Assembly (NCBI GenBank): GCA_041670805.1
Contig: JBAXYM010000003.1
Span: 16,406-80,405, forward strand
Source: Patescibacteria group bacterium
Lineage (GTDB): Bacteria; Patescibacteriota; Minisyncoccia; JAHIHE01; JAGLIN01
Reading direction: 5' to 3'
DNA: 64,000 nt
In this document: positions 1 to 64,000 of the stretch, in pieces
Numbering within the stretch: position 1 is the stretch's first letter
Layout: the number at the start of each line of letters is the position of its first letter
Notes under the pieces: generated by a model
Database searches by the model: none
The model's input: the letters and a program-made list of their open reading frames with translations, nothing else
Told to the model about the DNA's origin: nothing
Program-made: the position numbers and the translations under genes

Positions 1-70
1 AAATGGTGTGGTCCATGGTCCGTAATTCATAATTCAAAACACGCCGAGTGTGTTAGGGCTGTCTGCTCGG
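1..70. repeat. Partial copy (end fragment) of the ~100-nt inverted-repeat element family (IRE) also present at 7.1-7.4, 56.1-56.3, 58.3-58.4 and 62.0-62.35 kb
   Basis: aaatggtgtggtcc...taattcataattcaaaacacgccgagtgtgttag matches ccatttctggtgtggtccg / ccataattcaaaatacgccgggtgtgttaaag of the other copies. Confidence 0.6.
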
Positions 71-144
71 TTAAGACGTATGGATCGGGATCCTTCGGAG
101 TACCTCAGGATGACACAAAAAAATCAAAAATAACTTTCAATCAT

Positions 145-600
145 ATGCAATTCAGCGTTCCGCAATTTATTGACGTAGAAGACAAAATCGTTGGGCCTTT
201 GACCGGCAAGCAGACTATTTATCTGATTTTGGGAGGGGGAATTCTGCTCTTGGCTTTCACTTTTTTTAATATTATATTCGCTATAGTCATTTCCATAATT
301 GTCGCTCCTCTGACGTTGGCGTTCGCTTTTTATCGTCCGAAAGGCATAAGTCTTTCCAGCTATGCGGGAAATGTTTTGGAATATTTTACGACCAACCATC
401 TTTATCTTTGGAGGAGAGACCCCACGATGACGATGTATAAGATGGTGCAGAAAAAACATATTGTTGTTGCGGAAGAGCCTGCCAAACATGTTCCTCGCAG
501 CAGAATTCGCGATCTTGCCAATCTTTTGGATACCAGCGCCGCTGTCAGTATGCCGTACGAAGCGCAGACGAGGCCGGACGAGAATATTTTCAGGAGATAA
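145..600 (+). CDS. Small two-TM membrane protein, PrgI/VirB3-like position in the T4SS-like cluster
   Basis: 151 aa; hydrophobic stretch LTGKQTIYLILGGGILLLAFTFFNIIFAIVISIIVAPLTLAFAFY; immediately upstream of the VirB4-like ATPase. Confidence 0.4.
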   Translation: MQFSVPQFIDVEDKIVGPLTGKQTIYLILGGGILLLAFTFFNIIFAIVISIIVAPLTLAFAFYRPKGISLSSYAGNVLEYFTTNHLYLWRRDPTMTMYKMVQKKHIVVAEEPAKHVPRSRIRDLANLLDTSAAVSMPYEAQTRPDENIFRR

Positions 601-796
601 ATGGGGTGTGCTATTCCGAAGAATTTTGCAATAAAAAGATTTGTGCGGAATAGTTTCGGGATCCTTCGGAGTATCTCAGGATGACAAAGGCGGCGGGCAA
701 TGCATGGAATTAGAAAAGAAGAAAGAGAGAAAGTTGCAGTTTTGAGAGAGGAAGACTTCAACTTTAGATTTTTCTTAAATTCTAACAGCTTTTATT

Positions 797-1477
797 ATGT
801 CAATGTCCACTCCGGAGAAGCAGGACCAAAAAGGGCAAAGCTCGCAAAAATATCTTGAGATCAGCGAAATTAAAGATAATGTGGTCGTTATGAAAAACGG
901 CAGTTTGCGGGGGGTGTTGATGGTCTCTTCCATAAATTTCGCGCTTAAGTCTATCGACGAACAGGACGGTATAATCTACCGCTATCAGAGTTTTCTCAAC
1001 TCTTTGGATTTCTCGGTTCAAATTGTCATTAATTCCCGGCGCCTCAATATTGACACTTATCTTGATGCCTTGCGCGAGGAAGAAAAGAAACAAGCCAATG
1101 ATCTTTTGCGTATGCAGATTTCGAGCTATATCGAGTATATCAACGGGTTGGTGAAAATGGCTAATATCGTGGCCAAGACTTTTTATATCGTCGTTCCCTT
1201 TTCTCTGGCGGAATCCAAGGATGGGAATATTGCGGCGAAAGTTTCTTCCGTCGCCAACGCGCCGCAAATTATGGCTAATCGAAAGAATTTTGAGAAGTAT
1301 CGCGATCAGCTTTTCCAGAGAGTTGATCACGTCGTGGAAAATTTAAGCGGGGCGGGGTTGCGGATGACGATGCTTAATACTCAGGAATTGATCGAGCTTT
1401 ATTACAATTTATATAATCCGGAATCTGTTGAGAAAAAAGGGCTGCCGGATATCGGGGATCTTGATCTGGCCCAGTAG
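797..1477 (+). CDS. Hypothetical protein in the T4SS-like cluster (weak resemblance to a VirB4 N-terminal domain)
   Basis: 226-aa ORF between the PrgI-like gene and the VirB4-like gene; no catalytic motif recognised. Confidence 0.3.
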   Translation: MSMSTPEKQDQKGQSSQKYLEISEIKDNVVVMKNGSLRGVLMVSSINFALKSIDEQDGIIYRYQSFLNSLDFSVQIVINSRRLNIDTYLDALREEEKKQANDLLRMQISSYIEYINGLVKMANIVAKTFYIVVPFSLAESKDGNIAAKVSSVANAPQIMANRKNFEKYRDQLFQRVDHVVENLSGAGLRMTMLNTQELIELYYNLYNPESVEKKGLPDIGDLDLAQ

Positions 1478-1870
1478 TAAAATTCATTTGTCGCGATGCA
1501 GTTTAGATGTTCTGCCTGTCATTGCGAGAAGACATTCCCTTTAGAAAAAACAATCAATACTTGTCATTTCGAAATGAGGTACTCCGATTGAGAAATCCGG
1601 GAATAACACTATGCAAATATAATTTTATTGTAAAAATAACATCAGCACAGCTTCGTGCATTTCCCAGATCTCTCAGTCGAGTACTCCTTCGACAAATAAT
1701 AGAGTCAGTCAAGCTCCGGTATCGGGATTGCCACGTCGCCCGGAGTACCGGCTCCTTGCAATGACAAACGGTATCAATCGCACAAGTCCTTAAGATAGGC
1801 AGCAGCAGGATGGCTATGGCATTGATTTAGCTGATTTGATATAATTCATAATAGATAAAACAAAAATAAT

Positions 1871-3718
1871 ATGGGAATTTTAGATGCAATAAAACCGGCG
1901 AAGAAGCTGCTGGGCGCTCCTAAGGCGCAGACCAGTGAGGAAAAAACGGACCTCTTGGAGTCGGAAAAACTTTATCAGCGCGGGCTGGCGACCTTTAAGG
2001 ACATTATCGCGCCGTCCGTCTTTCAAATTACGCCGTCTTATGTGAGGATCAACAACAAGTTGGCTTCCACTCTTTTTGTTTACGCTTATCCTCGTTATTT
2101 GCAGACCAGCTGGTTCTCGCCTATTATCAATTTGGATTCCACTTTCGATGTGGCGATGTTCATTCATCCGCAAAATACCGTCGACGTTTTGAAGCAACTG
2201 CGCAAGGTGGTAACCCGCATACAGTCGCAGATTTCCATCAATGAAGACAAAGGAATGGTGCGCGACCCGGTACTGGAAACCGCTTATCAGGATGTGGAAA
2301 ATTTGCGAGACGATCTGCAGCAGGGCATAGAACATTTTTTTCAATTCGGGCTGTACATCACTCTTTATGGAGACACCGAGGAAGAAGTGCACAAAGCGGA
2401 GTTGCAAGTCGAGGCGATTTTGGAGGCCAAGTTGGTATATATGAAAGATGCGACGATGCAAATGGAGAAAGCTTTTAATTCCACCTTGCCGCTTGCCAAC
2501 GACAAGCTGATGATCGGGAACAATATGAATACCTCTCCCCTTTCCACGACGTTTCCTTTTGTTTCGAGCGATCTTACTTCCAATCAGGGTATTCTGTATG
2601 GCATCAACCGCCATAACAACAGTTTGATACTCTTCGACCGCTTCTCGATGGAAAATGCCAATATGGTGATTTTTGCTAAATCCGGCGCCGGAAAAAGTTA
2701 TATGGTAAAATTGGAAATACTGAGAAGTTTGATGCTCGGCACCGAAGTCATCGCGATTGATCCGGAAAACGAATACAAGCATCTATGCGAAATGACCGGA
2801 GGAACTTTTATGAAAATCTCGCTTTCTTCCAAAAATCACATCAATCCTTTTGACTTGCCGACCGCGCTGGAAGACGAGGATCCGGGAGACGTTCTTCGTT
2901 CGGCCATCGTGAACGTGTCGGGACTGCTGAAGGTGATGCTGGGAGAAATCACTCCGGAAGAGGATTCCATTTTGGACAAAGCAATCACTGAGAGTTATGC
3001 CATTAAAGACATTACCGTCGAATCTGATTTTACAAAGATGGAGCCGCCGACGATGACTGAGCTGCAAATGGTGCTGGAAAATATGGTGGGAGCGGAGAGC
3101 TTGGCTGCGCGGGTCAAAAAATATACGGAAGGAACTTTTGCGGGATTCTTGAATCACAAAACCAACATTGATCCGGATAATAAATTTGTTGTTTTCAATA
3201 TCCGCGACATGGAAGACGATTTGCGGCCGGTGGCGATGTATCTTGTGCTCCACTTTATCTGGAATATGATCCGGTCCGAGAGGAAGAAGCGGATTTTGGT
3301 GGTGGACGAGGCGTGGTGGATGATGCAGCATGAGGATGCCGCCTCTTTCCTCTTCGGAATTGCCAAGCGGTGCCGGAAATATTTTTTGGGACTTACCACT
3401 ATTACGCAGGATGTTACCGATTTTATGGGTTCCAAATACGGCAAACCGATTGTGACCAACTCTTCCATTCAGCTTTTGCTCAAACAATCCCCTGCGGGCA
3501 TCAAAGTGATCGTGGATACGTTCTTCCTGACGGACGAGGAAAAGTTTTTGCTCTTGGAGAGTAATGTCGGAGAAGGGATTTTCTTCGCCGGTCCCAAGCG
3601 TGCGGCAATCAAAATCGTAGCCTCTTATTCCGAGGATCAGATCATCACTTCCGATCCGGCACAGCTCTTGGAAATCGAAAAGGCCAAACAGGAGCTGTCG
3701 GGAGTGGCTGATATGTAA
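1871..3718 (+). CDS. virB4: VirB4/TrbE/TraC-family type IV secretion (conjugation-like) ATPase
   Basis: 615 aa; Walker A MVIFAKSGAGKSYMVK; Walker B RILVVDEAWWMM; N-terminal CagE/TrbE/VirB-type region (FVYAYPRYLQTSWFSPIINLDSTFDVAMFIHPQ). Confidence 0.8.
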   Translation: MGILDAIKPAKKLLGAPKAQTSEEKTDLLESEKLYQRGLATFKDIIAPSVFQITPSYVRINNKLASTLFVYAYPRYLQTSWFSPIINLDSTFDVAMFIHPQNTVDVLKQLRKVVTRIQSQISINEDKGMVRDPVLETAYQDVENLRDDLQQGIEHFFQFGLYITLYGDTEEEVHKAELQVEAILEAKLVYMKDATMQMEKAFNSTLPLANDKLMIGNNMNTSPLSTTFPFVSSDLTSNQGILYGINRHNNSLILFDRFSMENANMVIFAKSGAGKSYMVKLEILRSLMLGTEVIAIDPENEYKHLCEMTGGTFMKISLSSKNHINPFDLPTALEDEDPGDVLRSAIVNVSGLLKVMLGEITPEEDSILDKAITESYAIKDITVESDFTKMEPPTMTELQMVLENMVGAESLAARVKKYTEGTFAGFLNHKTNIDPDNKFVVFNIRDMEDDLRPVAMYLVLHFIWNMIRSERKKRILVVDEAWWMMQHEDAASFLFGIAKRCRKYFLGLTTITQDVTDFMGSKYGKPIVTNSSIQLLLKQSPAGIKVIVDTFFLTDEEKFLLLESNVGEGIFFAGPKRAAIKIVASYSEDQIITSDPAQLLEIEKAKQELSGVADM

Positions 3719-3738
3719 TCTATAGTTTTTGAAATATT

Positions 3739-4809
3739 ATGCCAGAAGGCGAAGAAAAACAACAACAAACAGGAGCAAACAAGACGGCGAAAACATTCGG
3801 GTCGCCTTTTGGTGCGCTTTCGGGCAGTGACAACAGACAGCCGGACCTGAGTTCGGAAGATAAAAATAAAATCGAAGCGAAAGTTTCGGCAAGGACTCTG
3901 GAGAAAAAGGGGGCGTCAAAAAGAGGAGGGGCTTTAGGCGAAACACCCGGGGGCTTTAGGGCGAATGAAGATTTGTCGGACAAGATAAGAACCGACTCAG
4001 CGAGAAGAGGAAACTCCGAAAAAGAGGATGGTATAGCGCAATCGGATACTCAATCAAATTCCACGAATCCGATTTCGGAGGAGCAGTACAACAAAAACCA
4101 AGCGGAAGGAATAATGAATAAACCTCAAAGCGTCAGAAGTGTGCGTGAAGAAATGCAAAAAAGAAATATGCAATCCAATCCGCATCTTTTTCAGCGCCGT
4201 GGGAAAAATGGCGAGGTCGGAATGGGAAGACCGGTGTCTTTTTCCAATTCCAAGGGCATTGGCCCTAATGCGGTTATCGGATCGGAGAATAGGAGGTTGC
4301 CGGAATCCGGAACGTCGAGGACAACATCAGGTGCCATTTCCGGCGGAGGAGCGCAGAGAGCGGAAAATTCCACTGAAAGACGGCGGAAGGAAATGGATCT
4401 CAAGGGGAGAAAAAGGCTGGCTGAAAAATTTAAGACTAGAATGGCATCTTTGCAAGGAGGCCATGAAGAAATCAGCAGCTTTGATTATTTTTTGCTTTTT
4501 ATGATTTTTGCAATTTCGGTGGCAGCGGATATTCTGGATCTGGTTATAGATCTAACCGGCGTAGGCGCTTTTTTTGCTCCCATTATGAGTCTGTTTACGA
4601 CGATTATTTTGGCCATTTTATGGTGGGTGGTTGGCGGAGAGTACCGGGCAAAAAATTTGAAGGGACTGGGTGTCGCGACTTTTGTAGAAGCCATACCTCT
4701 CGTAGATCTTTTGCCAACCAATACTTTCGAGTCCGTTAAAGCTCTCATGCTTATGATAAGCGGTAAAAAAGCAGGGAAAGCGGCAAGTAATGGAAATTCT
4801 TTCTTTTAA
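3739..4809 (+). CDS. Hypothetical protein: low-complexity G/R/S/E-rich N-terminal ~240 aa with a C-terminal multi-TM region
   Basis: 356-aa ORF directly after virB4; C-terminal hydrophobic helices (FLLFMIFAISVAADILDLVIDLTGVGAFFAPIMSLFTTIILAILWWVVGG). Confidence 0.4.
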   Translation: MPEGEEKQQQTGANKTAKTFGSPFGALSGSDNRQPDLSSEDKNKIEAKVSARTLEKKGASKRGGALGETPGGFRANEDLSDKIRTDSARRGNSEKEDGIAQSDTQSNSTNPISEEQYNKNQAEGIMNKPQSVRSVREEMQKRNMQSNPHLFQRRGKNGEVGMGRPVSFSNSKGIGPNAVIGSENRRLPESGTSRTTSGAISGGGAQRAENSTERRRKEMDLKGRKRLAEKFKTRMASLQGGHEEISSFDYFLLFMIFAISVAADILDLVIDLTGVGAFFAPIMSLFTTIILAILWWVVGGEYRAKNLKGLGVATFVEAIPLVDLLPTNTFESVKALMLMISGKKAGKAASNGNSFF

Positions 4810-4975
4810 TCCGCGTCTTTTATGGATGTATGATGGCTACTGGTCCTTATCTGTTTACCGTCGATTTCGCATTGATTTACCGTGTATGATGAACTCAATG
4901 ATGAAGTTAAGAAAAATTTTCTTGATTTCTCAGTGAAGTTATTAAACAGTCAGATTAAAATCTAATAATACGAAA

Positions 4976-6385
4976 ATGAAAAAGAATGCTCTTGCGGTCT
5001 TTTTGGCGATGTCCGTGTTTTGGGCGTCCGGGGTCTATGCCGCCGATACCCCTGCCCCTGTCCCTACCACTACGGGATACGAACCTTTAGTGAAAATTCC
5101 GGGAGTTCCCGATGGAGTCGTGGATATATCAAAATATATCATAGGAATATATGATTTTCTTTTGAGTATTGTCGGAATCGTGGCGGTGGCGATGTTGATT
5201 ATCGGGGGGATGAAATATATTACCGCGGCCGGAAGCGGCGGTGCAGTGTCCAGCGCCAAAGAAACTATCAAGGACGCTCTCTTGGGTCTTGTTTTGGCGC
5301 TGCTTTCCGCCGTAATTGTGAGCACTATCAACCCCGATGTACTTTATTTGCGCCAACCGGGGGCGGCCTTGACGAAGGATAATACAATTTCTTCCAGTGC
5401 CAGCGGGACTTTCACTACTAACCAGGATGGGACTGTCACCTACACCAGCCTTGAAGGGTATGAAAGAAAAATGAGCAAGGAGTCGGCGGATAAGGTGAGG
5501 TCAGGGGAAATAAAAGTTGAGTTTAACGCAAACGAGAAACTTGCGGCGATGAAGAAAAATTTGTCTTGTATCGCTCCCGGTTCTCCTTCCGGCAACAGTG
5601 ATCCCAGTTATAGGCAAAGCGGCGGAAAATGTACTTGTATAACCGGGTATGAGGCTATTTTGCCCGAGGGGCAGACCAACTGTAATGTGGTGTGTGAAAA
5701 TGCAAATGCGTGCGGATATAAATTCATTTCGATCAATCTTAACGCCAGACATGGTTATACCCAAAATGAGAGTTCTAAAGAGGCCGGCGATGCCGTTACC
5801 GACACCGACACCGCTGACAGTTCCGATACGGATACTGTTTCCAATCTTCCTGAATATGATCTGACTAATGATGCCCAAATACACTCCGATGAGTTATTGG
5901 AGATGGAGGGAACCAATGATTCGACTTGGGGGGATTTCAATATTGTTTATGATACAATCGAGAAGAGGCAAAATTTACAAACGGGAAAATGGGAAGAGAT
6001 AAAGCTTGATGCACCTAAGCGATACGTGGAGACCGGTACGGAAATTTATCCTTGCGCCATTTTGGTGACGAATGATAAAGAAAAAAGCAGTGATGATCAA
6101 CATTTTGTTTATTGGGTGCCACTGGGAACGACGGTGGGCGAAAATAACAATCTTTTTGCTGATATTAAGGGCGGATATAGAGGAGGGTGCGAAAAGGATA
6201 AGCCCGGGTATTATAATATCGTTGCAGGGTCTTGTGATCAAGCATGGACGGATCGTGTTATGCTGGCTAAATATTCAGATAAAGTGACGGACAAGTGTAC
6301 GTTTTGTGATTTGGCGGAAGGAGAAGACGAAAAGATTTATCGTTTCGAGAATACATATACTTGCAAAAGCGGTTATTGGCAATAA
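4976..6385 (+). CDS. Pilin-like (VirB2/TrbC-type N-terminal core) protein with a large Cys-rich extracellular C-terminal domain; candidate pilus tip or adhesin
   Basis: Signal peptide MKKNALAVFLAMSVFWASGVYA; pilin-like core IIGGMKYITAAGSGGAVSSAKETIKDALLGLVLALLSAV as in the four small paralogues at 56.6-58.3 kb; ~330-aa C-terminal domain with more than 20 Cys. Confidence 0.45.
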   Translation: MKKNALAVFLAMSVFWASGVYAADTPAPVPTTTGYEPLVKIPGVPDGVVDISKYIIGIYDFLLSIVGIVAVAMLIIGGMKYITAAGSGGAVSSAKETIKDALLGLVLALLSAVIVSTINPDVLYLRQPGAALTKDNTISSSASGTFTTNQDGTVTYTSLEGYERKMSKESADKVRSGEIKVEFNANEKLAAMKKNLSCIAPGSPSGNSDPSYRQSGGKCTCITGYEAILPEGQTNCNVVCENANACGYKFISINLNARHGYTQNESSKEAGDAVTDTDTADSSDTDTVSNLPEYDLTNDAQIHSDELLEMEGTNDSTWGDFNIVYDTIEKRQNLQTGKWEEIKLDAPKRYVETGTEIYPCAILVTNDKEKSSDDQHFVYWVPLGTTVGENNNLFADIKGGYRGGCEKDKPGYYNIVAGSCDQAWTDRVMLAKYSDKVTDKCTFCDLAEGEDEKIYRFENTYTCKSGYWQ

Positions 6386-6912
6386 TGTTTTAGAGTTCTA
6401 TGTGCAATAATTAAACCGACATTTGGATTACACCGGATAGCGCGAAATATGGAGTGGAATGTTTCTTATACGGTACTTATGCTATTTCCAGTGCGGTTCA
6501 CCTATGGTTTTTAACAGATACGGACAGGGCACTTCTTCCAGCCCGATTATCTTCAGAGCTATTTCATCAAACCTATCAAATAATATTTTTGTCATTCCAG
6601 TAGGAATCCCTTGAATGATATTTATTTGCATATGATACTATTTAGCTTATAATGTATGGATTAAGGGATCTTTACGTTGATCTCTCGCCTGTGCACCTCC
6701 CGACGCTTATATCTATTGCTTTCTAAAAAACCGTCATCCCGGAATTTGCGCAGCAAATATCCGGGATCCCGTTACCAAGTCGGTGGAAATGAAATACAAT
6801 ACTTGTCCTGCATAGCTACGGGATTCCGGATATTTCGGAGTACCGAAATTCCGGAATGACAGATATTTGACGGATGTCTATTCTTTGGTATAACTTGCTA
6901 GTTTAAGAAATC

Positions 6913-6950
6913 CAATCAATAAAAACTCAACCGTTCACGGTTGAGTTTTT
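6913..6950 (+). terminator. Rho-independent terminator-like hairpin
   Basis: aaaaactcaaccgttcacggttgagtttttatt: 10-bp stem flanked by A-run and T-run (could act bidirectionally). Confidence 0.5.
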
Positions 6951-7074
6951 ATTGAAGGTTAGGAACAGGGAAGATGGTCCCGAAAGACCGGTTTTGGTAG
7001 AAAATTTTTGCCCATCGAACGCTTGCGGAAGAGGAGGAGACTCACCTAGCTATTCGGCAATATATGATTTTCCA

Positions 7075-7380
7075 AATCACACAAACAGTGCTGCCTCGCT
7101 CTGACGTAGTTCGTTGTATTTTGAATTATGGATTTTGAATTTATGGACCACATCAGAAATGATGTGAACCAAGCAAGGCAAAACGTTCTTGCGTAACATT
7201 CCACACCATCTCTGGTGTGGTCCGGATGCAAGAATGCATTTCTGGATTTCGAATTGTGAATTTCCGTATTTCGGATCACATCAGAAATGATGTGAACCAC
7301 GCGGGAGAGAACGTTCTTGCGTAACACTTCACACCATTTCTGGTGTGATCCGAATGCAAAGATGGCGTCTATTGTAAACA
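7075..7380. repeat. Two tandem IRE units (~100-nt inverted-repeat element family) plus flanking att-remnant region
   Basis: Units at ~7146-7233 and ~7272-7360: ggaYcacatcagaaatgatgtgaacc-(loop with AGAACGTTCT palindrome)-cacaccatYtctggtgtgRtcc; ORF 7046..7384 is a translation of this repeat. Confidence 0.7.
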
Positions 7381-7496
7381 CCACATTTTGCGTATGAGCG
7401 ATTTACCCTGCCAAGCATAAACTTCTCATCCCTCCTAAATGCGGAAGAGGAGGGATTTACCCGGCAGCGGGCATAAACTTCTCATCCCTCCTAAAT

Positions 7497-7622
7497 GCGG
7501 TGTAATCGGGTTAAGTACCCGTAACTTACAGTCAGTATAAGGCTTTTTAGGCGGTTTGGCTAGAAGGGGTTTTGAGGTACTCGGGTCGGGGTCTGAAATG
7601 GCAAAATGAGACAAATGAGACA
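7497..7622. repeat. ~126-bp direct repeat X (copy 1), left end of island A; second copy at 27593-27718 (~88% identity)
   Basis: gcggtgtaatcgggttaagtacccgtaacttacagtcagtataaggc...ggtcggggtctgaaatggcaaaatgagacaaatgagaca; a tRNA-Ser 3' fragment gcggaagaggagggatt sits at 7441-7457 just outside it. Confidence 0.7.
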
Positions 7623-7974
7623 CTTTTAGTAGTTTTCAAATGTGTCCGATTAACCTATTTTTCCTCTATGATTAGCCGAAAAATTAGCGAGACACGATAA
7701 AAAACTGTGTCTCAATCATTATTGAATTTGCGTCTCCGAACAGAATCTGATAGTTAACTAAAAGTCCTAGCTTTAGTAAAAATTTCCGTTTCTTGACTAT
7801 TTTGCATTCTTGTTCTAAATTATAAGGATTATCTAATATTTAAAGTCTAGACTCATAGTTTTCGTATAACTAAGCCTATAGCCTGGACTTTATCCCCCAT
7901 GTTATTAAGATAAAGTCTAGGTATAAACAAAAAGGAGCTAGATAACCACGATACCCCCGAAAAATGTACTCGTA

Positions 7975-8667
7975 TTGTTTTCTGGAGGAAAAGATTCTTT
8001 TCTTGCAACATGCAACCTGGCAGAAAGAGGCTTTAAAGTATATATGGTTACATTTGAAAACGGAGCTGGGCTAGGATCAAACAATGTCGAACACGGTGCC
8101 AAAAGGATTATTGCGCATTATGGAAAAGATAAGGCTGAATTCCTCGGCGTACAATGTACCGCGGGAATATGGCGAGAGTTTTTCCTGCCATATCTAAATA
8201 TGAAGCCAAGCGAAGTAATCAAGGAATATGGCGAATTGACCGTCTCGCAATTTAACTGCCTAACATGCAGATCAGCAATGTATATCTGGTCTATTATTAA
8301 GGCAAAAGAAAAAGGAATAAATTACATTGCAGACGGGGCTCGAAAAGATCAGGGATTTGTGATAGAATTACCCTGTATGATAGAGAAATTCAAAGAACTC
8401 ATGTCCGAATTCTCTATTGAACTTTTACTGCCCGTATGGGATTTAAATTCCGGCTGGGAACAAAAAAATCTTTTATTGAGAAGAGGATTCATCCCAAAAA
8501 CGCTGGAATCACAGTGCTTGCTTGGAGCTCCGCTACCAGAGGACAAACAACCGGAAGAGGAAATACAACAAGCGGTAGCAAGATATTTTGAAAAAGTTAT
8601 CTTACCAAGAGCGAGGAATTTAATCTCTTCTGAGTTAGAAATCAGACTAGGAGGAAAAAATGAGTAA
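7975..8667 (+). CDS. PP-loop ATP pyrophosphatase family protein (TtcA/TtuA/Dph6/DndC/QueC-like N-type ATPase)
   Basis: 230 aa; N-terminal PP-loop VLFSGGKDSFLA (SGGKDS), downstream Cys pairs (NCLTCRS); first gene after the island-A boundary. Confidence 0.6.
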   Translation: MFSGGKDSFLATCNLAERGFKVYMVTFENGAGLGSNNVEHGAKRIIAHYGKDKAEFLGVQCTAGIWREFFLPYLNMKPSEVIKEYGELTVSQFNCLTCRSAMYIWSIIKAKEKGINYIADGARKDQGFVIELPCMIEKFKELMSEFSIELLLPVWDLNSGWEQKNLLLRRGFIPKTLESQCLLGAPLPEDKQPEEEIQQAVARYFEKVILPRARNLISSELEIRLGGKNE

Positions 8668-9244
8668 AACAAAAACACAGACACAGGACAAAAGGAGCAG
8701 GAAATTTATTTTTATTCCTTTCTGTGTACTTTGCCAAGCCTTTCAGGCTCAAGGTATTGTCAGATATGATTTTTCTTCCGTAATGACTGACATTATAGAA
8801 GAAATAATGAAGCACGATCTGAATATAATTCAAATGCCTTGCCCCGAAAGCAAGCTGGGGGGATATAAAAACGGGTTGCAAAGACTTCCGCAAAGCATTA
8901 AAAAATATGATACTCCTGAATTCAGAGAAATTTGTATGAACTGCGCATCGGAGGTTATGGAGCAGATTAAAGCAATCCTAGAAAATGGATATGAAATAGC
9001 AGGTATTTTGGGAATAGAAAACTCTCCTTCATGTTCAATAAAATTGCAATATTCTAACAATGGTGCGTATCGTCAGCCGGGTATTTTTATTGAGGAATTA
9101 AAGAAACAACTTGAGCGAGATGGCATAGAGATTCCCTTACTAGGCATAAACCGAAGAGGAGTAGAAATAACATTAGTCAGGCTGAAACAGATGCTCGATA
9201 CAGATCAGGTATCTGTACAGCAAAAGAATTTGAATGAATTTTAA
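8660..9244 (+). CDS. DUF523/TudS-like [4Fe-4S] protein (divergent paralogue)
   Basis: 194 aa; FCVLCQAF and IQMPCPESKLGG motifs paralogous to the CPE motif of the next gene; start overlaps the PP-loop gene stop. Confidence 0.4.
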   Translation: MSKTKTQTQDKRSRKFIFIPFCVLCQAFQAQGIVRYDFSSVMTDIIEEIMKHDLNIIQMPCPESKLGGYKNGLQRLPQSIKKYDTPEFREICMNCASEVMEQIKAILENGYEIAGILGIENSPSCSIKLQYSNNGAYRQPGIFIEELKKQLERDGIEIPLLGINRRGVEITLVRLKQMLDTDQVSVQQKNLNEF

Positions 9245-9295
9245 TTGCTAACATTATTTTTTGTTAGCTTTTTTATTTTATAATTTCCAACCAAT

Positions 9296-9745
9296 ATGAA
9301 ACTTATCAGCGCCTGCCTGTGCGGAATAAACTGCGCATGGAATGGAAAATCAAAAATTTCCCCAAAGATACTTGAACTTGTAAAATCCGGAGAATTTATT
9401 CCTGTATGTCCGGAACAGCTTGGCGGGCTAAGCACTCCCAGAATTCCGCAAGAAATACAAGGCGGATCGGGGGAAGATGTTTTGGCGGGGAAGTGCAAAG
9501 TTATAAACAAAGAAGGAAAAGACGTAACCGCCCAATTCGTGAGAGGGGCGGAGGAAACATTGAAAATCGCAAAGCTCACGGGAGCGAAAAAATTTATTGC
9601 CAAATCAAAAAGCCCTTCCTGCGGCTGCGGCTTCACTTATGACGGAACTTTTTCCGGCACGCTGATTGAAGGTGACGGCGTTACCACGGCGCTCTTGAAG
9701 CGGAATGGAATAAAGGTGATAAGCAGCGAAAATATCGAGGGATAA
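9296..9745 (+). CDS. DUF523 family protein (2-thiouracil desulfidase TudS-like, Cys-ligated Fe-S cluster)
   Basis: 149 aa; LISACLCGINCAWNG ... FIPVCPEQLGGLSTPRIP ... KSPSCGCG conserved Cys pattern typical of DUF523. Confidence 0.55.
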   Translation: MKLISACLCGINCAWNGKSKISPKILELVKSGEFIPVCPEQLGGLSTPRIPQEIQGGSGEDVLAGKCKVINKEGKDVTAQFVRGAEETLKIAKLTGAKKFIAKSKSPSCGCGFTYDGTFSGTLIEGDGVTTALLKRNGIKVISSENIEG

Positions 9746-10086
9746 TCTTATCATAAAAATTAGATCCCATACGATAAAATTTTTATATATTTATTTCTGA
9801 TACTTATAAAGCAATGAATATCTAAATCTGAATTGTTTTTTCTTAACACAGTTTTTTTACATTGTGAATTACCCTGTGTGTCCTATGGACAACACAGGGA
9901 GTTCTTACTTCTTAAAAACAAATCATAAGACTCGCGGATGCAGTTTCTTAGCTAAGCAGGATAAAATGTTGAGGGCTGTCTTTTGGATATGGATATGTTA
10001 ACATTTTTATAATCTGTTTATAATTTATACAAAGAGTTTATTTGGTAATCATAGTAAAATATTCGCAAATATGCTAAATTAATGGC

Positions 10087-10722
10087 ATGGAACAACAAAT
10101 ATCTAGACGAACAGTCAAACAATGCTTGCCAGTTATTAATGCAGTGTATGCCTTTTTCGAAGTGCAAATAGTGGCATATGAGAACTTGGAAAAGAAAGAT
10201 GAGCTGTGCTTTTTTCATTTGGAAAAAGATTTCGGCATTCCCAAGCTATTAAGCGTAGGATATATCTTCGGCGAATGGCTAGAAGGATCAGATTTTATCT
10301 GCAATAAACTCTGCATCGTTAAAACAAATAAAAAGGCTAAGTGGCTTGATTTTATCAGATTGCTTGATAAAAAGATTAATGGGTACAAAGTTGATACTAA
10401 CATTATAGAAATATCTCTTGCATCGAATGGGATGATTTTCAGAAATATCAATGGAATGCGATATAGTTACGATTTTAAAAACGACGGCTTGAAGAAAAGA
10501 ATAATTGCTTTCCTCGCCGAGCAGAATGATTTCGTGCAAACAGCAGCTATCCAAAAATATGTTAAATCTACAAATGTAAAATCTTTTTCAGATGCTGTCG
10601 GGCAGATTAATTCCATTATGGAACAGAAATTGAAGCTACCTAAGGCGCAGAATTTAATCAAAAGCAAACGTGGCTCTGGTTATAGAATTAACCCGCTATA
10701 CAATATCATTTTGACCGATTAA
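10087..10722 (+). CDS. Hypothetical protein with a C-terminal OmpR/PhoB-type winged-helix-like motif
   Basis: 211 aa; C-terminal KSKRGSGYRINPLY resembles the wing of Trans_reg_C domains; no receiver domain. Confidence 0.3.
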   Translation: MEQQISRRTVKQCLPVINAVYAFFEVQIVAYENLEKKDELCFFHLEKDFGIPKLLSVGYIFGEWLEGSDFICNKLCIVKTNKKAKWLDFIRLLDKKINGYKVDTNIIEISLASNGMIFRNINGMRYSYDFKNDGLKKRIIAFLAEQNDFVQTAAIQKYVKSTNVKSFSDAVGQINSIMEQKLKLPKAQNLIKSKRGSGYRINPLYNIILTD

Positions 10723-10865
10723 CCAACACCTTTGCATCTCCAGTGGATAAGTATAAAAAATACCTTTATTTAAGAGGTATTTTTTGATGGCTGATGGAGA
10801 TGTGATGGATATAAATTATTTAAAATATATCCCATAATTTTGATATAAGCCTAAGTATAATTTAT

Positions 10866-12146
10866 ATGTCTACAAAACAAAGGTTAGAATGGCACACTGA
10901 AAAATGTTCGGTGGCAGAACTTATCCCCAATGACGAAAATCCCCGTGTAATGAGCCAGAAACAAATCGAGGATTTGAAAAGGAGTCTGCAAAAATTTAAT
11001 TTGGTTGAGATTCCTGTTATAGATACCGACAAAAAGGTGCTGGCAGGCCATCAAAGATTGATGGTGCTCAAATTGTTAGGACGAGAAAACGAGGTCATTG
11101 AAGTTAGAGTGCCGAATCGTAAATTGAGCCAGAGAGAATACGACCAATATTTACTTACGAGCAATCGTGTCCACGGTGATTGGGATTGGGAGAAGTTGGT
11201 ACAAAACTTCGATCTTGACCTCTTGGCTATTAGCGGGTTCGATGAAAATGATTTATCGCATCTCTTTGAAGACTTAACAGTAGAAGATGATGAATTTGAT
11301 GTTGAAGTGGAACTGGAAAAGATTAAAAAACCGAAGGCCAGGCTAGGAGATATTTATTTGCTTGGCAATCATAAATTAATTTGCGCAGATAGCACCGATC
11401 CTGAAACAGTCAAAAAACTATTTGGCAAAAACAAAGCGGATATGATTTACCAGGATCCGCCATACAACATCGGCCTGAATTACAACAAAGGGATTGGCGG
11501 CAAACAGCATTACGGCGGCACGGTTAATGATTCTAAAAGTGAGACCGAGTATAAAGAGTTTCTTGGAAAATCTTTGCAAAACGGACTTTTAGTCTGCAAG
11601 CCCGATGTCCATATCTTTACTTATTGCGACCAATCATATATATGGCTGTTTCAAATTCTTTATCAAGAATTGGGTATTCAAAATAGAAGAGTCTGCTTGT
11701 GGGTAAAGAATAGTTCCACGCCTACACCGCAAATAGCCTTTAATAAGCAATACGAACCTTGTGTTTACGGCACAATCGGCAGTCCTTTTCTTGCCGATAA
11801 AGTACTCAACTTATCAGAGATTATGAATAAAGAAATTGGCACAGGCAATCGCACACTGGAGGACATATATGATATGATCGATATTTGGCTTGTCAGAAAA
11901 CTGAGTGGCTCTGACTATCAACACCCAACCGAGAAGCCACCTATGCTTCATGAAAAAGCTTTGCGAAGGTGTTCCAAACCGGGCGATATTATCCTTGATT
12001 TATTTGCTGGTTCTGGGAGCCTGTTGATAGCTTGCGAACAATTAAAACGGTCTGCGTACTTGGTCGAACGCGAACCAGTATTTGTTGATTTAATAATTCA
12101 AAGATATGAGAAACTCACAGGAAACAAATCCAGAAAAATCTCTTAA
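10866..12146 (+). CDS. ParB-like nuclease domain fused to a beta-class N6/N4 DNA methyltransferase (phage/ICE-type orphan MTase)
   Basis: 426 aa; N-terminal ParB-N fold (ELIPNDENPRV...LAGHQRL); MTase motif IV IYQDPPYNIG precedes motif I DLFAGSGSLLIA; ~50% identical paralogue at 29378-30646. Confidence 0.75.
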   Translation: MSTKQRLEWHTEKCSVAELIPNDENPRVMSQKQIEDLKRSLQKFNLVEIPVIDTDKKVLAGHQRLMVLKLLGRENEVIEVRVPNRKLSQREYDQYLLTSNRVHGDWDWEKLVQNFDLDLLAISGFDENDLSHLFEDLTVEDDEFDVEVELEKIKKPKARLGDIYLLGNHKLICADSTDPETVKKLFGKNKADMIYQDPPYNIGLNYNKGIGGKQHYGGTVNDSKSETEYKEFLGKSLQNGLLVCKPDVHIFTYCDQSYIWLFQILYQELGIQNRRVCLWVKNSSTPTPQIAFNKQYEPCVYGTIGSPFLADKVLNLSEIMNKEIGTGNRTLEDIYDMIDIWLVRKLSGSDYQHPTEKPPMLHEKALRRCSKPGDIILDLFAGSGSLLIACEQLKRSAYLVEREPVFVDLIIQRYEKLTGNKSRKIS

Positions 12147-12891
12147 ACACGGCCAGATTTGGCAACTAGGCGATCATAAGTTGCTCTGCGGCAGTTCGTT
12201 GGATTCCGAGCTGGTGCAAAAGCTCCTTGCGGGTTCAAAAATAAATTCCATTATCACTGATCCGCCTTATGGCATTAGCTTTGTCGAGAGCAAAAAAAAT
12301 TTTTCTAAGGTAAAAGTGAACAAGAGAATTCTCAACGATAATATTTCCTCAGAGAAAGAATACTGCGAATTTACAAAGCAGTGGCTAAAAATTCCCTTGC
12401 TTTACCTAGCCAAGAAAAATAGCATTTATATCTTCAACTGTGATAAAATGCTCTTTGCCTTAAAAAAGGCGCTTGACGAACTTGATGTTTATTTCTCGCA
12501 ATTAATTATTTGGGTAAAGAATCATGCCGTAATCGGGCGTAAAGACTATCTGCCTCAGCATGAATTGATTTTATTCGGTTGGTTTGGCGCTCATGCTTTT
12601 AAGCGAAGTAAGGACAAATCTGTTTTGTTTTATCCAAAACCGAATAAGAGCAGTTTGCATCCTACCACCAAACCCATGGAATTAATCAGTCATTTAATAT
12701 TAAATTCTACCGATATCGGCGATACTATCTATGATTGCTTTGGTGGTTCGGGCACTTGCCTAATATCAGCCGAACTAACTAAAAGGCGCTGTCTAATGGT
12801 CGAGTATGACTTAGAATATTGTGCAATTATTATGAAGCGCTGGGCACATATAACTAAACAAGAAATTAAATTAATTTATGAAGAAGAATGA
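12106..12891 (+). CDS. DNA methyltransferase (beta-class N6A/N4C), second MTase of the module
   Basis: 261 aa; ITDPPYGISF then DCFGGSGTCLISAE; start overlaps the upstream gene (translational coupling). Confidence 0.7.
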   Translation: MRNSQETNPEKSLKHGQIWQLGDHKLLCGSSLDSELVQKLLAGSKINSIITDPPYGISFVESKKNFSKVKVNKRILNDNISSEKEYCEFTKQWLKIPLLYLAKKNSIYIFNCDKMLFALKKALDELDVYFSQLIIWVKNHAVIGRKDYLPQHELILFGWFGAHAFKRSKDKSVLFYPKPNKSSLHPTTKPMELISHLILNSTDIGDTIYDCFGGSGTCLISAELTKRRCLMVEYDLEYCAIIMKRWAHITKQEIKLIYEEE

Positions 12892-13297
12892 TCAAAACAA
12901 AAAATTATTGCTTGAACAGCTGAGCAAAACACCAATTATTCAAATTGCTTGCGAAAAACTGGGGATTGCCCGTCCGACTTTTTATCGCTGGAAAGCGCAG
13001 GATAAGGAATTCGGTAGGCAGGTCGATGAAGCAATCAGAGGCGGTAGATTGCTGGTTAACGACTTAGCTGAAAGCCAATTAATTAGTGCCGTCAAAGACA
13101 GAAATATCCAGGCCGTTATGTACTGGCTTAAACATCATCACGTGGATTATAGGAATCGTCTGGAAATTGACGGAAACATAAATACCAGCCAAGAATTATC
13201 ACTTGAACAACAAACATTAATTAAGAAAGCCCTTGAGTTTGCTTCCTTTGACCTAGAGCAGAAACAAGATATTAAAACCAATGAAAACGATAGCTGA
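12878..13297 (+). CDS. HTH protein, terminase small subunit-like
   Basis: 139 aa; IACEKLGIARPTFYRWKAQDKEF HTH; directly upstream of and overlapping the TerL-like gene; paralogue at 31389-31898. Confidence 0.4.
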   Translation: MKKNDQNKKLLLEQLSKTPIIQIACEKLGIARPTFYRWKAQDKEFGRQVDEAIRGGRLLVNDLAESQLISAVKDRNIQAVMYWLKHHHVDYRNRLEIDGNINTSQELSLEQQTLIKKALEFASFDLEQKQDIKTNENDS

Positions 13298-14714
13298 ACA
13301 AACCTACGAGTTGATGTCCGATATTATTAGGGATAAAGATATTCGTACCAAAGTAGCCACCGAAAGCCACTATTGGTTTTTTCATATTTATTTTCATCAT
13401 TATGTTAAATATCCAACCGCTGATTTTCAGAGAGAACTATTTGCTATTACCCAAAGCGATAATATCAGCACGGCTGTCATTGTAAGTTTTCGCGGTTCGG
13501 CCAAATCAACTATCATGACTATGTCATATCCAATCTGGTCAATTCTAGGCAAACAACAGAAGAAGTTTGTTATAATTATCAGCCAAACCCAGTATCAGGC
13601 CAGGATGCATTTAAGCAATTTGAAGCGGGAGCTGGAAAGTAATCGACTATTGCGCTCCGAACTGGGGCCATTCGAAGAAAAGAATGAAGAATGGGGTTCT
13701 ACTTCGTTGGTAATTCCTAAATTCAATGCCCGTATTACCGCCGCTTCTTGTGAACAAAGTGTGAGAGGCCTGCGGCATGGAGCCAACCGTCCCGACCTTA
13801 TAGTCTGCGATGATGTCGAAGATTTAAATTCAGTTAAAACGCGGGAAGGGCGTGATAAAACTTATAATTGGCTGACGGGAGAAGTAATTCCTTCCGGTGA
13901 TCGGAGCACTAAAGTGGTTGTTGTCGGCAATTTATTACATGAAGACAGTTTGCTGATGCGGCTTAAGGCCAATATTGAAGAGAATAAATTAAATGGTATT
14001 TTTAGAGCTTATCCTCTGACTGATCATCGAGACCAAACAAATTGGCCTGGCAAATTTCCTACCAAGGAATTGATTGATTTGGAGAAAATGAAAGTAGGCA
14101 ATGAAATTTCTTGGCAAAGAGAATATTTATTGAGAATTGTACCTAATATCGGACAGGTCGTGCACAGGGAATGGATTCATTATTATGATGTGCTTCCACA
14201 ATCTTCTGAACATTATACATCCACGGTTAGTGGTGTTGATCTGGCTATCTCCAAAAAAGATACCGCGGATTGTACAGCCATTGTGTCAGCCAAAGTTTAT
14301 TCCATTGACGATAGTTTTAAACTTTATATCTTGCCTAATCCGATCAATGAAAAAATGGAATTTCCAGATATGATTAGAAAAATAAAGGCATTAGAAACTG
14401 TTCTTGGCTACAGTATGATATATGTTGAAGATGTCGCTTTTCAAGCTTCTTTGTATCAGCAATTAATTGAAAAAGGAATTCCTGCTGAAGGGGTAAAAAT
14501 ACATGGTCAGGATAAATTATCTCGATTGACGCTAACCACTGCTCTAATCCAATCCGGAAAAATTATTTTCCCTCGAAAGGGCACTGAAAGGCTAATTGAA
14601 CAAATGCTTAACTTTGGAATCGATAAGCACGATGATTTAGTCGATGCTTTCACTTTATTAGTACTAAAGGTTGCAAATAACAATTACAGTATGCCAAGAG
14701 TCGTTTTGCTTTAA
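13281..14714 (+). CDS. Phage terminase large subunit-like ATPase/nuclease
   Basis: 477 aa; Walker A SFRGSAKSTIM, Walker B LIVCDDVEDL, C-terminal RNaseH-like nuclease signature GVDLAISKKDTADCTAIV ... IDKHDDLVDAF. Confidence 0.55.
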   Translation: MKTIAEQTYELMSDIIRDKDIRTKVATESHYWFFHIYFHHYVKYPTADFQRELFAITQSDNISTAVIVSFRGSAKSTIMTMSYPIWSILGKQQKKFVIIISQTQYQARMHLSNLKRELESNRLLRSELGPFEEKNEEWGSTSLVIPKFNARITAASCEQSVRGLRHGANRPDLIVCDDVEDLNSVKTREGRDKTYNWLTGEVIPSGDRSTKVVVVGNLLHEDSLLMRLKANIEENKLNGIFRAYPLTDHRDQTNWPGKFPTKELIDLEKMKVGNEISWQREYLLRIVPNIGQVVHREWIHYYDVLPQSSEHYTSTVSGVDLAISKKDTADCTAIVSAKVYSIDDSFKLYILPNPINEKMEFPDMIRKIKALETVLGYSMIYVEDVAFQASLYQQLIEKGIPAEGVKIHGQDKLSRLTLTTALIQSGKIIFPRKGTERLIEQMLNFGIDKHDDLVDAFTLLVLKVANNNYSMPRVVLL

Positions 14715-14802
14715 GAGAATAGCTAATCCAATATTCTCAGTTCAATTTGATTTAAGCTATCTGATTTAGCATAGACAGCATGATGAGTTTTTGTCTATCT
14801 AA

Positions 14803-17430
14803 TTACAAAACTATTTCAGATATAGAAGCTGATTTACTTTTATCTAGAGAATTTGCTTTTATAAACAATTCTATGGCCTCTTTCTCGCTTTTGTCTGACC
14901 AAGCTTTATCTCCTAATTCAGCCAAACATACACTGAATTTATCTGGATTGTAGGCGATCTTAAAATCATTATACTGGAAATATTTTTCCTTTTTATAGTC
15001 TAGTCCTTCTTTCACAAAATGCTTCAAGAAGAAGCCAGTATCTCTCGGATTTTTTCTAAATGTTTTTATGAGGTAATCAGTTACTTCCTCATTACGATCT
15101 CTATCTTCGTCGCTCCAATCAACCGCCCATTGAAAGAGAATAATGGCGAACTCGTTATATTTTTTATACTGTGTAAAAACATTCCTATTTTCCTTAATAA
15201 AATATTTTTTTAATCGTTTTTTGATGATATTTTTTAGTTCTTCATGATTAATATTCTGATGAATTCTATATAAACTGCTGCTTCGACCCTCACTGCAAGA
15301 AAGAACTACCGTAGAAACAAAATCCAAACGTTCTGTTCGTTGAATAATTTCCTTTAAAATCCCTTGAATCTGGTTTTCTTCTATTTTCTTATTGTCTTCC
15401 AATAACCGAAAAATTAATCCGTATGCTTGATTATATTCGTTGTCCCACAAATCTCCACTTTGCATAAATCTGTTACAATTTTGATAAATAACTCTAATCA
15501 ATGTTAGGGCAATCTCTTTGTTAACCTCTTTTGCATACAACTTAAGAAGGTGCAAAAGATCAATTAGTTTTAATTCTTTTTGGTATTTTTCAAAAAACGA
15601 TATTTTGATGTCATTTTCTAAATTATCAGAAAGCTTCCATGCTTTGAGTATGTCATCAAATTCAGAATCAGATATTACGTTTTCACGCACTCCTAATGTA
15701 AAATATTTATAAAAACAATCCGGGTGAGCTATTCTCCTTTTAATTCTGTACTCTTCGACCAAACCTCCATAGCTGTTATTATCAAATGCATTTTTTATCT
15801 CTGGAAAAATATCCTCCAGCAAAGATATAATTATTTTATTATTTTGTGTAATTATTTCTATATGACTCTTTATAGTTTCTCTTTTTTCTCTATCATCATA
15901 TGGCAGGTAAGTATATGCTCTAAGCTCCAAAGACCAAGGAGAGACATAAAACCACCAGTTTTTTCTTATATCATTATATATATCTGGAAAGAAAGTATGA
16001 AAGATTTCTAAAATGAAAAAATCGTATAAGTGTATTTCACGTTCTATAAACGGCAACCTAAAGAAGATACTATTAAGATAACGTTTAGCGGCTCTATATG
16101 TGGGGAAAAATGGTTTTAAATTAGATTGATAAGTTTTTGTAAACTCTTCATCAAACTCCTTTCTTCTAATGCTATCGATCTTGATACCATCAAAAAATTT
16201 ATCAATTTCTGATATGCGTCCGGAATCTGGATATGAAAATAGTAGAAAGTCATCAATCTTTCTATGATCAGTCGATGGCAAATATATCGGCAATTGAATG
16301 ATTTTTTCAACATAATTCACAGGATCGCCTATCTCCTTGTTATTTTGTAAAATTGAAGATACTATCGAAGGGTCAAAACAAAGTAAAAAGACCATATTAT
16401 TCATACGGCTTGTTAGTTTTACAAGCCGGAATACAGCTAGAATCTCATTAGCCTGAAGACGATCAACATCGTCTATAATAACTAAAACTCTCTTGTCTAG
16501 TGAAGCTACAAATTTTTCAATTTTTTCCTTGAGCTTCAACGGTCGATCTTCGGTATTATTATGTAACTGTAAAGATAAATTTGCAAAACCCTTGATTAAT
16601 ACCTCTGGATAGAAATTAAGATAATTCTTCACTTTGTTAGGCACTAAATACTTTTCTTCTAACAACTTCTCTAATCCATGATAAAAGTTCACCGTTAAAG
16701 CATCTTTTTCTCCGAAGAACCAAGGATCAAATTCATAAACTAGCAGTTGTTGGTCATTTTCCAGCTCTCTCTTAAGTAAGTTTAAGACAGATGTTTTACC
16801 TTCCCCCCAACATCCATATAGACCCATGACGAATGATTCTTTAAAAGATAATTTATAAATGTTATCTTTTAATGCATCGGCGAATCTCTTTCTTCCAATT
16901 AGGTCATTGCCATTATCGTTTATCGGCTCATCTGTTAACAGCTTTGTTTGTTCGCCAAGACTATCTATCAATTGATTTTCTATTTTTTTCTCTTTGATTG
17001 TAGACAATAGAGCCTTCAGATATGTTGCTAAAGCAAAAAATATTATAGGGAATAAGACAACTCGAAAGCAAGGTAAATCTAGAAAATGTTTTGATAATAA
17101 CCACCATATGCCTAAAAAACTGACTAAAGACAAACTATCAACAGCAGAAAACTGTGGTTGTTTTATGAAATAAGATTCTCGGTATTTGCGCCAAATTGAA
17201 ATGCCTTTTTTCCAAACGGCTCCAAATATTACTAACTCAAATAATATAATATATTGTGGTGCAGGCAAAAATGGAATAATACTATCAAAAAAATCTTTTA
17301 TATTTGATTGAAAAATTCCAGCAATCCAAAAAAGAAACATACCTGCTGCCGATGAAAGCAGTAAGTCATTAAAATTTATTTGAATATAATTTAAGAGTGC
17401 TACAATTTCTTTGTTTAGGAAATATTTCAT
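14803..17430 (-). CDS. KAP-family P-loop NTPase with four N-terminal transmembrane helices
   Basis: 875 aa; P-loop GLYGCWGEGKTSVLNLL; Walker B-like VLVIIDDVDRL; N-terminal TM segments; adjacent to the type III R-M pair. Confidence 0.55.
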   Translation of the reverse strand: MKYFLNKEIVALLNYIQINFNDLLLSSAAGMFLFWIAGIFQSNIKDFFDSIIPFLPAPQYIILFELVIFGAVWKKGISIWRKYRESYFIKQPQFSAVDSLSLVSFLGIWWLLSKHFLDLPCFRVVLFPIIFFALATYLKALLSTIKEKKIENQLIDSLGEQTKLLTDEPINDNGNDLIGRKRFADALKDNIYKLSFKESFVMGLYGCWGEGKTSVLNLLKRELENDQQLLVYEFDPWFFGEKDALTVNFYHGLEKLLEEKYLVPNKVKNYLNFYPEVLIKGFANLSLQLHNNTEDRPLKLKEKIEKFVASLDKRVLVIIDDVDRLQANEILAVFRLVKLTSRMNNMVFLLCFDPSIVSSILQNNKEIGDPVNYVEKIIQLPIYLPSTDHRKIDDFLLFSYPDSGRISEIDKFFDGIKIDSIRRKEFDEEFTKTYQSNLKPFFPTYRAAKRYLNSIFFRLPFIEREIHLYDFFILEIFHTFFPDIYNDIRKNWWFYVSPWSLELRAYTYLPYDDREKRETIKSHIEIITQNNKIIISLLEDIFPEIKNAFDNNSYGGLVEEYRIKRRIAHPDCFYKYFTLGVRENVISDSEFDDILKAWKLSDNLENDIKISFFEKYQKELKLIDLLHLLKLYAKEVNKEIALTLIRVIYQNCNRFMQSGDLWDNEYNQAYGLIFRLLEDNKKIEENQIQGILKEIIQRTERLDFVSTVVLSCSEGRSSSLYRIHQNINHEELKNIIKKRLKKYFIKENRNVFTQYKKYNEFAIILFQWAVDWSDEDRDRNEEVTDYLIKTFRKNPRDTGFFLKHFVKEGLDYKKEKYFQYNDFKIAYNPDKFSVCLAELGDKAWSDKSEKEAIELFIKANSLDKSKSASISEIVL

Positions 17431-17434
17431 TTTA

Positions 17435-19840
17435 TTAGAATATAATACTATTCCATCCCTTCATCGTTGGAGTATATGAATAATTTTTATCCTGATTAAT
17501 TTTCCACCCGTTGGCATCCTTAACTGCAATTCCACCACAAAAATTCTTTTTTCCCGCTAACCATTCCTGCAAAGCTTCGGCTTTATATTTTGTATCATTT
17601 GATTCGGCAGTAAAGCCTGCTTTAGTATCAATTATCCAAATCTTGTTTTTGGTCTTTATAATCCAGTCAGGATAAAATAGTTTTTCTTTATTCTCGTCAG
17701 GGTTATAATAAGAGATTGAGAAATATTCACTACCAGAATCTCCATTTTTATACCACCATTCAATATCGTTGCTTTCTTCTAAGAATTTAATAAAGAATTT
17801 TTCATTTTCTACTACTTCCTTGCTAATATAGAACGGCTCCATAGCAGAATATTTAACTTTCATATCCTGATAACTATCAGTAAAAAATAAAGAAGGTCTA
17901 GGTATCTCTATAATCTCAATTCTCTTGGAACGAACAGCTTTCTTATTTACTTCCTGGTCGCGGATAGGCCTATAAGTCTCCAATGCCTCTCCGATAATAG
18001 GACGTAAAACTCCAGATTCCTTCAGAATGTCATTTAGTATTGCCTTGTAAGCATCATTACGATTATCACCAAGCATTGGAATTAGCCATACATTTAAAGC
18101 GGTTTTTAATTTTCCCCAAGAACGTTCTGGTGCAAATTTCTTATTCTCATCCGTCTGCTTGCTAATAATATTAAAGCAGACAAGGTTGTATAATCTCTCA
18201 ATATCGTTTTGAGACATTTCTTGATCATGATTTCCTCCCTCGGCTAATAATTCTTTAACGAAATTATCGTAATCATCAATTTCCACACCGACAATAATTC
18301 CGTTAGTTACGCTTGGTTTTATGTCAAAATCCTTGGCAATCAGCTTTTTTTTAGCATCTTTATCTCCGTCTTTAATCCCAAAATATTTATTAGCTATTTT
18401 TTTAAAAGTAGTCTGGAATGAATCGCCGAGATCGTTATAGTCCGAACGGCCCATAAATACTGATTCGATCTGGATTGGCTCAATATTCTTTTTGCGATAA
18501 CTGCCAAAAATTGCCGGTTTATTTTCAGATTTATTCTTGTCATATTCACTAATTACCTCATTGCGTTTATAATTAGTATACAAATAACCTAAATTTAGTT
18601 CTGGTTTGCCATAATGGGTGCCAGTTGGCATGCGAAGAATCCTACCTACAGTTTGAATGGCAAAGGTAGGATTTTTTATTTCCCTAAACATAACCAGCAC
18701 ACCAGCACGAGGACAATCCCAGCCAGTGGCTACGGCTTGTTTGAAGAGTAAAAATTCAATCGGAGAATCGTTCTTTTCAATGTCATCAAGATTAACTTTA
18801 TCTTCAGACAGCCAAATAGCGATGTTATTTTCTAAAACACCTTTCTTTTTTAAAAATTCTACAACTATATCTTGTTTGCTAGTACTGCTTGTTTCCGCCG
18901 AAGCTTTGTCATCATTCGGAAGTTGAATAAGTACCAGGGGATTAATATCTAAACCTAATTCCTTGTAGTATTTTACCAGCTCAATTCGTCTATTATATGC
19001 AAGCTCAAGAAGAATCTCATCTTGATCCATATGTTTGAATTGTTTTTGATTCAAATCTTCTTCGGTCTGAAAAATAATCTTTTCTTTTATTAGTCCTTCT
19101 CGCACAACATCTTCACGTTTCACTCGAACAAACCCAGCTTGATTGTCTTCTATGTCGCTAAGAGTCGGTTCGTATTTTGGAGTTGCAGAAGCACGGATGA
19201 TGATTTTAGGTTTAATTAAACCATCAATAAGTTCAAGAGCTTTGTCGGTGTCAGCTCCAAGATGTTCTTCATCAATAATCACTATGATTTCCCTTTTCTC
19301 TTCATGAGTAGCCTCAATCATTCCATCAAAAGAAACATCCTGTTCGTTTTCACGCCTAATTTTTAAAACTTCTTTCGATTGTCCTTTTAATTTTTCCCAA
19401 TTTATGAAAAAAACACTGTTGTGAGTAAGTACCTTGTGATTAAGATCATTTATATCCAAAAGCTCCAATTCCGAAGCGCCGCCATAATACTCAAAGAGCT
19501 TATTCTTGCTCTGCTCAACAAGAGTAGGGCCTTTGGACATCCATAAAAAAGCAGCGTCGTTACCAACAAAACGAGGATCAGAAACAATATCACGTAAAAA
19601 TTGTGCTAACATCACAGTTTTTCCTGACCCTGTTGGAGATTTGAAAACTAGAGGCAGTTGATTTTCAGAAGTTTTCCATAAATCTAAAAACTGATCTTTA
19701 AGTTTAGCTATGGCAGTTTCCTGAAATGGTTTTAGTGCAAACATATTATAGGCGATTAATTTCTTTATAAACTTCAAGAATTGGTTCTGGAATATCTTCA
19801 ACATGAATATTGTCAGAGCTATATTCGTTGGTATACTCAT
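17435..19840 (-). CDS. res: Type III restriction enzyme Res subunit (SF2 helicase-nuclease)
   Basis: 801 aa ORF; motif I FKSPTGSGKTVMLAQF, motif II IIDEEHL; a likelier start is the internal Met at 19744 (MFALKPFQETAI), which removes the 95-nt overlap with mod. Confidence 0.65.
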   Translation of the reverse strand: MSIPTNIALTIFMLKIFQNQFLKFIKKLIAYNMFALKPFQETAIAKLKDQFLDLWKTSENQLPLVFKSPTGSGKTVMLAQFLRDIVSDPRFVGNDAAFLWMSKGPTLVEQSKNKLFEYYGGASELELLDINDLNHKVLTHNSVFFINWEKLKGQSKEVLKIRRENEQDVSFDGMIEATHEEKREIIVIIDEEHLGADTDKALELIDGLIKPKIIIRASATPKYEPTLSDIEDNQAGFVRVKREDVVREGLIKEKIIFQTEEDLNQKQFKHMDQDEILLELAYNRRIELVKYYKELGLDINPLVLIQLPNDDKASAETSSTSKQDIVVEFLKKKGVLENNIAIWLSEDKVNLDDIEKNDSPIEFLLFKQAVATGWDCPRAGVLVMFREIKNPTFAIQTVGRILRMPTGTHYGKPELNLGYLYTNYKRNEVISEYDKNKSENKPAIFGSYRKKNIEPIQIESVFMGRSDYNDLGDSFQTTFKKIANKYFGIKDGDKDAKKKLIAKDFDIKPSVTNGIIVGVEIDDYDNFVKELLAEGGNHDQEMSQNDIERLYNLVCFNIISKQTDENKKFAPERSWGKLKTALNVWLIPMLGDNRNDAYKAILNDILKESGVLRPIIGEALETYRPIRDQEVNKKAVRSKRIEIIEIPRPSLFFTDSYQDMKVKYSAMEPFYISKEVVENEKFFIKFLEESNDIEWWYKNGDSGSEYFSISYYNPDENKEKLFYPDWIIKTKNKIWIIDTKAGFTAESNDTKYKAEALQEWLAGKKNFCGGIAVKDANGWKINQDKNYSYTPTMKGWNSIIF

Positions 19841-21470
19841 TCTTGCCCCAACTGAAAATATATAGGGCAGCAGGTTGCTTTCTTTTTTCTAATATACCAA
19901 CTAGGTTATGTAATTTCTCTTTGTCCTCCTTAAAGTAAATAGCTGTAATTTTTCCCAATCCTTCAAATATTTGCCACCAATTATTTTTCTCAACTTCATT
20001 TAATGTGCTTTCGCGCAAAGCAATCATTTCACCAGCCTGATAAGTTAACTTAATTTTTGCATTATCTGGTGTACCATGTAATTTTTCGATATCGACCAAA
20101 TCAGTTTTATAATAGCGAAGATTGCCACCTAAGCCTTCTACTTGCTCTCCTTTTTTATTTTTATACCCCTTCATTACACGCTTAATTCGTTCATATGTTA
20201 CTTCTTCACAGATGTTATTTTCGTTATTTGTGCATAGAATAAATTTGCGGTTCCCGCCATCTTGTTTATTTAATTCAAGAACAGCATGGCCGGTAGTACC
20301 TGAACCCGCAAAAAAATCAAGTACTTTAATGTTTTTTGTGATTGATCCCATTTCAATGATTCTCTTTATCATTTCTACTGGCTTTGGATATCCGAATATC
20401 TTTTTTTCAAGAATTTCCTTTAGCAGCAATGTTCCTTTTTCTGTATTTACATCTTTATCGTCCCAAATCGAGCGCACCATCTTTTCTTTCTTTCTATATT
20501 TTTCAACTATCTGATATCCGCCATCTTGCATCTTTTTCGCAGCTATTTCAATATTAAGATTTTCTAAGGATTTAGACTTACCCCATCTCCAGACTGTTTT
20601 TATGCCCTGTGACTCTTTAGGAAAAAGCTCAAACCAGCCAGGCTTTTTATCTAGGGATATTTCAAAAAAACCGTTGTCTAATTGTTTATTAGGATTGATA
20701 TAAAAGGGGTAATAAAGATTCGGTCTATTTTTATCATTAAAAGCAATGTTGCGATTCCTTAATTCTCTGGTTTCAAATCCGCCTAATGCATCCTGAAACG
20801 GAAATTCCTTATTCTCATCAGATATGCTGAATATTTCAGATTGATCAGTTGATGAATACACCAAAACATAGTCGTGCATTCTAGCAACGCCACCATAGTC
20901 ACGTCCTCGAGGGTTACCTTTAACGGTTATAGATGCTCGATAATTATTTTCTCCAAAAATAATATCACAGAGTGATTTTAAATTTGCATACTCATTGTCA
21001 TCTATGCTAATAAAAATTAGGCCTGTTTTCTTAAGTAAGTTTCTTGCTAAGGTTAGCCTATTATACATAAAAGAAACCCACTTGCTGTGACGAAAGTTAT
21101 CATCCAAATCCACAAATTTATCATTATAGGCAAAATCTTGATTGCCGGTGTTATAGGGCGGATCAATATATATGACATCAAAACTATTTTTATGGGTATA
21201 ATTCAGAACTGTTAAGGCATGATAATTATCCCCCTCAATCAAAATATTTTCATCCTTCGATTTGTCTGTGATAATCACAGGATCGATTTCCTTCCTTTTT
21301 TCTTTTAGTTGTAGGATAGGTATATTGCGTTTACAATCCATAACAATTTCTTCTGGTTTATCTTCCCAAACTAAACCATAAGTTTTTTGCTTCTTAATTT
21401 TCTTAAGCTCAGTTTCTAGCTCGGAAATTCTCTGCAATAGGGTTTTTTCTTTATTTTGATCCAACATCAT
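19746..21470 (-). CDS. mod: Type III-like DNA methyltransferase (Mod), beta-class N6-adenine MTase
   Basis: 574 aa; motif IV VIYIDPPYNTGN followed by motif I VLDFFAGSGTTGHAV; immediately upstream of res on the same strand. Confidence 0.7.
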   Translation of the reverse strand: MMLDQNKEKTLLQRISELETELKKIKKQKTYGLVWEDKPEEIVMDCKRNIPILQLKEKRKEIDPVIITDKSKDENILIEGDNYHALTVLNYTHKNSFDVIYIDPPYNTGNQDFAYNDKFVDLDDNFRHSKWVSFMYNRLTLARNLLKKTGLIFISIDDNEYANLKSLCDIIFGENNYRASITVKGNPRGRDYGGVARMHDYVLVYSSTDQSEIFSISDENKEFPFQDALGGFETRELRNRNIAFNDKNRPNLYYPFYINPNKQLDNGFFEISLDKKPGWFELFPKESQGIKTVWRWGKSKSLENLNIEIAAKKMQDGGYQIVEKYRKKEKMVRSIWDDKDVNTEKGTLLLKEILEKKIFGYPKPVEMIKRIIEMGSITKNIKVLDFFAGSGTTGHAVLELNKQDGGNRKFILCTNNENNICEEVTYERIKRVMKGYKNKKGEQVEGLGGNLRYYKTDLVDIEKLHGTPDNAKIKLTYQAGEMIALRESTLNEVEKNNWWQIFEGLGKITAIYFKEDKEKLHNLVGILEKRKQPAALYIFSWGKNEYTNEYSSDNIHVEDIPEPILEVYKEINRL

Positions 21471-21691
21471 ATATTTTAATTTTCATCATTGTTAATTTTT
21501 CAATAATAGTTTTTACAACCTATTAGAAATCGGTATTAAACTATCGTTACTTTACCTCTTTTTACGCTAAAAGTAAAGAAAAATTGGCAATTCCATATCG
21601 TTTAGAAGACTTAAGTTATCAACAGCTAGTAGTCTGGACGCCCCGCGTGCTATGTGTCATTCATTGTAGTGTAATAAATAAGGGAAAATGT

Positions 21692-23014
21692 ATGGAAATT
21701 AAGGAATTTCAGACTCCAAATCAAATAATCACTGCAAAAGAAGACATAAAATATTGTCTATATGCCCGTAAATCAACCGAATCGGAAGAAAGGCAGGTCC
21801 TTTCGATAGATAGTCAAGTCAAAGAAATGTTGGAGCTAGCAAATCGAGAGAACTTGAATGTTATCGAGATAAGGAGAGAATCCCACAGTGCCAAAGAAAC
21901 TGGCCAGCGAAAAATATTCAACGAACTTGTAGCAGATATTAGAACGGGTAAATTCAATGCTATCCTTACTTGGGCACCGGACAGAATATCCAGAAATGCC
22001 GGAGATCTGGGAGCGATAGTAGATCTGATGGATCAAGGAGTATTGAAAGAAATCAGAACTTATGGACAGAAATTCGGAAATAATCCTAATGAAAAATTTT
22101 TACTGATGATATTAGGATCCCAAGCTAAACTTGAGAATGATAATCGAGGAGTTAATGTCCGGCGTGGATTACGGACCAGAGCAGAGATGGGACTATGGGT
22201 AGGAGTGGCACCGCTGGGGTACTTAAACCAAAAAAGAATGGACAAGAAGTGCCAAGTTATCCAAGATCCATTAAGAGCTCCTGTGATTAAGCAGATATTT
22301 GAAAAAGTAGCTTATGAGAAATATAGCGGAAGACAAGTATATAACTGGCTAAAACATGACCTTAATTTCTACACTAGAGGTAACAAACCATTAACCTTAA
22401 GCGGAGTATATAGAGTTTTGGATAACCATTTCTATTATGGCATGTTTGAACGACCAGTCGGAAGTGGTAATTGGTACCACGGAAAACACAAAACCTTAAT
22501 TACACAAGAACTATTTGAAAAAGCCCAGGCACAATTAAAACGAGATAAGATTGTTAGGGAAAACAAAGAGTTTGCATTTACTAAGCTAATCACTTGCGGA
22601 TTATGTGGATCGGGAATATCAGCAGAAGAAAAATATAAAGAACTCAAAGACGGAACAACGGCTCATTACATTTATTATGGATGCAGTCGGGCCAGAGACA
22701 GGGATTGCAAGAATAAGTATATCCGAGAAGAGGAACTTATCGCGGAACTTTTAAAAATACTTGATAAGATAGATATAAATGAACTAGGAATGAGAACTAG
22801 ACTAGAGATGGAAGTTGATAGGTTTAACAAATTCCAAAACATGGTATTCGGAGAAAAATCTAGTATTAAAAAACAAAAGCCCGCAGTTGATTTGCGAGTT
22901 TATGCAAAATATGTGCTTAAAGAAGGAAGTGCTACGGAGAAGAGAGAATTACTGGCTAATTTGAGAAGCAGGATAGTGTTGAGAGAGAAGAGGTTAACGC
23001 TAATTAAAGAGTAA
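21692..23014 (+). CDS. Large serine recombinase (resolvase/invertase-type catalytic domain plus recombinase and zinc-ribbon domains)
   Basis: Catalytic CLYARKSTESEE (Ser nucleophile), C-terminal CGLCGS...YYGCSRAR zinc ribbon; ORF track begins at 21584 but the paralogue 42332-43651 and an RBS-like aagggaaaa support the Met at 21692. Confidence 0.8.
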   Translation: MEIKEFQTPNQIITAKEDIKYCLYARKSTESEERQVLSIDSQVKEMLELANRENLNVIEIRRESHSAKETGQRKIFNELVADIRTGKFNAILTWAPDRISRNAGDLGAIVDLMDQGVLKEIRTYGQKFGNNPNEKFLLMILGSQAKLENDNRGVNVRRGLRTRAEMGLWVGVAPLGYLNQKRMDKKCQVIQDPLRAPVIKQIFEKVAYEKYSGRQVYNWLKHDLNFYTRGNKPLTLSGVYRVLDNHFYYGMFERPVGSGNWYHGKHKTLITQELFEKAQAQLKRDKIVRENKEFAFTKLITCGLCGSGISAEEKYKELKDGTTAHYIYYGCSRARDRDCKNKYIREEELIAELLKILDKIDINELGMRTRLEMEVDRFNKFQNMVFGEKSSIKKQKPAVDLRVYAKYVLKEGSATEKRELLANLRSRIVLREKRLTLIKE

Positions 23015-24551
23015 AGTTTTCAGGAAATATTTTTTTAATATAATTATCATCAAATAATTCTTTGATTACCACTGAGTGTTCTTTACAATAATTATTAGTA
23101 TAGGAATAAAAGGGCCAAGTGCTTTTTTCTTTATCCAATATCTTGGTTTCAATAAAGGATTTAAATGAAGTCTGCTGCATAGCTTGAATGGCAATTTCAA
23201 ATTCTTCAATACACATTATCGAATATGGATATTTTTCCAAGAGTTCTAGTGACAGCTTATTTTCTCTAAACAGATTAATAACCTTTTCTTTTACTAAGTT
23301 ATTAACACCGATATCATTATGGCCCGACATAAACCAGTTCTCTAAAGTCAATATCAAAGGATATATTGATTGGTTATTATATTTGCAACTGGTATATAAG
23401 TTGTTTAAATAATCATCTAATGTTTTATAAAGTTGAAAAATACCTTCCGCTAAAATGCTATAATCTTTATCAGCTTTTTCATTAATATCTATCAATATTT
23501 GAGAGTCTATCGACAATCTTTTAGCTTTGCATTCGATGAATAATAGTTCTTTATTGTCGCTTACGATAAAATCAACTGTCTTTTTTGGAATTCCAGGTCT
23601 GGGATAATATTCTTCATCTCGATAAATTCTGAGATTTCGCAAATTAGTCTTTTCCAAAACTTCATTTATATAATTCTCGAAAGCTTTCCCATAAATATTA
23701 TCAAAGTCCTTTTCTTTTACGAGATCATAATATACACCTCCTGTTAACCTCCAAAATAAAAAGGTCGGTATAGGGCAAATCAATGCTTCCTTTCCCATAT
23801 TAGTGCATCGGATAATTGGGTAATATCTGAGCGGATTAAATTGATATAGAAAATTCTCATCTATTTTATTGGAATTGGCTATTATCTTTTTAAAATTTGA
23901 AATGTCTTCGGCAAAATATTTGAGAAATTTATCAAGCTTTTCTTTATTAATTTCTTCTACCTCAATTTGTGGTGGATAATATATTATAAGATTGTTTATA
24001 TAAACTCTCAATAATAACATGCCTATTGTATATATATCTTTGATGGATAGACCATATTTATTTTGAACGATAAAATCAATATTTTCATCGCTATAGATCG
24101 AAAAATATCTAAACATCATGGAAGACTGCGGTTTTTGTATTTGCCAGGGTGATTCTAGAAAAAATATCCTGCGCAACTCACTAAGTATATTGGTTTGATT
24201 TAAATATAGCTGAGATATCTTCCCTTCCAGTGTCTTTAATTTATTAATTGAATCAGCTAAATAATCCCATTTTTTTAAAGATGATAGGAATTGATTTGGT
24301 TCGATATCTTGGGCATTTAAAATTATTTCTCTGGCCAATGTAGCAAGATTCCATTCAGCCATCCATCTTCTTTTTTCAATATCATTTGCTTGCAAATACT
24401 CCCTTATAACTTGGACGTCTTGTGGCAATGATTGGCTGAACTGAAGATATTGCATGTATGCCCTAATAACACCAAGAGATTCCCATAAAGGGACTTTTCT
24501 GAGTTTGTTCCTGAGTGGTTTATAATAGCTAAACAATGAATCTTCTAGCAT
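23004..24551 (-). CDS. Hypothetical protein with a possible PD-(D/E)xK nuclease core
   Basis: 515 aa; KTVDFIVSDNKELLFIECKAKR fits a D...ExK motif; co-oriented with and upstream of the helicase gene. Confidence 0.3.
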   Translation of the reverse strand: MLEDSLFSYYKPLRNKLRKVPLWESLGVIRAYMQYLQFSQSLPQDVQVIREYLQANDIEKRRWMAEWNLATLAREIILNAQDIEPNQFLSSLKKWDYLADSINKLKTLEGKISQLYLNQTNILSELRRIFFLESPWQIQKPQSSMMFRYFSIYSDENIDFIVQNKYGLSIKDIYTIGMLLLRVYINNLIIYYPPQIEVEEINKEKLDKFLKYFAEDISNFKKIIANSNKIDENFLYQFNPLRYYPIIRCTNMGKEALICPIPTFLFWRLTGGVYYDLVKEKDFDNIYGKAFENYINEVLEKTNLRNLRIYRDEEYYPRPGIPKKTVDFIVSDNKELLFIECKAKRLSIDSQILIDINEKADKDYSILAEGIFQLYKTLDDYLNNLYTSCKYNNQSIYPLILTLENWFMSGHNDIGVNNLVKEKVINLFRENKLSLELLEKYPYSIMCIEEFEIAIQAMQQTSFKSFIETKILDKEKSTWPFYSYTNNYCKEHSVVIKELFDDNYIKKIFPENFTL

Positions 24552-24621
24552 TTTTATATAAGATTAAACTCTAAATATCTTTATTATAATTATAAGGGCA
24601 GTAACTATTGAAAAATATGAC

Positions 24622-27330
24622 TTAGAGATTAAACTTTGATGACAACAACGCTGCATCTCTTCCATTGTTTCTTTTTTCTAATCCACTCAATACTTTATTT
24701 TCTGTTTCTGCCGTCCAATATATTTTTAATTTCTCCTTTGCACGTGTTATAGCCGTATAAAAAATATTATGCGAAATCATTTCCTCAATCTCGTCAGTAA
24801 TAACAATTTTAACCGAATTATATTCCAATCCTTGAGCCTTATGGATTGAAACGGCATAAGCAATTTGAAACGGAACTATAGTGTCTGAAGCAGAATCATC
24901 ATCTTCATCGGTACTTCTGTGTTTGTTAACAAAAAAACGAATTACTGATTTGCTCTTATCGGAATTTGGCATCAATTGAAAATCATATCTCTCTGCATCA
25001 AGCTGATTTATTACCTTATCATCAAGCTCAATATCGAATTGAATTTTATCATTAAAAATTTCTATACCAACTATTTTGCCTTTTAAGTTGTTATAAATCA
25101 AAGGCGCGAATCTTTCTGATTCATTAAACAAAATAGGGTCGTTAACTTTATAAGTGTGAACGCCCCATTGCATAGGAGCATTTTCATTATTCCCTTGCAA
25201 AAATCTGTTGATATTATTTATTCCGTAAAGTCCGTCATAGTTTAAACATAAAATTATTTCATCCTCTTCGGAGTGTTCAAAAATTGATTCGTCTAAGACA
25301 ATTGAATACTTATTTTTCGTAATGTGCTCCAAAATATCTTCATCTATATTTCTAACCCTATTCCACAATGTAAGCAAATGGGGATTATTACTACGATAAG
25401 GTTTAATCAATTCAAATATAGAAGTTTTTGGAACAAAAGACTTCGCTATATTAAACCAGTTTCCAAAAAGTATTGATTCTATCTGAAAATCATCGCCTAC
25501 CAAGACTAATAATTTAAAGGATGCTTTCTCTAAAACTTTACGCATATCAGAATTGCTAACCGTACTACACTCATCAATAATTAATAAATCAAATTCAGTA
25601 TCAGAATTTTTCTCAGATAAAAATTTAGCTATTGTTTTAAAGGTGCCATTAGCAGCATTCACTCTTCTTCTTAAATTATCAACTGCCGGATTAGTATTCG
25701 CCAAATAGAGCTTGCTTTCATTATTAAAGAAGTTCGATATATAGTTTATCATGGTAGATTTCCCTGTTCCGGCAGAGCCATATATAAGAGCCACCATTGA
25801 ATTCTCAAACATCTTTCTCAAAGCTTCTTTCTTTTCGGGACAATCAATGTGATAAGTTAGCGACTGCAACCATGCATTAACAGAGTTTGAGTAGTTTTTT
25901 ACACCACTCAAGGATAGATCTTTAAGTTTTTGAATAATTTGGAGAGTATCTTTTTCGTAGCCTCTTATATAGATATAATCTTTATAACTTTCTAATCTGC
26001 GATCTGTATGTTTATAGTACAGGGCCTTATTATACAATTGTATGAGACTATCAATATTTTCAAAGCCGGTTATATCTTTTTTGGAAATGTAAAGCTGTCC
26101 TTTTATTTCGGTATTGTTTCTTATAAATCTTGCGAATATCTCATGTGTTCGATTTGTTGAATCTATACAATCAAATAAATCTGAGCTTTTTGGATTATGA
26201 TCTATTAATGAAGTATTAAGCGGCATTTGATCAAATGGGATGCATCCGTATTTAAGATTTAAATTTGATAATTTTTCACATTCCTCATTCTCATATTGTT
26301 GTTTAATAATTTTATTGTTTAGCTTATAAAGCAAATATCTAATAACATTACTTCCCTGGCTATTGTTTTTTATTAGTTCACGACTTTTATCTAAAGCATC
26401 CAAGAAATGAGTCGTCTTCGCTTTTTGAGTGATCTGGCTTTTAATACTCTGATAATAATTATCTGCAAAATCAATAGTTTCAACGAGATTCAGATTATAT
26501 GCTGTTAAAAATTTCATTAATTCACGATATTCAATATTTCCACTTTGTATCTTGGAGTGACTGCCAAATATATCAGCAAAATGATCAAGTTCACACGGAC
26601 GAATTGATACTTTCCAACCATCAATAATTTGAATAGGCATTTCTTTACCCAAAATTTGTATATTATCGTTGCTTATTAATAGCTTTACAGCATAATTTTG
26701 AGATATATCAAGTTTTGTAAACGCAATAATCCTATCGAATTTGCTTGCTTTGTCGTTAGCTGTTGTAAAAGTCACCTCGTAATAGACTTCACAACTGATA
26801 AAAAACGGTTTTATTTTCTGAATATAATATCGATCGTCATAGGTGTTTTTTATCCTCGTTGATTCTGGCTGGTTAATTTTTTCAACTATTTTCTCATAAT
26901 AGTCTTGAAGGGCAGGATCGGTCTTTATGGGAAATTTACTTATATTATCAAGAACATCAAGATCGTAAGTGTTTTTTAAAAACGTTTTTATTCTTAGCAA
27001 GTATTCATAATATTTTAGCATTAATCTTACTGAATTATCTTCATCAGGGGTATAATGAGAAGCAGTAATTTGCAAGAGTTTATGAAGTTTTCTTAAAAAA
27101 GTTAAATCTCCTCTAGTTTTTATATAAGCATTTGCTTTTACAATATTATCATAAGTATTTTCAATATCCTGCCCGTTGCTATATATTTTCAGTGAAATAT
27201 GCTCAACGAAATTTCTAAGTTGTGATAAGATATTCTGCGATAACAAGTCTCTGTCACAGGGATCAAACTTTTCAATATTATTACAAATAACTTTATCAAT
27301 TCCTAGAATTTCATCATCAATTTTATTCAT
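24622..27330 (-). CDS. SF1 (RecD/Pif1/UvrD_C-like) helicase with an unrecognised ~500-aa N-terminal region
   Basis: 902 aa; Walker A ALIYGSAGTGKST, Walker B LLIIDECSTV, C-terminal AVSIHKAQGLEYNSVKIV ... FYTAITRAKEKL. Confidence 0.6.
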   Translation of the reverse strand: MNKIDDEILGIDKVICNNIEKFDPCDRDLLSQNILSQLRNFVEHISLKIYSNGQDIENTYDNIVKANAYIKTRGDLTFLRKLHKLLQITASHYTPDEDNSVRLMLKYYEYLLRIKTFLKNTYDLDVLDNISKFPIKTDPALQDYYEKIVEKINQPESTRIKNTYDDRYYIQKIKPFFISCEVYYEVTFTTANDKASKFDRIIAFTKLDISQNYAVKLLISNDNIQILGKEMPIQIIDGWKVSIRPCELDHFADIFGSHSKIQSGNIEYRELMKFLTAYNLNLVETIDFADNYYQSIKSQITQKAKTTHFLDALDKSRELIKNNSQGSNVIRYLLYKLNNKIIKQQYENEECEKLSNLNLKYGCIPFDQMPLNTSLIDHNPKSSDLFDCIDSTNRTHEIFARFIRNNTEIKGQLYISKKDITGFENIDSLIQLYNKALYYKHTDRRLESYKDYIYIRGYEKDTLQIIQKLKDLSLSGVKNYSNSVNAWLQSLTYHIDCPEKKEALRKMFENSMVALIYGSAGTGKSTMINYISNFFNNESKLYLANTNPAVDNLRRRVNAANGTFKTIAKFLSEKNSDTEFDLLIIDECSTVSNSDMRKVLEKASFKLLVLVGDDFQIESILFGNWFNIAKSFVPKTSIFELIKPYRSNNPHLLTLWNRVRNIDEDILEHITKNKYSIVLDESIFEHSEEDEIILCLNYDGLYGINNINRFLQGNNENAPMQWGVHTYKVNDPILFNESERFAPLIYNNLKGKIVGIEIFNDKIQFDIELDDKVINQLDAERYDFQLMPNSDKSKSVIRFFVNKHRSTDEDDDSASDTIVPFQIAYAVSIHKAQGLEYNSVKIVITDEIEEMISHNIFYTAITRAKEKLKIYWTAETENKVLSGLEKRNNGRDAALLSSKFNL

Positions 27331-27543
27331 ATTTTTACCTTCATTTATATGTTGAAAAGATAGACACCTGATCTGCTTTCATATTTATAATATGCCTTAA
27401 AAAGACCGAAAAGTAAAGAATAAAATGAACTTACTATCAGTCAAACGGTAGTGGTTTTTGCTTATAACAAAAACCAGATCCAATTGGATCTGGTTTCACG
27501 CAGGGGGTATGTTTGGTTTGTCCTTGTAGTTTAACATAGAAAA

Positions 27544-27718
27544 CACCCAACAAAATCTGGGTATTCGGGTCTATCCGATACTAAATTGTCTTGGCGGTGT
27601 AAGTGGGTTAAGTACCCATAGCTTACAATCAGTGTAAGGCTTTTCAGGCAGTTTGACTAGAAGCGGTTTTGAGGTACTTGGGTCGGGGTCTAAAATGCAG
27701 AATGAGACAAATGAGACA
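27544..27718. repeat. Junction of islands A and B: ~54-bp repeat Y (duplicate of the tRNA-Ser 3' end plus downstream flank and dyad hairpin) directly followed by repeat X copy 2
   Basis: 27553-27596 ctgggtattcgggtctatccgatactaaattgtcttggcgg matches 47869-47912; 27593-27718 matches 7497-7622. Confidence 0.7.
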
Positions 27719-27748
27719 GTATAAAAATAAATATGTTCTTGTCTCATT

Positions 27749-28807
27749 TTAGACAGTTTGACTAGAGCTGCCTGTTTTATCAGACGAAAAAATTCTAAGA
27801 TAGTGTTCATTAAGAAGTGGTAGTGAAGCGGAAAGGAAAGATCTTTGTATTGCGGTTGTTAGAGCAAAGGCTAACTCTGTTTTTCCTTCCTTTATCAGAG
27901 CGTGTACCTCTTCTCTTTGTTCAGGAAAACTGTCAAGGGTTTTTTCGAGACTTTGCATTGTTTCTTCTTGGCTTAAGTTTGACATGGATAATACCCAATC
28001 AATATGAAATTTAACCTTGTCATTATTATCACTCATATTTTTAAGAATTTTTCTATATCTAGCAGGAAATATTTTATTTACGTGCTCAACTTGAAATTCA
28101 TCAAGAAAATCACCTGCAGGAGGGCTAAAGGCAAATTTTTCGAATAATGGAAGTGGCTGAAGCGCCATTGGAAAATTAGCGACAAAGGCTTCGCTAACTA
28201 GCTGTATTGCTTCAATGATTGATTTTATTCCTAATTCTAATCCTCGTTGACTGAATGTAATCGTATTGCTATTTCTCAAGGAACGAAACGATCCGGAAGA
28301 TCCTTGTGTGTGAACATATACCGATAATGAGTTGTAAAATTCTCCAATTCTCTGACTCCATAGAAGTTGAGATTCAAGTAAAGCAATTTTAGGATTATTC
28401 TTCAAGAGGTAGTCTACTAAAAATTTTCTTGTAGGAGTCCTCTCGTCTCCAGAAATCCAGCGGAGAAAGCTCTCGATATCTTCATTGGTAAAATAATAAA
28501 TACTCATTAGATTAAGCTCGACAAAGCTTCGTAAGGATCGGAAGCTTTCCTTGTACATGCCAGAAAGAACAAGTGTTATTGCTGAATTAAGCTCTTGTCC
28601 TGCTTCATGTAGACAATAACTCCAAGGTGGTAAGAAACCATATTTATTATCCAATATGAGAGGAACGACAAATTGCTCTTCAGAAAATCCTAAAAGCGAA
28701 CTATTTAATTTATTATGAAGATCTTTATGTGTGCTCAGCCATTTTGAACTTTCTTTAGCGCAAGAACTTAATGCCTTAGTGTTGTAAGTGAAATTTGAGT
28801 CAATCAT
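27749..28807 (-). CDS. Hypothetical protein
   Basis: 352-aa ORF at the left end of island B; no motif recognised. Confidence 0.3.
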   Translation of the reverse strand: MIDSNFTYNTKALSSCAKESSKWLSTHKDLHNKLNSSLLGFSEEQFVVPLILDNKYGFLPPWSYCLHEAGQELNSAITLVLSGMYKESFRSLRSFVELNLMSIYYFTNEDIESFLRWISGDERTPTRKFLVDYLLKNNPKIALLESQLLWSQRIGEFYNSLSVYVHTQGSSGSFRSLRNSNTITFSQRGLELGIKSIIEAIQLVSEAFVANFPMALQPLPLFEKFAFSPPAGDFLDEFQVEHVNKIFPARYRKILKNMSDNNDKVKFHIDWVLSMSNLSQEETMQSLEKTLDSFPEQREEVHALIKEGKTELAFALTTAIQRSFLSASLPLLNEHYLRIFSSDKTGSSSQTV

Positions 28808-29377
28808 ATAAAAATAAGATTATTTTAAATATTTTATCATATAACTGATTATAAAGAAATAATCAGTCGTATAGCTGATTTTAGGTGCTTATATGAGAAG
28901 CAAGACGAGGCAAAGAAGACATAATATATTGTAAGGATTGCAAACATATGTTTCGTCTCATTTGACACAATATTTCCATATGTGATATATTATTAATACA
29001 ATTTAATAAACCTGTATCTCTCTAAGACAAAAGAGGGCGAATAAAATTTATGTTAGAACCTTGTTCAAAAAACTACATAAATAATATTCATTGTTCTATT
29101 TTGTTTGAGATAGAATTTCATTTCAGTTTTGAGGCAGTGCCACAAAAATCAAAACAAGGATGATTATTCGGATGGATTTCTAATGCTCTATATGTTCTTA
29201 TCGGGTCCTTTGACCAAAAAGGATAAGACATATATCAAGGTTATAAATCGAAGGAAATAAACAAGCTTATGCTGTTTGTTGCTTTTGATTCATAACCTTT
29301 TTTGATTAAGCAATACCCAGCTAACTTGCAGCTGGGTATTTTATTGTCCAGCAAAACTAATAAAATAATCAATACTT

Positions 29378-30646
29378 ATGAACAAAGAACACATTAAAAT
29401 TGAGATGGTTCCTATTGACCAGCTAAGGCTGTGCGAATACAATCCTCGGAACTTAAGCGAAAAAAGGGAGAAAGACCTAACCGAAAGCATTAAGAGATTC
29501 GGTCTAGTAGATGCCTTGATTGTGAATAAAAACATAAGCAGAAAGAATGTATTGATTGGCGGACACCAACGTTATGCCATCGCTAAAAAGCTGGGATATA
29601 CAGAAATGCCGGTGGTATTTGTAGATTTACCGCTAGAAAAAGAAAAAGAACTCAATTTGCGTTTAAATCGCAATACTGGGGAATGGAATCTGGATCTGCT
29701 GCGAGAGTTTGATATTGATTTACTCTTGGATATAGGCTTTGATGATAACGACCTAGCAGGTATCTGGGATGAGAATCTGGAGATAGAAGATGATAATTTT
29801 GACTCTGAAAAAGAATTAGAAAAAGCAAAAGAAACAGACATAAAGGTTGGAGACTATTTCGCCCTTGGAAATCATCGCCTCATTTGCGGAGACTCCACTG
29901 ATCTTGGCGTTGTTGAGAAATTGATGGATGGAAGTAAAGCAAACATGATATATTCAGATCCCCCTTTTAATATCGGGCTAGACTATGCCAAAGGCTTAGG
30001 AGGAAAGAGAAACTACGGAGGGAAAGTTAATGATAGTAAGAGCGACAGCGAGTATAAAGATTTTTTGAAAAAGACTATTTTAAATGCAATAACAGTGAGT
30101 AAAGAAGATTTGCATATTTTCTATTACTGCGATCAAAAATTTATCGGCATCCTTCAAGAACTGTATAGAGAGATCGGAATTGATAATAAGAGAGTGTGTT
30201 TGTGGGTGAAAAATGGGATCAATCCCACACCTGATATTGCTTTCAATAAATGCTATGAGCCTTGCGTCTATGGTATAAAAGGGAAACCATACTTGTCGGA
30301 TATCAAAAACCTAAACGAGATCCTAAACCATGAAGTCGGTACTGGGAATAGAACCATTGACGATATTCTAGATATGCTCGATATCTGGCTGGTTAAACGA
30401 TTGCCCGGCCAAGATTATGAACATCCTACAGAGAAAAGTCCCACTCTGCACGAAAAGGCGCTACGCAGATGCACGAAAGTGAATGATATTATTCTCGATC
30501 TTTTCGGGGGTTCCGGATCAACAATGTGCGCATGCCACCAGCTTAAAAGAAGATGTTTTACAGCAGAAATAAATCCTCTCTTTTGCCAACTAATTATTAA
30601 TCGCTTTGAAAAATATGCAAACACAAAAGCAAGAAAGCTCAATTAA
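29378..30646 (+). CDS. ParB-like nuclease domain::DNA methyltransferase fusion (island B paralogue)
   Basis: 422 aa; GGHQRY ParB-N motif; IYSDPPFNIG then DLFGGSGSTMCA; collinear with 10866-12146. Confidence 0.75.
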   Translation: MNKEHIKIEMVPIDQLRLCEYNPRNLSEKREKDLTESIKRFGLVDALIVNKNISRKNVLIGGHQRYAIAKKLGYTEMPVVFVDLPLEKEKELNLRLNRNTGEWNLDLLREFDIDLLLDIGFDDNDLAGIWDENLEIEDDNFDSEKELEKAKETDIKVGDYFALGNHRLICGDSTDLGVVEKLMDGSKANMIYSDPPFNIGLDYAKGLGGKRNYGGKVNDSKSDSEYKDFLKKTILNAITVSKEDLHIFYYCDQKFIGILQELYREIGIDNKRVCLWVKNGINPTPDIAFNKCYEPCVYGIKGKPYLSDIKNLNEILNHEVGTGNRTIDDILDMLDIWLVKRLPGQDYEHPTEKSPTLHEKALRRCTKVNDIILDLFGGSGSTMCACHQLKRRCFTAEINPLFCQLIINRFEKYANTKARKLN

Positions 30647-31370
30647 ATATGGGGAGATAATAAAACTGGGAGAACACAGATTATTATTTGGCGATGCCCG
30701 AGATGAAGAAAGTGTAAAGAAACTGATTGAAAATGATAAAATCAGAACAATTTTAACGGACATTCCGTATGGCATAGATTATGTGCAATCCAAGTCGGGG
30801 TTTAAACAGAATATTGCTAAGCCTAAAGAGATTGAAAATGATCAGACGCAAAGCGAAGCGGAATATATAGAATTTAATGAAAAATGGCTAAAGGCCATTA
30901 TTCCCTTCTTGGAGAAAAAGAACTCGATTTACATCTTCAATTCCGATAGGATGGTTTTTGCCTTAAGACAAGCGATGCTAAATAGCGGAATATATTTCTC
31001 TCAGCTTCTGGTTTGGGTAAAAAATAATGCTGTGATGGGAAGACTCAATTACCTTCCCATGCATGAGCTTATTGCCGTCGGATGGTACGGTACTCATCTC
31101 TTTAAAAAGAGCCAAGATAAAAGCATTCTTTTTTGTCCTAAACCCAATAAGAGCAAACTGCATCCTACCATGAAACCCGTGTCGCTTCTTCGCAGACTTA
31201 TTCTAAACAGCTCTAATATAGGCGATGTGATATATGATCCTTTCGGCGGATCAGGCTCACTTCTTATTGCCTGCGAACAAACAAAAAGAAAATGTTTAAT
31301 GGTAGAAATCGACGCGGAGTATTGCCAGACCATAATCGAGAGATATGACAGATTACCTAAGCGGAGATAA
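30606..31370 (+). CDS. DNA methyltransferase paralogue with atypical motif IV
   Basis: 254 aa; homologous to 12106-12891, but motif IV reads LTDIPYGI (DIPY instead of DPPY); motif I DPFGGSGSLLIA intact. Confidence 0.65.
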   Translation: MKNMQTQKQESSIKYGEIIKLGEHRLLFGDARDEESVKKLIENDKIRTILTDIPYGIDYVQSKSGFKQNIAKPKEIENDQTQSEAEYIEFNEKWLKAIIPFLEKKNSIYIFNSDRMVFALRQAMLNSGIYFSQLLVWVKNNAVMGRLNYLPMHELIAVGWYGTHLFKKSQDKSILFCPKPNKSKLHPTMKPVSLLRRLILNSSNIGDVIYDPFGGSGSLLIACEQTKRKCLMVEIDAEYCQTIIERYDRLPKRR

Positions 31371-31388
31371 CATGTTAACCGAAATTTT

Positions 31389-31898
31389 ATGAACTCAGAT
31401 AAAACTAAGATTACATCGCTGAAGGATCTTAAGGAGAAACAAAAAAAGGAAATAGTGGAAGAGCTTAGAAAGACGCCCATCGTACAATATGCTTGTCAAA
31501 AATATAATGTTCCCAGATCCACCTTCTACAGATGGATGAAGAGCAGCAAGAAATTCAAGAAAGAAGTAAAGGCTGCTTTAACCGATGGATGTGATTTGAT
31601 TAATGACCTAGCAATATCTCAGCTCATTGGCAAGATAAAGAATGGTGACAATACAATGATAATCTTCTGGCTCAAATGTAAGCATCCTGACTTCCTCGAT
31701 GTAAGGCGCATTAATCATGTGATTACAGAAAGAAAAGAAAATCCAATGACCCCGGAGAAAAAGGCGCAAATTGCAAAAGCATTAAGGGGATGGCAATTGG
31801 GCAGAGAAGAGTTAAAATATCTAGCTCATAAATATGCTACGTTGCCCTCAGAGAAATCAGGGGAAAAAGAATCACGGGATAAAGATGAACAGTGTTAA
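31389..31898 (+). CDS. HTH protein, terminase small subunit-like (island B paralogue)
   Basis: 169 aa; YACQKYNVPRSTFYRWMKSSKKF; homologous to 12878-13297; no TerL follows. Confidence 0.4.
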   Translation: MNSDKTKITSLKDLKEKQKKEIVEELRKTPIVQYACQKYNVPRSTFYRWMKSSKKFKKEVKAALTDGCDLINDLAISQLIGKIKNGDNTMIIFWLKCKHPDFLDVRRINHVITERKENPMTPEKKAQIAKALRGWQLGREELKYLAHKYATLPSEKSGEKESRDKDEQC

Positions 31899-31906
31899 GC
31901 GGATTA

Positions 31907-32806
31907 CTAATCCAATGGCCAACCTTCTTTCAGTCCCTCATTGGTTATCGACTTTTCTTGATCTGTATTAATATTATATTTTGTCCTTATCGCCGAAACG
32001 TATTTTTCCCTTAATTCGCTAAATTTCGCATCATTACTTTCATAATTTGTTGGAAATAATCTATTCGCTTCTTGTCGTGCTTTGTCTTCTGCCGCTACAA
32101 TCTCTTTATAAAGCTGTCTTCTTTGTTGCTCAGTCAATCCATAAAGAGTTTCCTCTTTCCCTCTCTGACTAAGATATTCGTCCAGATCATCTCTCTTATC
32201 AACTGTAATTGTATAGGATGTCCTGTCATTGCCTACTGCAATGACAGGAGTAACATTGCCCAAATCGCCTAAAGGAGCCCAGACGGCAGTTGCTACGTCA
32301 TACGCTCCGTCACTAATAGCTAATTCTTTATCGCTATATAGAAATAAAATAATCTCATCAATACCGCTATCTTTTGAGATTATATCGCTTATGATCTTGT
32401 TGACAGTTGAATCGACTTGATTTTCTTTTATCGTCGAAGGAACAACGATCTGATACTTTATTTTCTTATTAGTAGGCAGAGCCGCTAATTCGCTCGCGCT
32501 AAAATCTGATAAATTCTTATCGCCCATGGCTTTTCTGCTCAAATCTTCTTCTTTGACAATTTCATAATTTGTCGAGATACCCACAGCTGAAGTACTAATA
32601 GTCGATTGAGTTTGGTTAGAATTAATATCTTCGGAAGATACAGATTCGAGTACGGAGAATAAGAAAAGGATGAAGATAAAAGCCAGAAATATTTTTGGTC
32701 TAGTAGCTCCATGCTTAAACGACTTTTCAAAAATGGACGGCCTAATCAAACCGATTATCATTGTTACGAATACCAAAAATTCCAAGAACGCATACACGCT
32801 TAACAT
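31907..32806 (-). CDS. Membrane-anchored exported hypothetical protein
   Basis: 299 aa; two N-terminal hydrophobic helices, then a hydrophilic domain. Confidence 0.3.
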   Translation of the reverse strand: MLSVYAFLEFLVFVTMIIGLIRPSIFEKSFKHGATRPKIFLAFIFILFLFSVLESVSSEDINSNQTQSTISTSAVGISTNYEIVKEEDLSRKAMGDKNLSDFSASELAALPTNKKIKYQIVVPSTIKENQVDSTVNKIISDIISKDSGIDEIILFLYSDKELAISDGAYDVATAVWAPLGDLGNVTPVIAVGNDRTSYTITVDKRDDLDEYLSQRGKEETLYGLTEQQRRQLYKEIVAAEDKARQEANRLFPTNYESNDAKFSELREKYVSAIRTKYNINTDQEKSITNEGLKEGWPLD

Positions 32807-33067
32807 AGTTTTGTAGGATAGGTTTTTTAAATTGTTTCTGGCTCAGAATACAAAAAGGGTCTTCCGAACCAGCTGGTGAATCCTTCCGGAGACACCACTA
32901 CCTCCTTTCGAAGATAGACCTATCCTACAAGTACTAGTCAGAAGACCGTTGCTATGTAGGATAGGATTTGATTACCATGCCCTGACCGAAGCCAGAGTTT
33001 AGGCAATTTATGAGTATATAGTAGCACAAATATAGAAAATGGGAAGTCTTAGTTACCTACAGTTTAT

Positions 33068-34171
33068 CTACTTACCTTTAGTCTTTTTCTTGAAGTCATT
33101 TTCGACTAGTTTCAAGAGATTTTCTTCGCCTTCTACGCCTTTTAGCCTTCCTTGAAGAAAACCAAGGCGATAGTCAATTCCGCTACTCATTAATCTCCAG
33201 TTTGTTGGCGCGAGAGTTTCCTTTATAAGTCTTTGCAGATTATGAACGCTGTCATATTTTTCTCGAACCGGTTTATTATCTTGTAAAGTAAAACCTAAAA
33301 TAATATCCTTTTTAAACTCAGGCTTTTCAAACTCAAGTTTAATATAACTATTATTTTCAACTACAGGATTAAGAAGATTTTGCAGTTCTGCTATAGTAAG
33401 CTTCTTTATTCTGCTAACAGCATCATAAACATCTTTGTTCTCTTTTTCGTCTTTATATTTCTCAACAAGTTTTCCCATCTGTTCTGCTCGGCTTATAATT
33501 TCATATCCTTCTTGTTCGGAAATGCAATATTTCTTTCGGTTGGCTTCAAAATTGGGATCTATCTTTTCCTCTTTTCTCTCATTTAAATCCCATGTGTCGG
33601 TTTCCACATGACCACAATGTGAACAAGAGTATGCGTGAGCAATAATATCTTTCTCTCTTTTACTTTCTGTTTGCACTTCAAAATTACATTTTATACAAGT
33701 TGGCTTATGTTCCCATTCTGTTCTATCTTCCCAATAACCCCGGCGTTTTCCGCACTTAGCACATTCAAACATAAATAGCACCTCTTCTTTTCCCTTATGA
33801 TTATTCAAAAGATCTCGTGATATGCAGTTTTCCAAAAGTGAGCTACAGCCTAAGCATCGAACGCCTTGTGGTTCTTTGGCATTAATAATTTTCTCGTCTT
33901 TCTCTTTGTCTCGTTTCATCCATTCTTGAATTGTTTCAGATTTTTTAGAGGCACGCTCTGCTTTAATGAAATATAGGGCGATAGGTATGACTGAGTTGTA
34001 AAAACATCTTTCCTTAGCTTCTTCGATTTCCTTTTCTTTGCCTTCTAGTTTAGAAATGTCTTTAGAATATTGGCGCTTCTCCCACCACTGGCATTTTTCG
34101 ATAGTAAACTTATCGTAAAGTTCACTGTAATAAAGTTGATCCTTTAAGTGGATATATGGTCTATCGTTCAT
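33068..34171 (-). CDS. Hypothetical protein with multiple CxxC zinc-ribbon motifs
   Basis: 367 aa; CLGCSS, CAKCGK, CIKCNF, CSHCGH pairs. Confidence 0.35.
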   Translation of the reverse strand: MNDRPYIHLKDQLYYSELYDKFTIEKCQWWEKRQYSKDISKLEGKEKEIEEAKERCFYNSVIPIALYFIKAERASKKSETIQEWMKRDKEKDEKIINAKEPQGVRCLGCSSLLENCISRDLLNNHKGKEEVLFMFECAKCGKRRGYWEDRTEWEHKPTCIKCNFEVQTESKREKDIIAHAYSCSHCGHVETDTWDLNERKEEKIDPNFEANRKKYCISEQEGYEIISRAEQMGKLVEKYKDEKENKDVYDAVSRIKKLTIAELQNLLNPVVENNSYIKLEFEKPEFKKDIILGFTLQDNKPVREKYDSVHNLQRLIKETLAPTNWRLMSSGIDYRLGFLQGRLKGVEGEENLLKLVENDFKKKTKGK

Positions 34172-34293
34172 ATAATTATATTATTGTGTTACCTAAACAC
34201 ATTATTTTATCTGATATTGGCTAGGATGGCTAGCCATTTTAACAATAATAACCACTTATAAGTGGTTACTTTAACTGTTTGGAGTATTATAAT

Positions 34294-34722
34294 CTAACGA
34301 TAATATCTCTTTTTGTGATATCGTCGTCCGCTTGGTTCCCAAAGATAAGGCCAGAATCCAGATAGATGTAACAACAATCCCGATGAAATAAATACAACAA
34401 GATGGATTTCGTATGGCCATACCATGCAATATACAGAATCACCAAATAATTTCTCAAAGGATAAAAGTAGTAATGCTTGCAAACCTGTGTAAGTACCACT
34501 GCCAACAAAACGATTGAAGGACGGAGAAAAACCATTTTTAGAATTGTAGTGAAACGTACCATTTCGGGTTAATATTTCCCAAGCGATCCATATAAAGAGA
34601 AATATAAGTATAACAAGCCAATACCATGGCCATAGTGTATAGATTATCTGCCATAAAAATGAAGATGCGGATGAAGCAAATGGAATAGAAACTATGGAAC
34701 AAATATCACCTACTGAAAACAT
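34294..34722 (-). CDS. Small multi-pass membrane protein
   Basis: 142 aa; W/L/I-rich hydrophobic helices; upstream of and co-oriented with the ABC-ATPase gene. Confidence 0.3.
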   Translation of the reverse strand: MFSVGDICSIVSIPFASSASSFLWQIIYTLWPWYWLVILIFLFIWIAWEILTRNGTFHYNSKNGFSPSFNRFVGSGTYTGLQALLLLSFEKLFGDSVYCMVWPYEIHLVVFISSGLLLHLSGFWPYLWEPSGRRYHKKRYYR

Positions 34723-34765
34723 CCTCTTAGTATTAATTTATTATTTTGAATTGTTAATTATATAT

Positions 34766-37174
34766 CTATAACCCTAATTTTATGTATCTATCAATCTGAC
34801 CCTTAAGTTCATGCCATGAAGTTTGACCGTCTTTCGGAAAATGTGCCAACCCTCCAGTATTACAGTAAGAATATATTTCTCTAATATCCTCTATTTTACT
34901 AACAACATCTTTTACTCTACCACTTTGTATAGCATCAAGTATATATTCAAATTTATCTTCAGAATAACCCAAATGACGATCCTTGATTTCCTCTAAGCAG
35001 TAACGGAGTTTTTGTCCATAAATTACTATCATATCATCAGTTCCAGAAACAGAATTAACATTTCGAAAGTCATTTCTAAATGTTGAATAAATCGTATACA
35101 ATTCTTTAGGCCTAAAATGTATTGATGAGGAAGCTGATTTTAATATATAATAGAAGTTTCTAGATTGTCCTAGTGCTTTATTGCAAAATTTTAGACAATA
35201 GCACCTAAAAAGCGAATCGCATGTAAAAATGAATGATTGATTATAATTTATAGCTTCTTTATATATTTGTTCAGCGGCCTGTTTTCTTTTACCTGCATCA
35301 AAACAGTTGATCGGATCATCAAATACAACAATCTTTTTATTTTTATTTTGTTGCTTGTTAAGATCAGCAAGAAAATAACTGATTGCAATGGCTTGTTTTT
35401 CCCCTTCACTTAACTCATTTAATCTGTCTTTACTATTATACACAACCTCCAAACCACAAGTAACATCACCAATACGAAGGTCGTATTTCGGGTGGGATCC
35501 TATTATCTTCAACTTCAATTCAGGACAGAAGATATTAAGATTCTTCTCTATTTCACCAAAATGTATGTCCACAAAAGTTTTAAAACTATATTCGACTTTT
35601 TTTCTAAGGGAATCAAATATTTGCCTAAGCTGTCTTATTACTTCCTTATTATCAGCTATTTTTGCTTCACATTTAAAAATATTTATTAAAGCTAAATAAT
35701 TTTTGCAAACAAATATCTCATAATTATTCTTTTCTAATTCAGAGGCTAAGTCGTTCTTTTGTTTTTCTAAAGCGCCGGAATCAATATCCAATTTTATCTT
35801 CAGTAATTTCGATTTAACTTCTTCAATAACTAGGTTGTATGCCTGAATTTTTCCATTAACATCATTTATAGCTTCCGTTATTGACGTAATATCAGCAGTA
35901 GCCTTAATCGTAATATTCCTAAGTTTACTATCAGTATTAGCAATCTCTTTTTTAAATATTTCCACTTGCGCATCAGTCAAGGAAAGATCGGGTAAAATGA
36001 ATTCTGTTCCAATAAGCTTATTAACGCATGTTATTACGTCTAAGTTATTATTTGGATTTTTAGTACCCAATATGTTCAATATGTGTGTTTTATATGCTTC
36101 AAGTGTTCTTATGGTCTTATCTTGGTTTTTTATAAATTCAGCATCAAAGATCTTTTCATACTCGCTGATTGGATCAATATATCCATTCTTATCTTTAATT
36201 CCTTGCTTGCAGAAAGGACAAATATCAAGTTTTTCTTTATTTATGATATCCGCACCTTCTCTGATAAAATTTTCCTTTTTGTTTATTTCTACAATTGTTC
36301 TAGCCGCAGACAATCCAATGGTAAAATTAAAGGCAGATTCTACTTTATTTTTATCAGGATGTACCAAAGTATTAAAAGTATCCGGTTCTACTATTTTTTT
36401 AATTTCTTCCGATTGAGATAAACTTTTCACTATTTTCTGTATGTCGCTTGATAAAATGAGTGACTGTTTTTCTATATCATCGATTTGATCTTGTAATTTG
36501 TCGGGACTCCCTTCAGTTATATTCAAAACAGCTTTTTTGACTTCATCTTGTCCATAAACAGATGTAATCGAAGAATAACTAGTGTCGTTTTTTATCCCTA
36601 GACCACGATTAACCTTTTCTAATTTATCAATCAGCTGAGATAGATTATCAAGTTGGACTTTATATTGAAAGAAATCACCTAGATATAGCATCAATTTACC
36701 TGTGTTTTTATTATGATTTGCATCCCTGCCAGTTCGAGAAGAATGTATGAAATTTTCTATAAAATCTCTATCGAAAAATAAAATCTTATCTTTGAGAGAA
36801 TCATTTTGTATGCCGTTTACGTCATCATAATTAATTGCACCAGAATCAGTTTCAATAACAAAAGAACTTGTATCACCTTCATGATCCCAATGTTTCTTTA
36901 AAGATTCCCCTGAATCAGTATTTAAGCTTTTAAAAATTTTTACAATAGTGGTCTTGCCAGCACCATTTTCTCCAAAAAATACGTTATGTTTATTAAATTC
37001 ATTTTTTATTACCTTAGGATTCCCGTTTTTGTTTGATATAGGTTGTCCGTGTGCATCAAAAACTAGTGAGGGATTTGAAGAGTCCCAATCAAAGAGGAAA
37101 AACGAACCAATATTGCTAATCGTCGTTAGTTTACTTATCATTTTCTTTTTGTTGCTCGACCCAGAAATGGCCAT
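34766..37174 (-). CDS. ABC/SMC-like ATPase with a coiled-coil insert carrying a Rad50-like CxxC zinc hook (RloC-like architecture); C-terminal domain of unknown function
   Basis: 802 aa; Walker A FFGENGAGKTTIVKIF, signature-like LSEGEKQAIAISYFLA, Walker B IVVFDDPINCFD, central LDICPFCKQG between heptad-rich segments. Confidence 0.5.
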   Translation of the reverse strand: MAISGSSNKKKMISKLTTISNIGSFFLFDWDSSNPSLVFDAHGQPISNKNGNPKVIKNEFNKHNVFFGENGAGKTTIVKIFKSLNTDSGESLKKHWDHEGDTSSFVIETDSGAINYDDVNGIQNDSLKDKILFFDRDFIENFIHSSRTGRDANHNKNTGKLMLYLGDFFQYKVQLDNLSQLIDKLEKVNRGLGIKNDTSYSSITSVYGQDEVKKAVLNITEGSPDKLQDQIDDIEKQSLILSSDIQKIVKSLSQSEEIKKIVEPDTFNTLVHPDKNKVESAFNFTIGLSAARTIVEINKKENFIREGADIINKEKLDICPFCKQGIKDKNGYIDPISEYEKIFDAEFIKNQDKTIRTLEAYKTHILNILGTKNPNNNLDVITCVNKLIGTEFILPDLSLTDAQVEIFKKEIANTDSKLRNITIKATADITSITEAINDVNGKIQAYNLVIEEVKSKLLKIKLDIDSGALEKQKNDLASELEKNNYEIFVCKNYLALINIFKCEAKIADNKEVIRQLRQIFDSLRKKVEYSFKTFVDIHFGEIEKNLNIFCPELKLKIIGSHPKYDLRIGDVTCGLEVVYNSKDRLNELSEGEKQAIAISYFLADLNKQQNKNKKIVVFDDPINCFDAGKRKQAAEQIYKEAINYNQSFIFTCDSLFRCYCLKFCNKALGQSRNFYYILKSASSSIHFRPKELYTIYSTFRNDFRNVNSVSGTDDMIVIYGQKLRYCLEEIKDRHLGYSEDKFEYILDAIQSGRVKDVVSKIEDIREIYSYCNTGGLAHFPKDGQTSWHELKGQIDRYIKLGL

Positions 37175-37375
37175 CAGAGATTAACCTTTTTTCTAATTCT
37201 TCTGAGGTATCCTCTAAGCTGATAAGGCTTTCAGCTAGAGATTTTAAGCCATTATCCTGAGTTTCGGATATAAAATTTATTAATAGATCGTCCATGTAGT
37301 TAAGAATCTAGTTTATTTAATTACTCAATTAATGGGGCATATAACATTTTTACTTTGATCAATATTCGCCCCATT

Positions 37376-40300
37376 TTATTTTTCCAATGATTCTACAAAT
37401 CTTAATAATTTTTTAATCTCTCCTTCTTTATCTTGGAACCAATTCGTTGACCAAATACGATAAACAATGAAGCCCATATTTTCCAGTTCTTTCTGTCTAT
37501 ACATATCATAAGCATAGGCTTCTTCTGAAGAATGGTATGCTTTTCCGTCACACTCTAAAACTACGTCCTTAGACCCTGTCTTAATCACAAAATCTAATCG
37601 AAAGCCGCCAACCTTATATTGTTGAATGATATTGTCTTTTTCAAAATGATCTAATAATAATTCATAAACTTCTTCTTCAAATGGAGATTCAGATAAACCA
37701 TCTGTGCTAGAGATGATTCTAGGTTTTTCGAAACTTTGTGTTTTTAACAGTTTCAATATATTATCAGCACATTCATTGTCATGATTCGAGATTGCTTCGG
37801 CATAAGCCAAATACGCGTACAAAATGCCTTTCTTGTTATTGCCTTCGTTTTTTATTATTTCAGAATAGGCAAGGTATTTATCCTTTGGAATAGAAGTACA
37901 TACATAAAGCTTATGCTTTGCTCTCGTAATCAAAACATTCAATAATTTATACCCCTCGATCCTATTCAATCGCGCAAAATTCTGAGAAAACGTTCCATCT
38001 GGTTTAATTCCATAAGTAGTTGAAATGATTATAATGTCTTTTTCGTCACCCTGGATATTTTCCAGATTTTTAACAAATAAGCCTCTCTCCCTTAACTCCT
38101 GAAGTTTTATTGCAAACTCAGAATCATTTTCAGCCACCTCGTTTAAAGCTTCCGTTATCAAATTTCTTTGATTTATATTGAAAGTCGCTATTCCCACGGA
38201 TGGATATTTGCCTTTTTGGTCAGGATGGATCTCATCTCGGATAATTTTCAGGATTTCGGCTATTTCGGCAGGATTAGTTCTTGTTTCATACCTACCATTT
38301 ACAGCTCTGAATTCAATGGGTTTATAAACTTCTTGAGCAGGAAAAGAAATCAAGTTGCCTCCATAAAATGCGCTATTGGAAAATTCGATAAGGGCCGGAT
38401 GGTTTGATCTATAATGAAAGTCCAAATATGACTTATTGATATTTTGTAGATCCGTCGCATATTGGAGCAAAGACTCACTCTCAGCAAGAACATTCTGTTC
38501 ATCCTCTTCGTTAAAAACATCATCGTTATCTTCTTTTTCTTCAAGATCAAGCGCTTCAATCGTACTTTGAAAATAATTTGATGGTGGCATTTGATGTTCA
38601 TCTCCGGCAATAATTTTATATTGTCCCCGAATTAAACTTGTGAAAGTATCAGGTATTCTAAGCTGACTTGCCTCATCAAAGATAACAATATTAAAAAGTC
38701 CCTGTTTGAGAGGCAAAATCGCATTTGCGGCGGCAGGATTTGTTAAGATTACTGGAAATAATGTTGTAAACAAATCGAAATCTTTTTCAATTATATTTCT
38801 TAACGAATTCTTCGGACCAGCATTGTTTCTTCTTAAGTTATAGAGAGTATTAAAATTAAAAGTAATTTCAGACAGCTTGTGATTTCTATTATCGTTCCAA
38901 ACGGATTTGATTTGCTTAATTTGTTGCTTTTCTAGCTCTTTGTATAGAACAGTTAATTGTTGTAATTTGGAATCAGATTTGTGGAAACCTATACCTGTAT
39001 TAGATTCATAATTCAAAAGTGCCCCTCGATAATACCAAGCATTGAAGATGTTTTTCCAATTTTCTACTGGGAATCTCTTAAAAGCTGATAAGATTTGCAA
39101 TTCAAATTCATTCTTATTACTGCAAAAATATTTCCAATTATGAAAACTTTCGTACGAATCCAGGTAACTTTTTATTTTCTCAATCTTATTTTTAAGTTCT
39201 AAATAATATTTGCATACCGATTCATGACTTCCTAAATCGCCATAATTTATCAATTCAAAATCAAAGATTTCATCTTTCTTAATTTTAGCTAAATTCGTCT
39301 CTGCTTGTTTCAGTTTAATTTCGATAGCTTGTATCATTTTGATTTTGGATTCAGCACTCCTAACTTTAGATAAGACCTCAGATACATTACTTTTCAACTG
39401 CTCATATGAATTATATTCTTTGAAATCTGGCATTTTCCGTATTTCAAAATTAAACTTTTCCATTTCCAAAATAGATTTCGATACAGAATCATACAATACA
39501 GAAATTTTCTTTCTGATAGTGAAAATTTTTCTATTTTCAGCATTGGCAATAGATGAAAGACTAAGCAATAGATCCTGCCAATAACCTTTACTATTAAAAC
39601 TGCTACGATTTAAAGCAATACCTTGCTCATATAAATTAATAATTTCTTCTAGATTTTCTATAGCATTTAGTACGACAGCGCCACTTTCCTCTACAGTTTT
39701 TGGCACAAATAGAGAAACATTCTTTTCTTCACAGTCATTCTGCTCCTTGTTCGATAAGAATAAATATATGTTTTCTATAATTTCTAGGAATTTACTTGTC
39801 TCATCTTTTATTTTTTCCTGCGTTGCCCATTTATATCCTATTGAAAATAGACGATGATCTAGCATTTGAAAAATTCCTTCCGCATTGTTTTCTAAATCGC
39901 CAAAGAGAAAACTGCCTTCTTCCACTAGTGATAAATAAGTTGAATACTCTTTATGGCTAAATTCTAACTTTCTATAATCTAATATTGAATTTATCTGATC
40001 TATATCTCCAGATTTTGAAAATCTCAGATATAATCCTATCAACTGTTTCCACGAAAAATCACCGAAAACTTTTTTTAGTGATTCGGCATGCTTTGAATTT
40101 ATTTCTCCTTTAAGCTGACAGAATTTATTATATTTATCATTAAATTCTGATTCGGAAAATAAAGTATTATGTGAGCATTCTTTAATATTTCTAGCCCTTT
40201 CGATAGTCTTTTTTCTGTCTTTATTCACATCGTCGATAACCATTGAAAAATCTTCTAGTCCTATCTTTTCTAAATTTGCATGGATAACATCAAGAGCAGT

Positions 40301-41566
40301 CTTTTTCTCACAAACGATTAAGCATGTAGCATTATTTGCCAAAGCATTAGAAACAATTGCGGTAATGCTTTGACTTTTGCCAGTACCAGGAGGACCTTGA
40401 ATCAGTTTAATTTCATCTTTTGTTAAAGTGTTCACGATCTCTTCCTTGCTTGGATCAGTCTCAACTGCAGAAATAGTAGATGTCTGAAATTTTTCTAAGA
40501 CTAATTTTTCACTTTCGAATTCTTCAAATCTCTCAAGTAGCTCTTCCGTGGAATGAATAATAGTTTCGTTCTGTGATCTATAAAGGCCAAAGACCCCACT
40601 CCATTGTATCCAAGGTTTAGAATTAGCAATCGCCTCAACCTGTTTTGCATCGGGACATTTCTCAATCTTTATTTCTAAATTGTCTACCTGAGAATTTAAC
40701 TGGGATAAAATATTTTTACTCAATGCTATAAGTTCGTTTTGGTCTAATATTCCATCTTCCAGTATCTTTTCTGATATCTTTTCAATCTGAACAGATTCAT
40801 CTTTCGATAAATGAGAAACCAGTAGTTCGTTTATCTTAATTGGCGAATCCTCCTCTTTTTTGATTGTCCAAGTATTCTTATTCTGATAAGAACGCTGAAT
40901 ATCTAATTGCCAAATAAAAAGAGGAGCTTTTATAATCTTCGTAGGATCATTTCGATCACGCTTTATTAATATAGGATATCCAAAACCAAAATTTTTAAGC
41001 CCAAACTCCAAGAAATTGTCTTCATTCTCTATTACGATAGCATTTAATCTCTTCGATATAAGTGCAAGTCTTTTCTTTTCCTCCTCATCTATTTTTCCTA
41101 AATCAATTTTGTCATAGGAAATTGAAAATGAAAAAGACTCATTGTTAAGAATCGTTTCGATAAAATCAAACGGCATTTTTTGATCCACACTCATTAATTG
41201 GCATAAATCGAGACGGATCGCAGAACGTCCCGGAATTACATTCAGATGAATAGAACGAGCATTCCCAACCTTTAGTTTATCGAGCAATCTCTTTACGAAA
41301 TTTTTATCAAATTTTATTTGCGATATTTTTTGCTGAGCTTCTTGATTGCTTACATTAGAGTGCATTTTAGTTGTTTTGTCAGTGAAAACAGCAGTGGAAT
41401 TATCTTCTGTTTTTGTGGTTGTCGATATTTTTTTGTCCTGCTTCATTACTTCTTGCTTACAATAGGAACAAACTGTTCCACTTTTTACTTTATGATTTTT
41501 GCATACAATGCATAGGGGCTTATTTGCCCAATATGCTTGTGCGTCAAACTTGCGATAAGATTTCAT
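37376..41566 (-). CDS. Giant Upf1/DNA2-like SF1 helicase with an N-terminal zinc ribbon and a C-terminal Vsr/DUF559-type PD-(D/E)xK endonuclease domain
   Basis: 1396 aa; N-terminal CIVCKNHKVKSGTVCSYCKQ; Walker A LIQGPPGTGKSQSITAIV; motif II IFDEASQ; C-terminal GFRLDFVIKTGSKDVVLECDGKAYHSSEEAYAYDMYRQKELENMGFIVYRIW. Confidence 0.65.
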   Translation of the reverse strand: MKSYRKFDAQAYWANKPLCIVCKNHKVKSGTVCSYCKQEVMKQDKKISTTTKTEDNSTAVFTDKTTKMHSNVSNQEAQQKISQIKFDKNFVKRLLDKLKVGNARSIHLNVIPGRSAIRLDLCQLMSVDQKMPFDFIETILNNESFSFSISYDKIDLGKIDEEEKKRLALISKRLNAIVIENEDNFLEFGLKNFGFGYPILIKRDRNDPTKIIKAPLFIWQLDIQRSYQNKNTWTIKKEEDSPIKINELLVSHLSKDESVQIEKISEKILEDGILDQNELIALSKNILSQLNSQVDNLEIKIEKCPDAKQVEAIANSKPWIQWSGVFGLYRSQNETIIHSTEELLERFEEFESEKLVLEKFQTSTISAVETDPSKEEIVNTLTKDEIKLIQGPPGTGKSQSITAIVSNALANNATCLIVCEKKTALDVIHANLEKIGLEDFSMVIDDVNKDRKKTIERARNIKECSHNTLFSESEFNDKYNKFCQLKGEINSKHAESLKKVFGDFSWKQLIGLYLRFSKSGDIDQINSILDYRKLEFSHKEYSTYLSLVEEGSFLFGDLENNAEGIFQMLDHRLFSIGYKWATQEKIKDETSKFLEIIENIYLFLSNKEQNDCEEKNVSLFVPKTVEESGAVVLNAIENLEEIINLYEQGIALNRSSFNSKGYWQDLLLSLSSIANAENRKIFTIRKKISVLYDSVSKSILEMEKFNFEIRKMPDFKEYNSYEQLKSNVSEVLSKVRSAESKIKMIQAIEIKLKQAETNLAKIKKDEIFDFELINYGDLGSHESVCKYYLELKNKIEKIKSYLDSYESFHNWKYFCSNKNEFELQILSAFKRFPVENWKNIFNAWYYRGALLNYESNTGIGFHKSDSKLQQLTVLYKELEKQQIKQIKSVWNDNRNHKLSEITFNFNTLYNLRRNNAGPKNSLRNIIEKDFDLFTTLFPVILTNPAAANAILPLKQGLFNIVIFDEASQLRIPDTFTSLIRGQYKIIAGDEHQMPPSNYFQSTIEALDLEEKEDNDDVFNEEDEQNVLAESESLLQYATDLQNINKSYLDFHYRSNHPALIEFSNSAFYGGNLISFPAQEVYKPIEFRAVNGRYETRTNPAEIAEILKIIRDEIHPDQKGKYPSVGIATFNINQRNLITEALNEVAENDSEFAIKLQELRERGLFVKNLENIQGDEKDIIIISTTYGIKPDGTFSQNFARLNRIEGYKLLNVLITRAKHKLYVCTSIPKDKYLAYSEIIKNEGNNKKGILYAYLAYAEAISNHDNECADNILKLLKTQSFEKPRIISSTDGLSESPFEEEVYELLLDHFEKDNIIQQYKVGGFRLDFVIKTGSKDVVLECDGKAYHSSEEAYAYDMYRQKELENMGFIVYRIWSTNWFQDKEGEIKKLLRFVESLEK

Positions 41567-41576
41567 ATTTAATAAG

Positions 41577-42122
41577 TTATTTATACCAAATCATATAATC
41601 TACCCTTTTTCCTATTATATGTACGAGTACTTGAACGTCACCATCAGGATTTAGTATCTGAATAGTACTTTCTTTTTTTCTAGAGTCGATATATTTCGTA
41701 ATCGCCGGTGATAAAATATCATTATATGATTTTTTAGAAGGATACGAATATAAAGACCAATCTATGCCATTGCCGCTACCATCAGAATACTCTTCTCTTC
41801 CGACTTCTATCCTTGCATCATCATACCAATATTCATAATATTGATTATGCTCATCATTTCGAATATTATTAGGATTTCCGTACAAACCCTTTGCATTTTC
41901 AAAATTTAAACCCGGCAAAAAGGTGTGAAAAAGTGTAGTGTCTACTAGATCTGATAATTTAGCTCCTTCAACTGGTTTTATGGTAAGCCAGTGCTGATAA
42001 AACTCAATACTTTTCACTGGCGGTTCTCCAGCAATTTCATTTCGGCTTGACTGAACATAAAAAATTCTACCCAAAAGTAATAAAGATATTATAGCGACCG
42101 CTATTAGTACGTTTTTATTCAT
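41577..42122 (-). CDS. Secreted hypothetical protein
   Basis: 181 aa; signal peptide MNKNVLIAVAIISLLLLG. Confidence 0.35.
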   Translation of the reverse strand: MNKNVLIAVAIISLLLLGRIFYVQSSRNEIAGEPPVKSIEFYQHWLTIKPVEGAKLSDLVDTTLFHTFLPGLNFENAKGLYGNPNNIRNDEHNQYYEYWYDDARIEVGREEYSDGSGNGIDWSLYSYPSKKSYNDILSPAITKYIDSRKKESTIQILNPDGDVQVLVHIIGKRVDYMIWYK

Positions 42123-42331
42123 AGTAAATATTTATCATATTTCCTTCTTTTTGTAGAAATTGTCTTCATGAATCACAATAAATCACCATTACTTTACATC
42201 ATTTTTCGCTAAAAGTAAAGAAAAATCGGCAATTTTATACAATTTTATAGCATTAGTTATCAACAGCTGGTAGTCTGGACGCCCCACGTTCTATGTGTCA
42301 TCCATTGTAGTGTAATAACTAAGAACAATAT

Positions 42332-43651
42332 ATGGAAATAAACGGACTTCAGACCGCAAACCAGACAATCATAGCGAAGGAAGAAATAAAGTATTGCCTC
42401 TATGCCCGCAAATCAACCGAATCAGAGGAACGGCAAATCCTCTCAATTGATAGCCAAGTCAAAGAGATGCTGGATCTGGCAAACCGGGAAGATCTGAATG
42501 TTATAGAAATAAGGCGAGAATCACATAGCGCTAAAGAAACCGGACAGCGCAAGGTGTTTAATGAGCTTGTAACAGATATTAGGGCAGGTAAATTCAATGC
42601 CCTCCTCACTTGGGCCCCGGACAGAATATCACGAAATGCTGGAGATTTAGGAGCGATCGTAGATCTGATGGATCAAGGAATATTAAAAGAGATCAGAACT
42701 TACGGTCAGAAATTTAGCAATAACCCAAATGAAAAATTTTTGCTTATGATTCTAGGATCGCAGGCGAAACTGGAAAATGACAACCGAGGAGTCAATGTCC
42801 GGCGAGGATTAAGGACAAGAGCAGAGATGGGATTATGGGTAGGATTGGCACCTCTCGGATATTTGAATCAAAAACGAATGGATAAGAAATGTCAGGTTAT
42901 TCCAGACCCATTAAGATCTCCAGCTATTAAACAGATATTTGAAAAAGTGGCGTATGAGAAATATAGCGGACGACAAATACATAACTGGCTCAAGCATGAT
43001 CTTAACTTTTATACCAGAGGAAACAAGCCGCTAACTTTAAGTGGAGTTTATAGAGTCTTAGACAATCACTTTTACTATGGCATGTTTGAAAGGCCAGTTG
43101 GAAGCGGAAATTGGTATCATGGAAAACATAAAACACTTATTACCCAAGAACTTTTTGAGAAAGCGCAAGCACAACTTAAAAGAGATAAGATTGTCAGAGA
43201 AAATAAGGAATTTGCATTCACCAAACTAATTACCTGCGGGCTATGTGGTTCAGGAATATCAGCCGAAGAAAAATATAAAGAATTGAAGGATGGAACCACA
43301 GCTCATTATATTTATTATGGATGTAGTCGAGCAAGAGACAGATTTTGTAAGAACAAATATATTAGAGAAGAAGAACTCGTTGTTGAACTTCTTAAGATAA
43401 TTGATAAGGTAGATATAAACGAACTTGGAATGCTGACAAGACTTGAGATGGAAGTTGATAGATTCAATAAATTCCAAAACATGGTCTTTGGAGAAAAACT
43501 TAATAATAAAAAACAAAAGCCCGCAGTTGATATGCGGGTTTATGCAAAATATGTGCTTAAAGAAGGAAGTGTGACAGAGAAGCGAGAGTTATTAGCTAAT
43601 CTGAGGAGTAGAATAATATTGAGAAATAAAAAGCTAATATTAAATGATTGA
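42332..43651 (+). CDS. Large serine recombinase (paralogue of 21692-23014)
   Basis: 439 aa; same catalytic and zinc-ribbon motifs; near-identical over most of its length; preceded by a ~120-bp leader conserved with 21560-21690. Confidence 0.8.
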   Translation: MEINGLQTANQTIIAKEEIKYCLYARKSTESEERQILSIDSQVKEMLDLANREDLNVIEIRRESHSAKETGQRKVFNELVTDIRAGKFNALLTWAPDRISRNAGDLGAIVDLMDQGILKEIRTYGQKFSNNPNEKFLLMILGSQAKLENDNRGVNVRRGLRTRAEMGLWVGLAPLGYLNQKRMDKKCQVIPDPLRSPAIKQIFEKVAYEKYSGRQIHNWLKHDLNFYTRGNKPLTLSGVYRVLDNHFYYGMFERPVGSGNWYHGKHKTLITQELFEKAQAQLKRDKIVRENKEFAFTKLITCGLCGSGISAEEKYKELKDGTTAHYIYYGCSRARDRFCKNKYIREEELVVELLKIIDKVDINELGMLTRLEMEVDRFNKFQNMVFGEKLNNKKQKPAVDMRVYAKYVLKEGSVTEKRELLANLRSRIILRNKKLILND

Positions 43652-43661
43652 TTTTAGAAGA

Positions 43662-45152
43662 TTATTTATCTTGCTTCTCGTGTTTAATGATATCCCAATA
43701 TGGTTTTGCATAATCTTCTCCCTCTATGTCTTTAAGGAGCTTAATTTGCTTTTCTGGAATTTCAGCTATTAAGTGATCAAGATAATCTAAAAATTCATTT
43801 TTATTGTTAAGTGAAAAAACTTGTGATTTAAATTCTTTTAGCCTGAGATACCCCGGAGTGCCTTTGGGGAATTCTTTTAAAAGCAAAGCCGATTCCTTAT
43901 CTACAAAAAGAGCATCACAATAAGGTAAATAGCTTGAGATAAATTGAACATCTACTGTTGATTTCGGAGCATCTTTTTTCCCATTAGCAGCTCTATAAGC
44001 TAGCCCTGCAAACATAACAGAATTGATTTTAATAGCTGGGATTTCAAGTAATGAATCAATATCGCAAAGATATTTGGCAATTGTTGGTAGTATCTGAGTA
44101 TCTGGTAAATTGTTTACTTTTGTATATTCCCTGGTAATTTTAAATAATGTTTCCCATATATCACATGAAAGTGGTGGTAGTATATCATCCATTTCAAAGT
44201 TATAAAATTCTCCTGCTGCAATTTTTTTAGCAGCTATCTCCCTTCTTTTAGCAAATTGCTGTACGGCACCGCATATACCTTTTCCAAAACCTAAAGTTTC
44301 TTCCTTTACTCTATCAATAAAATTTGCTCCTTCGTCTTGCCATCTAGTCCATATTTCCTGAAGCTGTTCCTTAGTTAAAGCATTAATTTTATTAAGACCT
44401 TCAATTTCTCCAGGATAAGGATTAGCATTGACAGACACTCTTAGCCCTAATGACCAAGTATGTAAATTCTTAAAAGATATACCCTCTGGAAAATAATCAA
44501 ATTTAACTTTCTCATTATTCAGCCATCCCTTAAAATGAGTTTCAACTTGCATCCTTTCAATAATAGCACTTGGATATAGTGTTTTACCACATGAAAAATG
44601 CTCATATAATCTTCTCATTAATTTGAAATCTATTTTTCCGGTTAGCGATTCATTCAAATGATAAAAACTATCCGGACAGACGATTGCCTGAGATTTAGAG
44701 GCAGCTTCAAGTTTTGTAAATAGAGATTCCCAAAAGGGATCTGACATTATTTTTTGATGGCTTGGGTGCGTATTATCTAGTAGTTTGATTAAATTACTAA
44801 TGACAAACTGATCCAAATAGATAACTTTCTTATTGATTGGCGGCAAATCGTACACTTCTTGATAGCCGCATTCGGTACATTCTCTCGTGTAGGAAGACAT
44901 GCCTTCTATGCATGTTAGCACCCCAAAAGAATCCTGGACTTGACATTCTGGGTTGGGGCATTGTTTATATGGACCAGAAATAAAATCACGGCGCGTTATC
45001 CTCATACTTTTTTTCTCATTTACAACAGTTTCTTGATTTATTCTGTCCATACAGCACTTTTTATATTTTTTACCACTTCCGCAAGGACATGGATCATTTC
45101 TTCCAACTTTATCCATTTTGGTTAGGCTAAGGAAATTAATAAATTCCGACAC
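43662..45152 (-). CDS. SEC-C motif (SecA C-terminal-type metal-binding) protein with an additional zinc ribbon
   Basis: 496 aa; N-terminal [18 protein letters not shown]; later CPNPECQ...CTECG. Confidence 0.4.
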
Positions 45153-45228
45153 CTGTATTGGTTAATGCTTGCAATATAATTAAATACCCAGCAATACTGG
45201 GTATTTAATTATACAGTTCTATAAAATC

Positions 45229-45834
45229 TTACTTGGTGTAAGAGATAATGCCCTTTACAATTCCTTCGATTCTAAAATTGTTTTTATTGGCCAAAAAAGG
45301 CTCGAAGGATGGGTTTAAAGAAACAAGGATAATATCGTTTCCAGTTTTTTGAATTTTCTTAATCAACGCTTCGTCATTATTCACGCATACTACCATATCT
45401 CCATTATCTGCTTTATTATTTTTTTGGACGATTACCAAATCGCCACTTTTTATTTTAGGTTCCATAGAGTTGCCTTTAGCTCTAACCAAAAAAGCATCCG
45501 AAGAAGAAAATCCCAGTATCTTTGTTGATATAGGTACCCTTTCTATTGGATTACCATCCAAAATTGATCCATTTGGGCCGCATTGCGCCATTCCGTATAA
45601 GTTTAAAAATGCAATTCTCTTATCCGGAGAATCAATCAAGATTTGATAATCCTGTGGATTCCTGGGATTTCTCCTTAGATATCCTTTTATTTCAAGTTGT
45701 CGGACATGATGATGAATTATGCTTGTCGATGATATATCTAATTCATCTTTTAGCTCTCTAACGGTCAAAGGATCTTCGATATTATCCTTTAGTAAAGCAA
45801 GTAATTTTTGCTGTGTAGGATGCAGTTTCTTCAT
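45229..45834 (-). CDS. LexA-like repressor (N-terminal wHTH plus C-terminal S24 peptidase, Ser/Lys dyad)
   Basis: 201 aa; AKGNSMEPKIKSGDLVIV (Ser nucleophile) ... MVVCVNNDEALIKKI (Lys); divergent from the Ubl/E2-E1 operon. Confidence 0.6.
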   Translation of the reverse strand: MKKLHPTQQKLLALLKDNIEDPLTVRELKDELDISSTSIIHHHVRQLEIKGYLRRNPRNPQDYQILIDSPDKRIAFLNLYGMAQCGPNGSILDGNPIERVPISTKILGFSSSDAFLVRAKGNSMEPKIKSGDLVIVQKNNKADNGDMVVCVNNDEALIKKIQKTGNDIILVSLNPSFEPFLANKNNFRIEGIVKGIISYTK

Positions 45835-45956
45835 AAAATTACTTATATTTATTATTTATTATACCATGTGGATAATATGTGTGCAAGAACTTATTGACCT
45901 GTTCTAGTATTTGTTCTATACTGAATTTAAATTAAATAATCATAAGTAACAAAACT

Positions 45957-46235
45957 ATGAGCAACTCAGAAGAACACAAGGGCGAAGCGCCTGGTCAGAA
46001 CAAAGAATCTACGATAATTGTAAATGGCAGGGAAAAAATTGTAACTGGAAAAGAGTTAACCTTTACTCAAATTGTCGAATTAGCTTTTGGTCCTTCAACA
46101 AATCCAAACACTATTTATACGGTAATCTATAAGAAAGGTGATAATGACAAGCCTGAAGGTACTATGGTAAATGGTGATAAGGTTAAAATTAAGAATAAGA
46201 TGATATTCAATGTCACAGCAACTGATAAATCATAG
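45957..46235 (+). CDS. Small beta-grasp ubiquitin-like candidate protein
   Basis: 92 aa; first gene of a three-gene overlapping operon with the E2::E1 fusion; mixed K/G beta-strand pattern (GDKVKIKNKMIF); C-terminus is not Gly-Gly. Confidence 0.35.
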   Translation: MSNSEEHKGEAPGQNKESTIIVNGREKIVTGKELTFTQIVELAFGPSTNPNTIYTVIYKKGDNDKPEGTMVNGDKVKIKNKMIFNVTATDKS

Positions 46236-47385
46236 CCCTGATCTAAAAAGATTAAGGGATGACGGTTTTGAAATAGAAATTGTATCAGGTTACCTTTTGA
46301 TTAACAATGTGCCCTATTTTGATTCAGATAAAAAGCCTGTATACGGTACTCTTATTTCAGAGCTTACTTTGGCTGGAAATAGAACGACAAAACCCAATAC
46401 TCATGTTGTTCATTTTAAAGGTGTGTATCCTTGCAATAAGGATGGATCGGAGATAGAACAAATCAGGCATAATAGCAACTTGCAAACGCTTGCCGATGGA
46501 TTAGTGGTCGACCATTCATTTTCCAATAAACCGCCCGAAGGATACAATGACTATCATGAGAAGATGACAAGATATATAGATATTATTTCTGCCCCGATCC
46601 AATCAATGGATGGTTCTATTACAGCAAAGACATTTAAGCCTGTCGAATCTGAGGATGAGGATTCCGTATTCCATTATATTGATACAAATTCTAGCAGAGC
46701 AGAAATCAACCTAATTTCCGACAAATTAAAATATCATAAAATAGGAATCATCGGATTAGGAGGTACTGGTTCTTATATTTTAGATCTTATCTCTAAAACG
46801 CCGGTAAAAGAAATTCATCTTTTCGATGGAGATAAATTTTTGCAACACAATGCGTTCAGAACGCCAGGAGCAGCATCAATTGAAAAACTGAAAAAATGCC
46901 CGACCAAAATCGAATATCTTAAAGAGATATATTCGAACATGCATAAGAATATTTGCCTGCATCCCGGCTTTCTTGATTCCTCAAACATTGAACAATTGTT
47001 TGGCATGGATTTTATCTTTATTTGCATAGATAAAGGCGAAGTAAAAAAACTAATATTTAAATATCTTGAGGAGAAAAATATTCCCTTTATTGATGTAGGT
47101 ATGGGAGTATCTATCGTAGATAATAAATTATTTGGAAATATCAGGACTACTTCCAGCAAGGAAAACAAACGAGATCATATAAAAACGAGGGTCCCTCTTG
47201 TAAGCTTGGAAGATGATGAATATTCAACTAATATTCAAATTGCCGAACTTAATGCACTCAATGCGGCATTTGCTGTAATAAAGTGGAAAAAAATATGCGG
47301 ATTTTACCTCGATCAAGAAAATGAGAATAATAGCACATTCGCAATCAATTTAAATACATTAATAAGCGATGATCATGATTCATAA
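46210..47385 (+). CDS. E2-like domain fused to an E1-like (ThiF/MoeB-family) adenylation domain
   Basis: 391 aa; C-terminal Rossmann [17 protein letters not shown] plus downstream Asp (LFDGD); N-terminal ~150 aa with an [15 protein letters not shown] Cys-containing motif; overlaps both neighbouring genes. Confidence 0.55.
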
Positions 47386-47791
47386 ATTTGTCGAAAATAT
47401 TCCAGACAATCTAGAAGAAGGAACTATCTATATTTCTATTGAATATGGAACTGTTGTGCATAAATGCTGTTGCGGATGTGGAAACGAAGTGGTTACACCG
47501 CTTTCACCAACAGATTGGCAATTGATATTTGATGGTGAAACTATTTCACTTTACCCTTCAATCGGAAATTGGAATTTTGATTGCAAATCACACTATTGGA
47601 TAATTAATGATAGGATTAAGTGGGCAAGAAAATGGTCTAAGCAGGAAATTGATGGTAATAGGCAAAAAGATAGTTTAGATAAAAAGAAATATTATAGTCC
47701 TAAAGATTCGTTTTATAACAAAGAAATACACAGTGAAAATAATAAAGGATTAAAAAACCTATTGAATATGATTTCTCGTTTCTACAGGTAG
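47369..47791 (+). CDS. Small protein with a Cys-cluster (zinc-binding) motif, third gene of the Ubl/E2-E1 operon
   Basis: 140 aa; [11 protein letters not shown] ... FDCKSH. Confidence 0.3.
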
Positions 47792-47857
47792 TATGAAATT
47801 AGTCTTTAGTCATAAAGGTCGAAAAATAATACAACTTCAAATTTTATTAGCATGAAA

Positions 47858-47912
47858 ATACCCAGCAAAAGCTGGGTATTCGGGTCTATCCGATACTTTG
47901 TTGTCTTGGCGG
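47858..47912. repeat. ~54-bp repeat Y copy 2 (dyad hairpin, tRNA downstream flank and last 6 nt of tRNA-Ser); right end of island B
   Basis: atacccagcaaaagctgggtattcgggtctatccgatactttgttgtcttggcgg; duplicated at 27544-27596. Confidence 0.7.
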
Positions 47913-47996
47913 AAGAGGAGGGATTCGAACCCTCGAGACCCGTTAAGGTCTACTGCTTTTCGAGAGCAGCGCTTTCAACCACTCAGCCACCCTTCC
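47907..47996 (-). tRNA. tRNA-Ser (anticodon CGA), type II with long variable arm, CCA encoded
   Basis: rc reads GGAAGGGTGGCTGAGTGGTTGAAAGCGCTGCTCTCGAAAAGCAGTAGACCTTAACGGGTCTCGAGGGTTCGAATCCCTCCTCTTCCGCCA; anticodon loop CUCGAAA with U33 and A37; T-arm GGTTCGAATCC. Confidence 0.85.
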
Positions 47997-48157
47997 AAAC
48001 GGTTGATGCCGTATCAACCACTTTGCTATTTATTTTCGTCTATGCGTAATCGCTTTGTCTTTAACCTTCTTATTTTAACACTATTTTTGAAAAAAGAAAG
48101 AGCGCGAACAAACAGGCAAACAAAAAATCGGCTTGCGCCGATCTTTTTTCGTCTGCT

Positions 48158-51100
48158 CTATTTCTTTAGCAGGTCTATCATTTGGAAGGTGTGATCTTTG
48201 GAGCTGGTGAAAATTATATAACCTTCGTATAAGAAGTAATCCATCGAGGTGTCCGAATCCGGCAAGTTGACGAATTTTAGTTCGACTCCATTGTACATGG
48301 CCGGCTGGAAAGTGGTCGTGCCTTGTTCGATTATGCGGGAGTTGACGAAGATGCTTTTCATAACGGCGTAGATTTTTTTGTTCTGGGTATTGGTTCCCGC
48401 CCAGCTCGACATAATGTCTTTGAATTCTTCCTCTTTGGATGCGCTATATTTGAACACCAATCCGAGCCGCAAATAGCCGTTATCTTTGAATACCAATATG
48501 TTGTATTCGGGAGAAATGGCATTTATAAAATCATCGGGAACGTTCGAGGCGTTACTTTCGCCGAGAACGGTTTTGAGCGCTTCTTCCCGTGAAAGCATAA
48601 CGTCTTGATTGTCATAGGTAATATTTAATCTGACAACGTCTCCGTCACTGAAAGATTTCCAAGGGTCCAAATTGGCATCGAAATAATTCAGGGTCATGAC
48701 TTGGCTTTGCTTGGCGGAAGAGGCGGCCGTAATCTTTTTGTCTATGTCGGCAATGCTTTCGCCTGCGACTATTGTTGTTGACTTTTCCGTGGTAGCGGTG
48801 TTTTTGGCTGATTTCAATTTTGGCAGGACCATGGTCAAGAATCCGCCGAGAATTGCTAAAAATACGATTCCTATAACAGCAACTTTTATTCGCGAGGAGG
48901 CGGAATTTTGGGTGCCGTATTTTTTGGCGATATCCCGTTTAAATCTCTTCCCCTTTTCTTCTTCACTCAGTTCTATCTCCCTCTCTTTTAAAACGTCATC
49001 CAGACCGTCAAGATTTTCCGCCTCGGTCCTGGGCTTGATGGCTTTGTGCATTGTGCTGTAAAATTCCTGTTTTCCATGAATCAATCTGTTCTCGGGGTCC
49101 ACATAAGAAGAATTTTCTTGTTTTCTCTCTCGAATTCTTTGCTGCGCAGTTCTTACATTATTTGGCATAACCAGCCCGGTCTCTTCGGGTCGCGCTGTGT
49201 ATGCGGTAGGTTTGTCATAAGGAGACGTGTCAATCTTCGCCGTTCCTACTGCTCTTTGCTGCGGATTTACCGCGGGTTCTTTTATGGTGTTCTGGATTTT
49301 TTCCCAATAGAATTTGTCTGCGTTTATTTTCTCCAAAAGTCCGGTACTTTCATTGTCTGTTTTTGTATTGTTTTGCTCGGCCGGTAAGGTCTCTTTTGGA
49401 TATTCCTCTGCAGTGGACTTTTCTTTTTGCAGACTGCTTGACATTCGGGCAAGCAGATCTTTGAGATCCTTATCTTTGTCAGGCTTGGTGATTGTTTGGG
49501 GTTGATCGGAATAATTTTTTGCTGATGTCTCCATCGAGTTCGAGACTCTTTTGATTAGATTTTTCATTTCTTCGTCTTGCACGCTTGGCGCTATAGTCTC
49601 CTTGGCGGCTAGTTCTATCGCAGCTTTTTCCTCTGAAGGAGGAGTGTCTGCAGTTGCTTTGAGATCACTCAAAATGGAGTCATCTGCTTGTGACGGTTCT
49701 TTTACTTCTGCCAAATCGCTCCTCTTGCTTTTTCGAAGTGCATTCCAAAATGCCTCGCTCGAATCCGTTTTTTCTTCTGTGCCTGCGTCAATATCACTAT
49801 CCGGTTGGATTTCCGATGCATTCTCTTCCGGCTTTTCTTCGAATAGTGCTTCTTTTTTTACCCGCTCTTCCTCTTCCGCCTTTTGTGCGGCTTCCCGTCT
49901 CTTGTTCGTTTCTTCTTCTTCGGCTGCTTGTGTTTTTATGGCTTCCTGTCTTTTTTCTTCCAACTCTTTTTGCCTCAGCCGCTCTTCTTCTTTAATTCTA
50001 TTTTCTTCTTCCTGTCTTGATCTTATTTCCTCATCTGCCCGTTCTTCCGCCTCCGCTTGCTCTTTTTCTTCTCGGATTGTGCGTTCATTTTCTTCTTCCA
50101 ATCTTTTCTGCTCCTCTTGTTTCAATCCCTTGCCTCCTATCTGTTTTGCCGTCTCTTCTTGTTGCTCGTCTTCCTCCTCTTTGATTTGATTTAAAGTGTC
50201 TAACTCCCGTTTCTTTGCTTCTTCCAATTCAATGATTTTTGCCTTCATTTCCGCGATGAGTCTTTCTTCGGCCTCTCCTCTTTCGGTTCCTTCCTGCATG
50301 GAATCCGATATGCCTTTTGTCAGATTGGCTATTTGCGCGTCTTTTGCCCGGATTGTTTCTTGAAGTTTCCCGATCTCTTCTTCTCTATGGACATTTTGCT
50401 CCTTGAATTGTGCAAGAATACCCTCCCTATTTTTCCGTTCCTCCTCTCTTATTTTAGTGATAATTTCTTGCTCAATTTCTTCTTTTTTGGGAGTGTCTTT
50501 TCGCAGCGTAGCGGAAATTTCTTTCATAAAATCGGAGAGTTGTACTTCCTGCACCTTCATCTGCGCAAGAATGTCCTCTTTATTTCTCTTCTCTTCCTCC
50601 AAAATTTTTACTCGCATTTCCTCAACAAGAGCTTCTTTTGTCAGAGGATTAGAAGTGAGCTTGATCAAATTCGCGATATCCGCTTCTTGCGATTTAATAG
50701 CTTCCCTAAGTCGTGTCGCTTCCTCGGCGCGCTTGGTATCTTCTTCCCGCAGTGCTTGCTGTGCCATTTTTGCTTCCTGTAATCTCAGAGACTCTTGCCT
50801 TTTTAATTCTTCTTGCGCTTTCTGCACTTCCTGCATCCGCATCTCTTCCCGCTTTTGGATTTGTGCCAGAATAGCCTCTTTGTTTTTCTTTTCCTCTTCC
50901 AGCACCTTTGTTCTCATTTCCTCGATGATCGCTTTTTTGGATTCTTCCGCCTTGACTTCTCCTTGGATCAGAGAGCTTGATACTTCCTTGAGTATGTTGG
51001 AGATTCTGGCTTCCTGGGCTTTGAGTGCTTCTGATGCCTTGTTTTCTTCTTGTTTGCGCAGCTCTTCCTGTTTTTTTACATCTTCCATCGCCTTCCATAT

Positions 51101-51799
51101 TTCCCGCCTCCGCGCTTCTTCCTGCTTTTGTATTTGTGAAAGAAGATCTTCTTTGATTTTTTCATCTCCTCTTCTGACTTCTTCCAGAATTTCTTTTTTT
51201 ATTCCGGCATCTTCAGAGTCTGTCGTATCTCGTATCTCGTATCTCGTATCTTTAATCTTTTCAAGCTCTGCAAACTTTCTGATTTCCTCAATTTTTTTCC
51301 GCTCTTCCGCATTTTGCTTAGTGGCTTCCGCCGCTTTAAGCTTTTCAATTTCTCCGGGCTTTACAATCCGTTCGGTTTTTCTGACCTCTTCTATTATGGG
51401 CTTTTCAGTTCTCTTCCCAGCTTGAACCGGAGGTTCCGCGAGTGGAACCTCTTTTCTTTCGGTTATTTTTTTTTGCAGCCTTGCAAAAAAATTATCCTCC
51501 TTTTTGTCTTTCTTTTTTTCTTGCAGGGTCGGAGGCAGAGAGACGCCGAGGCCCTTTTTCTCAAGATCGCCTCTTATGTCCGCGAAGTTCCCTCTCTCGG
51601 TTTTTGCAGGAATATTGCGAGCCGGTGTCTTTGTCTGAGATATGGCGGTGGCGATATTAGCCTGCTGTTGCGGTAACGGCTTTTGCGTCAAATCGGTTTT
51701 TCTCTCCGGTTCGGGTTTTTTAAAAATCTTTCTTCCTGTCTTTGTATCTTGGATTTCCGTGAGATCGTCCTGCATTGTTCTAAGAATTTTCTGGCTCAT
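48158..51799 (-). CDS. Giant E/K/R-rich coiled-coil protein with a single TM helix and a ~230-aa C-terminal extracytoplasmic domain
   Basis: 1213 aa; ~950 aa of low-complexity charged heptads, TM VAVIGIVFLAILGGFLTMVL, then a globular C-terminal domain; contains a 7-nt x4 repeat at ~51216-51245. Confidence 0.5.
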   Translation of the reverse strand: MSQKILRTMQDDLTEIQDTKTGRKIFKKPEPERKTDLTQKPLPQQQANIATAISQTKTPARNIPAKTERGNFADIRGDLEKKGLGVSLPPTLQEKKKDKKEDNFFARLQKKITERKEVPLAEPPVQAGKRTEKPIIEEVRKTERIVKPGEIEKLKAAEATKQNAEERKKIEEIRKFAELEKIKDTRYEIRDTTDSEDAGIKKEILEEVRRGDEKIKEDLLSQIQKQEEARRREIWKAMEDVKKQEELRKQEENKASEALKAQEARISNILKEVSSSLIQGEVKAEESKKAIIEEMRTKVLEEEKKNKEAILAQIQKREEMRMQEVQKAQEELKRQESLRLQEAKMAQQALREEDTKRAEEATRLREAIKSQEADIANLIKLTSNPLTKEALVEEMRVKILEEEKRNKEDILAQMKVQEVQLSDFMKEISATLRKDTPKKEEIEQEIITKIREEERKNREGILAQFKEQNVHREEEIGKLQETIRAKDAQIANLTKGISDSMQEGTERGEAEERLIAEMKAKIIELEEAKKRELDTLNQIKEEEDEQQEETAKQIGGKGLKQEEQKRLEEENERTIREEKEQAEAEERADEEIRSRQEEENRIKEEERLRQKELEEKRQEAIKTQAAEEEETNKRREAAQKAEEEERVKKEALFEEKPEENASEIQPDSDIDAGTEEKTDSSEAFWNALRKSKRSDLAEVKEPSQADDSILSDLKATADTPPSEEKAAIELAAKETIAPSVQDEEMKNLIKRVSNSMETSAKNYSDQPQTITKPDKDKDLKDLLARMSSSLQKEKSTAEEYPKETLPAEQNNTKTDNESTGLLEKINADKFYWEKIQNTIKEPAVNPQQRAVGTAKIDTSPYDKPTAYTARPEETGLVMPNNVRTAQQRIRERKQENSSYVDPENRLIHGKQEFYSTMHKAIKPRTEAENLDGLDDVLKEREIELSEEEKGKRFKRDIAKKYGTQNSASSRIKVAVIGIVFLAILGGFLTMVLPKLKSAKNTATTEKSTTIVAGESIADIDKKITAASSAKQSQVMTLNYFDANLDPWKSFSDGDVVRLNITYDNQDVMLSREEALKTVLGESNASNVPDDFINAISPEYNILVFKDNGYLRLGLVFKYSASKEEEFKDIMSSWAGTNTQNKKIYAVMKSIFVNSRIIEQGTTTFQPAMYNGVELKFVNLPDSDTSMDYFLYEGYIIFTSSKDHTFQMIDLLKK

Positions 51800-51804
51800 A
51801 GAAA

Positions 51805-53886
51805 TTAGATTCCTTTATGAGTTAAATTTATTCTTCCTTGATCGTCAATGCCTTTGACTTTGACTGCGATAGTGTCACCCACTTTGACAACGTCTTCCAC
51901 TTTTTCTATTCGCGTCGGAGCGAGTTCGGAGATATGCACCAGTCCTTCCTGCCCCGGCAGGATTTCCACAAATGCGCCGAAGGTCATAATCTTTACCACT
52001 TTTCCTTGAAAAATTTCCCCCGGGATAACTTCGCGCGTAATGTCTTTGATCCAGGCAGTGGCTTTCTGTGCGGCCTCGGCGTCTTTTGAAGTGATAAGCA
52101 CCGTGCCGTCGTCTTCTATGTCGATAGTAACGCCGGTAGCGGCGATAATCTCGTTGATTTTCTTCCCGCCCGGACCGATAACGTCGCGGATCTTGTCGGG
52201 ATTGATACGGAAACTGGTAATGCGCGGCGCGTAGGGTGACATTTCGGCTCTTGGTTCGGCAATGGCGGAACTCATTATACCGATAATGTGCACGCGTGCT
52301 TCTCTCGCTTTCATAACGGCTTCTTCCAAAACGTCTATGGAGATGCCTCCGATTTTAACGTCCATCTGTATGGCGGTGATGCCTTCTGTGGTTCCTGCGA
52401 CTTTGAAATCCATATCGCCGTAATGATCTTCCGGTCCCTGAATGTCGGTCAGGACTTTATAATTTCCTTCCCGATCGGACATAAGCCCCATGGCGATTCC
52501 GGCAGCCAGACGGGGAATCGGTACTCCGCCGTCCATCAGTGCGAGCGCGCTGCCGCAGATGCTGGCCTGGGAAGACGAACCGTTGGATCCCAACACCTCG
52601 GAAACGAGTCGGATGGTGTAGGGAAAAATTTCGCGGGAAGGGATCAAAGGCTCAATGGCTTTCTCGGCCAAAGCGCCGTGTCCGATTTCTCTTCGTCCCG
52701 GTCCGCGCATCGGCTTCACTTCTCCCACGGAATAGGGCGGGAAAGAATAGTGGTGCATAAAAGTCTTGGTGGTTTCTTCTTTCATTCCATCGATAGTCTG
52801 CTCGTCGCCCGGCGCGCCCAAAGTAAGGACGGTAAGGGCTTGAGTCTCTCCGCGCTGAAAGAGTCCCGAGCCGTGGGTGCGGGGAAGTATGTTGACTTCC
52901 GCGCTGATCAGACGGACCTCGTCCATTCTTCTGCCGTCCGGTCTTTCGCCGCGACGAATGGCGGCTGTGTGGACGAAAGCGTCAATCTCTTCATCCAGCA
53001 CCAGTTTGGCGATCTCGATATATTCTTTGCCTAAATTTTCCGCGACAAAATCCAGCAAGCTTTTCTTGAGCGCGCTCATATTTTCATTGCGGGTCTGTTT
53101 GTCTTTTTCCATCACCGCGCCCTCGATTTTGCCTTCCGTGAATTTTTTCATCTGCTCCTCTATCTCTTCCGGCGCTTGCATCAGTTTTGCTTCTTTTTTC
53201 GTCTTGCCGAGTTCCGCAATGATTGCCTTCTGAAAATCTTCCAATTTTGCGATATACTGCTGTCCGAAGCGCATGGCTTCCACAATTTCCACTTCCGGAA
53301 CTTCCTTGGCTCCCGCTTCAATCATATTTATTTTGCCGTCTTTGCCGGTCAGGAAAATCTCAAAAGCGCTTCTATCTCGCTGTTCGTAAGTGGGATTGAC
53401 GACAAGCTGTCCATCAACTTTGGCAACGCGAATGGCTCCCACCGGTCCGTCCCAAGGTATGTCGGAAATGCCCAGCGCGATTGATGCGCCAATCACCGAG
53501 ATAACGTCCGGGTCGTTTTCTTGGTCGACGGATAAAATAGTCAGTATAACCTGCACGTCGTTGCGCATTCGACCGTTAAAAAGCGGCCTGATTGTCCGGT
53601 CGACGATTCTTCCGGAAAGAATGGCTTCGTCGGTCGGCTTTCCTTCCCTTTTCATAAAACGGCTGCCTTTGATTTTTCCGGCCGCGTAGAGCCTTTCTTC
53701 ATAGTCCACCATCAGCGGGAAAAAGTCCACGCCTTCGCGCGCGCCGTCGTTCATTGTGGCAGTCGCCAAAACAACCGTTCCTCCGTACTGAACGGTCACC
53801 GAACCGTTTGCCTGCAAAGCAAGCTTGCCGGTTTCGATAATCAGATTTCCTCCGTTTATCCGACTCTCAAATTTCTTTACTTCCAT
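51805..53886 (-). CDS. pnp: Polyribonucleotide nucleotidyltransferase (PNPase)
   Basis: 693 aa; two RNase PH-like domains, KH and C-terminal S1 (GKVVKIMTFGAFVEILPGQEGLVHISE). Confidence 0.9.
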   Translation of the reverse strand: MEVKKFESRINGGNLIIETGKLALQANGSVTVQYGGTVVLATATMNDGAREGVDFFPLMVDYEERLYAAGKIKGSRFMKREGKPTDEAILSGRIVDRTIRPLFNGRMRNDVQVILTILSVDQENDPDVISVIGASIALGISDIPWDGPVGAIRVAKVDGQLVVNPTYEQRDRSAFEIFLTGKDGKINMIEAGAKEVPEVEIVEAMRFGQQYIAKLEDFQKAIIAELGKTKKEAKLMQAPEEIEEQMKKFTEGKIEGAVMEKDKQTRNENMSALKKSLLDFVAENLGKEYIEIAKLVLDEEIDAFVHTAAIRRGERPDGRRMDEVRLISAEVNILPRTHGSGLFQRGETQALTVLTLGAPGDEQTIDGMKEETTKTFMHHYSFPPYSVGEVKPMRGPGRREIGHGALAEKAIEPLIPSREIFPYTIRLVSEVLGSNGSSSQASICGSALALMDGGVPIPRLAAGIAMGLMSDREGNYKVLTDIQGPEDHYGDMDFKVAGTTEGITAIQMDVKIGGISIDVLEEAVMKAREARVHIIGIMSSAIAEPRAEMSPYAPRITSFRINPDKIRDVIGPGGKKINEIIAATGVTIDIEDDGTVLITSKDAEAAQKATAWIKDITREVIPGEIFQGKVVKIMTFGAFVEILPGQEGLVHISELAPTRIEKVEDVVKVGDTIAVKVKGIDDQGRINLTHKGI

Positions 53887-54070
53887 TTTTTAGATCCTTT
53901 CTTTGTCGAACTGATCTGCAAACTCTAGATTATCATCCCTATTTTTGCACAAGATGATCGCATCTAACTGTCCGCAGGTCAATTCTTAAAATTTTGATAA
54001 AATTAAAACAGGCTAAGAAAAGTTTTTAATCTTTTATTAGTTTCTCCATAGGCGAATATATTAAAAAAGT

Positions 54071-54616
54071 TTATTTGATCAAGAATCTTTTTTTGTCTTG
54101 GCTCAGATCAGTGAATTCGTCTGCGGCTTCGACAAGCTTGGAAGAAGTGCTTTCTCCGAAAGCGATGATTTCCACCCGGCAACCTTTGTTGATTTTTAGA
54201 TATTCTACCAAAGGTACATAGTCGCCGTCGCCGGAAATTATGGCGATGACATCCAATTTGTCCGCCAGCTTGATCGCATCTACCGCCAGTCCCACATCCC
54301 AGTCCGCTTTCTTCATTCCGCCGGGAAAGATTTGCAGGTCTTTTTCTTTGATCTCGAAGCCCAGCTTTTCCATCGCGTCGAAAAAGGATTTCTCCACTCC
54401 GCCTTCCGTACTGATGACGTAGGTGATAGCCCGGATAAGCACCCTGCCCGCCACCGTTTCTTCCAGCACCTCTTTGAAATTCACCCGCGCCTTGTAGAGG
54501 CTGCGCGCGCTGTGATACATATTTTGCGCGTCCACAAAAATACCAATCCGCTGGTCTTTGTGCCGTATGGACTTATTTTTGCTCTTCGGATTTTGAATCG
54601 GTGTCCTGATCGCCAT
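54071..54616 (-). CDS. NYN-domain (LabA/PIN-like) putative RNase
   Basis: 181 aa; [13 protein letters not shown] ... [17 protein letters not shown] acidic motifs typical of NYN; between rpsO and pnp. Confidence 0.55.
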
Positions 54617-54899
54617 CGTCTTTGATTAGTTTAGCTTCTTTTAATTTGAGGGCTTTTACGATTTTGGCAAATCTCTCTTCGCTGTTCGCTTTGATGTCCC
54701 GCAAAAGTTTCTTTCTCTTGGCTACCATTTTGAGCAATCCCCGGCGCGAATGATTGTCTTTCTTGTTGACCTTCAAGTGCTCGGTAAGCTCTTTGATTCT
54801 TTCAGTGAGGATTGCCACCTGGACTTCCGAGGAGCCGGTATCTTCCTTGTGAATTTTGAACTTTTTAATAATCTTCTCTTTCTTTTCTTTTTTGATCAT
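54573..54899 (-). CDS. rpsO: 30S ribosomal protein S15 with an acidic C-terminal extension
   Basis: 108 aa; [48 protein letters not shown]-type S15 core; classic rpsO-pnp linkage. Confidence 0.8.
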
Positions 54900-55073
54900 T
54901 TTCTTCTTTAAGTGCTTATTAGGGTTGATGATTTTCTTCTCGCTATAAAATTTTCCATAGCTTAAACTGAGACAATATATCTCTCCTATCAGTCTATCAC
55001 ATTAATTTTAGATAGACAAGTTCTTGGATATGTCGTAAAATATAAAGATAAACAGGGTAAAATTTGTCGAAAT

Positions 55074-55979
55074 ATGCCTCAAGCTAATTTGCAAGAACTG
55101 AAAAGGGAATTTCTGGAATATTTGGAGATTGAAAGGGACCGCTCTCCTTTGACGGTGAGAAATTACGACCATTATTTGGGGAAATTTTTGTACTGGTCGA
55201 AAGCGGAAATGCCCGACGATATCACTGCGGAGGCGGTGCGGGGTTTTCGGCTTTACCTCAATCGTTACGAGGACGAAAAGGGTCGCAAGCTGAAGAGAAT
55301 TACGCAGGATTATTACATTATCGCCATCCGCGGCTTCCTCAAATTTTTGGCAAAAAGAGATGTCAGGGCTTTGAGCAGTGAAAAGATCGAGCTGGGCAAG
55401 ACAAAAGACCGGCAGGTGGAGTTTTTGGAGCTTGAGGAAGTGGAAAGGCTGATAAATTCCACCCGCGGGAAAAAACCGGAAAATCTGCGCAATGTCGCCA
55501 TTTTGGAGATGCTTTTTTCCACAGGGCTGCGTGTTTCCGAGTTGGTGAGCCTTAATATCGAAAATGTGAATCTCAAAACGGGCGAATTTTCCGTGCGCGG
55601 GAAAGGTGATAAAATCCGGCTGGTTTTTCTTTCAACTTCGGCCAAAATCGCGCTCAATGACTATCTGCTGCGCCGCAAAGATCTTTCTCCGGCACTTTTT
55701 GTGAGCCTTAAAGAAGGAGGCAACCCTTCGCGGTTGACTTCTCGAACTATGGAAAGGATTGTAAAAAAATGCGCCGTCGCGGCGGGAATTGTCAAGAAAA
55801 TCACTCCGCATACTCTCCGGCACAGTTTCGCCACGGATCTTTTGCGCAACGGTGCGGACTTGCGCAGCGTGCAGGAAATGCTCGGGCATTCCAGTATAAC
55901 CACCACGCAGATTTACACGCACGTTACCAATAAGCGCCTCAAGGAGATTCACAATAAATTTCATTCGGATAAGAAGTAA
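55074..55979 (+). CDS. xerC: Tyrosine site-specific recombinase XerC/XerD family
   Basis: 301 aa; C-terminal LRHSFATDLLRNGADLRSVQEMLGHSSITTTQIYTHV (R-H-R-Y catalytic set). Confidence 0.8.
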   Translation: MPQANLQELKREFLEYLEIERDRSPLTVRNYDHYLGKFLYWSKAEMPDDITAEAVRGFRLYLNRYEDEKGRKLKRITQDYYIIAIRGFLKFLAKRDVRALSSEKIELGKTKDRQVEFLELEEVERLINSTRGKKPENLRNVAILEMLFSTGLRVSELVSLNIENVNLKTGEFSVRGKGDKIRLVFLSTSAKIALNDYLLRRKDLSPALFVSLKEGGNPSRLTSRTMERIVKKCAVAAGIVKKITPHTLRHSFATDLLRNGADLRSVQEMLGHSSITTTQIYTHVTNKRLKEIHNKFHSDKK

Positions 55980-56099
55980 GGCTGTTGTTGTGTTGCCAGT
56001 TCTTGCGAAGAGTATTTTTTCGCACAAATAAACATGGTCTTATAAAAAATCATAAGTTGTGTCCGTTGGGGTCATACGCAAAATATGGTTTTATAACAG

Positions 56100-56290
56100 A
56101 CACCGGTTTTGCATTCGGATCACACTAGAAATGGTGTGAAATTCTACACAAGAACGTTCTGTCCCGCATGGTTCACATCATTTCTGATGTGATCCGAAAT
56201 ACGGAAATTCACAATTCGAAATTCATAAATCCATAATTCAAAATACGCCGGGTGTGTTAAAGATTGTCTACCGGATCATAACCATGTATT
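56100..56290. repeat. IRE copy (reverse orientation) with flanking ataattcaaaatacgccgggtgtgtta segment
   Basis: ggatcacactagaaatggtgtgaa...ggttcacatcatttctgatgtgatccg; matches the other IRE copies and the window start. Confidence 0.7.
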
Positions 56291-56363
56291 GCGTATGACC
56301 CGTCCGTTGTTTTGTCCCTTGCTTTTTAACTCAATTTGTCTATACTTAGTAAGTATTTTATCG

Positions 56364-56443
56364 GCAGGCGTGGCGGAATTGGCATACGCGCATGGCTTAG
56401 GACCATGTTCTTCGGAGTGTGGGTTCGACTCCCACCGCCTGCA
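56364..56443 (+). tRNA. tRNA-Leu (anticodon TAG), type II
   Basis: GCAGGCGTGGCGGAATTGGCATACGCGCATGGCTTAGGACCATG...GGGTTCGACTCCCACCGCCTGCA; anticodon loop CUUAGGA (U33, G37); T-arm GGTTCGACTCC; CCA not encoded. Confidence 0.8.
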
Positions 56444-56502
56444 CGAAATAACTTATAACTGAAACTTTATAACGGATAACAGACAGCATTTTCTTCCGTT
56501 GT

Positions 56503-56537
56503 CAGAAACAAAAACCGCCTTTTATGAGGCGGTTTTT
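56503..56537 (+). terminator. Rho-independent terminator hairpin (bidirectional position: after tRNA-Leu and after the convergent pilin array)
   Basis: aaaaccgccttttatgaggcggtttttgattttt. Confidence 0.55.
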
Positions 56538-56593
56538 GATTTTTATTTAGCAGAGCGCTCTACTTTTAAAATTTTTTGTTTTGCAAGGTTAGT

Positions 56594-56968
56594 TTATGCG
56601 TTTGCTATAAACAGACCGCTAATAACTTTGACCAGAGCGTATGCCAGTGCGCAAATAACCATACCGATAATACCATTGAGGATAGTTTTCTTCGCTCTAT
56701 CTACCATGTCTTGGTTACCGGCGGAGGTCAGATAGAGAAGGCCACCGTAGAGTACGATCAAAACAGCAATCAGGAAAACGAATCCCAGAATGAAGTTAGT
56801 AATATCTTTGATAGTAGCATCAAGATTCGTTGGAACACCTCCCGGGTTTGCAGAATCAACTTTTGAGTTCCATCCGGGGACTGCCGCGCTGACCTCGGAA
56901 GCGAAAACTACGCAGGAAGCGAACAATCCCGATGTCGTTAATTTGGTTAAATTTTTCATTCTTTTCAC
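56594..56968 (-). CDS. VirB2/TrbC-like pilin paralogue 1
   Basis: 124 aa; signal peptide then ITNFILGFVFLIAVLIVLYGGLLYLTSAGNQDMVDRAKKTILNGIIGMVICALAYALV. Confidence 0.55.
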   Translation of the reverse strand: MKRMKNLTKLTTSGLFASCVVFASEVSAAVPGWNSKVDSANPGGVPTNLDATIKDITNFILGFVFLIAVLIVLYGGLLYLTSAGNQDMVDRAKKTILNGIIGMVICALAYALVKVISGLFIANA

Positions 56969-57062
56969 CTCCTTTCAGATGTTCAGGTTAATTTGATTTA
57001 AATAAATGTTGTCGATTTTTTTTGGATATATTTCTTTGCGTTTTTATGCTGTAACACAATTG

Positions 57063-57431
57063 CTATGTAGCGGGGCTACTGCTGCTGGATTCAACCAAAA
57101 CTTTTGTAACAATGGTAAGCACTATCGCATAAGCCAGCCCGGCGATTACCAAACCTATTATTGCATTTTTTATTGTGGCTTTTGCGTCTCTCACTTGATC
57201 TTCATTTCCGGCGGCGGTAAGATATTGAACTCCTCCGAATATAAGCGCCAATATGGCTACCAAGCCCACAAATCCCAGAATCCAGTTGGTGGTGTTGTTT
57301 ACCACCAGGTCAAAATCCTTGGGGGCGCCTGCGGGGTAATTGGAAGGGGCCGCCCAGCCTGCCGCCCATGCCGTTGATAATGGAAGCATCGCCAGCCCGG
57401 TCGATAGCAGAACTTTGTTGACTCTTTTCAT
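57063..57431 (-). CDS. VirB2/TrbC-like pilin paralogue 2
   Basis: 122 aa; TNWILGFVGLVAILALIFGGVQYLTAAGNEDQVRDAKATIKNAIIGLVIAGLAYAIV. Confidence 0.55.
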   Translation of the reverse strand: MKRVNKVLLSTGLAMLPLSTAWAAGWAAPSNYPAGAPKDFDLVVNNTTNWILGFVGLVAILALIFGGVQYLTAAGNEDQVRDAKATIKNAIIGLVIAGLAYAIVLTIVTKVLVESSSSSPAT

Positions 57432-57460
57432 CGCTACTGATTATTTGATTATTATAGAAA

Positions 57461-57859
57461 TTAGACCGTCGCGCCGACCAATATCTTGGTGATAACAAGG
57501 TTTACCACTGCATAGGCCAGTCCCGCCATGGCGACTCCTATTACGGCATATTTGATTGATTTTTTCGCCATAGTAATGCGGTCTTGATCTCCGGATGCCT
57601 CCACATAAACCAATCCTCCGTAAATCATAGCCAGCACGGTTACGACAATGGTAAATTCCAACAGCCATGTGGTTATATTGCCGATTGAACCCATAAAATC
57701 TTCCGGAAGGTTTCCGGGATTTGTGGGCAATTTCCACCCGGTGGCGCTGTCGTCGGCACGGACAATGGGTACACTCAAAGCGGAAATAATTGCAAACAAG
57801 CTTATTGTCTTTTTCGGTAATTTCATAGTGTTATTTGGTTGTAATAAGGACGCTGTCAA
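57461..57859 (-). CDS. VirB2/TrbC-like pilin paralogue 3
   Basis: 132 aa; TTWLLEFTIVVTVLAMIYGGLVYVEASGDQDRITMAKKSIKYAVIGVAMAGLAYAVV. Confidence 0.55.
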   Translation of the reverse strand: MTASLLQPNNTMKLPKKTISLFAIISALSVPIVRADDSATGWKLPTNPGNLPEDFMGSIGNITTWLLEFTIVVTVLAMIYGGLVYVEASGDQDRITMAKKSIKYAVIGVAMAGLAYAVVNLVITKILVGATV

Positions 57860-58262
57860 CGAGCTTTATCATGGCAAAAGAAAGCCCGATTATGGCGATG
57901 CCGTAAATGGCGTAGTGAATGGTCTTTTTTGATTTAACGATTCTTTCCTCGTCGCCGGTCGAAGCGACATAATTCAGACTACCCCAAATAATCAGGACGA
58001 CGCAAAGCGCCACTCCGAACTCCAACAGCCATGTGGTCAAGGCGGACAGAACTTCGGTCAAGGATTTGCTTGGCACTCCGTCTATTTTTTCCAATTTGGC
58101 CAGTGCCGAGAACGGAGCAAGCCAGGAAACGAGGCACGCGAATTTTACCAGATTTTTCTTTGCGGAATTCTTAATGCGCATATTTACGATATTATTCAAC
58201 TTTAACGGAATTTTAGCACCATTTGATTCGTTTGTAAAATCTTTTTTATAAATTCTTATCAA
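57831..58262 (-). CDS. VirB2/TrbC-like pilin paralogue 4
   Basis: ORF of 143 aa; the likely start is the internal Met at ~58181 (MRIKNSAKKNLVKFACLVSWLAPFSALA signal peptide); core TTWLLEFGVALCVVLIIWGSLNYVASTGDEERIVKSKKTIHYAIYGIAIIGLSFAMI. Confidence 0.5.
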   Translation of the reverse strand: MIRIYKKDFTNESNGAKIPLKLNNIVNMRIKNSAKKNLVKFACLVSWLAPFSALAKLEKIDGVPSKSLTEVLSALTTWLLEFGVALCVVLIIWGSLNYVASTGDEERIVKSKKTIHYAIYGIAIIGLSFAMIKLVDSVLITTK

Positions 58263-58319
58263 AAGGTAAAATCAATATGTATTTGTCATTCCGGAATTTC
58301 GGTACTCCGATTTTACGAG

Positions 58320-58440
58320 GCATTTTGACTTATGAATTTTCGGATCACACCAGAAATGGTGTGAACCAAGCAGGACAGAACGTTTTTGCGTAATATTTCG
58401 CACCATTTCCGGTGTGGTCCGGATGCAAAGTTGGATTTCC
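58320..58440. repeat. IRE copy
   Basis: ttcggatcacaccagaaatggtgtgaaccaagcaggacagaacgtttttgcgtaatatttcgcaccatttccggtgtggtccggatgcaaag. Confidence 0.7.
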
Positions 58441-58445
58441 GATTT

Positions 58446-60881
58446 CTATTTCCTAACGAGCGCCAGCGCGTAAATCATATCCTTGCTTAATTTTTCCGAT
58501 ACGCTGTTGTCTGCTTGCACTTTTTCCGTTTTCCAGACCGCTTTTAATTGTTCGGGAAGCTTGATGCTTGCTTTGAAATCGCTACCGACGGATCCCGATT
58601 GTTTTTGGATGATGGCGCTGTAGGCATCCACTTCTTGGTCGGACGATTTGAAGTCTATTTTAAAAGGCAGTTCGTATTTATAGACGACAGTTACTTCTTC
58701 TTGCGGACTGACGTAAACCCAATTGCCGAAGACCGTTTTGCCTGCTTCCTCAAAAACCTGTGTCCCTGATACGGAGTCAACTTTGATTGTTTTTTCGGCA
58801 GCCTCCACGTCAGCGTCGGTCTTGAAGTTGGCGTAGTCTATAGGGGGATTATATTCTTCCACGGTGTTGCCGGACGCTTCCAAAAGAATGCTCCCCTTCG
58901 GCACATAGACGCGCATATAATCGGCATTTACGCGATTGTACCAGTCGTATTCTTCGTTTCCGCCCAAGTGCTTGCGCTTTATGGTGACCGTGTTTACGAC
59001 TCTGCCGTCTTTTTGAATCTCGGTCTCCAGATTGATTTTTTCTTCGATGACCGCATCCGTTTTGTAGCCGTTGATGTTTGAATTGATTATGGAAAGATAG
59101 TCGCCTTTTTCATTTTGGATGACCTCTCCGCCCCAGCCTCGTTTCTTAATCATGCTTTCAATCGTTGCGTCGCGATGATATATGAGGATATGTTTTTCCT
59201 GGAGAGATTCTTCGCCGATTCGGACAATTTCCAATAATCTCGCAATTCCGTCTTTTGAATCGTTAGCATCGGACCGGAGGATTTTTTCAAGCAAGACAGG
59301 CGCCAAATCCGCCAAGATTTGCTTGGGGCGATTTTCTTTTTGGTCGTAGAGATTTTCCACTTGATCTTGAGTTTCGGCGACGAAATTATCCGCCGTTATG
59401 GTAATATTGTACGCCGGCATTTCAATAGGACCCGTGATGGCGAGGAGTTTTTTTACCGTTTCCGGAGTGATGGCAATCACGCCGTCCACGGTAGCGCCGC
59501 CGGTTTTTTCATATAAGAGAGCGATCTTTTTTGCGCTGGTCGGAAAATCCGCAAACCAGTTGGCGTCGTGCATGCTCCAACTGGAGCTGATTTTTTGGAC
59601 AGGCATCGGCGGCACAATTTTTTCCTGAAGCTGTCCGTCGGGATTGTAGATGCCATCAATGCTCAGGTTTTTGATCTTGCCATTTTCAATATCCAGAATG
59701 CCGTAGCTGCCGATAAATCCTCCAGTGGCGCGCATCTCGCTGTTGTTCTCAAAAAGCAGGAGATATTTTTGCGGCTGCTCGCTGCCCAGCATCTTGGAGA
59801 TGAGCGGATAGTCTTCGGCGAGCTTTTGGAAATTGGACGAGACGGGTGGCAGCGTGTTTTTTGCCAGCTCGATTTTTTCCCGCATATTCTGTGGAATATA
59901 TTTGACATCCACTTTGTCGAGGTTGTCGCTGGCGCTCTCGAGGTGCTCCGAAGCGCTTTTTATATTTTCCTCCAGCCCGCTTATTTTTTCCAGCAGTGTC
60001 TTGCTGTCGCTTTCGGAAGAGACTTTTTCCAGCATAGCGCTGAAGTCTTTTCCTGCCAGTGAAATATTTTCTCCCGCGGTGGTGAGATTTTGGGCGGTGG
60101 AAAGCGGGGTGTCGATGGGAAGCTCGGCGATGGTTTCTCCGATGCCCAGCCCGATGCCGTCAACCGTCTCGCGGGCTTTGGCGAAATTCAGATTCGCCGA
60201 CGCAAAATTTTCTCCGGTCATAATGAAGTCGGACGCGAGAGCGTAGCGCGCCGCGGATTTCAGGTCGTTATAGGCCGAGGTGCTGTCTCCCAAAACTTTT
60301 CCCTTTCGTTCAAATTGCGACTGCGTGAAAGAGAAAGTAAAAATGATGGCGGGTATCATAAAAGAAGAAACGGCGAAGCGCAGCAAAGATTTTTTGCGAC
60401 AGATGTTCACTCCGGACAATTCAGGCGACGAAAAACGCGCCGTGGATGTCGAAAGCGGCAGCAGCTCGGTTTTTGTTGCAACCAAAAACGCGCCGCGGTT
60501 TTTGCCAAGCCTTTTCTTCTCGGCGGCTCGCAGAAAATTGTGGCTGTTCGGCGCACTCCTCTTCTTTGCAAAAATCGGCGCACTCTCAACGTCCTTTCTG
60601 CCTGCAAAAATTTGGTTTGGCTTTTCGGCGAAAACCTCTCGTGTTTCTTCCGGGGTAAATACTTCCCGCTCCGACATTTTTTCTTCCCGGTAAAATCTTT
60701 CGTCTTGCGGTCTTACGTCAAAATATTTTTTTCCGCCGGGAACCACCTGAAAGACCTTCTTTTCTTTCGGCGCGCGAGAAGTCCGAACCGATCGCTCGTC
60801 TTTTGCCAAAGCGCGCAGGTCTACCACTCCTCTTGCTCCGGAGCCTTGCAGCTGATTTTTCTTCTTGTTATCAATATCCAT
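58446..60881 (-). CDS. Large membrane-anchored extracytoplasmic hypothetical protein
   Basis: 811 aa; basic N-terminal region, single TM LLRFAVSSFMIPAIIFTFSF, then ~630 aa hydrophilic domain. Confidence 0.4.
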   Translation of the reverse strand: MDIDNKKKNQLQGSGARGVVDLRALAKDERSVRTSRAPKEKKVFQVVPGGKKYFDVRPQDERFYREEKMSEREVFTPEETREVFAEKPNQIFAGRKDVESAPIFAKKRSAPNSHNFLRAAEKKRLGKNRGAFLVATKTELLPLSTSTARFSSPELSGVNICRKKSLLRFAVSSFMIPAIIFTFSFTQSQFERKGKVLGDSTSAYNDLKSAARYALASDFIMTGENFASANLNFAKARETVDGIGLGIGETIAELPIDTPLSTAQNLTTAGENISLAGKDFSAMLEKVSSESDSKTLLEKISGLEENIKSASEHLESASDNLDKVDVKYIPQNMREKIELAKNTLPPVSSNFQKLAEDYPLISKMLGSEQPQKYLLLFENNSEMRATGGFIGSYGILDIENGKIKNLSIDGIYNPDGQLQEKIVPPMPVQKISSSWSMHDANWFADFPTSAKKIALLYEKTGGATVDGVIAITPETVKKLLAITGPIEMPAYNITITADNFVAETQDQVENLYDQKENRPKQILADLAPVLLEKILRSDANDSKDGIARLLEIVRIGEESLQEKHILIYHRDATIESMIKKRGWGGEVIQNEKGDYLSIINSNINGYKTDAVIEEKINLETEIQKDGRVVNTVTIKRKHLGGNEEYDWYNRVNADYMRVYVPKGSILLEASGNTVEEYNPPIDYANFKTDADVEAAEKTIKVDSVSGTQVFEEAGKTVFGNWVYVSPQEEVTVVYKYELPFKIDFKSSDQEVDAYSAIIQKQSGSVGSDFKASIKLPEQLKAVWKTEKVQADNSVSEKLSKDMIYALALVRK

Positions 60882-60895
60882 TTTGCGTATGCTTT

Positions 60896-62146
60896 TTATA
60901 TTTTTTCATATAGCTCAAGAGTCTCCCTTCCCATCTTGTTCCATTCGTATTTTTTGATTTGTGCGAATCCGTTGCTCTTGAGTTCATTATACAGTTTTTT
61001 ATCGCTAAAAACCAGATGTATCTTTTCTGCCATATCTTTGGGGTTTTGCGGATCAAAATATATCGCGCCGTTTCCCAGTATTTCCGGCAAACTGGTGCGG
61101 TCGGAGGAGATGACAGGTGTGCCGCAGCTCATCGCTTCCAGCCCGATAAGTCCGAATCCTTCATAAAAAGACGGAATGATAAACGCGGCGGCGGCGTTAT
61201 AAAAAACGGGAAGCTCCTCTTGGCTGATGAAGCCGACAGGAATGACGTCTTGTTGCAGTCCGAGTTTTTCCCAAGCCTCGCGCACCTCCGGATAAAACGG
61301 GTCTTCTTTGCCTCCCAGCACCAAGCTGATGTCAAGGCGATATTTTTCTTTGGCGATTTTGAATGCTTCAATAAGCCCTACCAGATTTTTGTGGTTGCGC
61401 CAAACACCGGTGTAGAAAAGGAAAGGTTTTTTGAGCGCGTATTTTTTTCTCAGATTTTCCACGAGACTGCGGTCTTCAAGCGGGCGGAATTGTGCGTCCG
61501 CGCCTTCGTAGATCACTTGTATTTTTTTGTCTTTGACTTTGAAATATTTGACGATGTCGTTCTTGGTCGAGTTGGAAACGGCGATGATTTTTCGAGCCTT
61601 TTTGACGGAAAAATAAAAAACCAATCGGAAGCCCAAACGGCGCAAGGGCGATTTCATTTTGTGTCCGGGGAAGAAAAACGGCGTCACATCGTGGATGGTG
61701 GTGACGGATTTGCGAAGATACAAAATGGGAGAATTGAAATGCGTGAAATGCATCAGGTCGAGATTTTCTTTATAGAGCGTGAAAGGAAAAATAATTTGTT
61801 CTCTCCAACCGTACCATTTGCAGGAAGTTTTTACCTTGCGCACCCTCTCGTTCGGAATCGGAAAACTATCGAATTCTTCCGGCATCAAGAAAATAACGTA
61901 ATTGTTCACGCGGTCGTTTTCAAAAACATACTCAAGTAAGTGGCGGATGTAGTTGCCTATCCCCGTCTGGGCATAGCCGAACATCCGCGCATCAATGCCG
62001 ATGGTTTTGGGTTTTTGATTTTGCATAAAATTAGGAGTTACGGGGTTGGATTTTCGGATTGTGAATTTCCGGATTTCGGATTCCGGATTCCGGATCACAT
62101 CAGAAATGATGTGAACCACGCGGGACAAAACGTTCTCGCGAGACAT
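60896..62146 (-). CDS. GT4-family glycosyltransferase
   Basis: C-terminal EGFGLIGLEAMSCGTPVISSDRTSLPEI; the first ~40 codons of the ORF translate an IRE repeat (NVLSRVVHIISDVIRN), so the true start is probably the Met at ~62026 (MQNQKPKTIGIDARMF). Confidence 0.7.
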   Translation of the reverse strand: MSRENVLSRVVHIISDVIRNPESEIRKFTIRKSNPVTPNFMQNQKPKTIGIDARMFGYAQTGIGNYIRHLLEYVFENDRVNNYVIFLMPEEFDSFPIPNERVRKVKTSCKWYGWREQIIFPFTLYKENLDLMHFTHFNSPILYLRKSVTTIHDVTPFFFPGHKMKSPLRRLGFRLVFYFSVKKARKIIAVSNSTKNDIVKYFKVKDKKIQVIYEGADAQFRPLEDRSLVENLRKKYALKKPFLFYTGVWRNHKNLVGLIEAFKIAKEKYRLDISLVLGGKEDPFYPEVREAWEKLGLQQDVIPVGFISQEELPVFYNAAAAFIIPSFYEGFGLIGLEAMSCGTPVISSDRTSLPEILGNGAIYFDPQNPKDMAEKIHLVFSDKKLYNELKSNGFAQIKKYEWNKMGRETLELYEKI

Positions 62147-62350
62147 TTTTCACTATCTCTGGTGTGATCCGAATGCAAAAATGCATTTATGAATTTCGGA
62201 TTTTTGTATTATGGATTTTGAATTTATGAATTTCCGGATTCCGGATCACATCAGAAATGATGTGAACCACGCGAGATAGAACGTTTTTACGCAGCATTTC
62301 ACACCATTTCCGGTGTGATCCGAATGCAGTCAGGATGCAGTCGGAAATGC
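62040..62350. repeat. Two tandem IRE units between the two glycosyltransferase genes
   Basis: Units at ~62085-62175 and ~62240-62330 with flanking ttcggattccggattccggat and tatggattttgaatttatgaa motifs as at 7.1-7.4 kb. Confidence 0.7.
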
Positions 62351-62370
62351 AGTCTGAATGTACACTGCAT

Positions 62371-63531
62371 TTATTTCTCAATAAACCCCAGCGTCTCCTC
62401 GGCGCATTTGTTCCAGTCGAAAAGTTTTGCTCTCGCGCGTCCCCGGGCGGAGAGAAGATTGGCGAGCTTGGGATCGCTTAGTACTTCCTTTATAGCTTTG
62501 TAAAGTTCATCGGGATTCGCAGGACTGACGATCACGGCCGCGTCTCCCACCGCTTCCGGGATGGAAGAAATATTGGAAGTGATAACCGGCGCGCCTTGTG
62601 CCATCGCTTCAAGCGGCGGGAAACCGAAGCCTTCGTAGAAAGACGGATAGACAAAAAGTTTTGCCATACGGTAAAGGGCGGGTTTGAATTCGTCCTCCAC
62701 AAAACCGGTGAAAACGATGTCGCCACGCGCGGAAAATTTTTGCGCGGTCGTAAAAATGTCATCGTAGAGCCATCCTTTGGCGCCGGCGATTACCAGCTTA
62801 AGTCCGGAATTTTTGAAAGGCGCTTCTTGTTTCAGCCTGTCAAAAGCCTTGAGCAAACTCACGACATTTTTGCGCGGCTCCAGCGTACCGAGATAGAGGA
62901 TATAATCGTCGGGCAGATCATATTTTTTCCTTGCATAATTTTCCTCTTGCGACGAAATTTCTTTTTTAACTTTCTCGCTCAATCCCGAATATATGACTTT
63001 GATTTTTTCCGGCGCAATCCCATAAATTTCCACAAGGTCTTGCTTGGTGGATTCGGAGACTGTGATGATCTTGTCGGCGCGCTTTGCTTGTCGGCGCGGG
63101 TTCATCGAGAAGTGCCAGAAATTTTTCTGCGAAGAATAAAACTCGGGATATTTCTCGAAACTGAGGTCATGAAAAGTCACTGTTTTTTCGCAGCGGTTGC
63201 TGACGGAAGAAAGAAAAATGTGCGGCGAGAAAAACTTGTCTACGCCGCCCAAGAGTTTGTCCGCTTTGGGAAAATCAAGCAAGCGGAGAGTTCCGTCCAA
63301 GACGCGGTTGGGAATATGGAATTCCATAAGCTCGACATTGGGGAGCGCAAGCCAGTCGAAGTCCAATTTTTCTTTTTTCCAGCCATTGTAAAAAAGTTTG
63401 AAATGGACGTTTTTATCCAGCGGCAGCATATGCTTCAAAAGTTCGGAAGTATATTCTTCGATGCCTGTTTTGTTCGCGCGCGCGAGCATCCGGATGTCGA
63501 TGCCGATGGTTATACTCATAGCTTCAGGCAA
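62371..63531 (-). CDS. GT4-family glycosyltransferase
   Basis: 386 aa; [31 protein letters not shown]. Confidence 0.75.
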
Positions 63532-64000
63532 AATATTTTTTTAAAAAGGCGGCGAAAACGCCGAGAAAAGCTCCCGACAAAAGCCCGACCAAGAGATTTG
63601 TCGTCGCGTCGGGTTTGTCTTCGATGACGATCGGACGGTTATTCTCGACCGAAAAGGCGATTTCATTTTGACTCCGGTCGCCGGATTGCTTCAACTGTTC
63701 GTTGACGGTTTGGGTAAGGGCCGCGGCCAGTTTTTCCGCGTCTTGCCGGTTTGCGGTTCGGAAGCTGACTTCGACATAGGAGTTGGACATTTTTTTGGCG
63801 GTAAATTCTTTCTTGTAGCTTTTGATGTTTTTAAAATCCGAGTTCACTCCCGACGCGCTGTAAATCTCCTCGACCACCTGCGGGCTTTGCAGCATTTTTT
63901 CCACGTTGTCCGCCACGATCTCCCCCGATTGCAAAGCGTAGTAGCCGTCATATTTGAATTCGTCGGTGGTTTGCGCGCCGTTTTTGGCGATAAAAAGCGA
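63524..64000 (-). CDS. Partial gene (C-terminal part in window): Wzz/chain-length-determinant-like protein ending in a TM helix
   Basis: C-terminal [23 protein letters not shown] after a hydrophilic domain; the ORF continues past the window edge. Confidence 0.35.
   Translation of the reverse strand, partial: SLFIAKNGAQTTDEFKYDGYYALQSGEIVADNVEKMLQSPQVVEEIYSASGVNSDFKNIKSYKKEFTAKKMSNSYVEVSFRTANRQDAEKLAAALTQTVNEQLKQSGDRSQNEIAFSVENNRPIVIEDKPDATTNLLVGLLSGAFLGVFAAFLKKYFA

What the first reader, a model, noticed from the sequence alone, without database searches (positions are those of the whole stretch)
6990..47996. Two tandem, related ~20-kb integrated elements at the 3' end of tRNA-Ser(CGA), each bounded by the same X (126 bp) and Y (54 bp) terminal repeats
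The layout is X1(7497-7622), island A, Y1(27544-27596), X2(27593-27718), island B, Y2(47858-47912, ending in the intact tRNA-Ser at 47907-47996). Y contains the last 6 nt of the tRNA (tggcgg, i.e. CCGCCA) plus a 38-nt downstream flank and a perfect dyad ATACCCAGC-aaaa-GCTGGGTAT. X1 and X2 are ~88% identical. X-to-X and Y-to-Y spacings are both ~20.1-20.3 kb. Left of X1 lie older tRNA-Ser 3' fragments (gcggaagaggagggatt at 7441-7457, 17/17 nt, and gcggaagaggagg at 7025-7037) and a 30-nt tandem duplication (gcataaacttctcatccctcctaaatgcgg x2). That is the footprint of repeated insertions at one tRNA. Both islands share a collinear ParB::MTase, MTase, TerS-like module and paralogous large serine recombinases, but carry different defence cargo. 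They are visibly more A+T-rich than the pnp/rpsO flank. Together they read as an accreting array of phage-satellite-like or defence-island elements in a small-genome bacterium.
Basis: partly seen in the sequence, partly recalled or inferred. Interest (0 to 1): 0.8.

Follow-up and report, generated by a model that had tools for sequence, protein, structure and literature searches.

The report
Stacked serine-recombinase defence islands at tRNA-Ser
Two related 20-kb mobile islands packed with anti-phage genes sit head-to-tail at the very end of a serine tRNA gene in a tiny-genome (Patescibacteria) bacterium, and they belong to a large family of serine-recombinase elements, carrying their own phage DNA-packaging enzyme, for which I found no published description.

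Summary
X1/X2 (126 nt, 88.9% identical) and Y1/Y2 (about 59 nt, about 89%) occur only at the stated boundaries. They delimit two elements of 20,097 and 20,315 nt next to an intact tRNA-Ser(CGA).

The elements are not tyrosine-integrase islands or ordinary prophages. Each carries a large serine recombinase (LSR; the two are 91.5% identical). This LSR family is very conserved and abundant in Patescibacteria. Among 140 distinct homologues in metagenomic and IMG/VR contigs, 62 have a tRNA downstream. All 62 tRNAs are on the opposite strand, and 49 are tRNA-Ser.

Y-like arms abut the tRNA 3' end. X-like arms mark the far end and always begin right after GCGG. So Y|X is the attP and the crossover lies inside GCGG, the last acceptor bases, discriminator and first C of CCA.

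The usual backbone is ParB-methylase, (methylase), TerS, TerL and LSR. Catalytic motifs of TerL are conserved, and no portal, capsid or tail family was seen. The slots between backbone genes hold defence systems.

Tandem Y|X junctions recur in other contigs, and the same genome holds at least two more elements at other tRNA-Ser genes. Transfer by self-packaging into helper capsids is inferred, not shown. No empty site or circular form was seen.

The parts
7415..7457 (.). attB-like relic: 26-nt flank arm + GCGG + 14 nt identical to the tRNA-Ser 3' end; forms the dyad ATCCCTCCT-N11-AGGAGGGAT
   Evidence: Sequence; 17/17 match to the tRNA, E 3e-4; first copy of the exact 30-nt repeat
7471..7500 (.). 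attL left (chromosomal) arm, second copy of the 30-nt repeat, ending in the core GCGG (7497-7500)
7497..7622 (+). X1: left end of element A (P' arm of attP), with GGGTTAAGTACCC, GAGGTACTCGGGTCGGGG and 2x AAATGAGACA motifs
   Evidence: 88.9% identical to X2; profile match E 6e-33, homologous arms in 14 other contexts; no consensus RNA fold
7975..10722 (+). Element A left-end cargo: 230-aa (weak QueC-like/DUF7411), 194-aa and 149-aa DUF523/2-thiouracil-desulfurase-like, and 211-aa unknown proteins
   Evidence: Pfam, PHROGs; no homologues in other LSR loci
10866..12146 (+). ParB-domain::N6/N4 DNA methyltransferase, element A backbone
   Evidence: PF01555 E 1e-29; phrog_498 E 1e-93 plus ParB phrogs; homologues in 74 LSR loci
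12106..12891 (+). Second DNA methyltransferase, element A backbone
   Evidence: PF01555 E 2e-29; homologues in 72 loci
12878..13297 (+). Small terminase subunit (TerS), element A
   Evidence: phrog_309 E 1e-9 and other TerS phrogs; homologues in 72 loci
13281..14714 (+). Large terminase subunit (TerL), element A; Walker A/B and nuclease acidic residues intact
   Evidence: phrog_38 E 8e-76; 25% identity to annotated phage terminases; motifs conserved in at least 90% of 59 homologues
14803..17430 (-). Cargo: KAP-family NTPase, PifA-like
   Evidence: PF07693 E 1e-40; PADLOC PifA E 5e-59
17435..21470 (-). Cargo: type III restriction-modification (res 17435-19840, mod 19746-21470) in the TerL-LSR slot
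   Evidence: PF04851 and PF01555; same pair in the same slot in L203, L181, L148
21692..23014 (+). Large serine recombinase LSR-A (440 aa)
   Evidence: Resolvase + Recombinase + Zn_ribbon_recom; 91.5% aa identity to LSR-B; gene call of 440 aa
23004..24551 (-). Cargo: 515-aa protein of unknown function
   Evidence: No family hit
24622..27330 (-). Cargo: SF1 helicase, candidate single-gene defence PDC-S53, in the LSR-Y slot
   Evidence: PADLOC PDC-S53, 1356 bits; 70% homologue in the same slot in L175
27539..27597 (+). Y1: right end of element A (P arm), ending in TGGCGG; core GCGG at 27594-27597; degenerate hairpin
   Evidence: 93% identical to the arm next to tRNA-Ser(gct) in L089
27594..27718 (+). 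X2: left end of element B; together with Y1 it forms an attP-like Y|X junction
   Evidence: junction present in three assemblies
27749..28807 (-). 352-aa protein of unknown function, element B
   Evidence: No family hit
29378..31898 (+). Element B backbone: ParB::MTase (29378-30646), MTase (30606-31370), TerS (31389-31898); TerL missing
   Evidence: Pfam, PHROGs, A-versus-B identities
31907..32806 (-). Cargo: 299-aa unknown protein preceded by a LOOT RNA
   Evidence: Homologue downstream of a LOOT RNA in L164
32875..33005 (-). LOOT RNA (Rfam RF03000)
   Evidence: 63.7 bits against a gathering score of 46.4; also found in L164, L168, L177
33068..34722 (-). Two-gene module found only in Patescibacteria hits: 142-aa protein (34294-34722) and 367-aa multi-CxxC protein (33068-34171), function unknown
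   Evidence: 189 homologues; conserved cysteines; the same pair sits directly upstream of an LSR in L245; no fold match
34766..37174 (-). Cargo: AAA_13 ABC-type ATPase, PDC-S06 candidate defence
37376..41566 (-). Cargo: 1396-aa SF1 helicase fused to an MTES_1575/DUF559 nuclease (PDC-S37 / Hhe-like)
41577..42122 (-). 181-aa protein of unknown function
42332..43651 (+). Large serine recombinase LSR-B (439 aa), with the catalytic-serine motif YARKSTESEERQ
   Evidence: Pfam; family alignment, S28 invariant; 8000 homologues scored, the top 120 at 72-92% identity
43662..45152 (-). Cargo: 496-aa protein with an N-terminal SEC-C motif
45229..45834 (-). LexA-like S24 repressor, divergent from the ubiquitin-like operon
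   Evidence: PF00717 and PF01726; LexA-like genes recur in the family
45957..47791 (+). Cargo: ubiquitin-like (Bub-type) operon: Multi_ubiq, DUF6791-ThiF E1, DUF6527/BubE
   Evidence: Pfam name BubE
47854..47912 (+). Y2: right end of element B (attR); perfect 9-bp hairpin at 47858-47879; supplies the bases after ..CCGC of the tRNA
   Evidence: junction also in L244
47907..47996 (-). Intact tRNA-Ser(CGA), the integration target; its 3' end faces the elements
   Evidence: ARAGORN; Rfam tRNA 59 bits

Best explanation
The region holds two distinct members of one family of integrative elements, inserted head-to-tail at the 3' end of tRNA-Ser(CGA) by their own large serine recombinases.

Integration. 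In the free circular form, Y joins X to make attP. The LSR exchanges strands inside the 4-nt core GCGG, which on the tRNA strand is the last two acceptor-stem bases, the discriminator G and the first C of CCA. Integration leaves chromosome-arm|GCGG|X on the far side (attL). It leaves Y|GCGG|tRNA on the near side (attR). Y then provides the remaining CA and a hairpin downstream of the tRNA, so the tRNA stays intact.

Stacking. A second element entered at one of the hybrid sites of the first, which produced the internal Y1|X2 junction.

Content. The usual backbone is ParB-methylase, methylase, TerS, TerL and LSR. Three slots (X to ParB-MTase, TerL to LSR, LSR to Y) take up defence systems, mostly on the opposite strand.

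Status of each step:
- Shown by sequence comparison: the boundaries, the core, family membership and the cargo.
- Inferred: that the LSR catalyses the event.
- Inferred: that hybrid sites are accepted.
- Inferred, about 40% likely: that the element's own terminase packages its DNA into capsids of an unidentified helper phage, while the orphan methylases protect it in new hosts.
For: Boundaries and core:
- X and Y occur only at the boundaries.
- X starts immediately after GCGG in 14 independent contexts. The left neighbour is either unrelated DNA (attL) or a Y arm (attP-like).
- The Y consensus ..CGGGTC..CCGATACTAAATTGTCT|TGGCGG abuts the 3' end of tRNA-Ser genes of all anticodons. Neighbouring unoccupied tRNA-Ser genes lack it.
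- Y1 is 93% identical to the arm in L089, whose VirB4 gene is only 66% identical in DNA.

LSR as the integrase:
- Of 140 distinct LSR homologues, 62 have a downstream tRNA. All 62 tRNAs are on the opposite strand and 49 are tRNA-Ser, at a median distance of 1.8 kb.
- Short complete elements, such as L115 and L156 at about 3.9 kb, have X directly upstream of the LSR gene and Y next to the tRNA.
- No tyrosine integrase is present inside either island.

Backbone:
- ParB-MTase/(MTase)/TerS/TerL/LSR homologues occur in about 60-74 of 144 loci, often with TerL directly followed by the LSR.
- 58 of 64 distinct TerL ORFs are complete, and the ATPase and nuclease motifs are at least 90% conserved.

Not prophages:
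- ORFs around the backbone are restriction-modification, GmrSD, Abi, Druantia, CBASS-type, reverse transcriptase and similar genes. No portal, capsid or tail family appears among the top families.

Independent acquisitions, not a duplication:
- The LSRs are 91.5% identical but the backbone proteins only 39-55%.

Arrays and turnover:
- Y|X junctions occur in L103, L140, L146 and L180.
- Several IMG/VR contigs hold two LSR copies.
- The same genome carries more elements at tRNA-Ser(gct) and tRNA-Ser(tga).
- In another sample, X2 and the first 35 nt of Y are followed by different DNA (L242). One contig ends exactly at the core (L243).
Against: - No empty attB, single-element variant or circular Y1|X1 / Y2|X2 junction was found. 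All long contigs of this strain carry the same A-B array.
- A scan of IMG/VR for an attP-type pattern found nothing.
- Canonical LSRs recombine only attP with attB, so stacking needs an unusual tolerance of hybrid sites or a cointegrate intermediate.
- X (about 126 nt) is much longer than an LSR half-site, and CTCGGGT-like motifs repeat in direct orientation in both arms. Neither fact is explained.
- No recombination directionality factor, replication gene or helper phage was identified.
- Island B lacks TerL.
- The 17-nt tRNA fragment and the 56-nt spaced duplication left of X1 are not what a 2-bp-crossover recombinase would leave behind.
Confidence: 0.75

Rival explanations
1. SCC-like cassettes. 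The LSR and att arms give integration and excision only. Transfer between cells uses natural transformation or the host type IV machinery. TerS, TerL and the methylases serve another role, such as interference with infecting phages, rather than packaging the element itself.
For: - Short X-LSR-Y elements lack terminase genes (L103, L115, L156).
- Island B has no TerL.
- No replication module or helper phage was found.
- Tandem arrays at the 3' end of a conserved gene resemble SCC composite islands (my own knowledge).
- Type IV secretion genes flank the array.
Against: - TerS and TerL are retained with intact catalytic motifs in most elements, in fixed order next to the LSR. This is hard to explain without a packaging role.
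- No relaxase or uptake signal was identified.
Confidence: 0.2
2. Decayed prophages. Each island is the remnant of a full temperate phage that used an LSR. The structural genes were deleted and replaced by defence genes, and the terminase genes are leftovers.
For: - TerS, TerL and ParB-MTase are typical phage genes.
- 68 related loci come from contigs that IMG/VR classes as viral.
Against: - The same compact backbone without virion genes recurs in dozens of divergent loci (LSR identity to LSR-B 45-83%).
- Complete X-to-Y elements measure 3.9-14 kb.
- TerL is under clear constraint.
- No portal, capsid or tail family appears among 230 neighbouring ORFs.
- No deposited phage has a close TerL or LSR; the best is 28% identity or less.
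Confidence: 0.07
3. Tandem duplication in place of a single island followed by divergence, or an assembly chimera of two strain variants that each carry one island.
For: - The two islands have similar length and the same gene order, with near-identical LSR regions.
- Contigs of other samples break inside repeated parts.
Against: - Backbone proteins are only 39-55% identical against 91.5% for the LSR, and the cargo is entirely different.
- The Y1|X2 junction is spanned in three independent assemblies. It could not arise from two single-island strains or from circles, which would give Y1|X1 or Y2|X2.
Confidence: 0.03

Closest known systems
SCC elements of staphylococci (Ccr large serine recombinases; composite SCC/ACME arrays at the 3' end of rlmH)
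   Same: - LSR-driven integration at the extreme 3' end of a conserved housekeeping gene that stays intact.
- Short shared core.
- Successive cassettes stacked head-to-tail and separated by repeats of the site.
- Cargo of adaptive or defence genes.
- No replication or virion genes.
   Different: - The target is a tRNA gene rather than a protein gene.
- There is a single LSR per element, only distantly related to other LSRs (best match to any solved LSR structure E about 1e-10).
- Long conserved arms (126 and about 55 nt).
- A terminase and methylase module is present.
- The comparison rests on my knowledge of SCC, not on a test here.
Tycheposons of Prochlorococcus (10.1101/2020.12.28.424599)
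   Same: - Integrative elements at tRNA genes of a streamlined genome.
- They build variable islands and tandem junctions.
- They exist as cargo-carrying and satellite-like (terS or capsid-gene) forms.
- A minority use large serine recombinases.
   Different: - Tycheposons are defined by a tyrosine recombinase (910 of 937 elements) and often carry replication genes.
- Here the integrase is always an LSR, no replication gene is seen, both TerS and TerL are present, and the cargo is defence rather than nutrient uptake.
Phage satellites (PICI, cf-PICI, PLE, P4-like)
   Same: - Small integrated elements with phage packaging genes but no full virion module.
- Defence cargo.
- PLE also uses an LSR (my own knowledge).
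   Different: - No primase or replication module, and no recognisable helper-sensing regulator apart from a LexA-like protein in some members.
- TerL is present without portal or capsid genes.
- The target is tRNA-Ser.
- Helper dependence is untested.
tRNA-borne genomic islands with tyrosine integrases (Islander-type; PMC4383910)
   Same: The position at a tRNA 3' end, restoration of the tRNA by element sequence, and lower G+C than the flanks.
   Different: - No tyrosine integrase.
- The direct repeat at the two ends is 4-6 nt instead of a displaced tRNA fragment of tens of nucleotides.

Membership tests
Large serine recombinase (serine integrase) elements | N-terminal resolvase catalytic domain with the serine nucleophile | tested here: met
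   PF00239 E 1e-18 and 3e-18; motif YARKSTESEERQ, with S28 invariant in 30 homologues
Large serine recombinase (serine integrase) elements | C-terminal recombinase domain plus zinc-ribbon domain | tested here: met
   PF07508 and PF13408 in both proteins; weak match to the SPbeta integrase YokA structure
Large serine recombinase (serine integrase) elements | Simple att sites with a very short identical core instead of long direct repeats | tested here: met
   Only GCGG is common to attL, attR, the Y|X junction and the attB-like relic. However, the conserved arms are longer than usual.
Large serine recombinase (serine integrase) elements | Demonstrated attP x attB recombination and a directionality factor for excision | not testable with these tools
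   No experiment was possible. No conserved small gene next to the LSR was found by clustering.
Tyrosine-integrase tRNA islands | Tyrosine recombinase at one end of the island | tested here: not met
   No Phage_integrase domain in any of the 30 island proteins. The XerD-like gene at 55074-55979 lies outside the islands.
Tyrosine-integrase tRNA islands | Displaced 3' tRNA fragment forming the distal direct repeat | tested here: inconclusive
   At the X1 boundary only GCGG is shared. A 17-nt fragment lies 40 nt outside the boundary.
Phage satellites (PICI / cf-PICI / PLE / P4-like) | Packaging gene(s) without a complete virion module | tested here: met
   TerS in both islands and TerL in A; no structural family in the islands or in related loci
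Phage satellites (PICI / cf-PICI / PLE / P4-like) | Own replication module (primase/replicase and origin) | tested here: not met
   No primase, replicase or initiator domain in either island
Phage satellites (PICI / cf-PICI / PLE / P4-like) | Induction by, and packaging in capsids of, a helper phage | not testable with these tools
   No helper was identified. TerL is 26% identical or less to any deposited phage.
Prophage | Portal, major capsid, tail and lysis genes | tested here: not met
   Absent from both islands and from the top families of 230 ORFs in related loci
SCC-like cassettes | LSR-mediated insertion at the 3' end of a conserved gene that remains functional, with stacked cassettes separated by site repeats | tested here: met
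   Intact tRNA; internal Y|X junction; recurrence in L103, L140, L146, L180
SCC-like cassettes | Ccr-type recombinase orthology and rlmH target | not tested
   No direct comparison with CcrA, CcrB or CcrC was run. The target here is a tRNA, so the rlmH part is not met by inspection.
Defence island | Clustering of several known or candidate defence systems | tested here: met
   PifA-like KAP, type III R-M, PDC-S53, PDC-S06, PDC-S37/Hhe-like and a Bub-type operon

The most novel reading that the evidence does not exclude
A class of hitch-hiking elements spread across Patescibacteria, for which I found no published description. A highly conserved serine integrase uses a 4-nt core at the end of every tRNA-Ser gene as a universal landing pad and tolerates hybrid sites, so elements stack into cassette arrays. 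The element's own TerS/TerL packages it into capsids of other phages. On this reading these elements would be the main vehicle by which these tiny genomes exchange restriction and other defence systems.
Probability: 0.35. Interest if true: 0.85.

Novelty: new variant of a known kind. Interest (0 to 1): 0.7.

Why it matters
- Patescibacteria have minimal genomes, are hard to culture and mostly lack CRISPR (my own knowledge). How they acquire and reshuffle defence genes is poorly known.
- This window suggests that a single, very conserved integrase family with a fixed address in tRNA-Ser organises much of that exchange. At least four copies sit in one small genome.
- A serine integrase whose target is an almost invariant tRNA end would be a natural tool for inserting DNA into these organisms, for which genetic tools are scarce (my own assessment).
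- Serine integrases that target tRNA genes are unusual. Terminase-bearing elements without capsid or replication genes do not fit the satellite families I know of.

Tried and rejected
- Empty site through synteny: the pnp-anchored scan of species genomes gave only relatives at 60% identity or less, with no tRNA-Ser nearby. It cost the only genome-contig scan.
- Exact look-ups of flank and island proteins returned only the same A-B arrangement or nothing.
- A scan of IMG/VR for an attP-type (Y|X) pattern gave 0 hits.
- X as an RNA: no Rfam family matched and there is no consensus fold. Rejected.
- X and Y as generic dispersed repeats: rejected, because no extra copies exist in the window. The real dispersed repeat nearby is a different 128-nt unit.
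- TerL against solved structures by sequence: no hit.
- A conserved small gene next to the LSR as a directionality factor: clustering of cargo ORFs found none.
- Literature searches for these elements in Patescibacteria found nothing relevant.
- Inverted-repeat symmetry of attP half-sites: inspected by eye only and not convincing.

Full report
**1. The observation**

ARAGORN finds tRNA-Ser(cga) at 47907-47996 on the minus strand. The repeat finder and BLAST confirm two repeat pairs:
- X1 7497-7622 and X2 27594-27718 are 88.9% identical over 126 nt (E 2e-33).
- Y1 27539-27597 and Y2 47854-47912 are about 89% identical (E 1e-14).

Neither repeat has any other copy in the window.

The junction sequences, read directly, are:

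| Site | Sequence |
|---|---|
| attL | cctaaatGCGG\|tgtaatcggg |
| internal junction | ttgtcttgGCGG\|tgtaagtggg |
| attR | ttgtcttgGCGG\|aagaggaggg (tRNA) |
| relic at 7415-7457 | cctaaatGCGG\|aagaggagggattt |

Only GCGG is common to all four. Measured between cores, the elements are 20,097 and 20,315 nt. G+C is 34% in both elements, against 44% and 46% in the flanks.

- The 30-nt copies are separated by 26 nt.
- The 13-mer at 7025 is not significant (E 0.06).
- The left flank encodes VirB4/TraC-like genes, not pnp/rpsO.

**2. Source and reality of the array**

The window is 99.995% identical to a 160-kb contig of a Patescibacteria MAG (ENA ERZ27249489). The closest pnp in 185,579 species genomes is 60% identical and synteny is not kept, so no related empty site could be found.

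Contigs from three independent assemblies span Y1|X2. This excludes a chimera of two single-island strains, because those strains or their circles would give Y|tRNA, Y1|X1 or Y2|X2, not Y1|X2.

**3. Gene content**

- Element A: four small left-end genes, two of them DUF523-like; ParB::MTase; MTase; TerS; TerL (phrog_38, E 8e-76); PifA-like KAP NTPase; type III res/mod; LSR-A; a 515-aa unknown; a PDC-S53 helicase.
- Element B: a 352-aa unknown; ParB::MTase; MTase; TerS (no TerL); a 299-aa unknown preceded by a LOOT RNA; a 142-aa plus 367-aa module found only in Patescibacteria hits; a PDC-S06 ATPase; a PDC-S37/Hhe-like helicase-nuclease; a 181-aa unknown; LSR-B; a SEC-C protein; a LexA-like protein; a ubiquitin-like (Bub-type) operon.

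No tyrosine integrase, replication gene or virion gene is present in either element.

Between the two elements the LSRs are 91.5% identical. ParB::MTase is 53%, MTase 55% and TerS 39% identical, and nothing else is shared. They are therefore two family members acquired separately, not a duplication.

**4. The recombinase family and its address**

LSR-B has thousands of homologues. The best 120 are 72-92% identical and carry labels from many Patescibacteria groups. An alignment of 30 homologues has 78% mean column identity, with the catalytic serine invariant.

I fetched 144 loci around homologues from metagenomes and IMG/VR. Among 140 distinct LSR copies:
- 62 have a tRNA downstream.
- All 62 tRNAs are on the opposite strand, so the tRNA 3' end faces the LSR.
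- 49 of them are tRNA-Ser, with anticodons gct, cga, gga, tga or 'act'.
- The rest are tRNA-Asp, Gln, Glu, Asn or Trp, and about half of these belong to the more distant LSRs.

The tRNA-proximal arm has a clear consensus..CGGGTC-N-CCGATACTAAATTGTCT|TGGCGG. Unoccupied tRNA-Ser genes in the same loci lack it. Y1 is 93% identical to the arm in L089, although the VirB4 genes of the two genomes are only 66% identical in DNA.

A profile of X finds homologous arms upstream on the same strand in about a dozen distinct contigs. In 14 contexts X begins directly after GCGG. To its left is either unrelated DNA or a Y arm.

Complete X-to-Y elements measure 3.9 kb (L115, L156), 6.3 kb (L098), 12-14 kb (L095, L128, L162) and 20 kb (this window). 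In the shortest ones X lies directly upstream of the LSR gene. This is the main reason to assign integration to the LSR.

On the tRNA strand the core CCGC covers the last two acceptor-stem bases, the discriminator and the first C of CCA. The element therefore replaces only the trailing bases and the 3' trailer. The attB-like relic suggests the ancestral gene did not encode the full CCA (inference).

**5. Backbone and cargo across the family**

Homologues of ParB::MTase, MTase, TerS and TerL occur in 74, 72, 72 and 61 loci. They almost always appear in the order ParB::MTase-(MTase)-TerS-TerL-LSR, and TerL is often followed by the LSR within about 200 nt.

Of 64 distinct TerL ORFs, 58 are complete. 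Walker A (RGSAKST), Walker B (LIVCDDVED) and the nuclease aspartates are conserved in at least 90%. This indicates a working terminase rather than a relic.

The intervening and upstream ORFs are type I, III and IIG restriction-modification, GmrSD, AbiEii-like ATPases, DruA, AbiJ, SAVED/SLATT, reverse transcriptases and LexA-like repressors. No portal, capsid or tail family appears among the top families in 96 + 134 ORFs. Clustering shows the cargo is very diverse.

Particular cargo recurs in the same slot in other elements:
- type III res/mod between TerL and the LSR in L203, L181 and L148;
- the PDC-S53 helicase between the LSR and Y in L175.

No deposited phage has a TerL or LSR more than 28% identical.

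**6. Stacking and turnover**

Y|X junctions occur in L103 (several, one of them inverted), L140, L146 and L180. Five IMG/VR contigs hold two LSR copies.

The same MAG has another contig with two further elements:
- one with a full backbone at tRNA-Ser(gct);
- one with a Y arm at tRNA-Ser(tga).

At least four elements therefore occupy three tRNA-Ser genes of one genome.

Two short contigs suggest heterogeneity at the junction:
- In sample ERZ27247350, a 3.8-kb contig matches element B's left end, X2 and 35 nt of Y at 99.3%, and then continues into different DNA with another gene (L242).
- A 100%-identical Logan contig stops exactly at the core (L243).

These are consistent with a population that varies at the junction, but they are not proof of activity.

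**7. Mechanism and rivals**

The best-supported model is LSR integration of a Y|X attP into the end of tRNA-Ser, repeated to give the array, with defence cargo in three slots.

The transfer route is open. I favour self-packaging by TerS/TerL into foreign capsids, at about 40%. A cassette-only life style similar to SCC is the main rival, at about 20%.

Decayed prophages, in-place duplication and assembly error are unlikely for the reasons given above.

Unexplained points:
- the length of X;
- the direct CTCGGGT-like repeats in both arms;
- the paired 9-mers AAATGnnACA, whose variable bases change together across elements;
- the 56-nt spaced duplication with a 17-nt tRNA fragment left of X1;
- how a serine integrase would use hybrid sites.

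**8. Comparison and novelty**

The elements work most like SCC cassettes: an LSR, the 3' end of a conserved gene, and stacked arrays. They also resemble tycheposons: tRNA-addressed, array-forming, in a streamlined genome, with cargo and satellite-like forms.

They fail the defining features of three other kinds:
- tyrosine-integrase islands (no tyrosine recombinase);
- prophages (no virion genes);
- classical satellites (no replication module).

Full-text searches found no description of such elements in Patescibacteria. I rate the finding a new variant of a known kind, with a moderately high interest of 0.7.

Noticed in passing
window 32875-33005 (-); L164 4724-4844; L177 11322-11451; L168 8688-8801: LOOT RNA (Rfam RF03000; I know of no assigned function) lies inside elements of this family. 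Each time it is 20-70 nt upstream of an ORF, and twice it follows the LSR stop codon directly. It looks like a leader or partner RNA of a cargo gene.
   Followed up: partly
L245 1-21104 (contig k141_2333469 of the same MAG): The same genome holds two more elements. One has a full backbone at tRNA-Ser(gct). The other, in opposite orientation, has a Y arm at tRNA-Ser(tga). So at least four LSR elements occupy three tRNA-Ser genes.
   Followed up: partly
L242 3497-3767; L243 end; L241 end: In sample ERZ27247350, X2 plus 35 nt of Y is followed by different DNA with another gene instead of element A's helicase end. A Logan contig that is 100% identical ends exactly at the core GCGG. Together these suggest several junction partners in the populations.
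   Followed up: partly
window 7115-7236, 7243-7364, 56107-56241, 62046-62328: A dispersed repeat of about 128 nt with internal hairpins (MITE-like). Two copies sit in tandem just left of the array and others lie near tRNA-Leu and the pilin genes. It is unrelated to X and Y.
   Followed up: no
window 33068-34722 (-); L245 9447-11104: A conserved two-gene module (142 aa plus a 367-aa protein with four conserved Cys pairs) found only in Patescibacteria hits. It sits directly upstream of the LSR in another element and upstream of ParB::MTase in several loci. The model is confident but has no informative fold match.
   Followed up: yes
window 7604-7622, 27700-27718, 27740-27749; alignment A4: X ends in two direct 9-mers, AAATGAGACA. 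In other elements the variable bases change in both copies together (GGCACA/GGCACA, GTTACA/GTGACA). This suggests a co-evolving DNA-binding protein. X2 also has an inverted third copy.
   Followed up: partly
window 29312-29340: A terminator-like hairpin upstream of ParB::MTase-B uses the same stem sequence (ATACCCAGC/GCTGGGTAT) as the Y2 hairpin.
   Followed up: no
window 797-3718; L089 and L090 18.8-21.3 kb: The left flank has a TraC-like 226-aa ORF followed by a VirB4-like 615-aa ORF. The same pair lies about 7 kb from LSR-occupied tRNA-Ser(gct) genes in two other Patescibacteria genomes, on the other side of the tRNA.
   Followed up: no
L196, L198, L200, L202, L204: Some IMG/VR members carry two TerL-like genes in tandem between TerS and the LSR.
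   Followed up: no
L087 12241-14867: In sample ERZ27247361 the KAP/PifA-like gene of element A is split into 566-aa and 319-aa ORFs, a sign of cargo decay within the population.
   Followed up: no

Follow-up and report, generated by a model that had tools for sequence, protein, structure and literature searches.

Genomic setting of the window

The window analysed here, a stretch of 64 kb, is part of the ENA assembly ERZ27249489 (contig k141_614727, 160 kb) and comes from an uncultured, ultra-small, Paceibacteria-like member of the Patescibacteria (CPR). A Patescibacteria group bacterium MAG encodes an identical PNPase, and the next PNPase relatives, labelled Candidatus Pacebacteria or Paceibacterota, share at most 89% identity with it. 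The neighbouring genes are typical of such bacteria and encode PrgI, TraC-like and VirB4/TraG-like proteins, T4SS pilins, DUF4012 and GT4 glycosyltransferases. The segment from 7.5 to 47.9 kb corresponds to two tandem low-GC islands of ~20.6 kb each, which lie at a tRNA-Ser and carry genes for restriction-modification, a KAP NTPase, helicases and a terminase. Both islands are missing from L126, a sister strain with 99% PNPase identity. The species of the window is also present in one of the metagenome samples that yielded further copies (L131), with an identical PrgI and the same element copy.

Copies of the repeat in the window

A preliminary description of this DNA had reported at least seven copies of an inverted-repeat element of ~100 nt. 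We searched for its arms with the 23-nt query GGATCACATCAGAAATGATGTGA, allowing up to 3 mismatches and using shuffled sequence as a control, and obtained nine matches to GGATCACAYCAGAAATGRTGTGA-type arms in the window versus zero expected from the shuffles. The window contains six complete units and one unit cut by the window start, which is complete on the parent contig (L130, 9744-9929), in agreement with the earlier count (Table 1). The core common to the complete units measures 79 nt, in which two inverted 23-nt arms enclose a spacer of ~33 nt with AACGTT at its centre. The two arms and the loop between them are as first described, but the perfect palindrome AGAACGTTCT, which had been attributed to each unit, is found in only two of the six cores. 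A third AGAACGTTCT match in the window, at 18119, is unrelated to the element, and the family consensus at the spacer centre reads A(G/A)AACGTT(C/T)T.

Table 1. Repeat units and associated features in the window (positions in nt from the window start)
Feature	Position	Strand	Remarks
3' part of long-form copy cut by window start	1..73	-	last 14 nt of core, then flank
Probable degenerate left outer terminal repeat GCTATTCGGCAATATATGATT of compound element holding units 1 and 2	7049..7069	+	low confidence
Short-form unit 1 (core 7145-7223)	7113..7233	+	128 nt at 7145-7272 missing in sister strain L126
Core	7145-7223	+	complete 79-nt
Unit 2 (core 7273-7351) with right flank and right outer terminal repeat 7381-7399	7234..7399	+	
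Core	7273-7351	+	complete 79-nt
Target-site duplication GTCCGTTG, left copy	56061..56068	.	
Complete long-form element	56069..56301	-	233 nt; AT-rich octamer-repeat flank; core 56117-56195
Core	56117-56195	-	complete 79-nt
Target-site duplication GTCCGTTG, right copy	56302..56309	.	
Short-form unit (core 58342-58420)	58318..58434	+	directly 3' of DUF4012 stop codon
Core	58342-58420	+	complete 79-nt
Short-form unit (core 62092-62170)	62049..62182	+	overlaps spurious N-terminal extension of ORF 60896-62146
Core	62092-62170	+	complete 79-nt; right arm degenerate
Short-form unit (core 62243-62321)	62193..62330	+	tandem with unit 62049..62182; between two GT4 genes
Core	62243-62321	+	complete 79-nt

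The copies of the window are intergenic without exception and lie near tRNA, pilin and glycosyltransferase genes, as had been proposed: one is located 62 nt upstream of tRNA-Leu, two adjoin tRNA-Ser-derived attachment repeats, one lies between the DUF4012 and pilin genes and two separate the GT4 genes. Next to the unit that follows DUF4012 lies a piece of a different repeat family (58280-58310). At the window start, the copy has its core inverted relative to the outer flanks, with one loop flipped. The putative left outer terminal repeat upstream of unit 1 matches the outer terminal-repeat consensus weakly, at ~14/21 positions, and is kept in the sister strain L126.

Anatomy of the unit

An alignment of 195 extended units was made with MAFFT in automatic mode. 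Conservation reaches ~15-30 nt outside the core: a run of GAATTWTG-like octamers, variable and closed by ATTTC, lies upstream, and the motif GRATRCAAA downstream. The doublet with its conserved flanks spans ~100-130 nt, and some copies are enclosed in a larger element of ~230 nt, which corrects the unit first proposed; unit sizes overall range from 100 to 233 nt. In tandem arrays, the module consists of the core and a linker and measures ~128-150 nt.

Among the matches listed, the arms are 33 nt apart in 146 units and 32 nt apart in 49, and 414 arms belong to inverted doublets versus 53 counted as solitary, most of those inspected among the latter having a degenerate partner. The arms start with GGA(T/C)CAC. 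When the arms are read from their outer end, 425 of the loops listed are GAAA or GAGA and a single one is flipped; the copy at the window start is a second case of a flipped loop. The basic unit is therefore a doublet of inverted hairpin-forming arms, which is the architecture of REP doublets (REPIN/BIME).

A minority of the copies is contained in a longer form of ~230 nt that has the hallmarks of a MITE, with outer inverted ends (GGGTCATACGCAA...) and a target duplication of ~8 bp. The terminal inverted repeats correspond to GGGTCATACGCAAWAYATGG at both ends; in the complete element of the window they read GGGTCATACGCAAAATATGG and GGGTCATACGCAATACATGG and match at 18/20 positions. A long-form profile gave at least 268 non-overlapping matches in the stretches listed and the window, most of which span the short form only. 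Eighteen copies among the matches listed are near full length, and outer terminal repeats accompany only ~10-15% of the copies, most units having none. The core is found just inside the outer terminal repeat in 59 of 70 cases, and the other 11 hold a different small element with the same ends. A second MITE family is therefore bounded by this outer terminal repeat too, as it would be if a single transposase served several passengers.

Size and distribution of the family

A metagenome scan retrieved at least 117 stretches with the element, the matches listed all coming from three samples of one series (Ga0172377, Ga0172378 and Ga0172381). Together with the window, these stretches yielded at least 207 distinct units in at least 179 distinct distal-flank contexts, and copies are present in independent assemblies (ENA, JGI and NCBI-derived records); the family is thus not confined to the contig as a recent tandem duplication. 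The cores are 85% identical on average, which makes the family old and diversified. On the contig of the window, seven units are found in ~33 kb of non-island DNA, which corresponds to about one per 4-5 kb of core chromosome.

Outside this lineage, an exact-match scan of 185,579 species, with one genome per species, returned a single stray arm, in a Saccharibacteria MAG. There is no copy in the ~116 kb of syntenic DNA of the relatives L121-L125 and L127-L129, whose PNPases are 77-90% identical, and scans of viral contigs gave no match to the arm or to the outer terminal repeat. A full-text literature search, of incomplete coverage, retrieved nothing on REP, REPIN or MITE families in CPR/Patescibacteria. 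The element is lineage-specific and adds a new family to a kind of bacterial repeat that is already known.

Covariation distinguishes the competing folds

Two folds compete in this unit. On the one hand, each arm can form on its own the 8-bp hairpin with a GAAA or TTTC loop that had been noticed at first sight, with an energy of -7.6 to -10.1 kcal/mol as ssDNA. On the other hand, the minimum-energy fold of the whole core as ssDNA is a long arm-to-arm hairpin (-31.4 kcal/mol, z = -10), in which 95% of the cells pair. Over 136 distinct cores, we computed mutual information and compared the number of double-sided changes with 500 column shuffles. The pairs with the highest mutual information, 9-18 (0.43), 8-19 (0.40) and 62-71 (0.20), all lie within single arms, and the value for the matching arm-to-arm pairs is 0.00. 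Double-sided changes numbered 49 in the left local hairpin (shuffle mean 11.9, maximum 20) and 19 in the right one (mean 6.5, maximum 14), exceeding all 500 column shuffles in both cases. By the same measure, covariation did not rise above the shuffles either in the arm-to-arm helix (26 observed, mean 29, maximum 46) or in the central stem (13 observed, mean 20, maximum 33).

The T/C and A/G differences that the preliminary description had read as compensatory within each local hairpin are thus compensatory family-wide, well beyond the copies of the window, in agreement with the constraint on local structure that it had deduced from them. The stems are dominated by three variants with perfect pairing (AC/GT, AT/AT and GC/GC), and intermediates with a mismatch amount to ~10%. 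When each unit was compared with its nearest neighbour by spacer and right arm, the two had the same left-arm class in 45% of the cases, versus 47% expected if unlinked. The stem variants are therefore unlinked to the rest of the unit and are not subfamily markers. Moreover, the GC/GC variant occurs mostly together with the GAGA loop, which suggests that whole arms may have passed from copy to copy, and not that each pair arose anew many times. Whichever the origin of the variants, within-arm pairing is what is preserved. That the local hairpins are kept and the long hairpin is not provides an argument, drawn from sequences only, on the structure that would be seen by an enzyme.

Evidence for mobility

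Comparison of filled and empty loci indicates that the element is mobile, at least historically. First, the long-form copy next to tRNA-Leu is bordered on both sides by an exact 8-bp direct duplication, and the same site is a short, empty spacer in L123 and L125. Among the 18 near-full-length copies, imperfect duplications of 7-9 bp border ~5 others, two of which represent the same locus. Second, the two GT genes are only 3-10 nt apart in L123 and L125, where the junction is empty, versus two units of the element in the window; the same junction holds a different repeat in L121 and L122. Third, the sister strain L126 has one unit where the window has two, and the extra 128 nt start exactly at the core boundary. 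This segment is ~84% identical to the neighbouring unit versus ~94% identity of the flanks between the strains, which argues against a recent local duplication. Finally, in both L011 and L109, a different repeat family is split at an identical point by a 185-nt segment with the element, an insertion that was the only case found by an empty-site search over the units. Alignments of filled and empty pairs from landfill loci were uninformative due to the presence of different repeat families in the same spacers.

The unit has been gained and lost between strains, forms tandem arrays and lands only in intergenic DNA, in either orientation. For the short form, we observed no clean target duplication and no exact boundary could be defined. 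The preliminary description had not remarked on the insertion polymorphism and mobility, on the long form with its terminal repeats and target duplication, or on the resemblance to REPINs and BIMEs.

Candidates for the mobilising enzyme

We searched for an enzyme that could mobilise the element. Pairs of outer terminal repeats separated by 0.4-4 kb enclose only housekeeping genes (GreA, ParA and ParB) and no transposase. Clustering all ORFs of the loci for a multi-copy transposase-like protein family yielded only spurious translations of the repeats. A phmmer search with an E. coli YafM query, combined with a motif regex, produced one weak match that proved to be a real RAYT, encoded on an element-carrying contig (L049, 3114-3812). 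Its score reaches 23.9 bits with Pfam Y1_Tnp, for a cut-off of 23, and 54.5 bits with NCBIfam REP_Tyr_transpos, below the cut-off of 80, and its homologues are named RayT by their sources. A different, GTAG-headed REP, GTAGAGACGCGATAAATCGCGTCTCT, lies on either side of this gene and even interrupts it in frame; this REP is absent from the window. As the gene is associated with another REP, we set this RAYT aside as probably not the mobiliser of the element. The 843 kb of element-carrying contigs contain no second RAYT, and a homologue database search returned no second paralogue from the lineage. Likewise, no autonomous parent IS with the same terminal repeats was identified in these assemblies; the genomes being fragmentary metagenome assemblies, such negative results are weak evidence of absence.

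Relation to known repeats

The closest described kind of repeat is that of the REPINs, or REP doublets (BIMEs), with their RAYT in Pseudomonas fluorescens and E. coli, in which the two halves pair into a long hairpin with compensatory changes on either side (Bertels and Rainey 2011, PMC3116915). The element resembles them in several respects: two short inverted palindromic arms surround a spacer in a unit of ~100 nt, the unit is a doublet and not a singlet and can fold as a whole into a long ssDNA hairpin, hundreds of extragenic copies disregard gene orientation within a single lineage, and the tandem clusters have a long 5' and a short 3' flank. It departs from them in that no cognate RAYT was found, the RAYT of the lineage sitting among different REPs, in the confinement of covariation to the local arm hairpins and in the outer terminal inverted repeats and 8-bp target duplication of a subset of copies. 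The REPs of E. coli and Pseudomonas have a conserved 5' tetranucleotide of the GTAG type at their head, which the arms lack.

Bacterial MITEs include the Correia elements of Neisseria, the pneumococcal RUP and BOX and the enterobacterial ERIC. The element shares with them its small size, its non-coding, multi-copy and intergenic nature and its nested or compound arrangements, and the long form agrees with a MITE in its size, its terminal repeats, its target duplication and the empty sites seen in relatives, as well as in the use of one terminal repeat by several families. Unlike Correia, RUP, BOX and ERIC, to which its sequence is unrelated, it lacks outer ends in most copies and its conserved module is the internal hairpin doublet, not the termini. 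The Correia element has 26-bp terminal repeats of defined sequence and a TA target duplication; by this description, it is set apart from the present element, which has a different terminal sequence and duplicates ~8 bp.

In the IS200/IS605 family, subterminal imperfect hairpins are recognised as ssDNA by Y1 HUH transposases, and their structure is kept over their exact sequence. The element likewise has short hairpins of which the structure is kept, and the covariation is consistent with recognition of a folded single strand. The two hairpins of IS200/IS605 are on the same strand and flank the transposase gene, with no inverted symmetry and no target duplication, whereas the arms described here are inverted copies with no gene between them.

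Possible origins of the element

Taken together, our results make it probable that we are dealing with non-autonomous mobile DNA, a family specific to this lineage and built on a REPIN/BIME-like hairpin doublet that is sometimes nested in a MITE. A staggered-cut, DDE-type transposase would act in trans on the long form, as the terminal repeats and 8-bp duplication suggest in the light of established transposon biology. The arms would be the sites of enzyme action, and each may be recognised as an intrastrand hairpin, in ssDNA or in an extruded cruciform; the preserved within-arm pairing, the fixed orientation of the loop relative to the outer end and the independent shuffling of whole-arm variants all point in this direction. 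A host function is not required by this mechanism and would be possible. Since outer terminal repeats are found in only ~10-15% of the units, the transposition documented by them covers a minority of the copies. The conservation of AACGTT, at 84-98% per position, is above the need of a passive loop and counts against a non-autonomous mobile repeat. We thus file the element as working like a REPIN/MITE, and not as a proven member of a RAYT-REPIN system.

A less likely origin is a true REPIN, in which the arms would be REP sequences and a dedicated RAYT (HUH tyrosine transposase), present in single copy, would recognise the ssDNA hairpins and cut and join the arms. The inverted doublet of palindromic arms around a spacer and its extragenic, orientation-independent placement would be expected of such a system, the longer 5' and shorter 3' flank of the tandem clusters is that of REPIN clusters (PMC3116915), and the local covariation together with arm-scale shuffling fits an enzyme that works on hairpins. 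A RAYT is indeed encoded by the lineage, but its gene is surrounded by a REP with the classic GTAG head, which is missing from the arms of the element, and no second RAYT accompanies it. In addition, REPINs compensate across the long hairpin (PMC3116915), and the long-range pairs of the element show no such compensation. The last objection is posed by the ends of the long form. The long form has terminal inverted repeats and an 8-bp duplication, which HUH transposition (IS200/IS605, RAYT) is not known to yield.

We regard as rather improbable an undescribed CPR system of hairpin-specific recombination or transposition, in which the arms would be the substrate of an enzyme that is neither the GTAG-REP RAYT of the lineage nor a classical DDE transposase, whole hairpins would be exchanged and AACGTT would be a second protein site. 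Exchange of entire hairpins by such an enzyme would explain why the three paired arm variants shuffle independently.

The preliminary description had left the choice between a structured RNA and a site for protein or cruciform recognition. Recognition as protein site, cruciform or ssDNA fits better, given the lack of bias in gene orientation and context, the lack of consistent promoters or terminators and the lack of Rfam matches. A structured RNA, either a cis-acting UTR element (stabiliser or processing site) or a set of small RNA genes with the local hairpins as functional fold and a GNRA-type GAAA/GAGA loop, is accordingly a poor prospect. It would account for the covariation of the local stems, both loop variants fit GNRA, and on a defined strand the central stem often shows G-T combinations. 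We rejected the idea that this excess reflects a strand-specific RNA, as most of the G-T pairs belong to the family consensus and the orientation is random. Relative to crude ORF calls, 47 units are sense-tandem, 54 antisense-tandem, 24 convergent and 23 divergent, which mirrors the background of spacer types and shows no orientation bias. Promoter-like and terminator-like matches at the units were at the level of shuffles and none was common to the copies, leading us to reject a promoter or terminator function as well. Rfam 15 gave no match at the units at the gathering threshold; at a permissive E-value, the best sub-threshold hit, 23 bits for a threshold of 79, was to an unrelated plant miRNA model. 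Furthermore, a GNRA loop would be present in only one of the two arms on any one transcript, close relatives differ by presence or absence of the element, other repeat families occupy the same spacers, and the target duplication and terminal repeats likewise count against an RNA element.

Still less credit goes to a protein-binding array on duplex DNA exploited by the host (nucleoid, gyrase or IHF-type) or to a DNA-uptake signal, with the arms and AACGTT as palindromic operators. A role as nucleoid, gyrase or IHF-type sites has been proposed for the BIMEs of E. coli, and the palindromic arms and centre, the strong conservation of AACGTT, the high density of units on the core chromosome and the absence of any copy from the two recently acquired islands would agree with such a role. 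However, recognition of half-sites on a duplex predicts no coupled complementary changes at symmetric stem positions, and the placement resembles insertion and not conserved positioning. Close relatives with the same gene order are wholly devoid of the element, which is thus not needed for conserved functions of the chromosome.

Lastly, a locally duplicated or decaying inverted repeat without family-level constraint, a chance occurrence or an assembly artefact, to which the tandem pairs at two loci of the window might have pointed, is refuted by the arm count against zero expected by chance, by the hundreds of dispersed copies in independent assemblies and by covariation above shuffles.

Repeats in a supposedly streamlined genome

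Small size and streamlining are usually attributed to CPR/Patescibacteria genomes. In this lineage, the intergenic spacers are packed with hundreds of copies of the doublet and with small repeats of at least four or five further families. The junctions of close relatives with an identical gene order are tight and free of repeats. We consider the element of moderate interest, for the unusually repeat-laden state of a supposedly streamlined CPR host, for the discrimination between competing folds by covariation and for a mobilising enzyme that was not found. It offers a natural system for studying the invasion and persistence of selfish DNA in a minimal genome. The repeats also affect the annotation of MAGs, as they fragment assemblies and give rise to spurious ORFs and to false extensions at the N-terminus. 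In the window, the three ORFs that share the peptide NVLSRVVHIISDVIRN, suspected from the outset to be spurious, are indeed translations of the repeat, and comparison with orthologues places the true start of the GT4 gene at the ATG of MQNQKPK..., downstream of the repeat.

Other repeat families associated with the doublet

The hairpin-arm doublet shares its surroundings with several other small repeats, in the window and in the comparison loci (L-numbers; coordinates in the table). One separate small element begins with the outer terminal sequence of the ~230-nt long form of the doublet (GGTCATACGCAATAT...) and has a different interior. The occurrence of this end on elements with different interiors suggests that several passenger families have relied on a single transposase. 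A second inverted-repeat family, of ~130–150 nt and of the form GTCATCCCGGAATTTGCGCAGCAAATATCCGGGATCCCG ... CGGGATTCCGGATATTTCGGAGTACCGAAATTCCGGAATGAC, is found in many loci (e.g. L012 2680–2850 and L054 4430–4600), and in L011 and L109 it is split by a 185-nt segment carrying the doublet. A third family, recognisable by its GTCATCCTGAGGTACTCCGAAGGATCCCGA-type ends, is found in some strains in spacers where others have the doublet. The ends of a fourth family are CGGAGTAGC...GCTACTCCG; it lies at the GT-GT junction of two syntenic relatives, where the window has two doublet units instead; it also flanks many units in the loci, and chimeric half-units joined to it are recurrent (L009, L023, L025, L031, L034 and L072). 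The ~280-nt intergenic stretch between the TraC-like and VirB4-like genes is a further repeat family, with several copies of 82–89% identity across the landfill loci, metagenome stretches that carry the doublet (L017, L023, L030, L035, L038, L056, L077 (twice), L082, L093, L096 and L118), and the 85-aa ORF that it overlaps (1507–1764) is probably spurious.

An inverted core and gene boundaries

In one doublet copy on the parent contig, L130, the core spacer is oriented opposite to the outer flanks and the loop of the second arm is flipped, GAAA replacing TTTC; elsewhere, flipped loops amount to about 1 in 426. Recombination that joins the palindromic arms to each other, or takes place inside them, would be expected to leave such a spacer and loop. 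The repeat also affects gene prediction, as the GT4 gene, read as its longest ORF, runs ~40 codons into it, and comparison with orthologues puts the start at the ATG of MQNQKPKTIGID. Such repeat-derived N-termini will be carried along by automatic annotation of these genomes.

Sequences outside the window

The RAYT-type transposase gene of the landfill contig L049 is flanked by several GTAG-headed REPs (GTAGAGACGCGATAAATCGCGTCTCT), and further copies interrupt it in frame, between the HUH and Tyr motifs. These REPs occur in ~20 loci, with no copy in the window. Among 185,579 species-representative genomes, the sole match to an arm of the doublet was found in a Saccharibacteria MAG (L001). It consists of one exact copy of the right-arm 23-mer and, 9 nt further on, the partial repeat TTCTGGTGTGGTCC, with neither spacer nor second arm beside them. 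Since only ~0.07 such matches are expected by chance, this arm is possibly a remnant, or else a shared protein site.

The tRNA-Ser islands

Two related low-GC islands, encoding DNA methylases, a type III restriction helicase, a KAP NTPase, SF1 helicases and a terminase-like gene, are both missing in the sister strain L126 (PNPase 99%), and in the syntenic relatives L121–L125 the T4SS genes are directly joined to the 1213-aa gene. A match to the LOOT RNA is located within the second island.

Coordinates of the features in the window and in the comparison loci
Feature	Location	Strand	Remark
Third family	window 85-115, 656-686; L103 ~9072-9122
Doublet with inverted core	L130 9797-9875		window copy 1-73
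~280-nt intergenic repeat	window 1514-1793		multi-copy; between TraC-like and VirB4-like genes
Small element, GGTCATACGCAATAT... end	window 6500-6700; L031 4735; L034 2788; L041 852; L091; L115
Second family	window 6733-6860		fragments 58280-58310
Islands	window 7400-47996		two in tandem, ~20.6 kb, at tRNA-Ser
tRNA 3'-end fragments	window 7415-7444, 7471-7500		island region
Attachment-like repeats	window 7497-7600, 27594-27697, 47854-47932		islands
LOOT RNA (Rfam RF03000)	window 32875-33005	-	63.7 bits; gathering score 46.4
tRNA-Ser	window 47907-47996	-	island site
GT4 gene	window 60896-62146	-
Fourth family	L121 1342-1568; L122 1902-2078		GT-GT junction
RAYT-type transposase gene	L049 3114-3812		within region 2860-3900
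Stray arm	L001 3990-4035		CAYWAL010000001.1

Follow-up and report, generated by a model that had tools for sequence, protein, structure and literature searches.

Two tandem tRNA-associated elements with a phage-derived packaging module and no capsid genes in Patescibacteria: candidate helper-dependent satellites

The 64-kb stretch of DNA analyzed here (the window) contains two mobile islands of about 20 kb each, arranged head to tail at the 3′ end of a tRNA-Ser(CGA) gene in the chromosome of a member of the Patescibacteria (CPR) (Table 1). Their boundaries were set by repeats and by the anatomy of the junctions; in addition, the GC content of Element 1 is 0.31–0.40 vs. 0.43–0.51 in the flanks. 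A preliminary description of this DNA had recognized two "islands" by their packaging genes. These modules are real; they are, though, only the packaging modules of two complete elements, each with a large serine recombinase (LSR), att sites, and defence cargo.

Table 1. Features of the two elements and their junctions (positions in the window).
Feature	Position	Strand	Size	Remarks
Pseudo-attB (J1)	7400–7470			B arm, GCGG, 17-nt copy of tRNA-Ser 3′ end (7441–7457); unoccupied
attL (J2)	7471–7530			host B arm, GCGG core (7497–7500), element P′ arm from 7501
Element 1	7501–27597	+	20,097 bp	delimited by junction anatomy and composition
Left-end cargo	7975–9745	+		PP-loop-like 230-aa protein, two DUF523/2-thiouracil desulfurase paralogues
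Protein upstream of module	10087–10722	+	211 aa	function not assigned
ParB-MTase, copy A	10866–12146	+	426 aa	ParB-like domain (GHQR motif), beta-class DNA MTase (DPPY before FAGSG)
MTase, copy A	12106–12891	+	261 aa	second beta-class DNA MTase; N6_N4_Mtase 2e-29
TerS, copy A	12878–13297	+	139 aa	phrog_309 1e-9; also phrogs 4044, 4102, 24579, 1482
TerL	13281–14714	+	477 aa	phrog_38 8e-76
Defence cargo	14803–21470	−		three genes
PifA-like KAP NTPase	14803–17430	−
Type III restriction subunit	17435–19840	−
Type III methylase	19746–21470	−
LSR A	21692–23014	+	440 aa	catalytic motif YARKSTES
Cargo right of LSR A	23004–27330	−		515-aa protein, function not assigned; 902-aa SF1 helicase
attP-like junction (J3)	27539–27697			P arm, GCGG (27594–27597), P′ arm; between Elements 1 and 2
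Element 2	27598–47912	+	20,315 bp	delimited by junction anatomy
ParB-MTase, copy B	29378–30646	+		ParB_N 8e-9, N6_N4_Mtase 2e-28
MTase, copy B	30606–31370	+
TerS, copy B	31389–31898	+		not followed by TerL
Element 2 cargo	31907–42122	−		includes 299-, 367-, and 142-aa proteins without assigned function, 181-aa protein
LOOT RNA	32875–33005			within Element 2 cargo
AAA_13/PDC-S06 ATPase	34766–37174	−
Helicase-nuclease	37376–41566	−	1396 aa	PDC-S37/Hhe-like
LSR B	42332–43651	+		91.5% identical to LSR A
Right-end genes	43662–47791	mixed		four genes
SEC-C-motif protein	43662–45152	−
LexA	45229–45834	−		TIGR00498 above cut-off
DUF6791-ThiF E1-like protein	46210–47385	+
DUF6527 protein	47369–47791	+
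attR (J4)	47854–47996	−		P arm with terminator-like hairpin, GCGG (47909–47912), then tRNA-Ser

The junctions are of the types B-GCGG-P′, P-GCGG-P′, and P-GCGG-tRNA, and only the GCGG core is common to them. The crossover lies inside this 4-bp core, which corresponds to positions 71–74 of the tRNA. The tRNA-Ser(CGA) gene is intact at 47907–47996 and is fused to the P arm of attR, which restores the CCA end and also brings the hairpin. Between the elements, the P′ arms (7497–7600 and 27594–27697) are 88% identical and the P arms (27539–27617 and 47854–47932) 81%. Both P arms contain a GGGT motif, and attL and attR have only a short core in common; a short core of this kind and partly symmetrical attP arms are characteristic of att sites of LSRs. 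In the left flank, J1 is the first unit of a 54–56 bp tandem duplication, and degenerate scars of the tRNA end are present at 7025–7041 and 7441–7457. On a contig with a sample number near that of the present one, the same P arm (93% identity over 57 nt) joins another gene, tRNA-Ser(UGA), at the identical GGCGG, with other cargo adjoining; as far as can be judged from the sequences, this indicates past mobility. Among metagenome contigs, no empty attB was found, nor were contigs with terminal repeats or circular ends.

The packaging module consists of four overlapping plus-strand genes in Element 1 (10866–14714), and a second copy without TerL is located in Element 2 (29378–31898); the reading frames of the Element 1 copy had been placed correctly before. 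Successive genes of the Element 1 module overlap by 41, 14, and 17 nt, the 41-nt overlap of ParB-MTase and MTase being the median in 28 relatives, and at 80 related loci 83% to 93% of the module gene pairs overlap, values that are somewhat inflated because the ORF caller picks the longest ORF. In profile searches, the ParB-like N-terminal domain of copy A matches phrog_620 (1e-21), its methyltransferase domain N6_N4_Mtase (1e-29), and the whole protein phrog_498 (1e-93). Such searches also bear out the terminase assignments of the preliminary description (Table 1), with the C-terminal domain of TerL exceeding the curated cut-off of TIGR01630. TerL possesses a Walker A (FRGSAKS) and a Walker B motif (LIVCDDVED), its ATPase domain aligns to T7 gp19 (PDB 4bij), and the features of a phage terminase holoenzyme are present, i.e., an ATPase and an RNase H-like nuclease domain with a small DNA-binding subunit encoded upstream. 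Among 24 TerLs that are 53–64% identical, 86 columns are invariant, including Walker A, Walker B, and the acidic residues of the nuclease domain, which suggests that TerL function is retained. The identity of 50–55% previously given for the two module copies holds for ParB-MTase (53.4%) and MTase (54.9%), whereas the TerS proteins are 39.3% identical. TerL is cleanly missing from Element 2, and no remnant of it was detected elsewhere in the window (tblastn, E ≤ 10). Homologues of the 211-aa protein encoded directly upstream of the module occur at the equivalent position in L037, L054, L080, L102, and L106.

The LSR is the sole recombinase of each element and is placed internally; no tyrosine integrase was found inside either element. 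Both LSRs contain Resolvase (PF00239), Recombinase (PF07508), and Zn_ribbon_recom (PF13408) domains, the catalytic serine S28 is invariant across 26 sequences, and a conserved 150-nt block (21537–21690) precedes LSR A. Among named families, CcrB of SCCmec comes closest (2e-33), with a score of 116 bits at a family cut-off of 900 bits. Since no other recombinase is present and the 4-bp core is of the serine-recombinase type, the LSR would be the integrase and would catalyze integration at the 3′ end of tRNA-Ser.

The defence genes beside the module are cargo of these elements and not separate features. In Element 1, the 902-aa SF1 helicase matches PDC-S53 over its full length, and the only helicases in the window match the defence models PDC-S53 and PDC-S37. 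An assembly of a different sample (L002) has the KAP gene in split form. The LexA gene of Element 2 does not adjoin the packaging module, and LexA is also carried by about a third of the relatives; a LexA operator was not found in the window.

At least 569 species-representative genomes of GTDB and 350 IMG/VR contig stretches were confirmed to encode relatives of TerL, with TerL identities of 52–65% across record labels from many CPR lineages. The recurring order is ParB-MTase, an optional MTase, TerS, TerL, variable cargo, LSR, and tRNA, in genomes mostly labelled Patescibacteria. Among the 80 best genome loci, ParB-MTase is encoded upstream in 73 of 78 and TerS directly upstream of TerL in 65 of 78, and where TerS directly precedes TerL the two genes overlap in 85% of cases. 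A same-strand LSR lies downstream in 53 of the 80, downstream sequence of 3 kb or more being available for 67 of them, and the LSR directly adjoins TerL in 27. A minus-strand tRNA gene is found downstream in 21 of 60 loci, and many loci with such a tRNA show, some 25 nt away from its end, a (C/G)GGTC motif. In view of the strong profile matches and a synteny kept across many genomes, chance is not a plausible explanation for the module. About a quarter of the LSR-anchored loci lack TerL and one (L167) has a different TerL family; judged by gene content, TerL is exchangeable or dispensable in this family, the pattern expected if TerL must match a helper. Clustering of the 80 loci revealed no further conserved large gene family, a replication module included. 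The unit length in tandem arrays of relatives apparently ranges from about 8 to 28 kb, and with such a spread a constraint by capsid size is not evident.

As the preliminary description had noted, capsid, portal, and tail genes are not visible: ORFs within the element boundaries gave no PHROG or Pfam structural matches, the prophage-module scan covering all larger ORFs (about 140 aa and above) of the 20.1- and 20.3-kb elements. Neither element possesses the head, tail, and lysis modules between att sites that define a complete temperate prophage. The 145 capsid-less TerL loci, 102 of them with the LSR in view, have no homologue of the portal, capsid, or protease of related phages at distances of up to 10 kb. 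Phages in IMG/VR with TerLs at 38–46% identity encode ParB-MTase, MTase, TerS, and TerL directly upstream of portal, protease, capsid, adaptor, and tail genes; the TerLs of these phages group separately from those of the elements, and a cultured analogue of the module order exists in Streptococcus phage Javan244. By this synteny with real phages, the packaging module is phage-derived, as had been proposed, and the islands are therefore phage-derived, site-specific, and capsid-less.

Our preferred reading, to which we assign a probability of roughly 0.6, is that the islands are phage-derived, site-specific, capsid-less integrative elements, most likely helper-dependent satellites. They would spread as phage satellites do: after excision, TerS would recognize the element's own DNA, which TerL would cut and pump into procapsids of a helper siphophage from the lineage that gave rise to the packaging module, whereas Element 2, without TerL, would rely on a TerL provided in trans. 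Methylation by the two orphan MTases might protect element DNA in advance against restriction in the next host. The hijacking of a helper and an anti-restriction role of the MTases, both put forward in the preliminary description, are plausible. LexA of Element 2 and of relatives may tie induction to the SOS response, and the defence cargo might pay for the upkeep of the element in its host. More tentatively, and with somewhat less than even odds, the elements might represent an undescribed, phylum-wide satellite family of Patescibacteria that combines TerS, mostly accompanied by TerL, and ParB-MTase with a tRNA-targeting LSR, lacks capsid and replication genes, and is a major vehicle of defence systems.

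Elements packed with defence genes might instead employ the module mainly within the cell, with the terminase acting as a decoy against invading phages or in the manner of a restriction-modification system, TerL being the nuclease and the MTases protecting self, while mobility would be left to the LSR as in SCC elements. The relatedness of the recombinase to CcrB would fit such a role, and SCC elements are also tandem and without transfer genes; moreover, interference with the packaging of helpers is known for TerS proteins of satellites (PMC9618062). However, TerL is absent from about a quarter of the loci and swapped in others while ParB-MTase, TerS, and LSR persist, which argues against TerL as an effector nuclease; the genes are ordered and overlap as in a phage packaging operon, and interference and transfer are compatible in known satellites, so that we regard a main role within the cell as unlikely. 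Decayed prophages piled up at a tRNA hotspot, their packaging genes being leftovers without a current role, would explain why the genes of the module are ordered as at the beginning of a phage late operon, the loss of TerL from Element 2, the tRNA-end scars, which point to repeated events at the site, and the split KAP gene of L002. This seems quite improbable, as a backbone of 3–5 genes with the LSR directly after TerL is intact in most of the 80 best loci under many CPR labels, the catalytic residues of TerL are invariant at 53–64% identity, fragments of structural genes occur at 0 of 145 loci, and independent decay is not expected to converge on one architecture.

Only 64 kb of the genome are visible and TerL is unusually well conserved (52–65%) across many CPR labels, as one might expect if the module were the packaging part of a GTA-like or split prophage system whose head and tail genes are encoded at another place in the same genome. 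Yet the mobile element on which it resides is site-specific, varies in cargo, and uses different tRNA targets, so that the module is not at a fixed locus, and tandem and TerL-less copies are unlike a domesticated single-copy system; we give this possibility very little weight. In the preliminary description, adjacent structural genes or a classification of the TerS-like proteins as IS3 OrfA-type transposase fragments had been named as findings that would speak against it, and neither was obtained. The small HTH proteins do show weak Pfam matches to HTH_Tnp_1_2 (27.2 bits, cut-off 27.9) and HTH_Tnp_1, and residues 3–54 match phrog_157, annotated "transposase." The matches to TerS families are stronger, though, and the TerS family profile aligns over its full length with TerS of a phage possessing portal and capsid (hhalign 89.6%, E 1.9e-6); TerL rather than a DDE gene lies directly downstream in most loci, usually overlapping, and no OrfB/DDE gene was seen adjoining. 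A transposase origin can practically be dismissed.

In the literature, neither an earlier description of these islands nor a precedent for a characterized satellite with TerL yet no capsid genes was found. The CPR comprise a large share of bacterial diversity, but very little is known of the phages and mobile elements of these bacteria; whether satellites of CPR-bacteria viruses exist was stated as unknown in a 2025 preprint (10.1101/2025.02.15.638363). With a TerL relative in at least 569 species-representative genomes, the elements are a concrete and widespread satellite candidate and, if the satellite reading is true, would be the first known satellites of phages that infect CPR bacteria and represent a "terminase-only" strategy, raising the question of how a satellite's own TerL docks on a foreign portal. 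As the att sites are defined, excision and packaging are directly testable, be it with metagenomic reads or with Saccharibacteria in culture. The family would help to account for the movement of defence systems from one CPR genome to another, and it is a source of serine recombinases that target tRNA 3′ ends.

Like PICIs (e.g., SaPIs), the elements are site-specific integrated islands (10–20 kb) with their own TerS but without virion genes, with accessory or defence cargo, and with a repressor. They differ from PICIs, whose integrase is typically a tyrosine recombinase at one end with att repeats on the flanks, by the LSR and the 4-bp att core, by TerL in most copies, ParB-MTase as a constant core gene, and a CPR host; neither a primase/replicase module nor capsid-size redirection genes were found here. 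The PICI-like lifestyle proposed earlier thus stands with regard to TerS and the lack of virion genes and fails with regard to tyrosine integrase, replication module, and the presence of TerL. cf-PICIs likewise encode both TerS and TerL but also capsid, portal, protease, and connector proteins, whereas no capsid, portal, or protease homologues were found in the window or within 10 kb at the 145 TerL loci. PLE of Vibrio cholerae is about 18 kb in size and encodes its own replication initiator. PICI, P4, and PLE satellites all have a replication module, in contrast to the present family, in which none is conserved. PLE also employs an LSR as integrase (PMC9618062). It resembles the elements in this and in its defensive role, directed against its helper phage, but no replication initiator and no sequence relationship to PLE were found here, and the target is a tRNA 3′ end.

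With SCCmec, the elements share CcrB as nearest named recombinase family. Like the present elements, SCC elements form tandem composite arrays at one att site, carry variable cargo, and have no autonomous transfer genes; they are characterized by a CcrA/B or CcrC recombinase and by integration at rlmH (orfX). The CcrB match far below the family cut-off, the tRNA target, and the phage packaging operon set the present elements apart from them. The order ParB-MTase, second MTase, TerS, and TerL is also that of the start of the late operon in temperate siphophages (Javan244 and the IMG/VR phages L132 and L153); after TerL, these phages continue with portal, protease, capsid, connector, and tail genes, whereas in the elements the LSR or defence cargo occupies that position.

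Elements 1 and 2, two islands of about 20 kb lying in tandem at the 3' end of a tRNA-Ser(CGA) gene (7501-27597 and 27598-47912), are bounded by three junctions spaced 20,097 and 20,315 bp apart. From the recurrence of the element ends, the P and P' arms, at these junctions it follows that the layout is attL (B arm of the host flank, GCGG, P' arm), Element 1, an attP-like junction, Element 2, and attR (P arm, GCGG, tRNA). The core common to the junctions consists of only 4 bp, GCGG, which correspond to tRNA positions 71-74; the CCA end of the tRNA is rebuilt by the P arm, which also contributes a terminator-like hairpin. The limits are supported by a step in G+C content, which is 0.30-0.40 within the elements vs 0.43-0.51 outside. 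Direct evidence that the P arm is part of a site-specific mobile element comes from a contig of a close sample number, where a copy (93% over 57 nt) is joined at GGCGG to a tRNA-Ser(UGA) and accompanied by other cargo. A tRNA-end copy at 7441-7457 had prompted a reading in which a tyrosine integrase left classical 17-bp direct repeats; this was rejected because the inter-element junction and attL have only GCGG in common and no tyrosine integrase is encoded inside Element 1 or Element 2. The reconstructed attB (B arm, GCGG, and tRNA) gave no match in metagenome contigs, and circular or terminally redundant ends were found in none of the 16 whole IMG/VR contigs tested; the related locus L176, a candidate for terminal redundancy, is instead a tandem array with a period of ~12 kb.

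Features of Elements 1 and 2 (window positions; LSR, large serine recombinase; MTase, methyltransferase)
Feature	Position	Strand	Observation
P' arm at left junction	7501-7600		after host flank and GCGG; repeat of 27598-27697
PP-loop-like protein and two 2-thiouracil desulfurase (DUF523) paralogues	7975-9745	+	left end of Element 1
ParB-like domain fused to beta-class N6/N4 MTase	10866-12146	+	phrog_498, 1e-93; N6_N4_Mtase, 1e-29
Second MTase, copy A	12106-12891	+	profile match
TerS-like HTH protein, copy A	12878-13297	+	phrog_309, 1e-9
TerL	13281-14714	+	phrog_38, 8e-76
LSR A	21692-23014		one per element; Resolvase, Recombinase, and Zn-ribbon domains
515-aa neighbor of helicase	23004-24551		
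SF1 helicase, 902 aa	24622-27330	-	end-to-end match to PADLOC candidate model PDC-S53, 1356 bits
Inter-element junction	27539-27593; 27598-27697		P arm, GCGG, P' arm
LOOT RNA (Rfam RF03000)	32875-33005	-	full-length; 63.7 bits vs gathering score 46.4
LSR B	42332-43651		one per element; Resolvase, Recombinase, and Zn-ribbon domains
LexA	45229-45834	-	above TIGR00498 equivalog cut-off
DUF6791-ThiF (E1-like) and DUF6527 proteins	46210-47791	+	overlapping pair adjoining attR
P arm, right end	47854-47908		recurs at 27539-27593
Intact tRNA-Ser(CGA), right end	47907-47996	-	preceded by P arm

In the left flank (7400-7500), a tandem duplication of 54-56 bp makes an unoccupied pseudo-attB, in which the B arm is 100% identical and 17 nt of the 3' end of tRNA-Ser are repeated; another, degenerate copy of this tRNA end lies at 7025-7041. 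Two 122-nt tandem repeats (7115-7364; 80% identical) just beyond the left end of the elements each hold a strong hairpin with 27-nt arms that are 93% complementary.

The four plus-strand ORFs of the packaging module of Element 1 (copy A; 10866-14714) lie exactly where the preliminary description had placed them, with overlaps of 41, 14, and 17 nt from one gene to the next. For copy B in Element 2 (29378-31898), an identity of ~50-55% had been claimed, which holds for the ParB-MTase (53%) and the MTase (55%), but not for TerS (39%); that copy B is devoid of TerL was borne out, as no TerL remnant was found there. The TerL of Element 1 is identical to a protein of one 'Patescibacteria group bacterium' MAG and is also encoded on contigs from JGI sample 3300014206 as well as in ENA and Logan assemblies; the samples of origin are JGI 3300014206, ENA ERZ27247361, and SRR6485349. 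In an alignment of homologs, its Walker A lysine, Walker B acidic residues, and the acidic residues of the nuclease domain are all invariant, which argues that TerL remains functional. An identity of the TerS-like protein as IS3 OrfA was rejected, and its sequence gave no significant match to solved structures. Directly 5' of ParB-MTase B, a terminator-like hairpin (29312-29340) has the same stem (ACCCAGC...GCTGGGTATT) as the P-arm hairpin, and a promoter-like site (11/12 match) is located ~350 nt upstream at 28962-28991. Together they could form a regulated leader; promoter and terminator scans yielded no more than expected from shuffled sequences.

TerL relatives number in the thousands at 52-65% identity and occur in at least 569 GTDB species-representative genomes, most of which belong, by record title, to Patescibacteria lineages. 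Complete CPR genomes with the element include CP175956, OZ246402, and BOLA01000001. Gene order in the best 80 genome loci is a small variable gene, ParB-MTase, a second MTase (in about a third), TerS, TerL, 0-12 cargo genes, and LSR, and no further large family is conserved in them. Of 78 loci, 73 encode the ParB-MTase upstream of TerL and 65 encode TerS there. In 67 loci the sequence extends 3 kb or more downstream; an LSR is encoded downstream in 53 loci, and in 27 it is the gene next to TerL. A tRNA on the minus strand is found downstream in 21 of 60 loci (12 Ser, the rest Gln, Asp, Glu, Trp, and Tyr), and many of the tRNA-flanked loci share a conserved (C/G)GGTC motif ~25 nt away from the 3' end of the tRNA. 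When IMG/VR was scanned with the LSR as anchor, it was nearly always accompanied by ParB-MTase and TerS, and TerL was missing from about a quarter of these elements, like in Element 2. At the TerL position, at least one relative (locus L167, 8562-9887) has a TerL that belongs to a different family, of the phrog_2 type; L168 also encodes a different protein there, and some relatives possess tandem TerL paralogs (L028, L040, L095, L097, L098, L100, and L101). Tandem arrays of elements were seen repeatedly.

IMG/VR contigs with TerLs of 38-46% identity are real siphophages with the order ParB-MTase, MTase, TerS, TerL, portal (phrog_2662), protease, major capsid (phrog_10), adaptor, and tail, an order also present in cultured streptococcal phages. 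In a neighbor-joining tree, the siphophage TerLs separate from 145 TerLs of capsid-less loci, 102 of which have an LSR within the available sequence, and homologs of portal, capsid, or protease of the related phages were found within 10 kb of none of these 145 loci. The TerS profile of the elements is also homologous to TerS of one such siphophage. From these comparisons, the module is the opening stretch of a phage late operon, which was captured once and retained without virion genes.

LSR A and LSR B are 91.5% identical, whereas the packaging modules share only 39-55%, so that the elements are mosaics with a common integration specificity. The sequences suggest that the LSR cassette was exchanged recently, together with the att arms. 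In DNA, the LSR genes plus ~150 nt upstream (21537-23014 and 42179-43651) are 82-93% identical and the flanking cargo is unrelated. Similarity of the recombinases to CcrB is only distant.

According to profile searches, the remaining genes of both elements are mostly of the defense type, comprising a PifA-like KAP NTPase, a type III R-M system, the PDC-S53 helicase, a PDC-S06 ATPase, a PDC-S37/Hhe-like helicase-nuclease, and the E1-like/DUF6527 pair. The PP-loop-like/DUF523 genes may function in nucleobase modification or defense. For the E1-like/DUF6527 genes, profile evidence was limited. This last pair matched CBASS/6A-MBL E1 models only weakly, and the 515-aa protein may be the partner of the PDC-S53 helicase. 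No ORF of either element matched capsid, portal, tail, or lysis families. About 29 of 80 related loci likewise carry a LexA-family gene, placed there immediately 5' of the module and in the opposite orientation; the operator GAAC-N4-GTTC is not present anywhere in the window, and no palindrome common to 26 lexA-upstream regions was found. Although their cargo is almost wholly different, the elements differ in length by only 218 bp; a capsid-size constraint was considered and dropped, since tandem arrays of relatives seem to have units spaced anywhere from ~8 to 28 kb.

At the level of sequence, these data establish that insertion is site-specific, targets the 3' end of a tRNA, and uses a core of the serine-recombinase type, and that the terminase operon is conserved and apparently functional; the elements are tandem and mosaic and carry defense cargo without virion genes. 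This structural part alone we regard as very likely correct. In the satellite mechanism that we propose in addition, the LSR would integrate and excise the element, TerS and TerL would package its DNA into procapsids of a helper phage, and elements devoid of TerL would rely on TerL given in trans; the MTases might shield element DNA in new hosts and LexA may link induction to DNA damage. To structure and mechanism combined we assign a probability of roughly 60%. An unlikely alternative is that the module serves cell-internal defense or an SCC-like cassette role, which is compatible with satellite behavior rather than mutually exclusive with it, but is weakened by TerL being dispensable and exchangeable. 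That the elements are decayed prophages is still less probable, as decay fits poorly with an intact architecture found again in most genome loci examined, and least probable is a GTA-like split system, a poor fit to a mobile element with several targets and several copies.

The PICI-like satellite proposed in the preliminary description stands insofar as the elements are capsid-less and resemble PICIs or PLEs most in their working; in integrase type and replication module, however, they differ from PICIs, and they lack the capsid genes of cf-PICIs. The literature searched contained no prior description of this family, and whether satellites exist for viruses of CPR bacteria was stated to be unknown (preprint 10.1101/2025.02.15.638363). 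Whereas the module alone is ordinary phage equipment, the interest resides in a capsid-less, tRNA-targeting, defense-laden element family spread over CPR bacteria.

Several minor observations concern cargo and host flanks. The LOOT RNA of Element 2 is flanked by two cargo genes without assigned function, and its GTAGGATAGGT motif is seen again near 21309-21320 and 32812-32825. In an assembly from another sample (locus L002, 8380-11006), two ORFs of 319 and 566 aa replace the single PifA-like KAP NTPase ORF seen in Element 1. Just beyond attR, a 1213-aa ORF without Pfam match (48158-51799, minus strand) displays an extreme AT skew of -0.3 to -0.5, and the host flank at 1871-6385 (plus strand) encodes a VirB4/TraG-like ATPase and a T4SS-pilin-domain protein.

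Follow-up and report, generated by a model that had tools for sequence, protein, structure and literature searches.

The 64,000-nucleotide stretch of DNA analysed here (hereafter the window) carries mod, res and a third gene encoding a membrane-anchored KAP-family P-loop NTPase (TM-KAP), which we interpret as a co-directional defence cassette whose KAP protein would be an autonomous second-line module, plugged repeatedly onto the 3' ends of restriction-modification (R-M) operons—a reading in which we place about half of our confidence. As to function, which we infer, the KAP protein is most likely a modular, membrane-acting second layer of defence that is co-expressed with restriction. Its relatives occupy the same place after restriction systems of every type, which suggests an anti-phage add-on that can be reused as a second layer, and a search of the literature found no published account of the linkage between TM-KAP and R-M.

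All three genes are on the minus strand, mod first, then res and KAP (Table 1), rather than tail-to-tail as the preliminary description had it; that description rightly placed mod upstream of res, with res starting at the methionine codon at 19744. A single base separates the end of the mod stop codon from this ATG, and an independent gene call likewise gave a Res protein of 769 aa. The KAP ATG follows 4 nt past the res stop codon (TTC TAA TAAA ATG). All three reading frames are genuine genes and seem undamaged, with intact motifs in each of the proteins. Their arrangement resembles a single operon with KAP in last place, and the spacing suggests that they are co-transcribed; a sequence scan found no terminator-like site at the mod/res or res/KAP junction, and promoter and terminator scans of the locus gave signals no higher than shuffled controls, making them uninformative in both directions.

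Table 1. Features of the mod-res-KAP locus and its carrier element, in window positions.
Feature	Position	Strand	Remarks
mod	19746..21470	-	Type III-like beta-class amino-methyltransferase, 574 aa, first operon gene
res	17435..19744	-	Type III-like restriction subunit, 769 aa from Met 19744; ORF open back to 19840
TM-KAP	14803..17430	-	875-aa ORF, PifA-like membrane-anchored KAP P-loop NTPase, last operon gene
KAP residues 1-150	16981..17430	-	Four predicted TM helices; putative membrane effector or anchor
KAP residues 175-455	16066..16908	-	P-loop NTPase core
KAP residues 456-875	14806..16065	-	All-alpha C-terminal domain; putative sensor or oligomerisation arm
A6 homopolymer in KAP gene	15791..15796	-	A5 in L001 contig
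Large serine recombinase of carrier element	21584..23014	+	Pfam Resolvase, Recombinase, Zn_ribbon_recom
Left junction repeat, carrier element A	7497..7622	.	89% identical to 27594-27718
Junction of tandem elements A and B	27531..27718	.	Direct repeats D3, D4; blastn 88%
tRNA-Ser	47907-47996		

Judged by their sequences, mod and res probably form an ordinary type III-like R-M system. Mod matches Pfam N6_N4_Mtase (5e-35) and PADLOC MTase_III (8e-86), carries DPPY and FAGSGTT motifs, and finds Mbo45V (7dsu, 4e-65), a type III Mod (6k0w, 1e-42) and the Mod subunit of EcoP15I (4zcf, 1e-30) in the structure database. Res matches Pfam ResIII (2e-14) and PADLOC REase_III (9e-19), and its translation includes the GSGKT, DEEH and SAT motifs of an SF2 helicase-like ATPase. 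At its C-terminus, the stretch 'YPDWII...IIDTK' holds a nuclease-like PD...DTK motif, whose residues P692, D693, T707 and K708 are invariant in an alignment (A3) that includes the Res protein of locus L168, itself a match to Pfam RE_endonuc. The C-terminal nuclease domain of the window Res had no match in Pfam and no sequence match in the PDB, and a phmmer search of Res against PDB chains returned zero matches. The Res family is large, with more than 7800 homologues—some named 'type III restriction enzyme'—that are mostly 756-780 aa long among the matches listed.

The reading frame, a Pfam match and four hydrophobic segments bear out the description of the third gene product as an 875-aa KAP-family protein with four N-terminal TM helices. 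The KAP_NTPase match (PF07693; 1e-40, 140.3 bits against a cutoff of 20) spans residues 180-454 free of insertion, and the hydrophobic segments (residues 22-40, 51-69, 94-112 and 124-142 on the Kyte-Doolittle scale) are all predicted, by hydropathy and AF2 modelling, to lie N-terminal to the NTPase and none inside it. The AF2 model places long helices at residues 20-39, 58-86, 96-113 and 120-150, followed by a disordered linker (149-162). The TM region shows the lowest sequence conservation (29% mean identity), and the positions of the four segments are kept in nearly all of 30 full-length homologues (alignment A1). Conservation is highest in the NTPase core (64% mean identity): in the same 30 homologues, G206, W208, G209, G211, K212 and S214 of the Walker A motif (GCWGEGKTS, G206-S214, window positions 16789-16815) are invariant, and so are D320, D323 and R324 of the Walker B motif (IIDDVDR). 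The C-terminal half is nearly all helix (DSSP of the AF2 model, pLDDT mostly 85-95), and residues 456-875 gave no Pfam family match and no recognisable nuclease or other catalytic motif. More broadly, the protein yielded no motif of a pore-forming or enzymatic effector, and Pfam, NCBIfam and PADLOC detected no nuclease or HEPN-like domain.

Homology searches led to phage-exclusion proteins. The PADLOC PifA model matches KAP in two stretches (5e-59), the better one aligning residues 290-775 with profile positions 159-641 of 720, and tblastn connected residues 140-486 (24% identity, 4e-19) with a plasmid-borne gene that lies next to pifC and is annotated 'phage T7 exclusion protein'. Fold matches of the AF2 model were RdrA, NLR and Avs-type ATPases, with RADAR RdrA as the nearest solved fold. 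On the model, the core appears STAND/AAA+-like, and this nearest solved fold is a ring-forming one.

The association with R-M that had been noted at this locus proved to be conserved across the family. Of about 40 distinct contexts in which full-length homologues of TM-KAP occur, at least 16 have R-M genes immediately before KAP on the same strand, as against 1 of 85 shorter, TM-less PifA-like relatives (Fisher p = 1.4e-8)—the contexts having been de-duplicated by eye from contigs of which many are short metagenomic fragments, the R-M seeds for one adjacency search having been drawn from long-class loci, and the TM-less control leaning mainly on a Pfam scan of the immediately upstream gene alone. 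The upstream systems are of type I (L002, L166, L175, L104, L106, L120, L008), type II (L169, L167), IIG/ISP-like (L184, L095, L122, L090, L107) and type III (the window and L168). The R-M-linked KAP gene is always co-directional and always 3'-terminal, and its junction with the gene immediately upstream varies between an overlap of 17 nt and a gap of 99 nt. In contrast to the Res family, the full-length TM-KAP family falls within the 150 best matches listed in a profile search with A1. The proposal of a composite or backup system is thus supported in part: the linkage to R-M is conserved, and it is not specific to type III, as types I, II and IIG/ISP-like are partners too. About 24 of the 40 contexts have no R-M directly upstream and many TM-KAPs are solo, so that the linkage is frequent and not obligatory, and mere co-selection would also fit.

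Sequence comparisons between loci revealed cassette-like exchange. The KAP proteins of L166 and L167 are 84% identical, with HsdR upstream in the former and a type II HNH restriction endonuclease in the latter; DNA homology between the two loci sets in at the KAP start codon, 5 nt inside the ORF for L166 and 1 nt ahead of the ATG for L167, and ends 16-33 nt short of the KAP stop codon. The two links to type III systems are independent of each other, because the Mod proteins of the window and L168 share just 30% identity and their Res proteins have no BLAST match to each other. The same position trailing R-M arose separately with at least four types of R-M system. Conversely, the sister elements L186 and L187 carry an orthologous mod-res pair (50-67% identity) in an equivalent slot from which KAP is absent, and R-M therefore does not need KAP. 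Since the partners span several types and related KAPs follow unrelated R-M systems, a modular add-on is favoured over a dedicated composite enzyme.

The three genes are variable cargo of one of two tandem, integrative serine-recombinase elements of about 20 kb that lie beside a tRNA-Ser gene of this Patescibacteria genome. Element A extends from about 7.5 to 27.6 kb and contains the mod-res-KAP cargo slot. Its large serine recombinase is divergent from mod and belongs to the context outside the defence operon, with 82% nucleotide identity to a second copy at 42189-43637. The left part of the junction between the elements is a repeat of the region around the tRNA-Ser 3' end (47847-47912). The genes neighbouring KAP are mod, res, terL and the recombinase. 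Taken as a whole, the window is densely packed with defence genes, on two tandem elements whose cargo can be swapped.

Under the preferred reading of an autonomous second-line module, mod-res would form the first line and cut unmethylated invader DNA, and the placement of KAP at the 3' end of the R-M operon would secure its co-transcription and co-transfer with R-M. The helical C-terminal domain may then sense an infection cue, upon which the STAND/RdrA-like NTPase would oligomerise in an ATP-dependent manner and gather the TM helices; membrane or ion homeostasis would be compromised as a result—in analogy to Tmn and comparable to the permeability lesions caused by PifA—and phages that had escaped restriction could be stopped. 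A backup or abortive role of this kind is suggested by the homology to PifA and by the membrane-anchored, STAND-like architecture.

The KAP protein could alternatively be a guardian of R-M like PrrC or PARIS, inactive while the co-encoded system works and triggered once anti-restriction proteins block restriction or once a common by-product of restriction or of the breakdown of host DNA (DNA ends, methylated nucleotides) appears. The concept is an established one, PrrC and PARIS being embedded in R-M systems or guarding them (reviewed in PMC12707154), and m6-dAMP derived from the methylome has been described as the trigger of one system (PMC12871103). We nevertheless consider this unlikely: KAP keeps its place inside R-M operons, the junctions are of the kind seen in translational coupling and the KAP-linked type I locus L166 also holds an embedded AriA-like ATPase, but the partner enzymes (HsdR, Res, HinfI-like, HNH type II and IIG/ISP-like) are biochemically unrelated and near-identical KAPs follow different ones, which makes specific masking as in PrrC-EcoprrI unlikely, and about 60% of family members have no adjacent R-M. 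A type-agnostic form, in which a signal common to R-M systems (restriction failure, DNA ends or methylated nucleotides released on degradation of methylated host DNA) would lead to membrane collapse, strikes us as slightly more doubtful; if true, it would explain why this ORF is grafted onto the 3' ends of type I, II, IIG and III operons.

That there is no functional link, with KAP and R-M adjacent only because defence genes gather in the cargo hot-spots of mobile elements and R-M is more common there than any other neighbour, we regard as distinctly unlikely. The TM-less KAPs likewise occur on plasmids and beside defence-type genes and rarely follow R-M in the comparison given above, and neither the invariable orientation, with overlaps or gaps below 100 nt, nor the independent origins of the position would be expected from clustering; the setting in a dense island of two tandem elements with swappable cargo, the sister elements with mod-res and no KAP, and several TM-KAPs adjoining other defence-type genes (Schlafen/AlbA_2, a YhcG nuclease plus nSTAND1, an SMC-like ATPase) are what this explanation has in its favour.

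An integral R-M accessory with no independent effector, tethering the restriction complex to the membrane or regulating it there, for example where DNA enters the cell, or controlling restriction alleviation, would account for the tight operon coupling; we deem it improbable, given that these R-M families overwhelmingly occur without KAP, that the diversity of partners speaks against a shared docking surface and that many TM-KAPs are solo.

Broken copies of the gene bear on a last alternative. A 21-kb contig from another sample (L001, ENA ERZ27247361) differs from the window by a 1-nt deletion in the A6 homopolymer and by no other mismatch, splitting KAP into 566 and 319 aa; an IS insertion interrupts the gene in L119/L120, and the ORF is split in L006, L013 and L014. 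Such repeated inactivation suggests a cost and, together with the location on an integrative element, could indicate an addiction module in which a toxic KAP and post-segregational killing by R-M stabilise the mobile element, but this is very improbable, as inactivation is equally expected of a costly defence gene, no conserved antitoxin-like partner accompanies KAP and homology points to phage-exclusion proteins.

Among known systems, mod-res resembles type III enzymes of the EcoP15I type in that mod precedes res, Mod is homologous to its EcoP15I counterpart, and Res combines SF2 helicase motifs with a C-terminal PD-(D/E)xK-like motif; the window Res is short by comparison, and a third co-directional gene follows res. 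Type III systems characteristically hemimethylate an asymmetric site, and for cleavage they require ATP and a pair of sites in inverse orientation. PrrC/EcoprrI (and RloC) also offer an NTPase-containing accessory gene wired into an R-M operon, and PrrC is thought to act on restriction failure. However, PrrC is a cytoplasmic ABC-type ATPase fused to an anticodon nuclease, encoded between hsd genes and specific to its masking type Ic enzyme, whereas KAP is always 3'-terminal with partners of types I, II, IIG and III, and the window protein, a KAP ATPase that carries TM helices but no detected nuclease or HEPN-like domain, is not of that kind. RADAR was ruled out as well, as the resemblance to RdrA (a soluble protein without TM helices, 11-14% identical to the window KAP) is one of fold only and none of the neighbouring genes encodes an RdrB adenosine deaminase. 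The same applies to QatABCD, given an NCBIfam QatA score of 49.6 bits against a cutoff of 600 and the genes that surround KAP. In Tmn, a membrane-anchored P-loop NTPase senses a phage protein and halts infection via membrane or ion physiology (PMC13001434); the analogy is purely mechanistic, and Tmn belongs to another NTPase family and has two TM helices set within its P-loop domain.

Closer parallels come from KAP proteins themselves, which can no longer be called functionally uncharacterised, as the preliminary description did, in view of PifA, QatA and the KAP defence proteins of PMC13552941; KAP NTPases with four TM helices outside the P-loop domain have also been described (PMC13001434). 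PifA is a membrane-acting KAP-family P-loop NTPase borne on a mobile element, shares with TM-KAP a homologous region past the NTPase core, responds to T7 gp1.2 and gp10, and causes membrane depolarisation and nucleotide leakage (summarised in PMC13001434). It is shorter and lacks TM helices (PMC13001434), and the 150-residue, four-TM N-terminal extension of the window KAP, together with upstream mod and res in place of the pifC-pifA arrangement, rules out a classic PifA. EF_KAP and others (PLoS Biol 2026, PMC13552941) combine TM helices, a KAP NTPase and a large uncharacterised C-terminal region, adjoin serine recombinases on mobile DNA, and protect Enterococcus from phage as stand-alone proteins, with defence requiring Walker B and the C-terminal region (PMC13552941). 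The likeness is one of description. The published model of EF_KAP has a single TM helix at the N-terminus and another inside the NTPase domain, as against four N-terminal helices here; its recombinases are small and that of the window element is large, and it was assayed as a single gene with no reported R-M operon linkage, whereas the window KAP sits in an R-M operon. EF_KAP defence was reported not to be abortive infection (PMC13552941), and an 'Abi' label for TM-KAP may therefore be wrong.

The interval 14803-21470 is filled by three long ORFs, all on the minus strand, in the order mod, res and KAP, head to tail. A single nucleotide separates the end of the mod stop codon (19746) from the res ATG (19744), and 4 nt separate the end of the res stop (17435) from the KAP ATG (17430) on the same strand. 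This overturns the tail-to-tail orientation of KAP and mod-res given in the preliminary description. The res start at 19744 agrees both with the 769-aa gene predicted in an independent contig and with the length of most homologues among the matches listed (756-780 aa). The layout is operon-like; consensus promoter and terminator scans of the locus gave counts equal to those of shuffled controls, and therefore say nothing for or against a single transcript.

Coordinates of annotated features in the window and in the homologous loci compared with it
Sequence	Feature	Coordinates	Strand	Annotation
Window	VirB4/TraG-like ATPase and T4SS pilin-like genes	1871-6385		upstream of the elements, higher-GC region; conjugative element or host
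Window	122-nt tandem repeat	7115-7236, 7243-7364		80% identity
Window	Perfect 30-nt direct repeat	7415-7444, 7471-7500
Window	Element-bounding repeats	7497-7622, 27531-27718, 47847-47932		last one overlaps tRNA-Ser (cga)
Window, element A	Adjacent paralogues like 2-thiouracil desulfurase	8660-9745		backbone; one weak match, one strong (3e-44)
Window, element A	KAP	17430-14803	-	875 aa; KAP_NTPase 1e-40
Window, element A	res	19840/19744-17435	-	Pfam ResIII 2e-14; PADLOC REase_III 9e-19
Window, element A	mod	21470-19746	-	574 aa; N6_N4_Mtase; PADLOC MTase_III 8e-86; EcoP15I Mod 1e-30
Window, element A	Second cargo slot	23004-27330	-	GapS1-like 515-aa protein (NCBIfam 1e-24, below cutoff)
Window, element A	PDC-S53 RecD-like helicase, full-length	within 23004-27330	-	PADLOC, 1356 bits; adjoins GapS1-like protein
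Window, element B	Slot equivalent to mod-res-KAP	31907-42122	-
Window, element B	AAA_13 ATPase	34766-37174	-	802 aa; cargo
Window, element B	Helicase with MTES_1575/DUF559 nuclease	37376-41566	-	1396 aa; cargo; resembles Hhe/ProA anti-phage proteins
Window, element B	Second cargo slot	43662-47791		SEC-C-motif protein (496 aa); LexA/S24-like repressor (201 aa)
Window, element B	DUF6791-ThiF (E1-like) and DUF6527 gene pair	within 43662-47791
Window	E/K-rich, coiled-coil-like protein	48158-51799	-	1213 aa; one hydrophobic segment near C-terminal third
L166	AriA-like (PARIS) ABC ATPase	5412-6875		PADLOC AriA 9e-37
L104	505-511-aa protein downstream of KAP	5316-6836
L106	505-511-aa protein downstream of KAP	12533-14068
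L120	505-511-aa protein downstream of KAP	13643-15163
L008	505-511-aa protein downstream of KAP	5468-6985
L186	150-aa protein, about three hydrophobic helices	8322-8774

The motifs of the locus proteins are intact. The Mod translation contains DPPY and FAGSGTT, and that of Res the helicase motifs GSGKT, DEEH and SAT together with a C-terminal "YPDWII...IIDTK"; in an alignment extending to a distant type III Res with a Pfam RE_endonuc match, Res residues P692, D693, T707 and K708 do not vary. A PDB sequence search with the window Res returned no match, so that the C-terminal nuclease fold is putative. The Res family is very large and well conserved (>7800 matches), and the matches listed are 66-86% identical, some of them named "type III restriction enzyme".

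KAP combines four TM helices, a KAP NTPase core and a helical C-terminal half. Its hydropathy profile displays four segments (residues 22-40, 51-69, 94-112 and 124-142), the positions of which are kept in nearly all of 30 full-length homologues, and neither the Pfam match nor hydropathy revealed any TM helix interrupting the P-loop domain. The AlphaFold2 model built on our alignment of KAP homologues (mean pLDDT 82.8) opens with the N-terminal helices, continues through a disordered linker (149-162) to a P-loop core (~180-455) and ends in a C-terminal half that is almost entirely helical, and the fold is RdrA-like. Walker A (G206-S214) does not vary among the homologues, nor do D320 and D323 of Walker B; mean identity amounts to 64% in the NTPase, 51% in the C-terminal half and 29% in the TM region. 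Family-model searches recognised no catalytic effector domain in the C-terminal 420 residues, and a PDB sequence search with the KAP profile gave no match. As judged from sequence, the protein is homologous to PifA: the PADLOC PifA model matches it at 5e-59 (best stretch, residues 290-775), with QatA matching weakly, and in a tblastn search residues 140-486 aligned at 24% identity (4e-19) with the "phage T7 exclusion protein" encoded next to pifC on an F-type plasmid.

Homology searches split the relatives of KAP into two classes: a long class of ~850-900 aa, whose alignment starts in the N-terminal TM region (TM-KAPs), and a short, PifA-like class of ~720 aa, which begins at about residue 160 and is devoid of TM helices. 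An exhaustive profile search yielded 7411 KAP relatives at E <= 1e-30 and listed at least 150 representatives (50% identity) with scores >438 bits. No homologue was found in a phage genome collection; a plasmid collection contained only partial, TM-less matches (<=66% coverage), and those that the KAP profile retrieved from IMG/VR were all distant and of the short class.

The co-localisation of KAP with R-M genes pointed out in the preliminary description recurs among these relatives. Across distinct contexts with at least 1 kb of upstream sequence, drawn from genome and metagenome scans and exact-protein look-ups, the KAP gene is directly preceded by co-directional R-M genes in at least 16 of ~40 long-class cases—a lower bound, because R-M seeds were the only probes applied to several of the upstream genes—and in 8 of the 14 contexts within the clade at least 42% identical to the query. 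By comparison, a Pfam scan of the 85 non-redundant genes immediately upstream of the short class detected a single R-M gene, an MmeI-type enzyme (Fisher's exact p = 1.4e-8), and phmmer searches of the co-directional upstream chain with R-M seeds gave 0/83. Chance adjacency as the sole explanation is rejected against this TM-less, PifA-like control. The remaining long-class genes stand solo beside housekeeping genes, or adjoin other defence-type or mobile-element genes.

The identity of the partner varies widely. Type III systems occur in the window (and its counterpart contig L001) and in locus L168, where a PDC-S18/DUF5655 gene follows. Type I systems are represented by L002-L005, L166 and L175, in which hsdR extends 8-14 nt past the KAP start, and by L104, L106, L120 and L008, with HsdR and an HsdM-S fusion. 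Type II partners comprise an N6_N4 MTase with a HinfI-family REase (L169-L171 and L086) and an EcoRI-like MTase with an HNH REase (L167; PADLOC REase_II 9e-84), and L184, L095, L122, L090 and L107 have an IIG/ISP-like partner or a truncated MTase. A partnership specific to type III is therefore rejected, all the more since the type III systems of the window and L168 are unrelated to each other, and the interpretation of the locus as a composite or backup system, although broadly right, was drawn too narrowly. The association of TM-KAPs with R-M is statistically strong, type-independent and position-specific, with cassette-like exchange; our verdict is that the clade represents PifA/KAP defence NTPases specialised as the terminal rider of R-M operons. 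Literature searches on KAP with restriction-modification, hsdR or COG4928 retrieved no description of such linkage in the library covered.

Several loci contain further genes. In L166, the AriA-like ATPase gene is situated between hsdM and hsdR, with KAP at the 3' end of the same type I locus. A conserved 505-511-aa protein is encoded ~100 nt downstream of KAP in L104, L106, L120 and L008, which form a distant, type I-linked KAP subclade; it had no Pfam or PADLOC match and may be an additional component. Neither the conserved 671-aa partner protein in L095 nor the conserved 322-aa one in L174 matched Pfam or PADLOC.

Exchange of KAP as a discrete cassette is illustrated by L166 and L167, whose KAP proteins share 84% identity behind a type I HsdR and a type II HNH enzyme, respectively. 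Their DNA homology (78%) spans 10006-12622 in L166 (KAP gene 10001-12655) and 7121-9733 in L167 (KAP gene 7122-9749), and the comparison found nothing common upstream of this stretch. The relatives closest to the window KAP follow an IIG/ISP-like system in L184 (58% identity) and a type II system in L169 (56%), whereas the other type III-linked KAP, in L168, is only 46% identical; the L168 Mod is 30% identical to the window Mod, and the Res proteins of the two loci gave no BLAST match. The genes following res across its homologues were checked at two viral-contig loci, L186 and L187 (IMG/VR), which belong to the element family of the window (serine recombinase 53-67% identical, homologous methyltransferase genes, and terL and terS in L186). 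Both have orthologous mod-res genes (50-67% identity) in the same slot without KAP. Together with KAP exchange, these gene contents argue that the R-M pair can work without KAP and that KAP is an exchangeable 3' add-on. In L186, the gene in the place of KAP encodes the 150-aa protein and shares 4 nt with the end of res; we regard the protein as another membrane-protein 'rider' on an orthologous mod-res pair.

The element-bounding repeats of the table mark off two tandem, ~20-kb low-GC integrative elements, A and B, which adjoin tRNA-Ser and have relatives (L186, L187) listed as viral in IMG/VR. They have in common a backbone of ParB-methyltransferase, methyltransferase, terS-like and large serine recombinase genes and differ in their (defence) cargo; mod-res-KAP occupies a slot of element A between terL and the recombinase, and several ORFs in the equivalent slot of element B (299, 367, 142 and 181 aa) had no family match. 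The tandem and direct repeats directly adjoin the element junction on its left side. The gene of the 1213-aa protein, which has no Pfam match, accounts for the extreme AT skew of -0.49 across 48158-51799. The host is a Patescibacteria MAG, and the PNPase in the flank has a counterpart with 100% identity in a MAG labelled "Patescibacteria group bacterium". In genomes as tiny as those of Patescibacteria, strong selection probably acts on every gene that is kept.

TM-KAP genes are repeatedly disrupted. L001, a contig from another sample, is identical to the window over 21 kb except for an A6 to A5 change at 15791-15796 (L001 11639), which splits KAP into two ORFs; KAP is also split in L006, L013 and L014, and interrupted by an IS (DDE_3) in L119/L120. 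This recurrence suggests either a fitness cost or assembly artefacts, and the homopolymer variant is possibly an assembly error.

KAP NTPases were shown to be anti-phage only recently. PifA depolarises the membrane and lets nucleotides leak out (PMC13001434), and KAP defence proteins have recently been validated, one of them reported as non-abortive (PMC13552941); the abortive outcome proposed in the preliminary description is therefore not assured for the window KAP. By analogy with these proteins, KAP would constitute a second defence layer co-expressed with restriction: an infection cue might be sensed through the helical domain, KAP would oligomerise on ATP, and the TM helices would then perturb the membrane. 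A guardian role similar to that of PrrC or PARIS (PMC12707154) is possible as well and, given the unrelated partners, would need a cue that all R-M types share. The case documents mobile, cargo-swapping defence elements in Patescibacteria. More broadly, the TM-KAP clade—with its 4-TM N-terminal module, its recurrent terminal place in R-M operons of every type and its exchange as a discrete ORF cassette—offers a concrete way into the question of how defence layers are connected, be it as co-regulated independent layers or through PrrC-like guarding.
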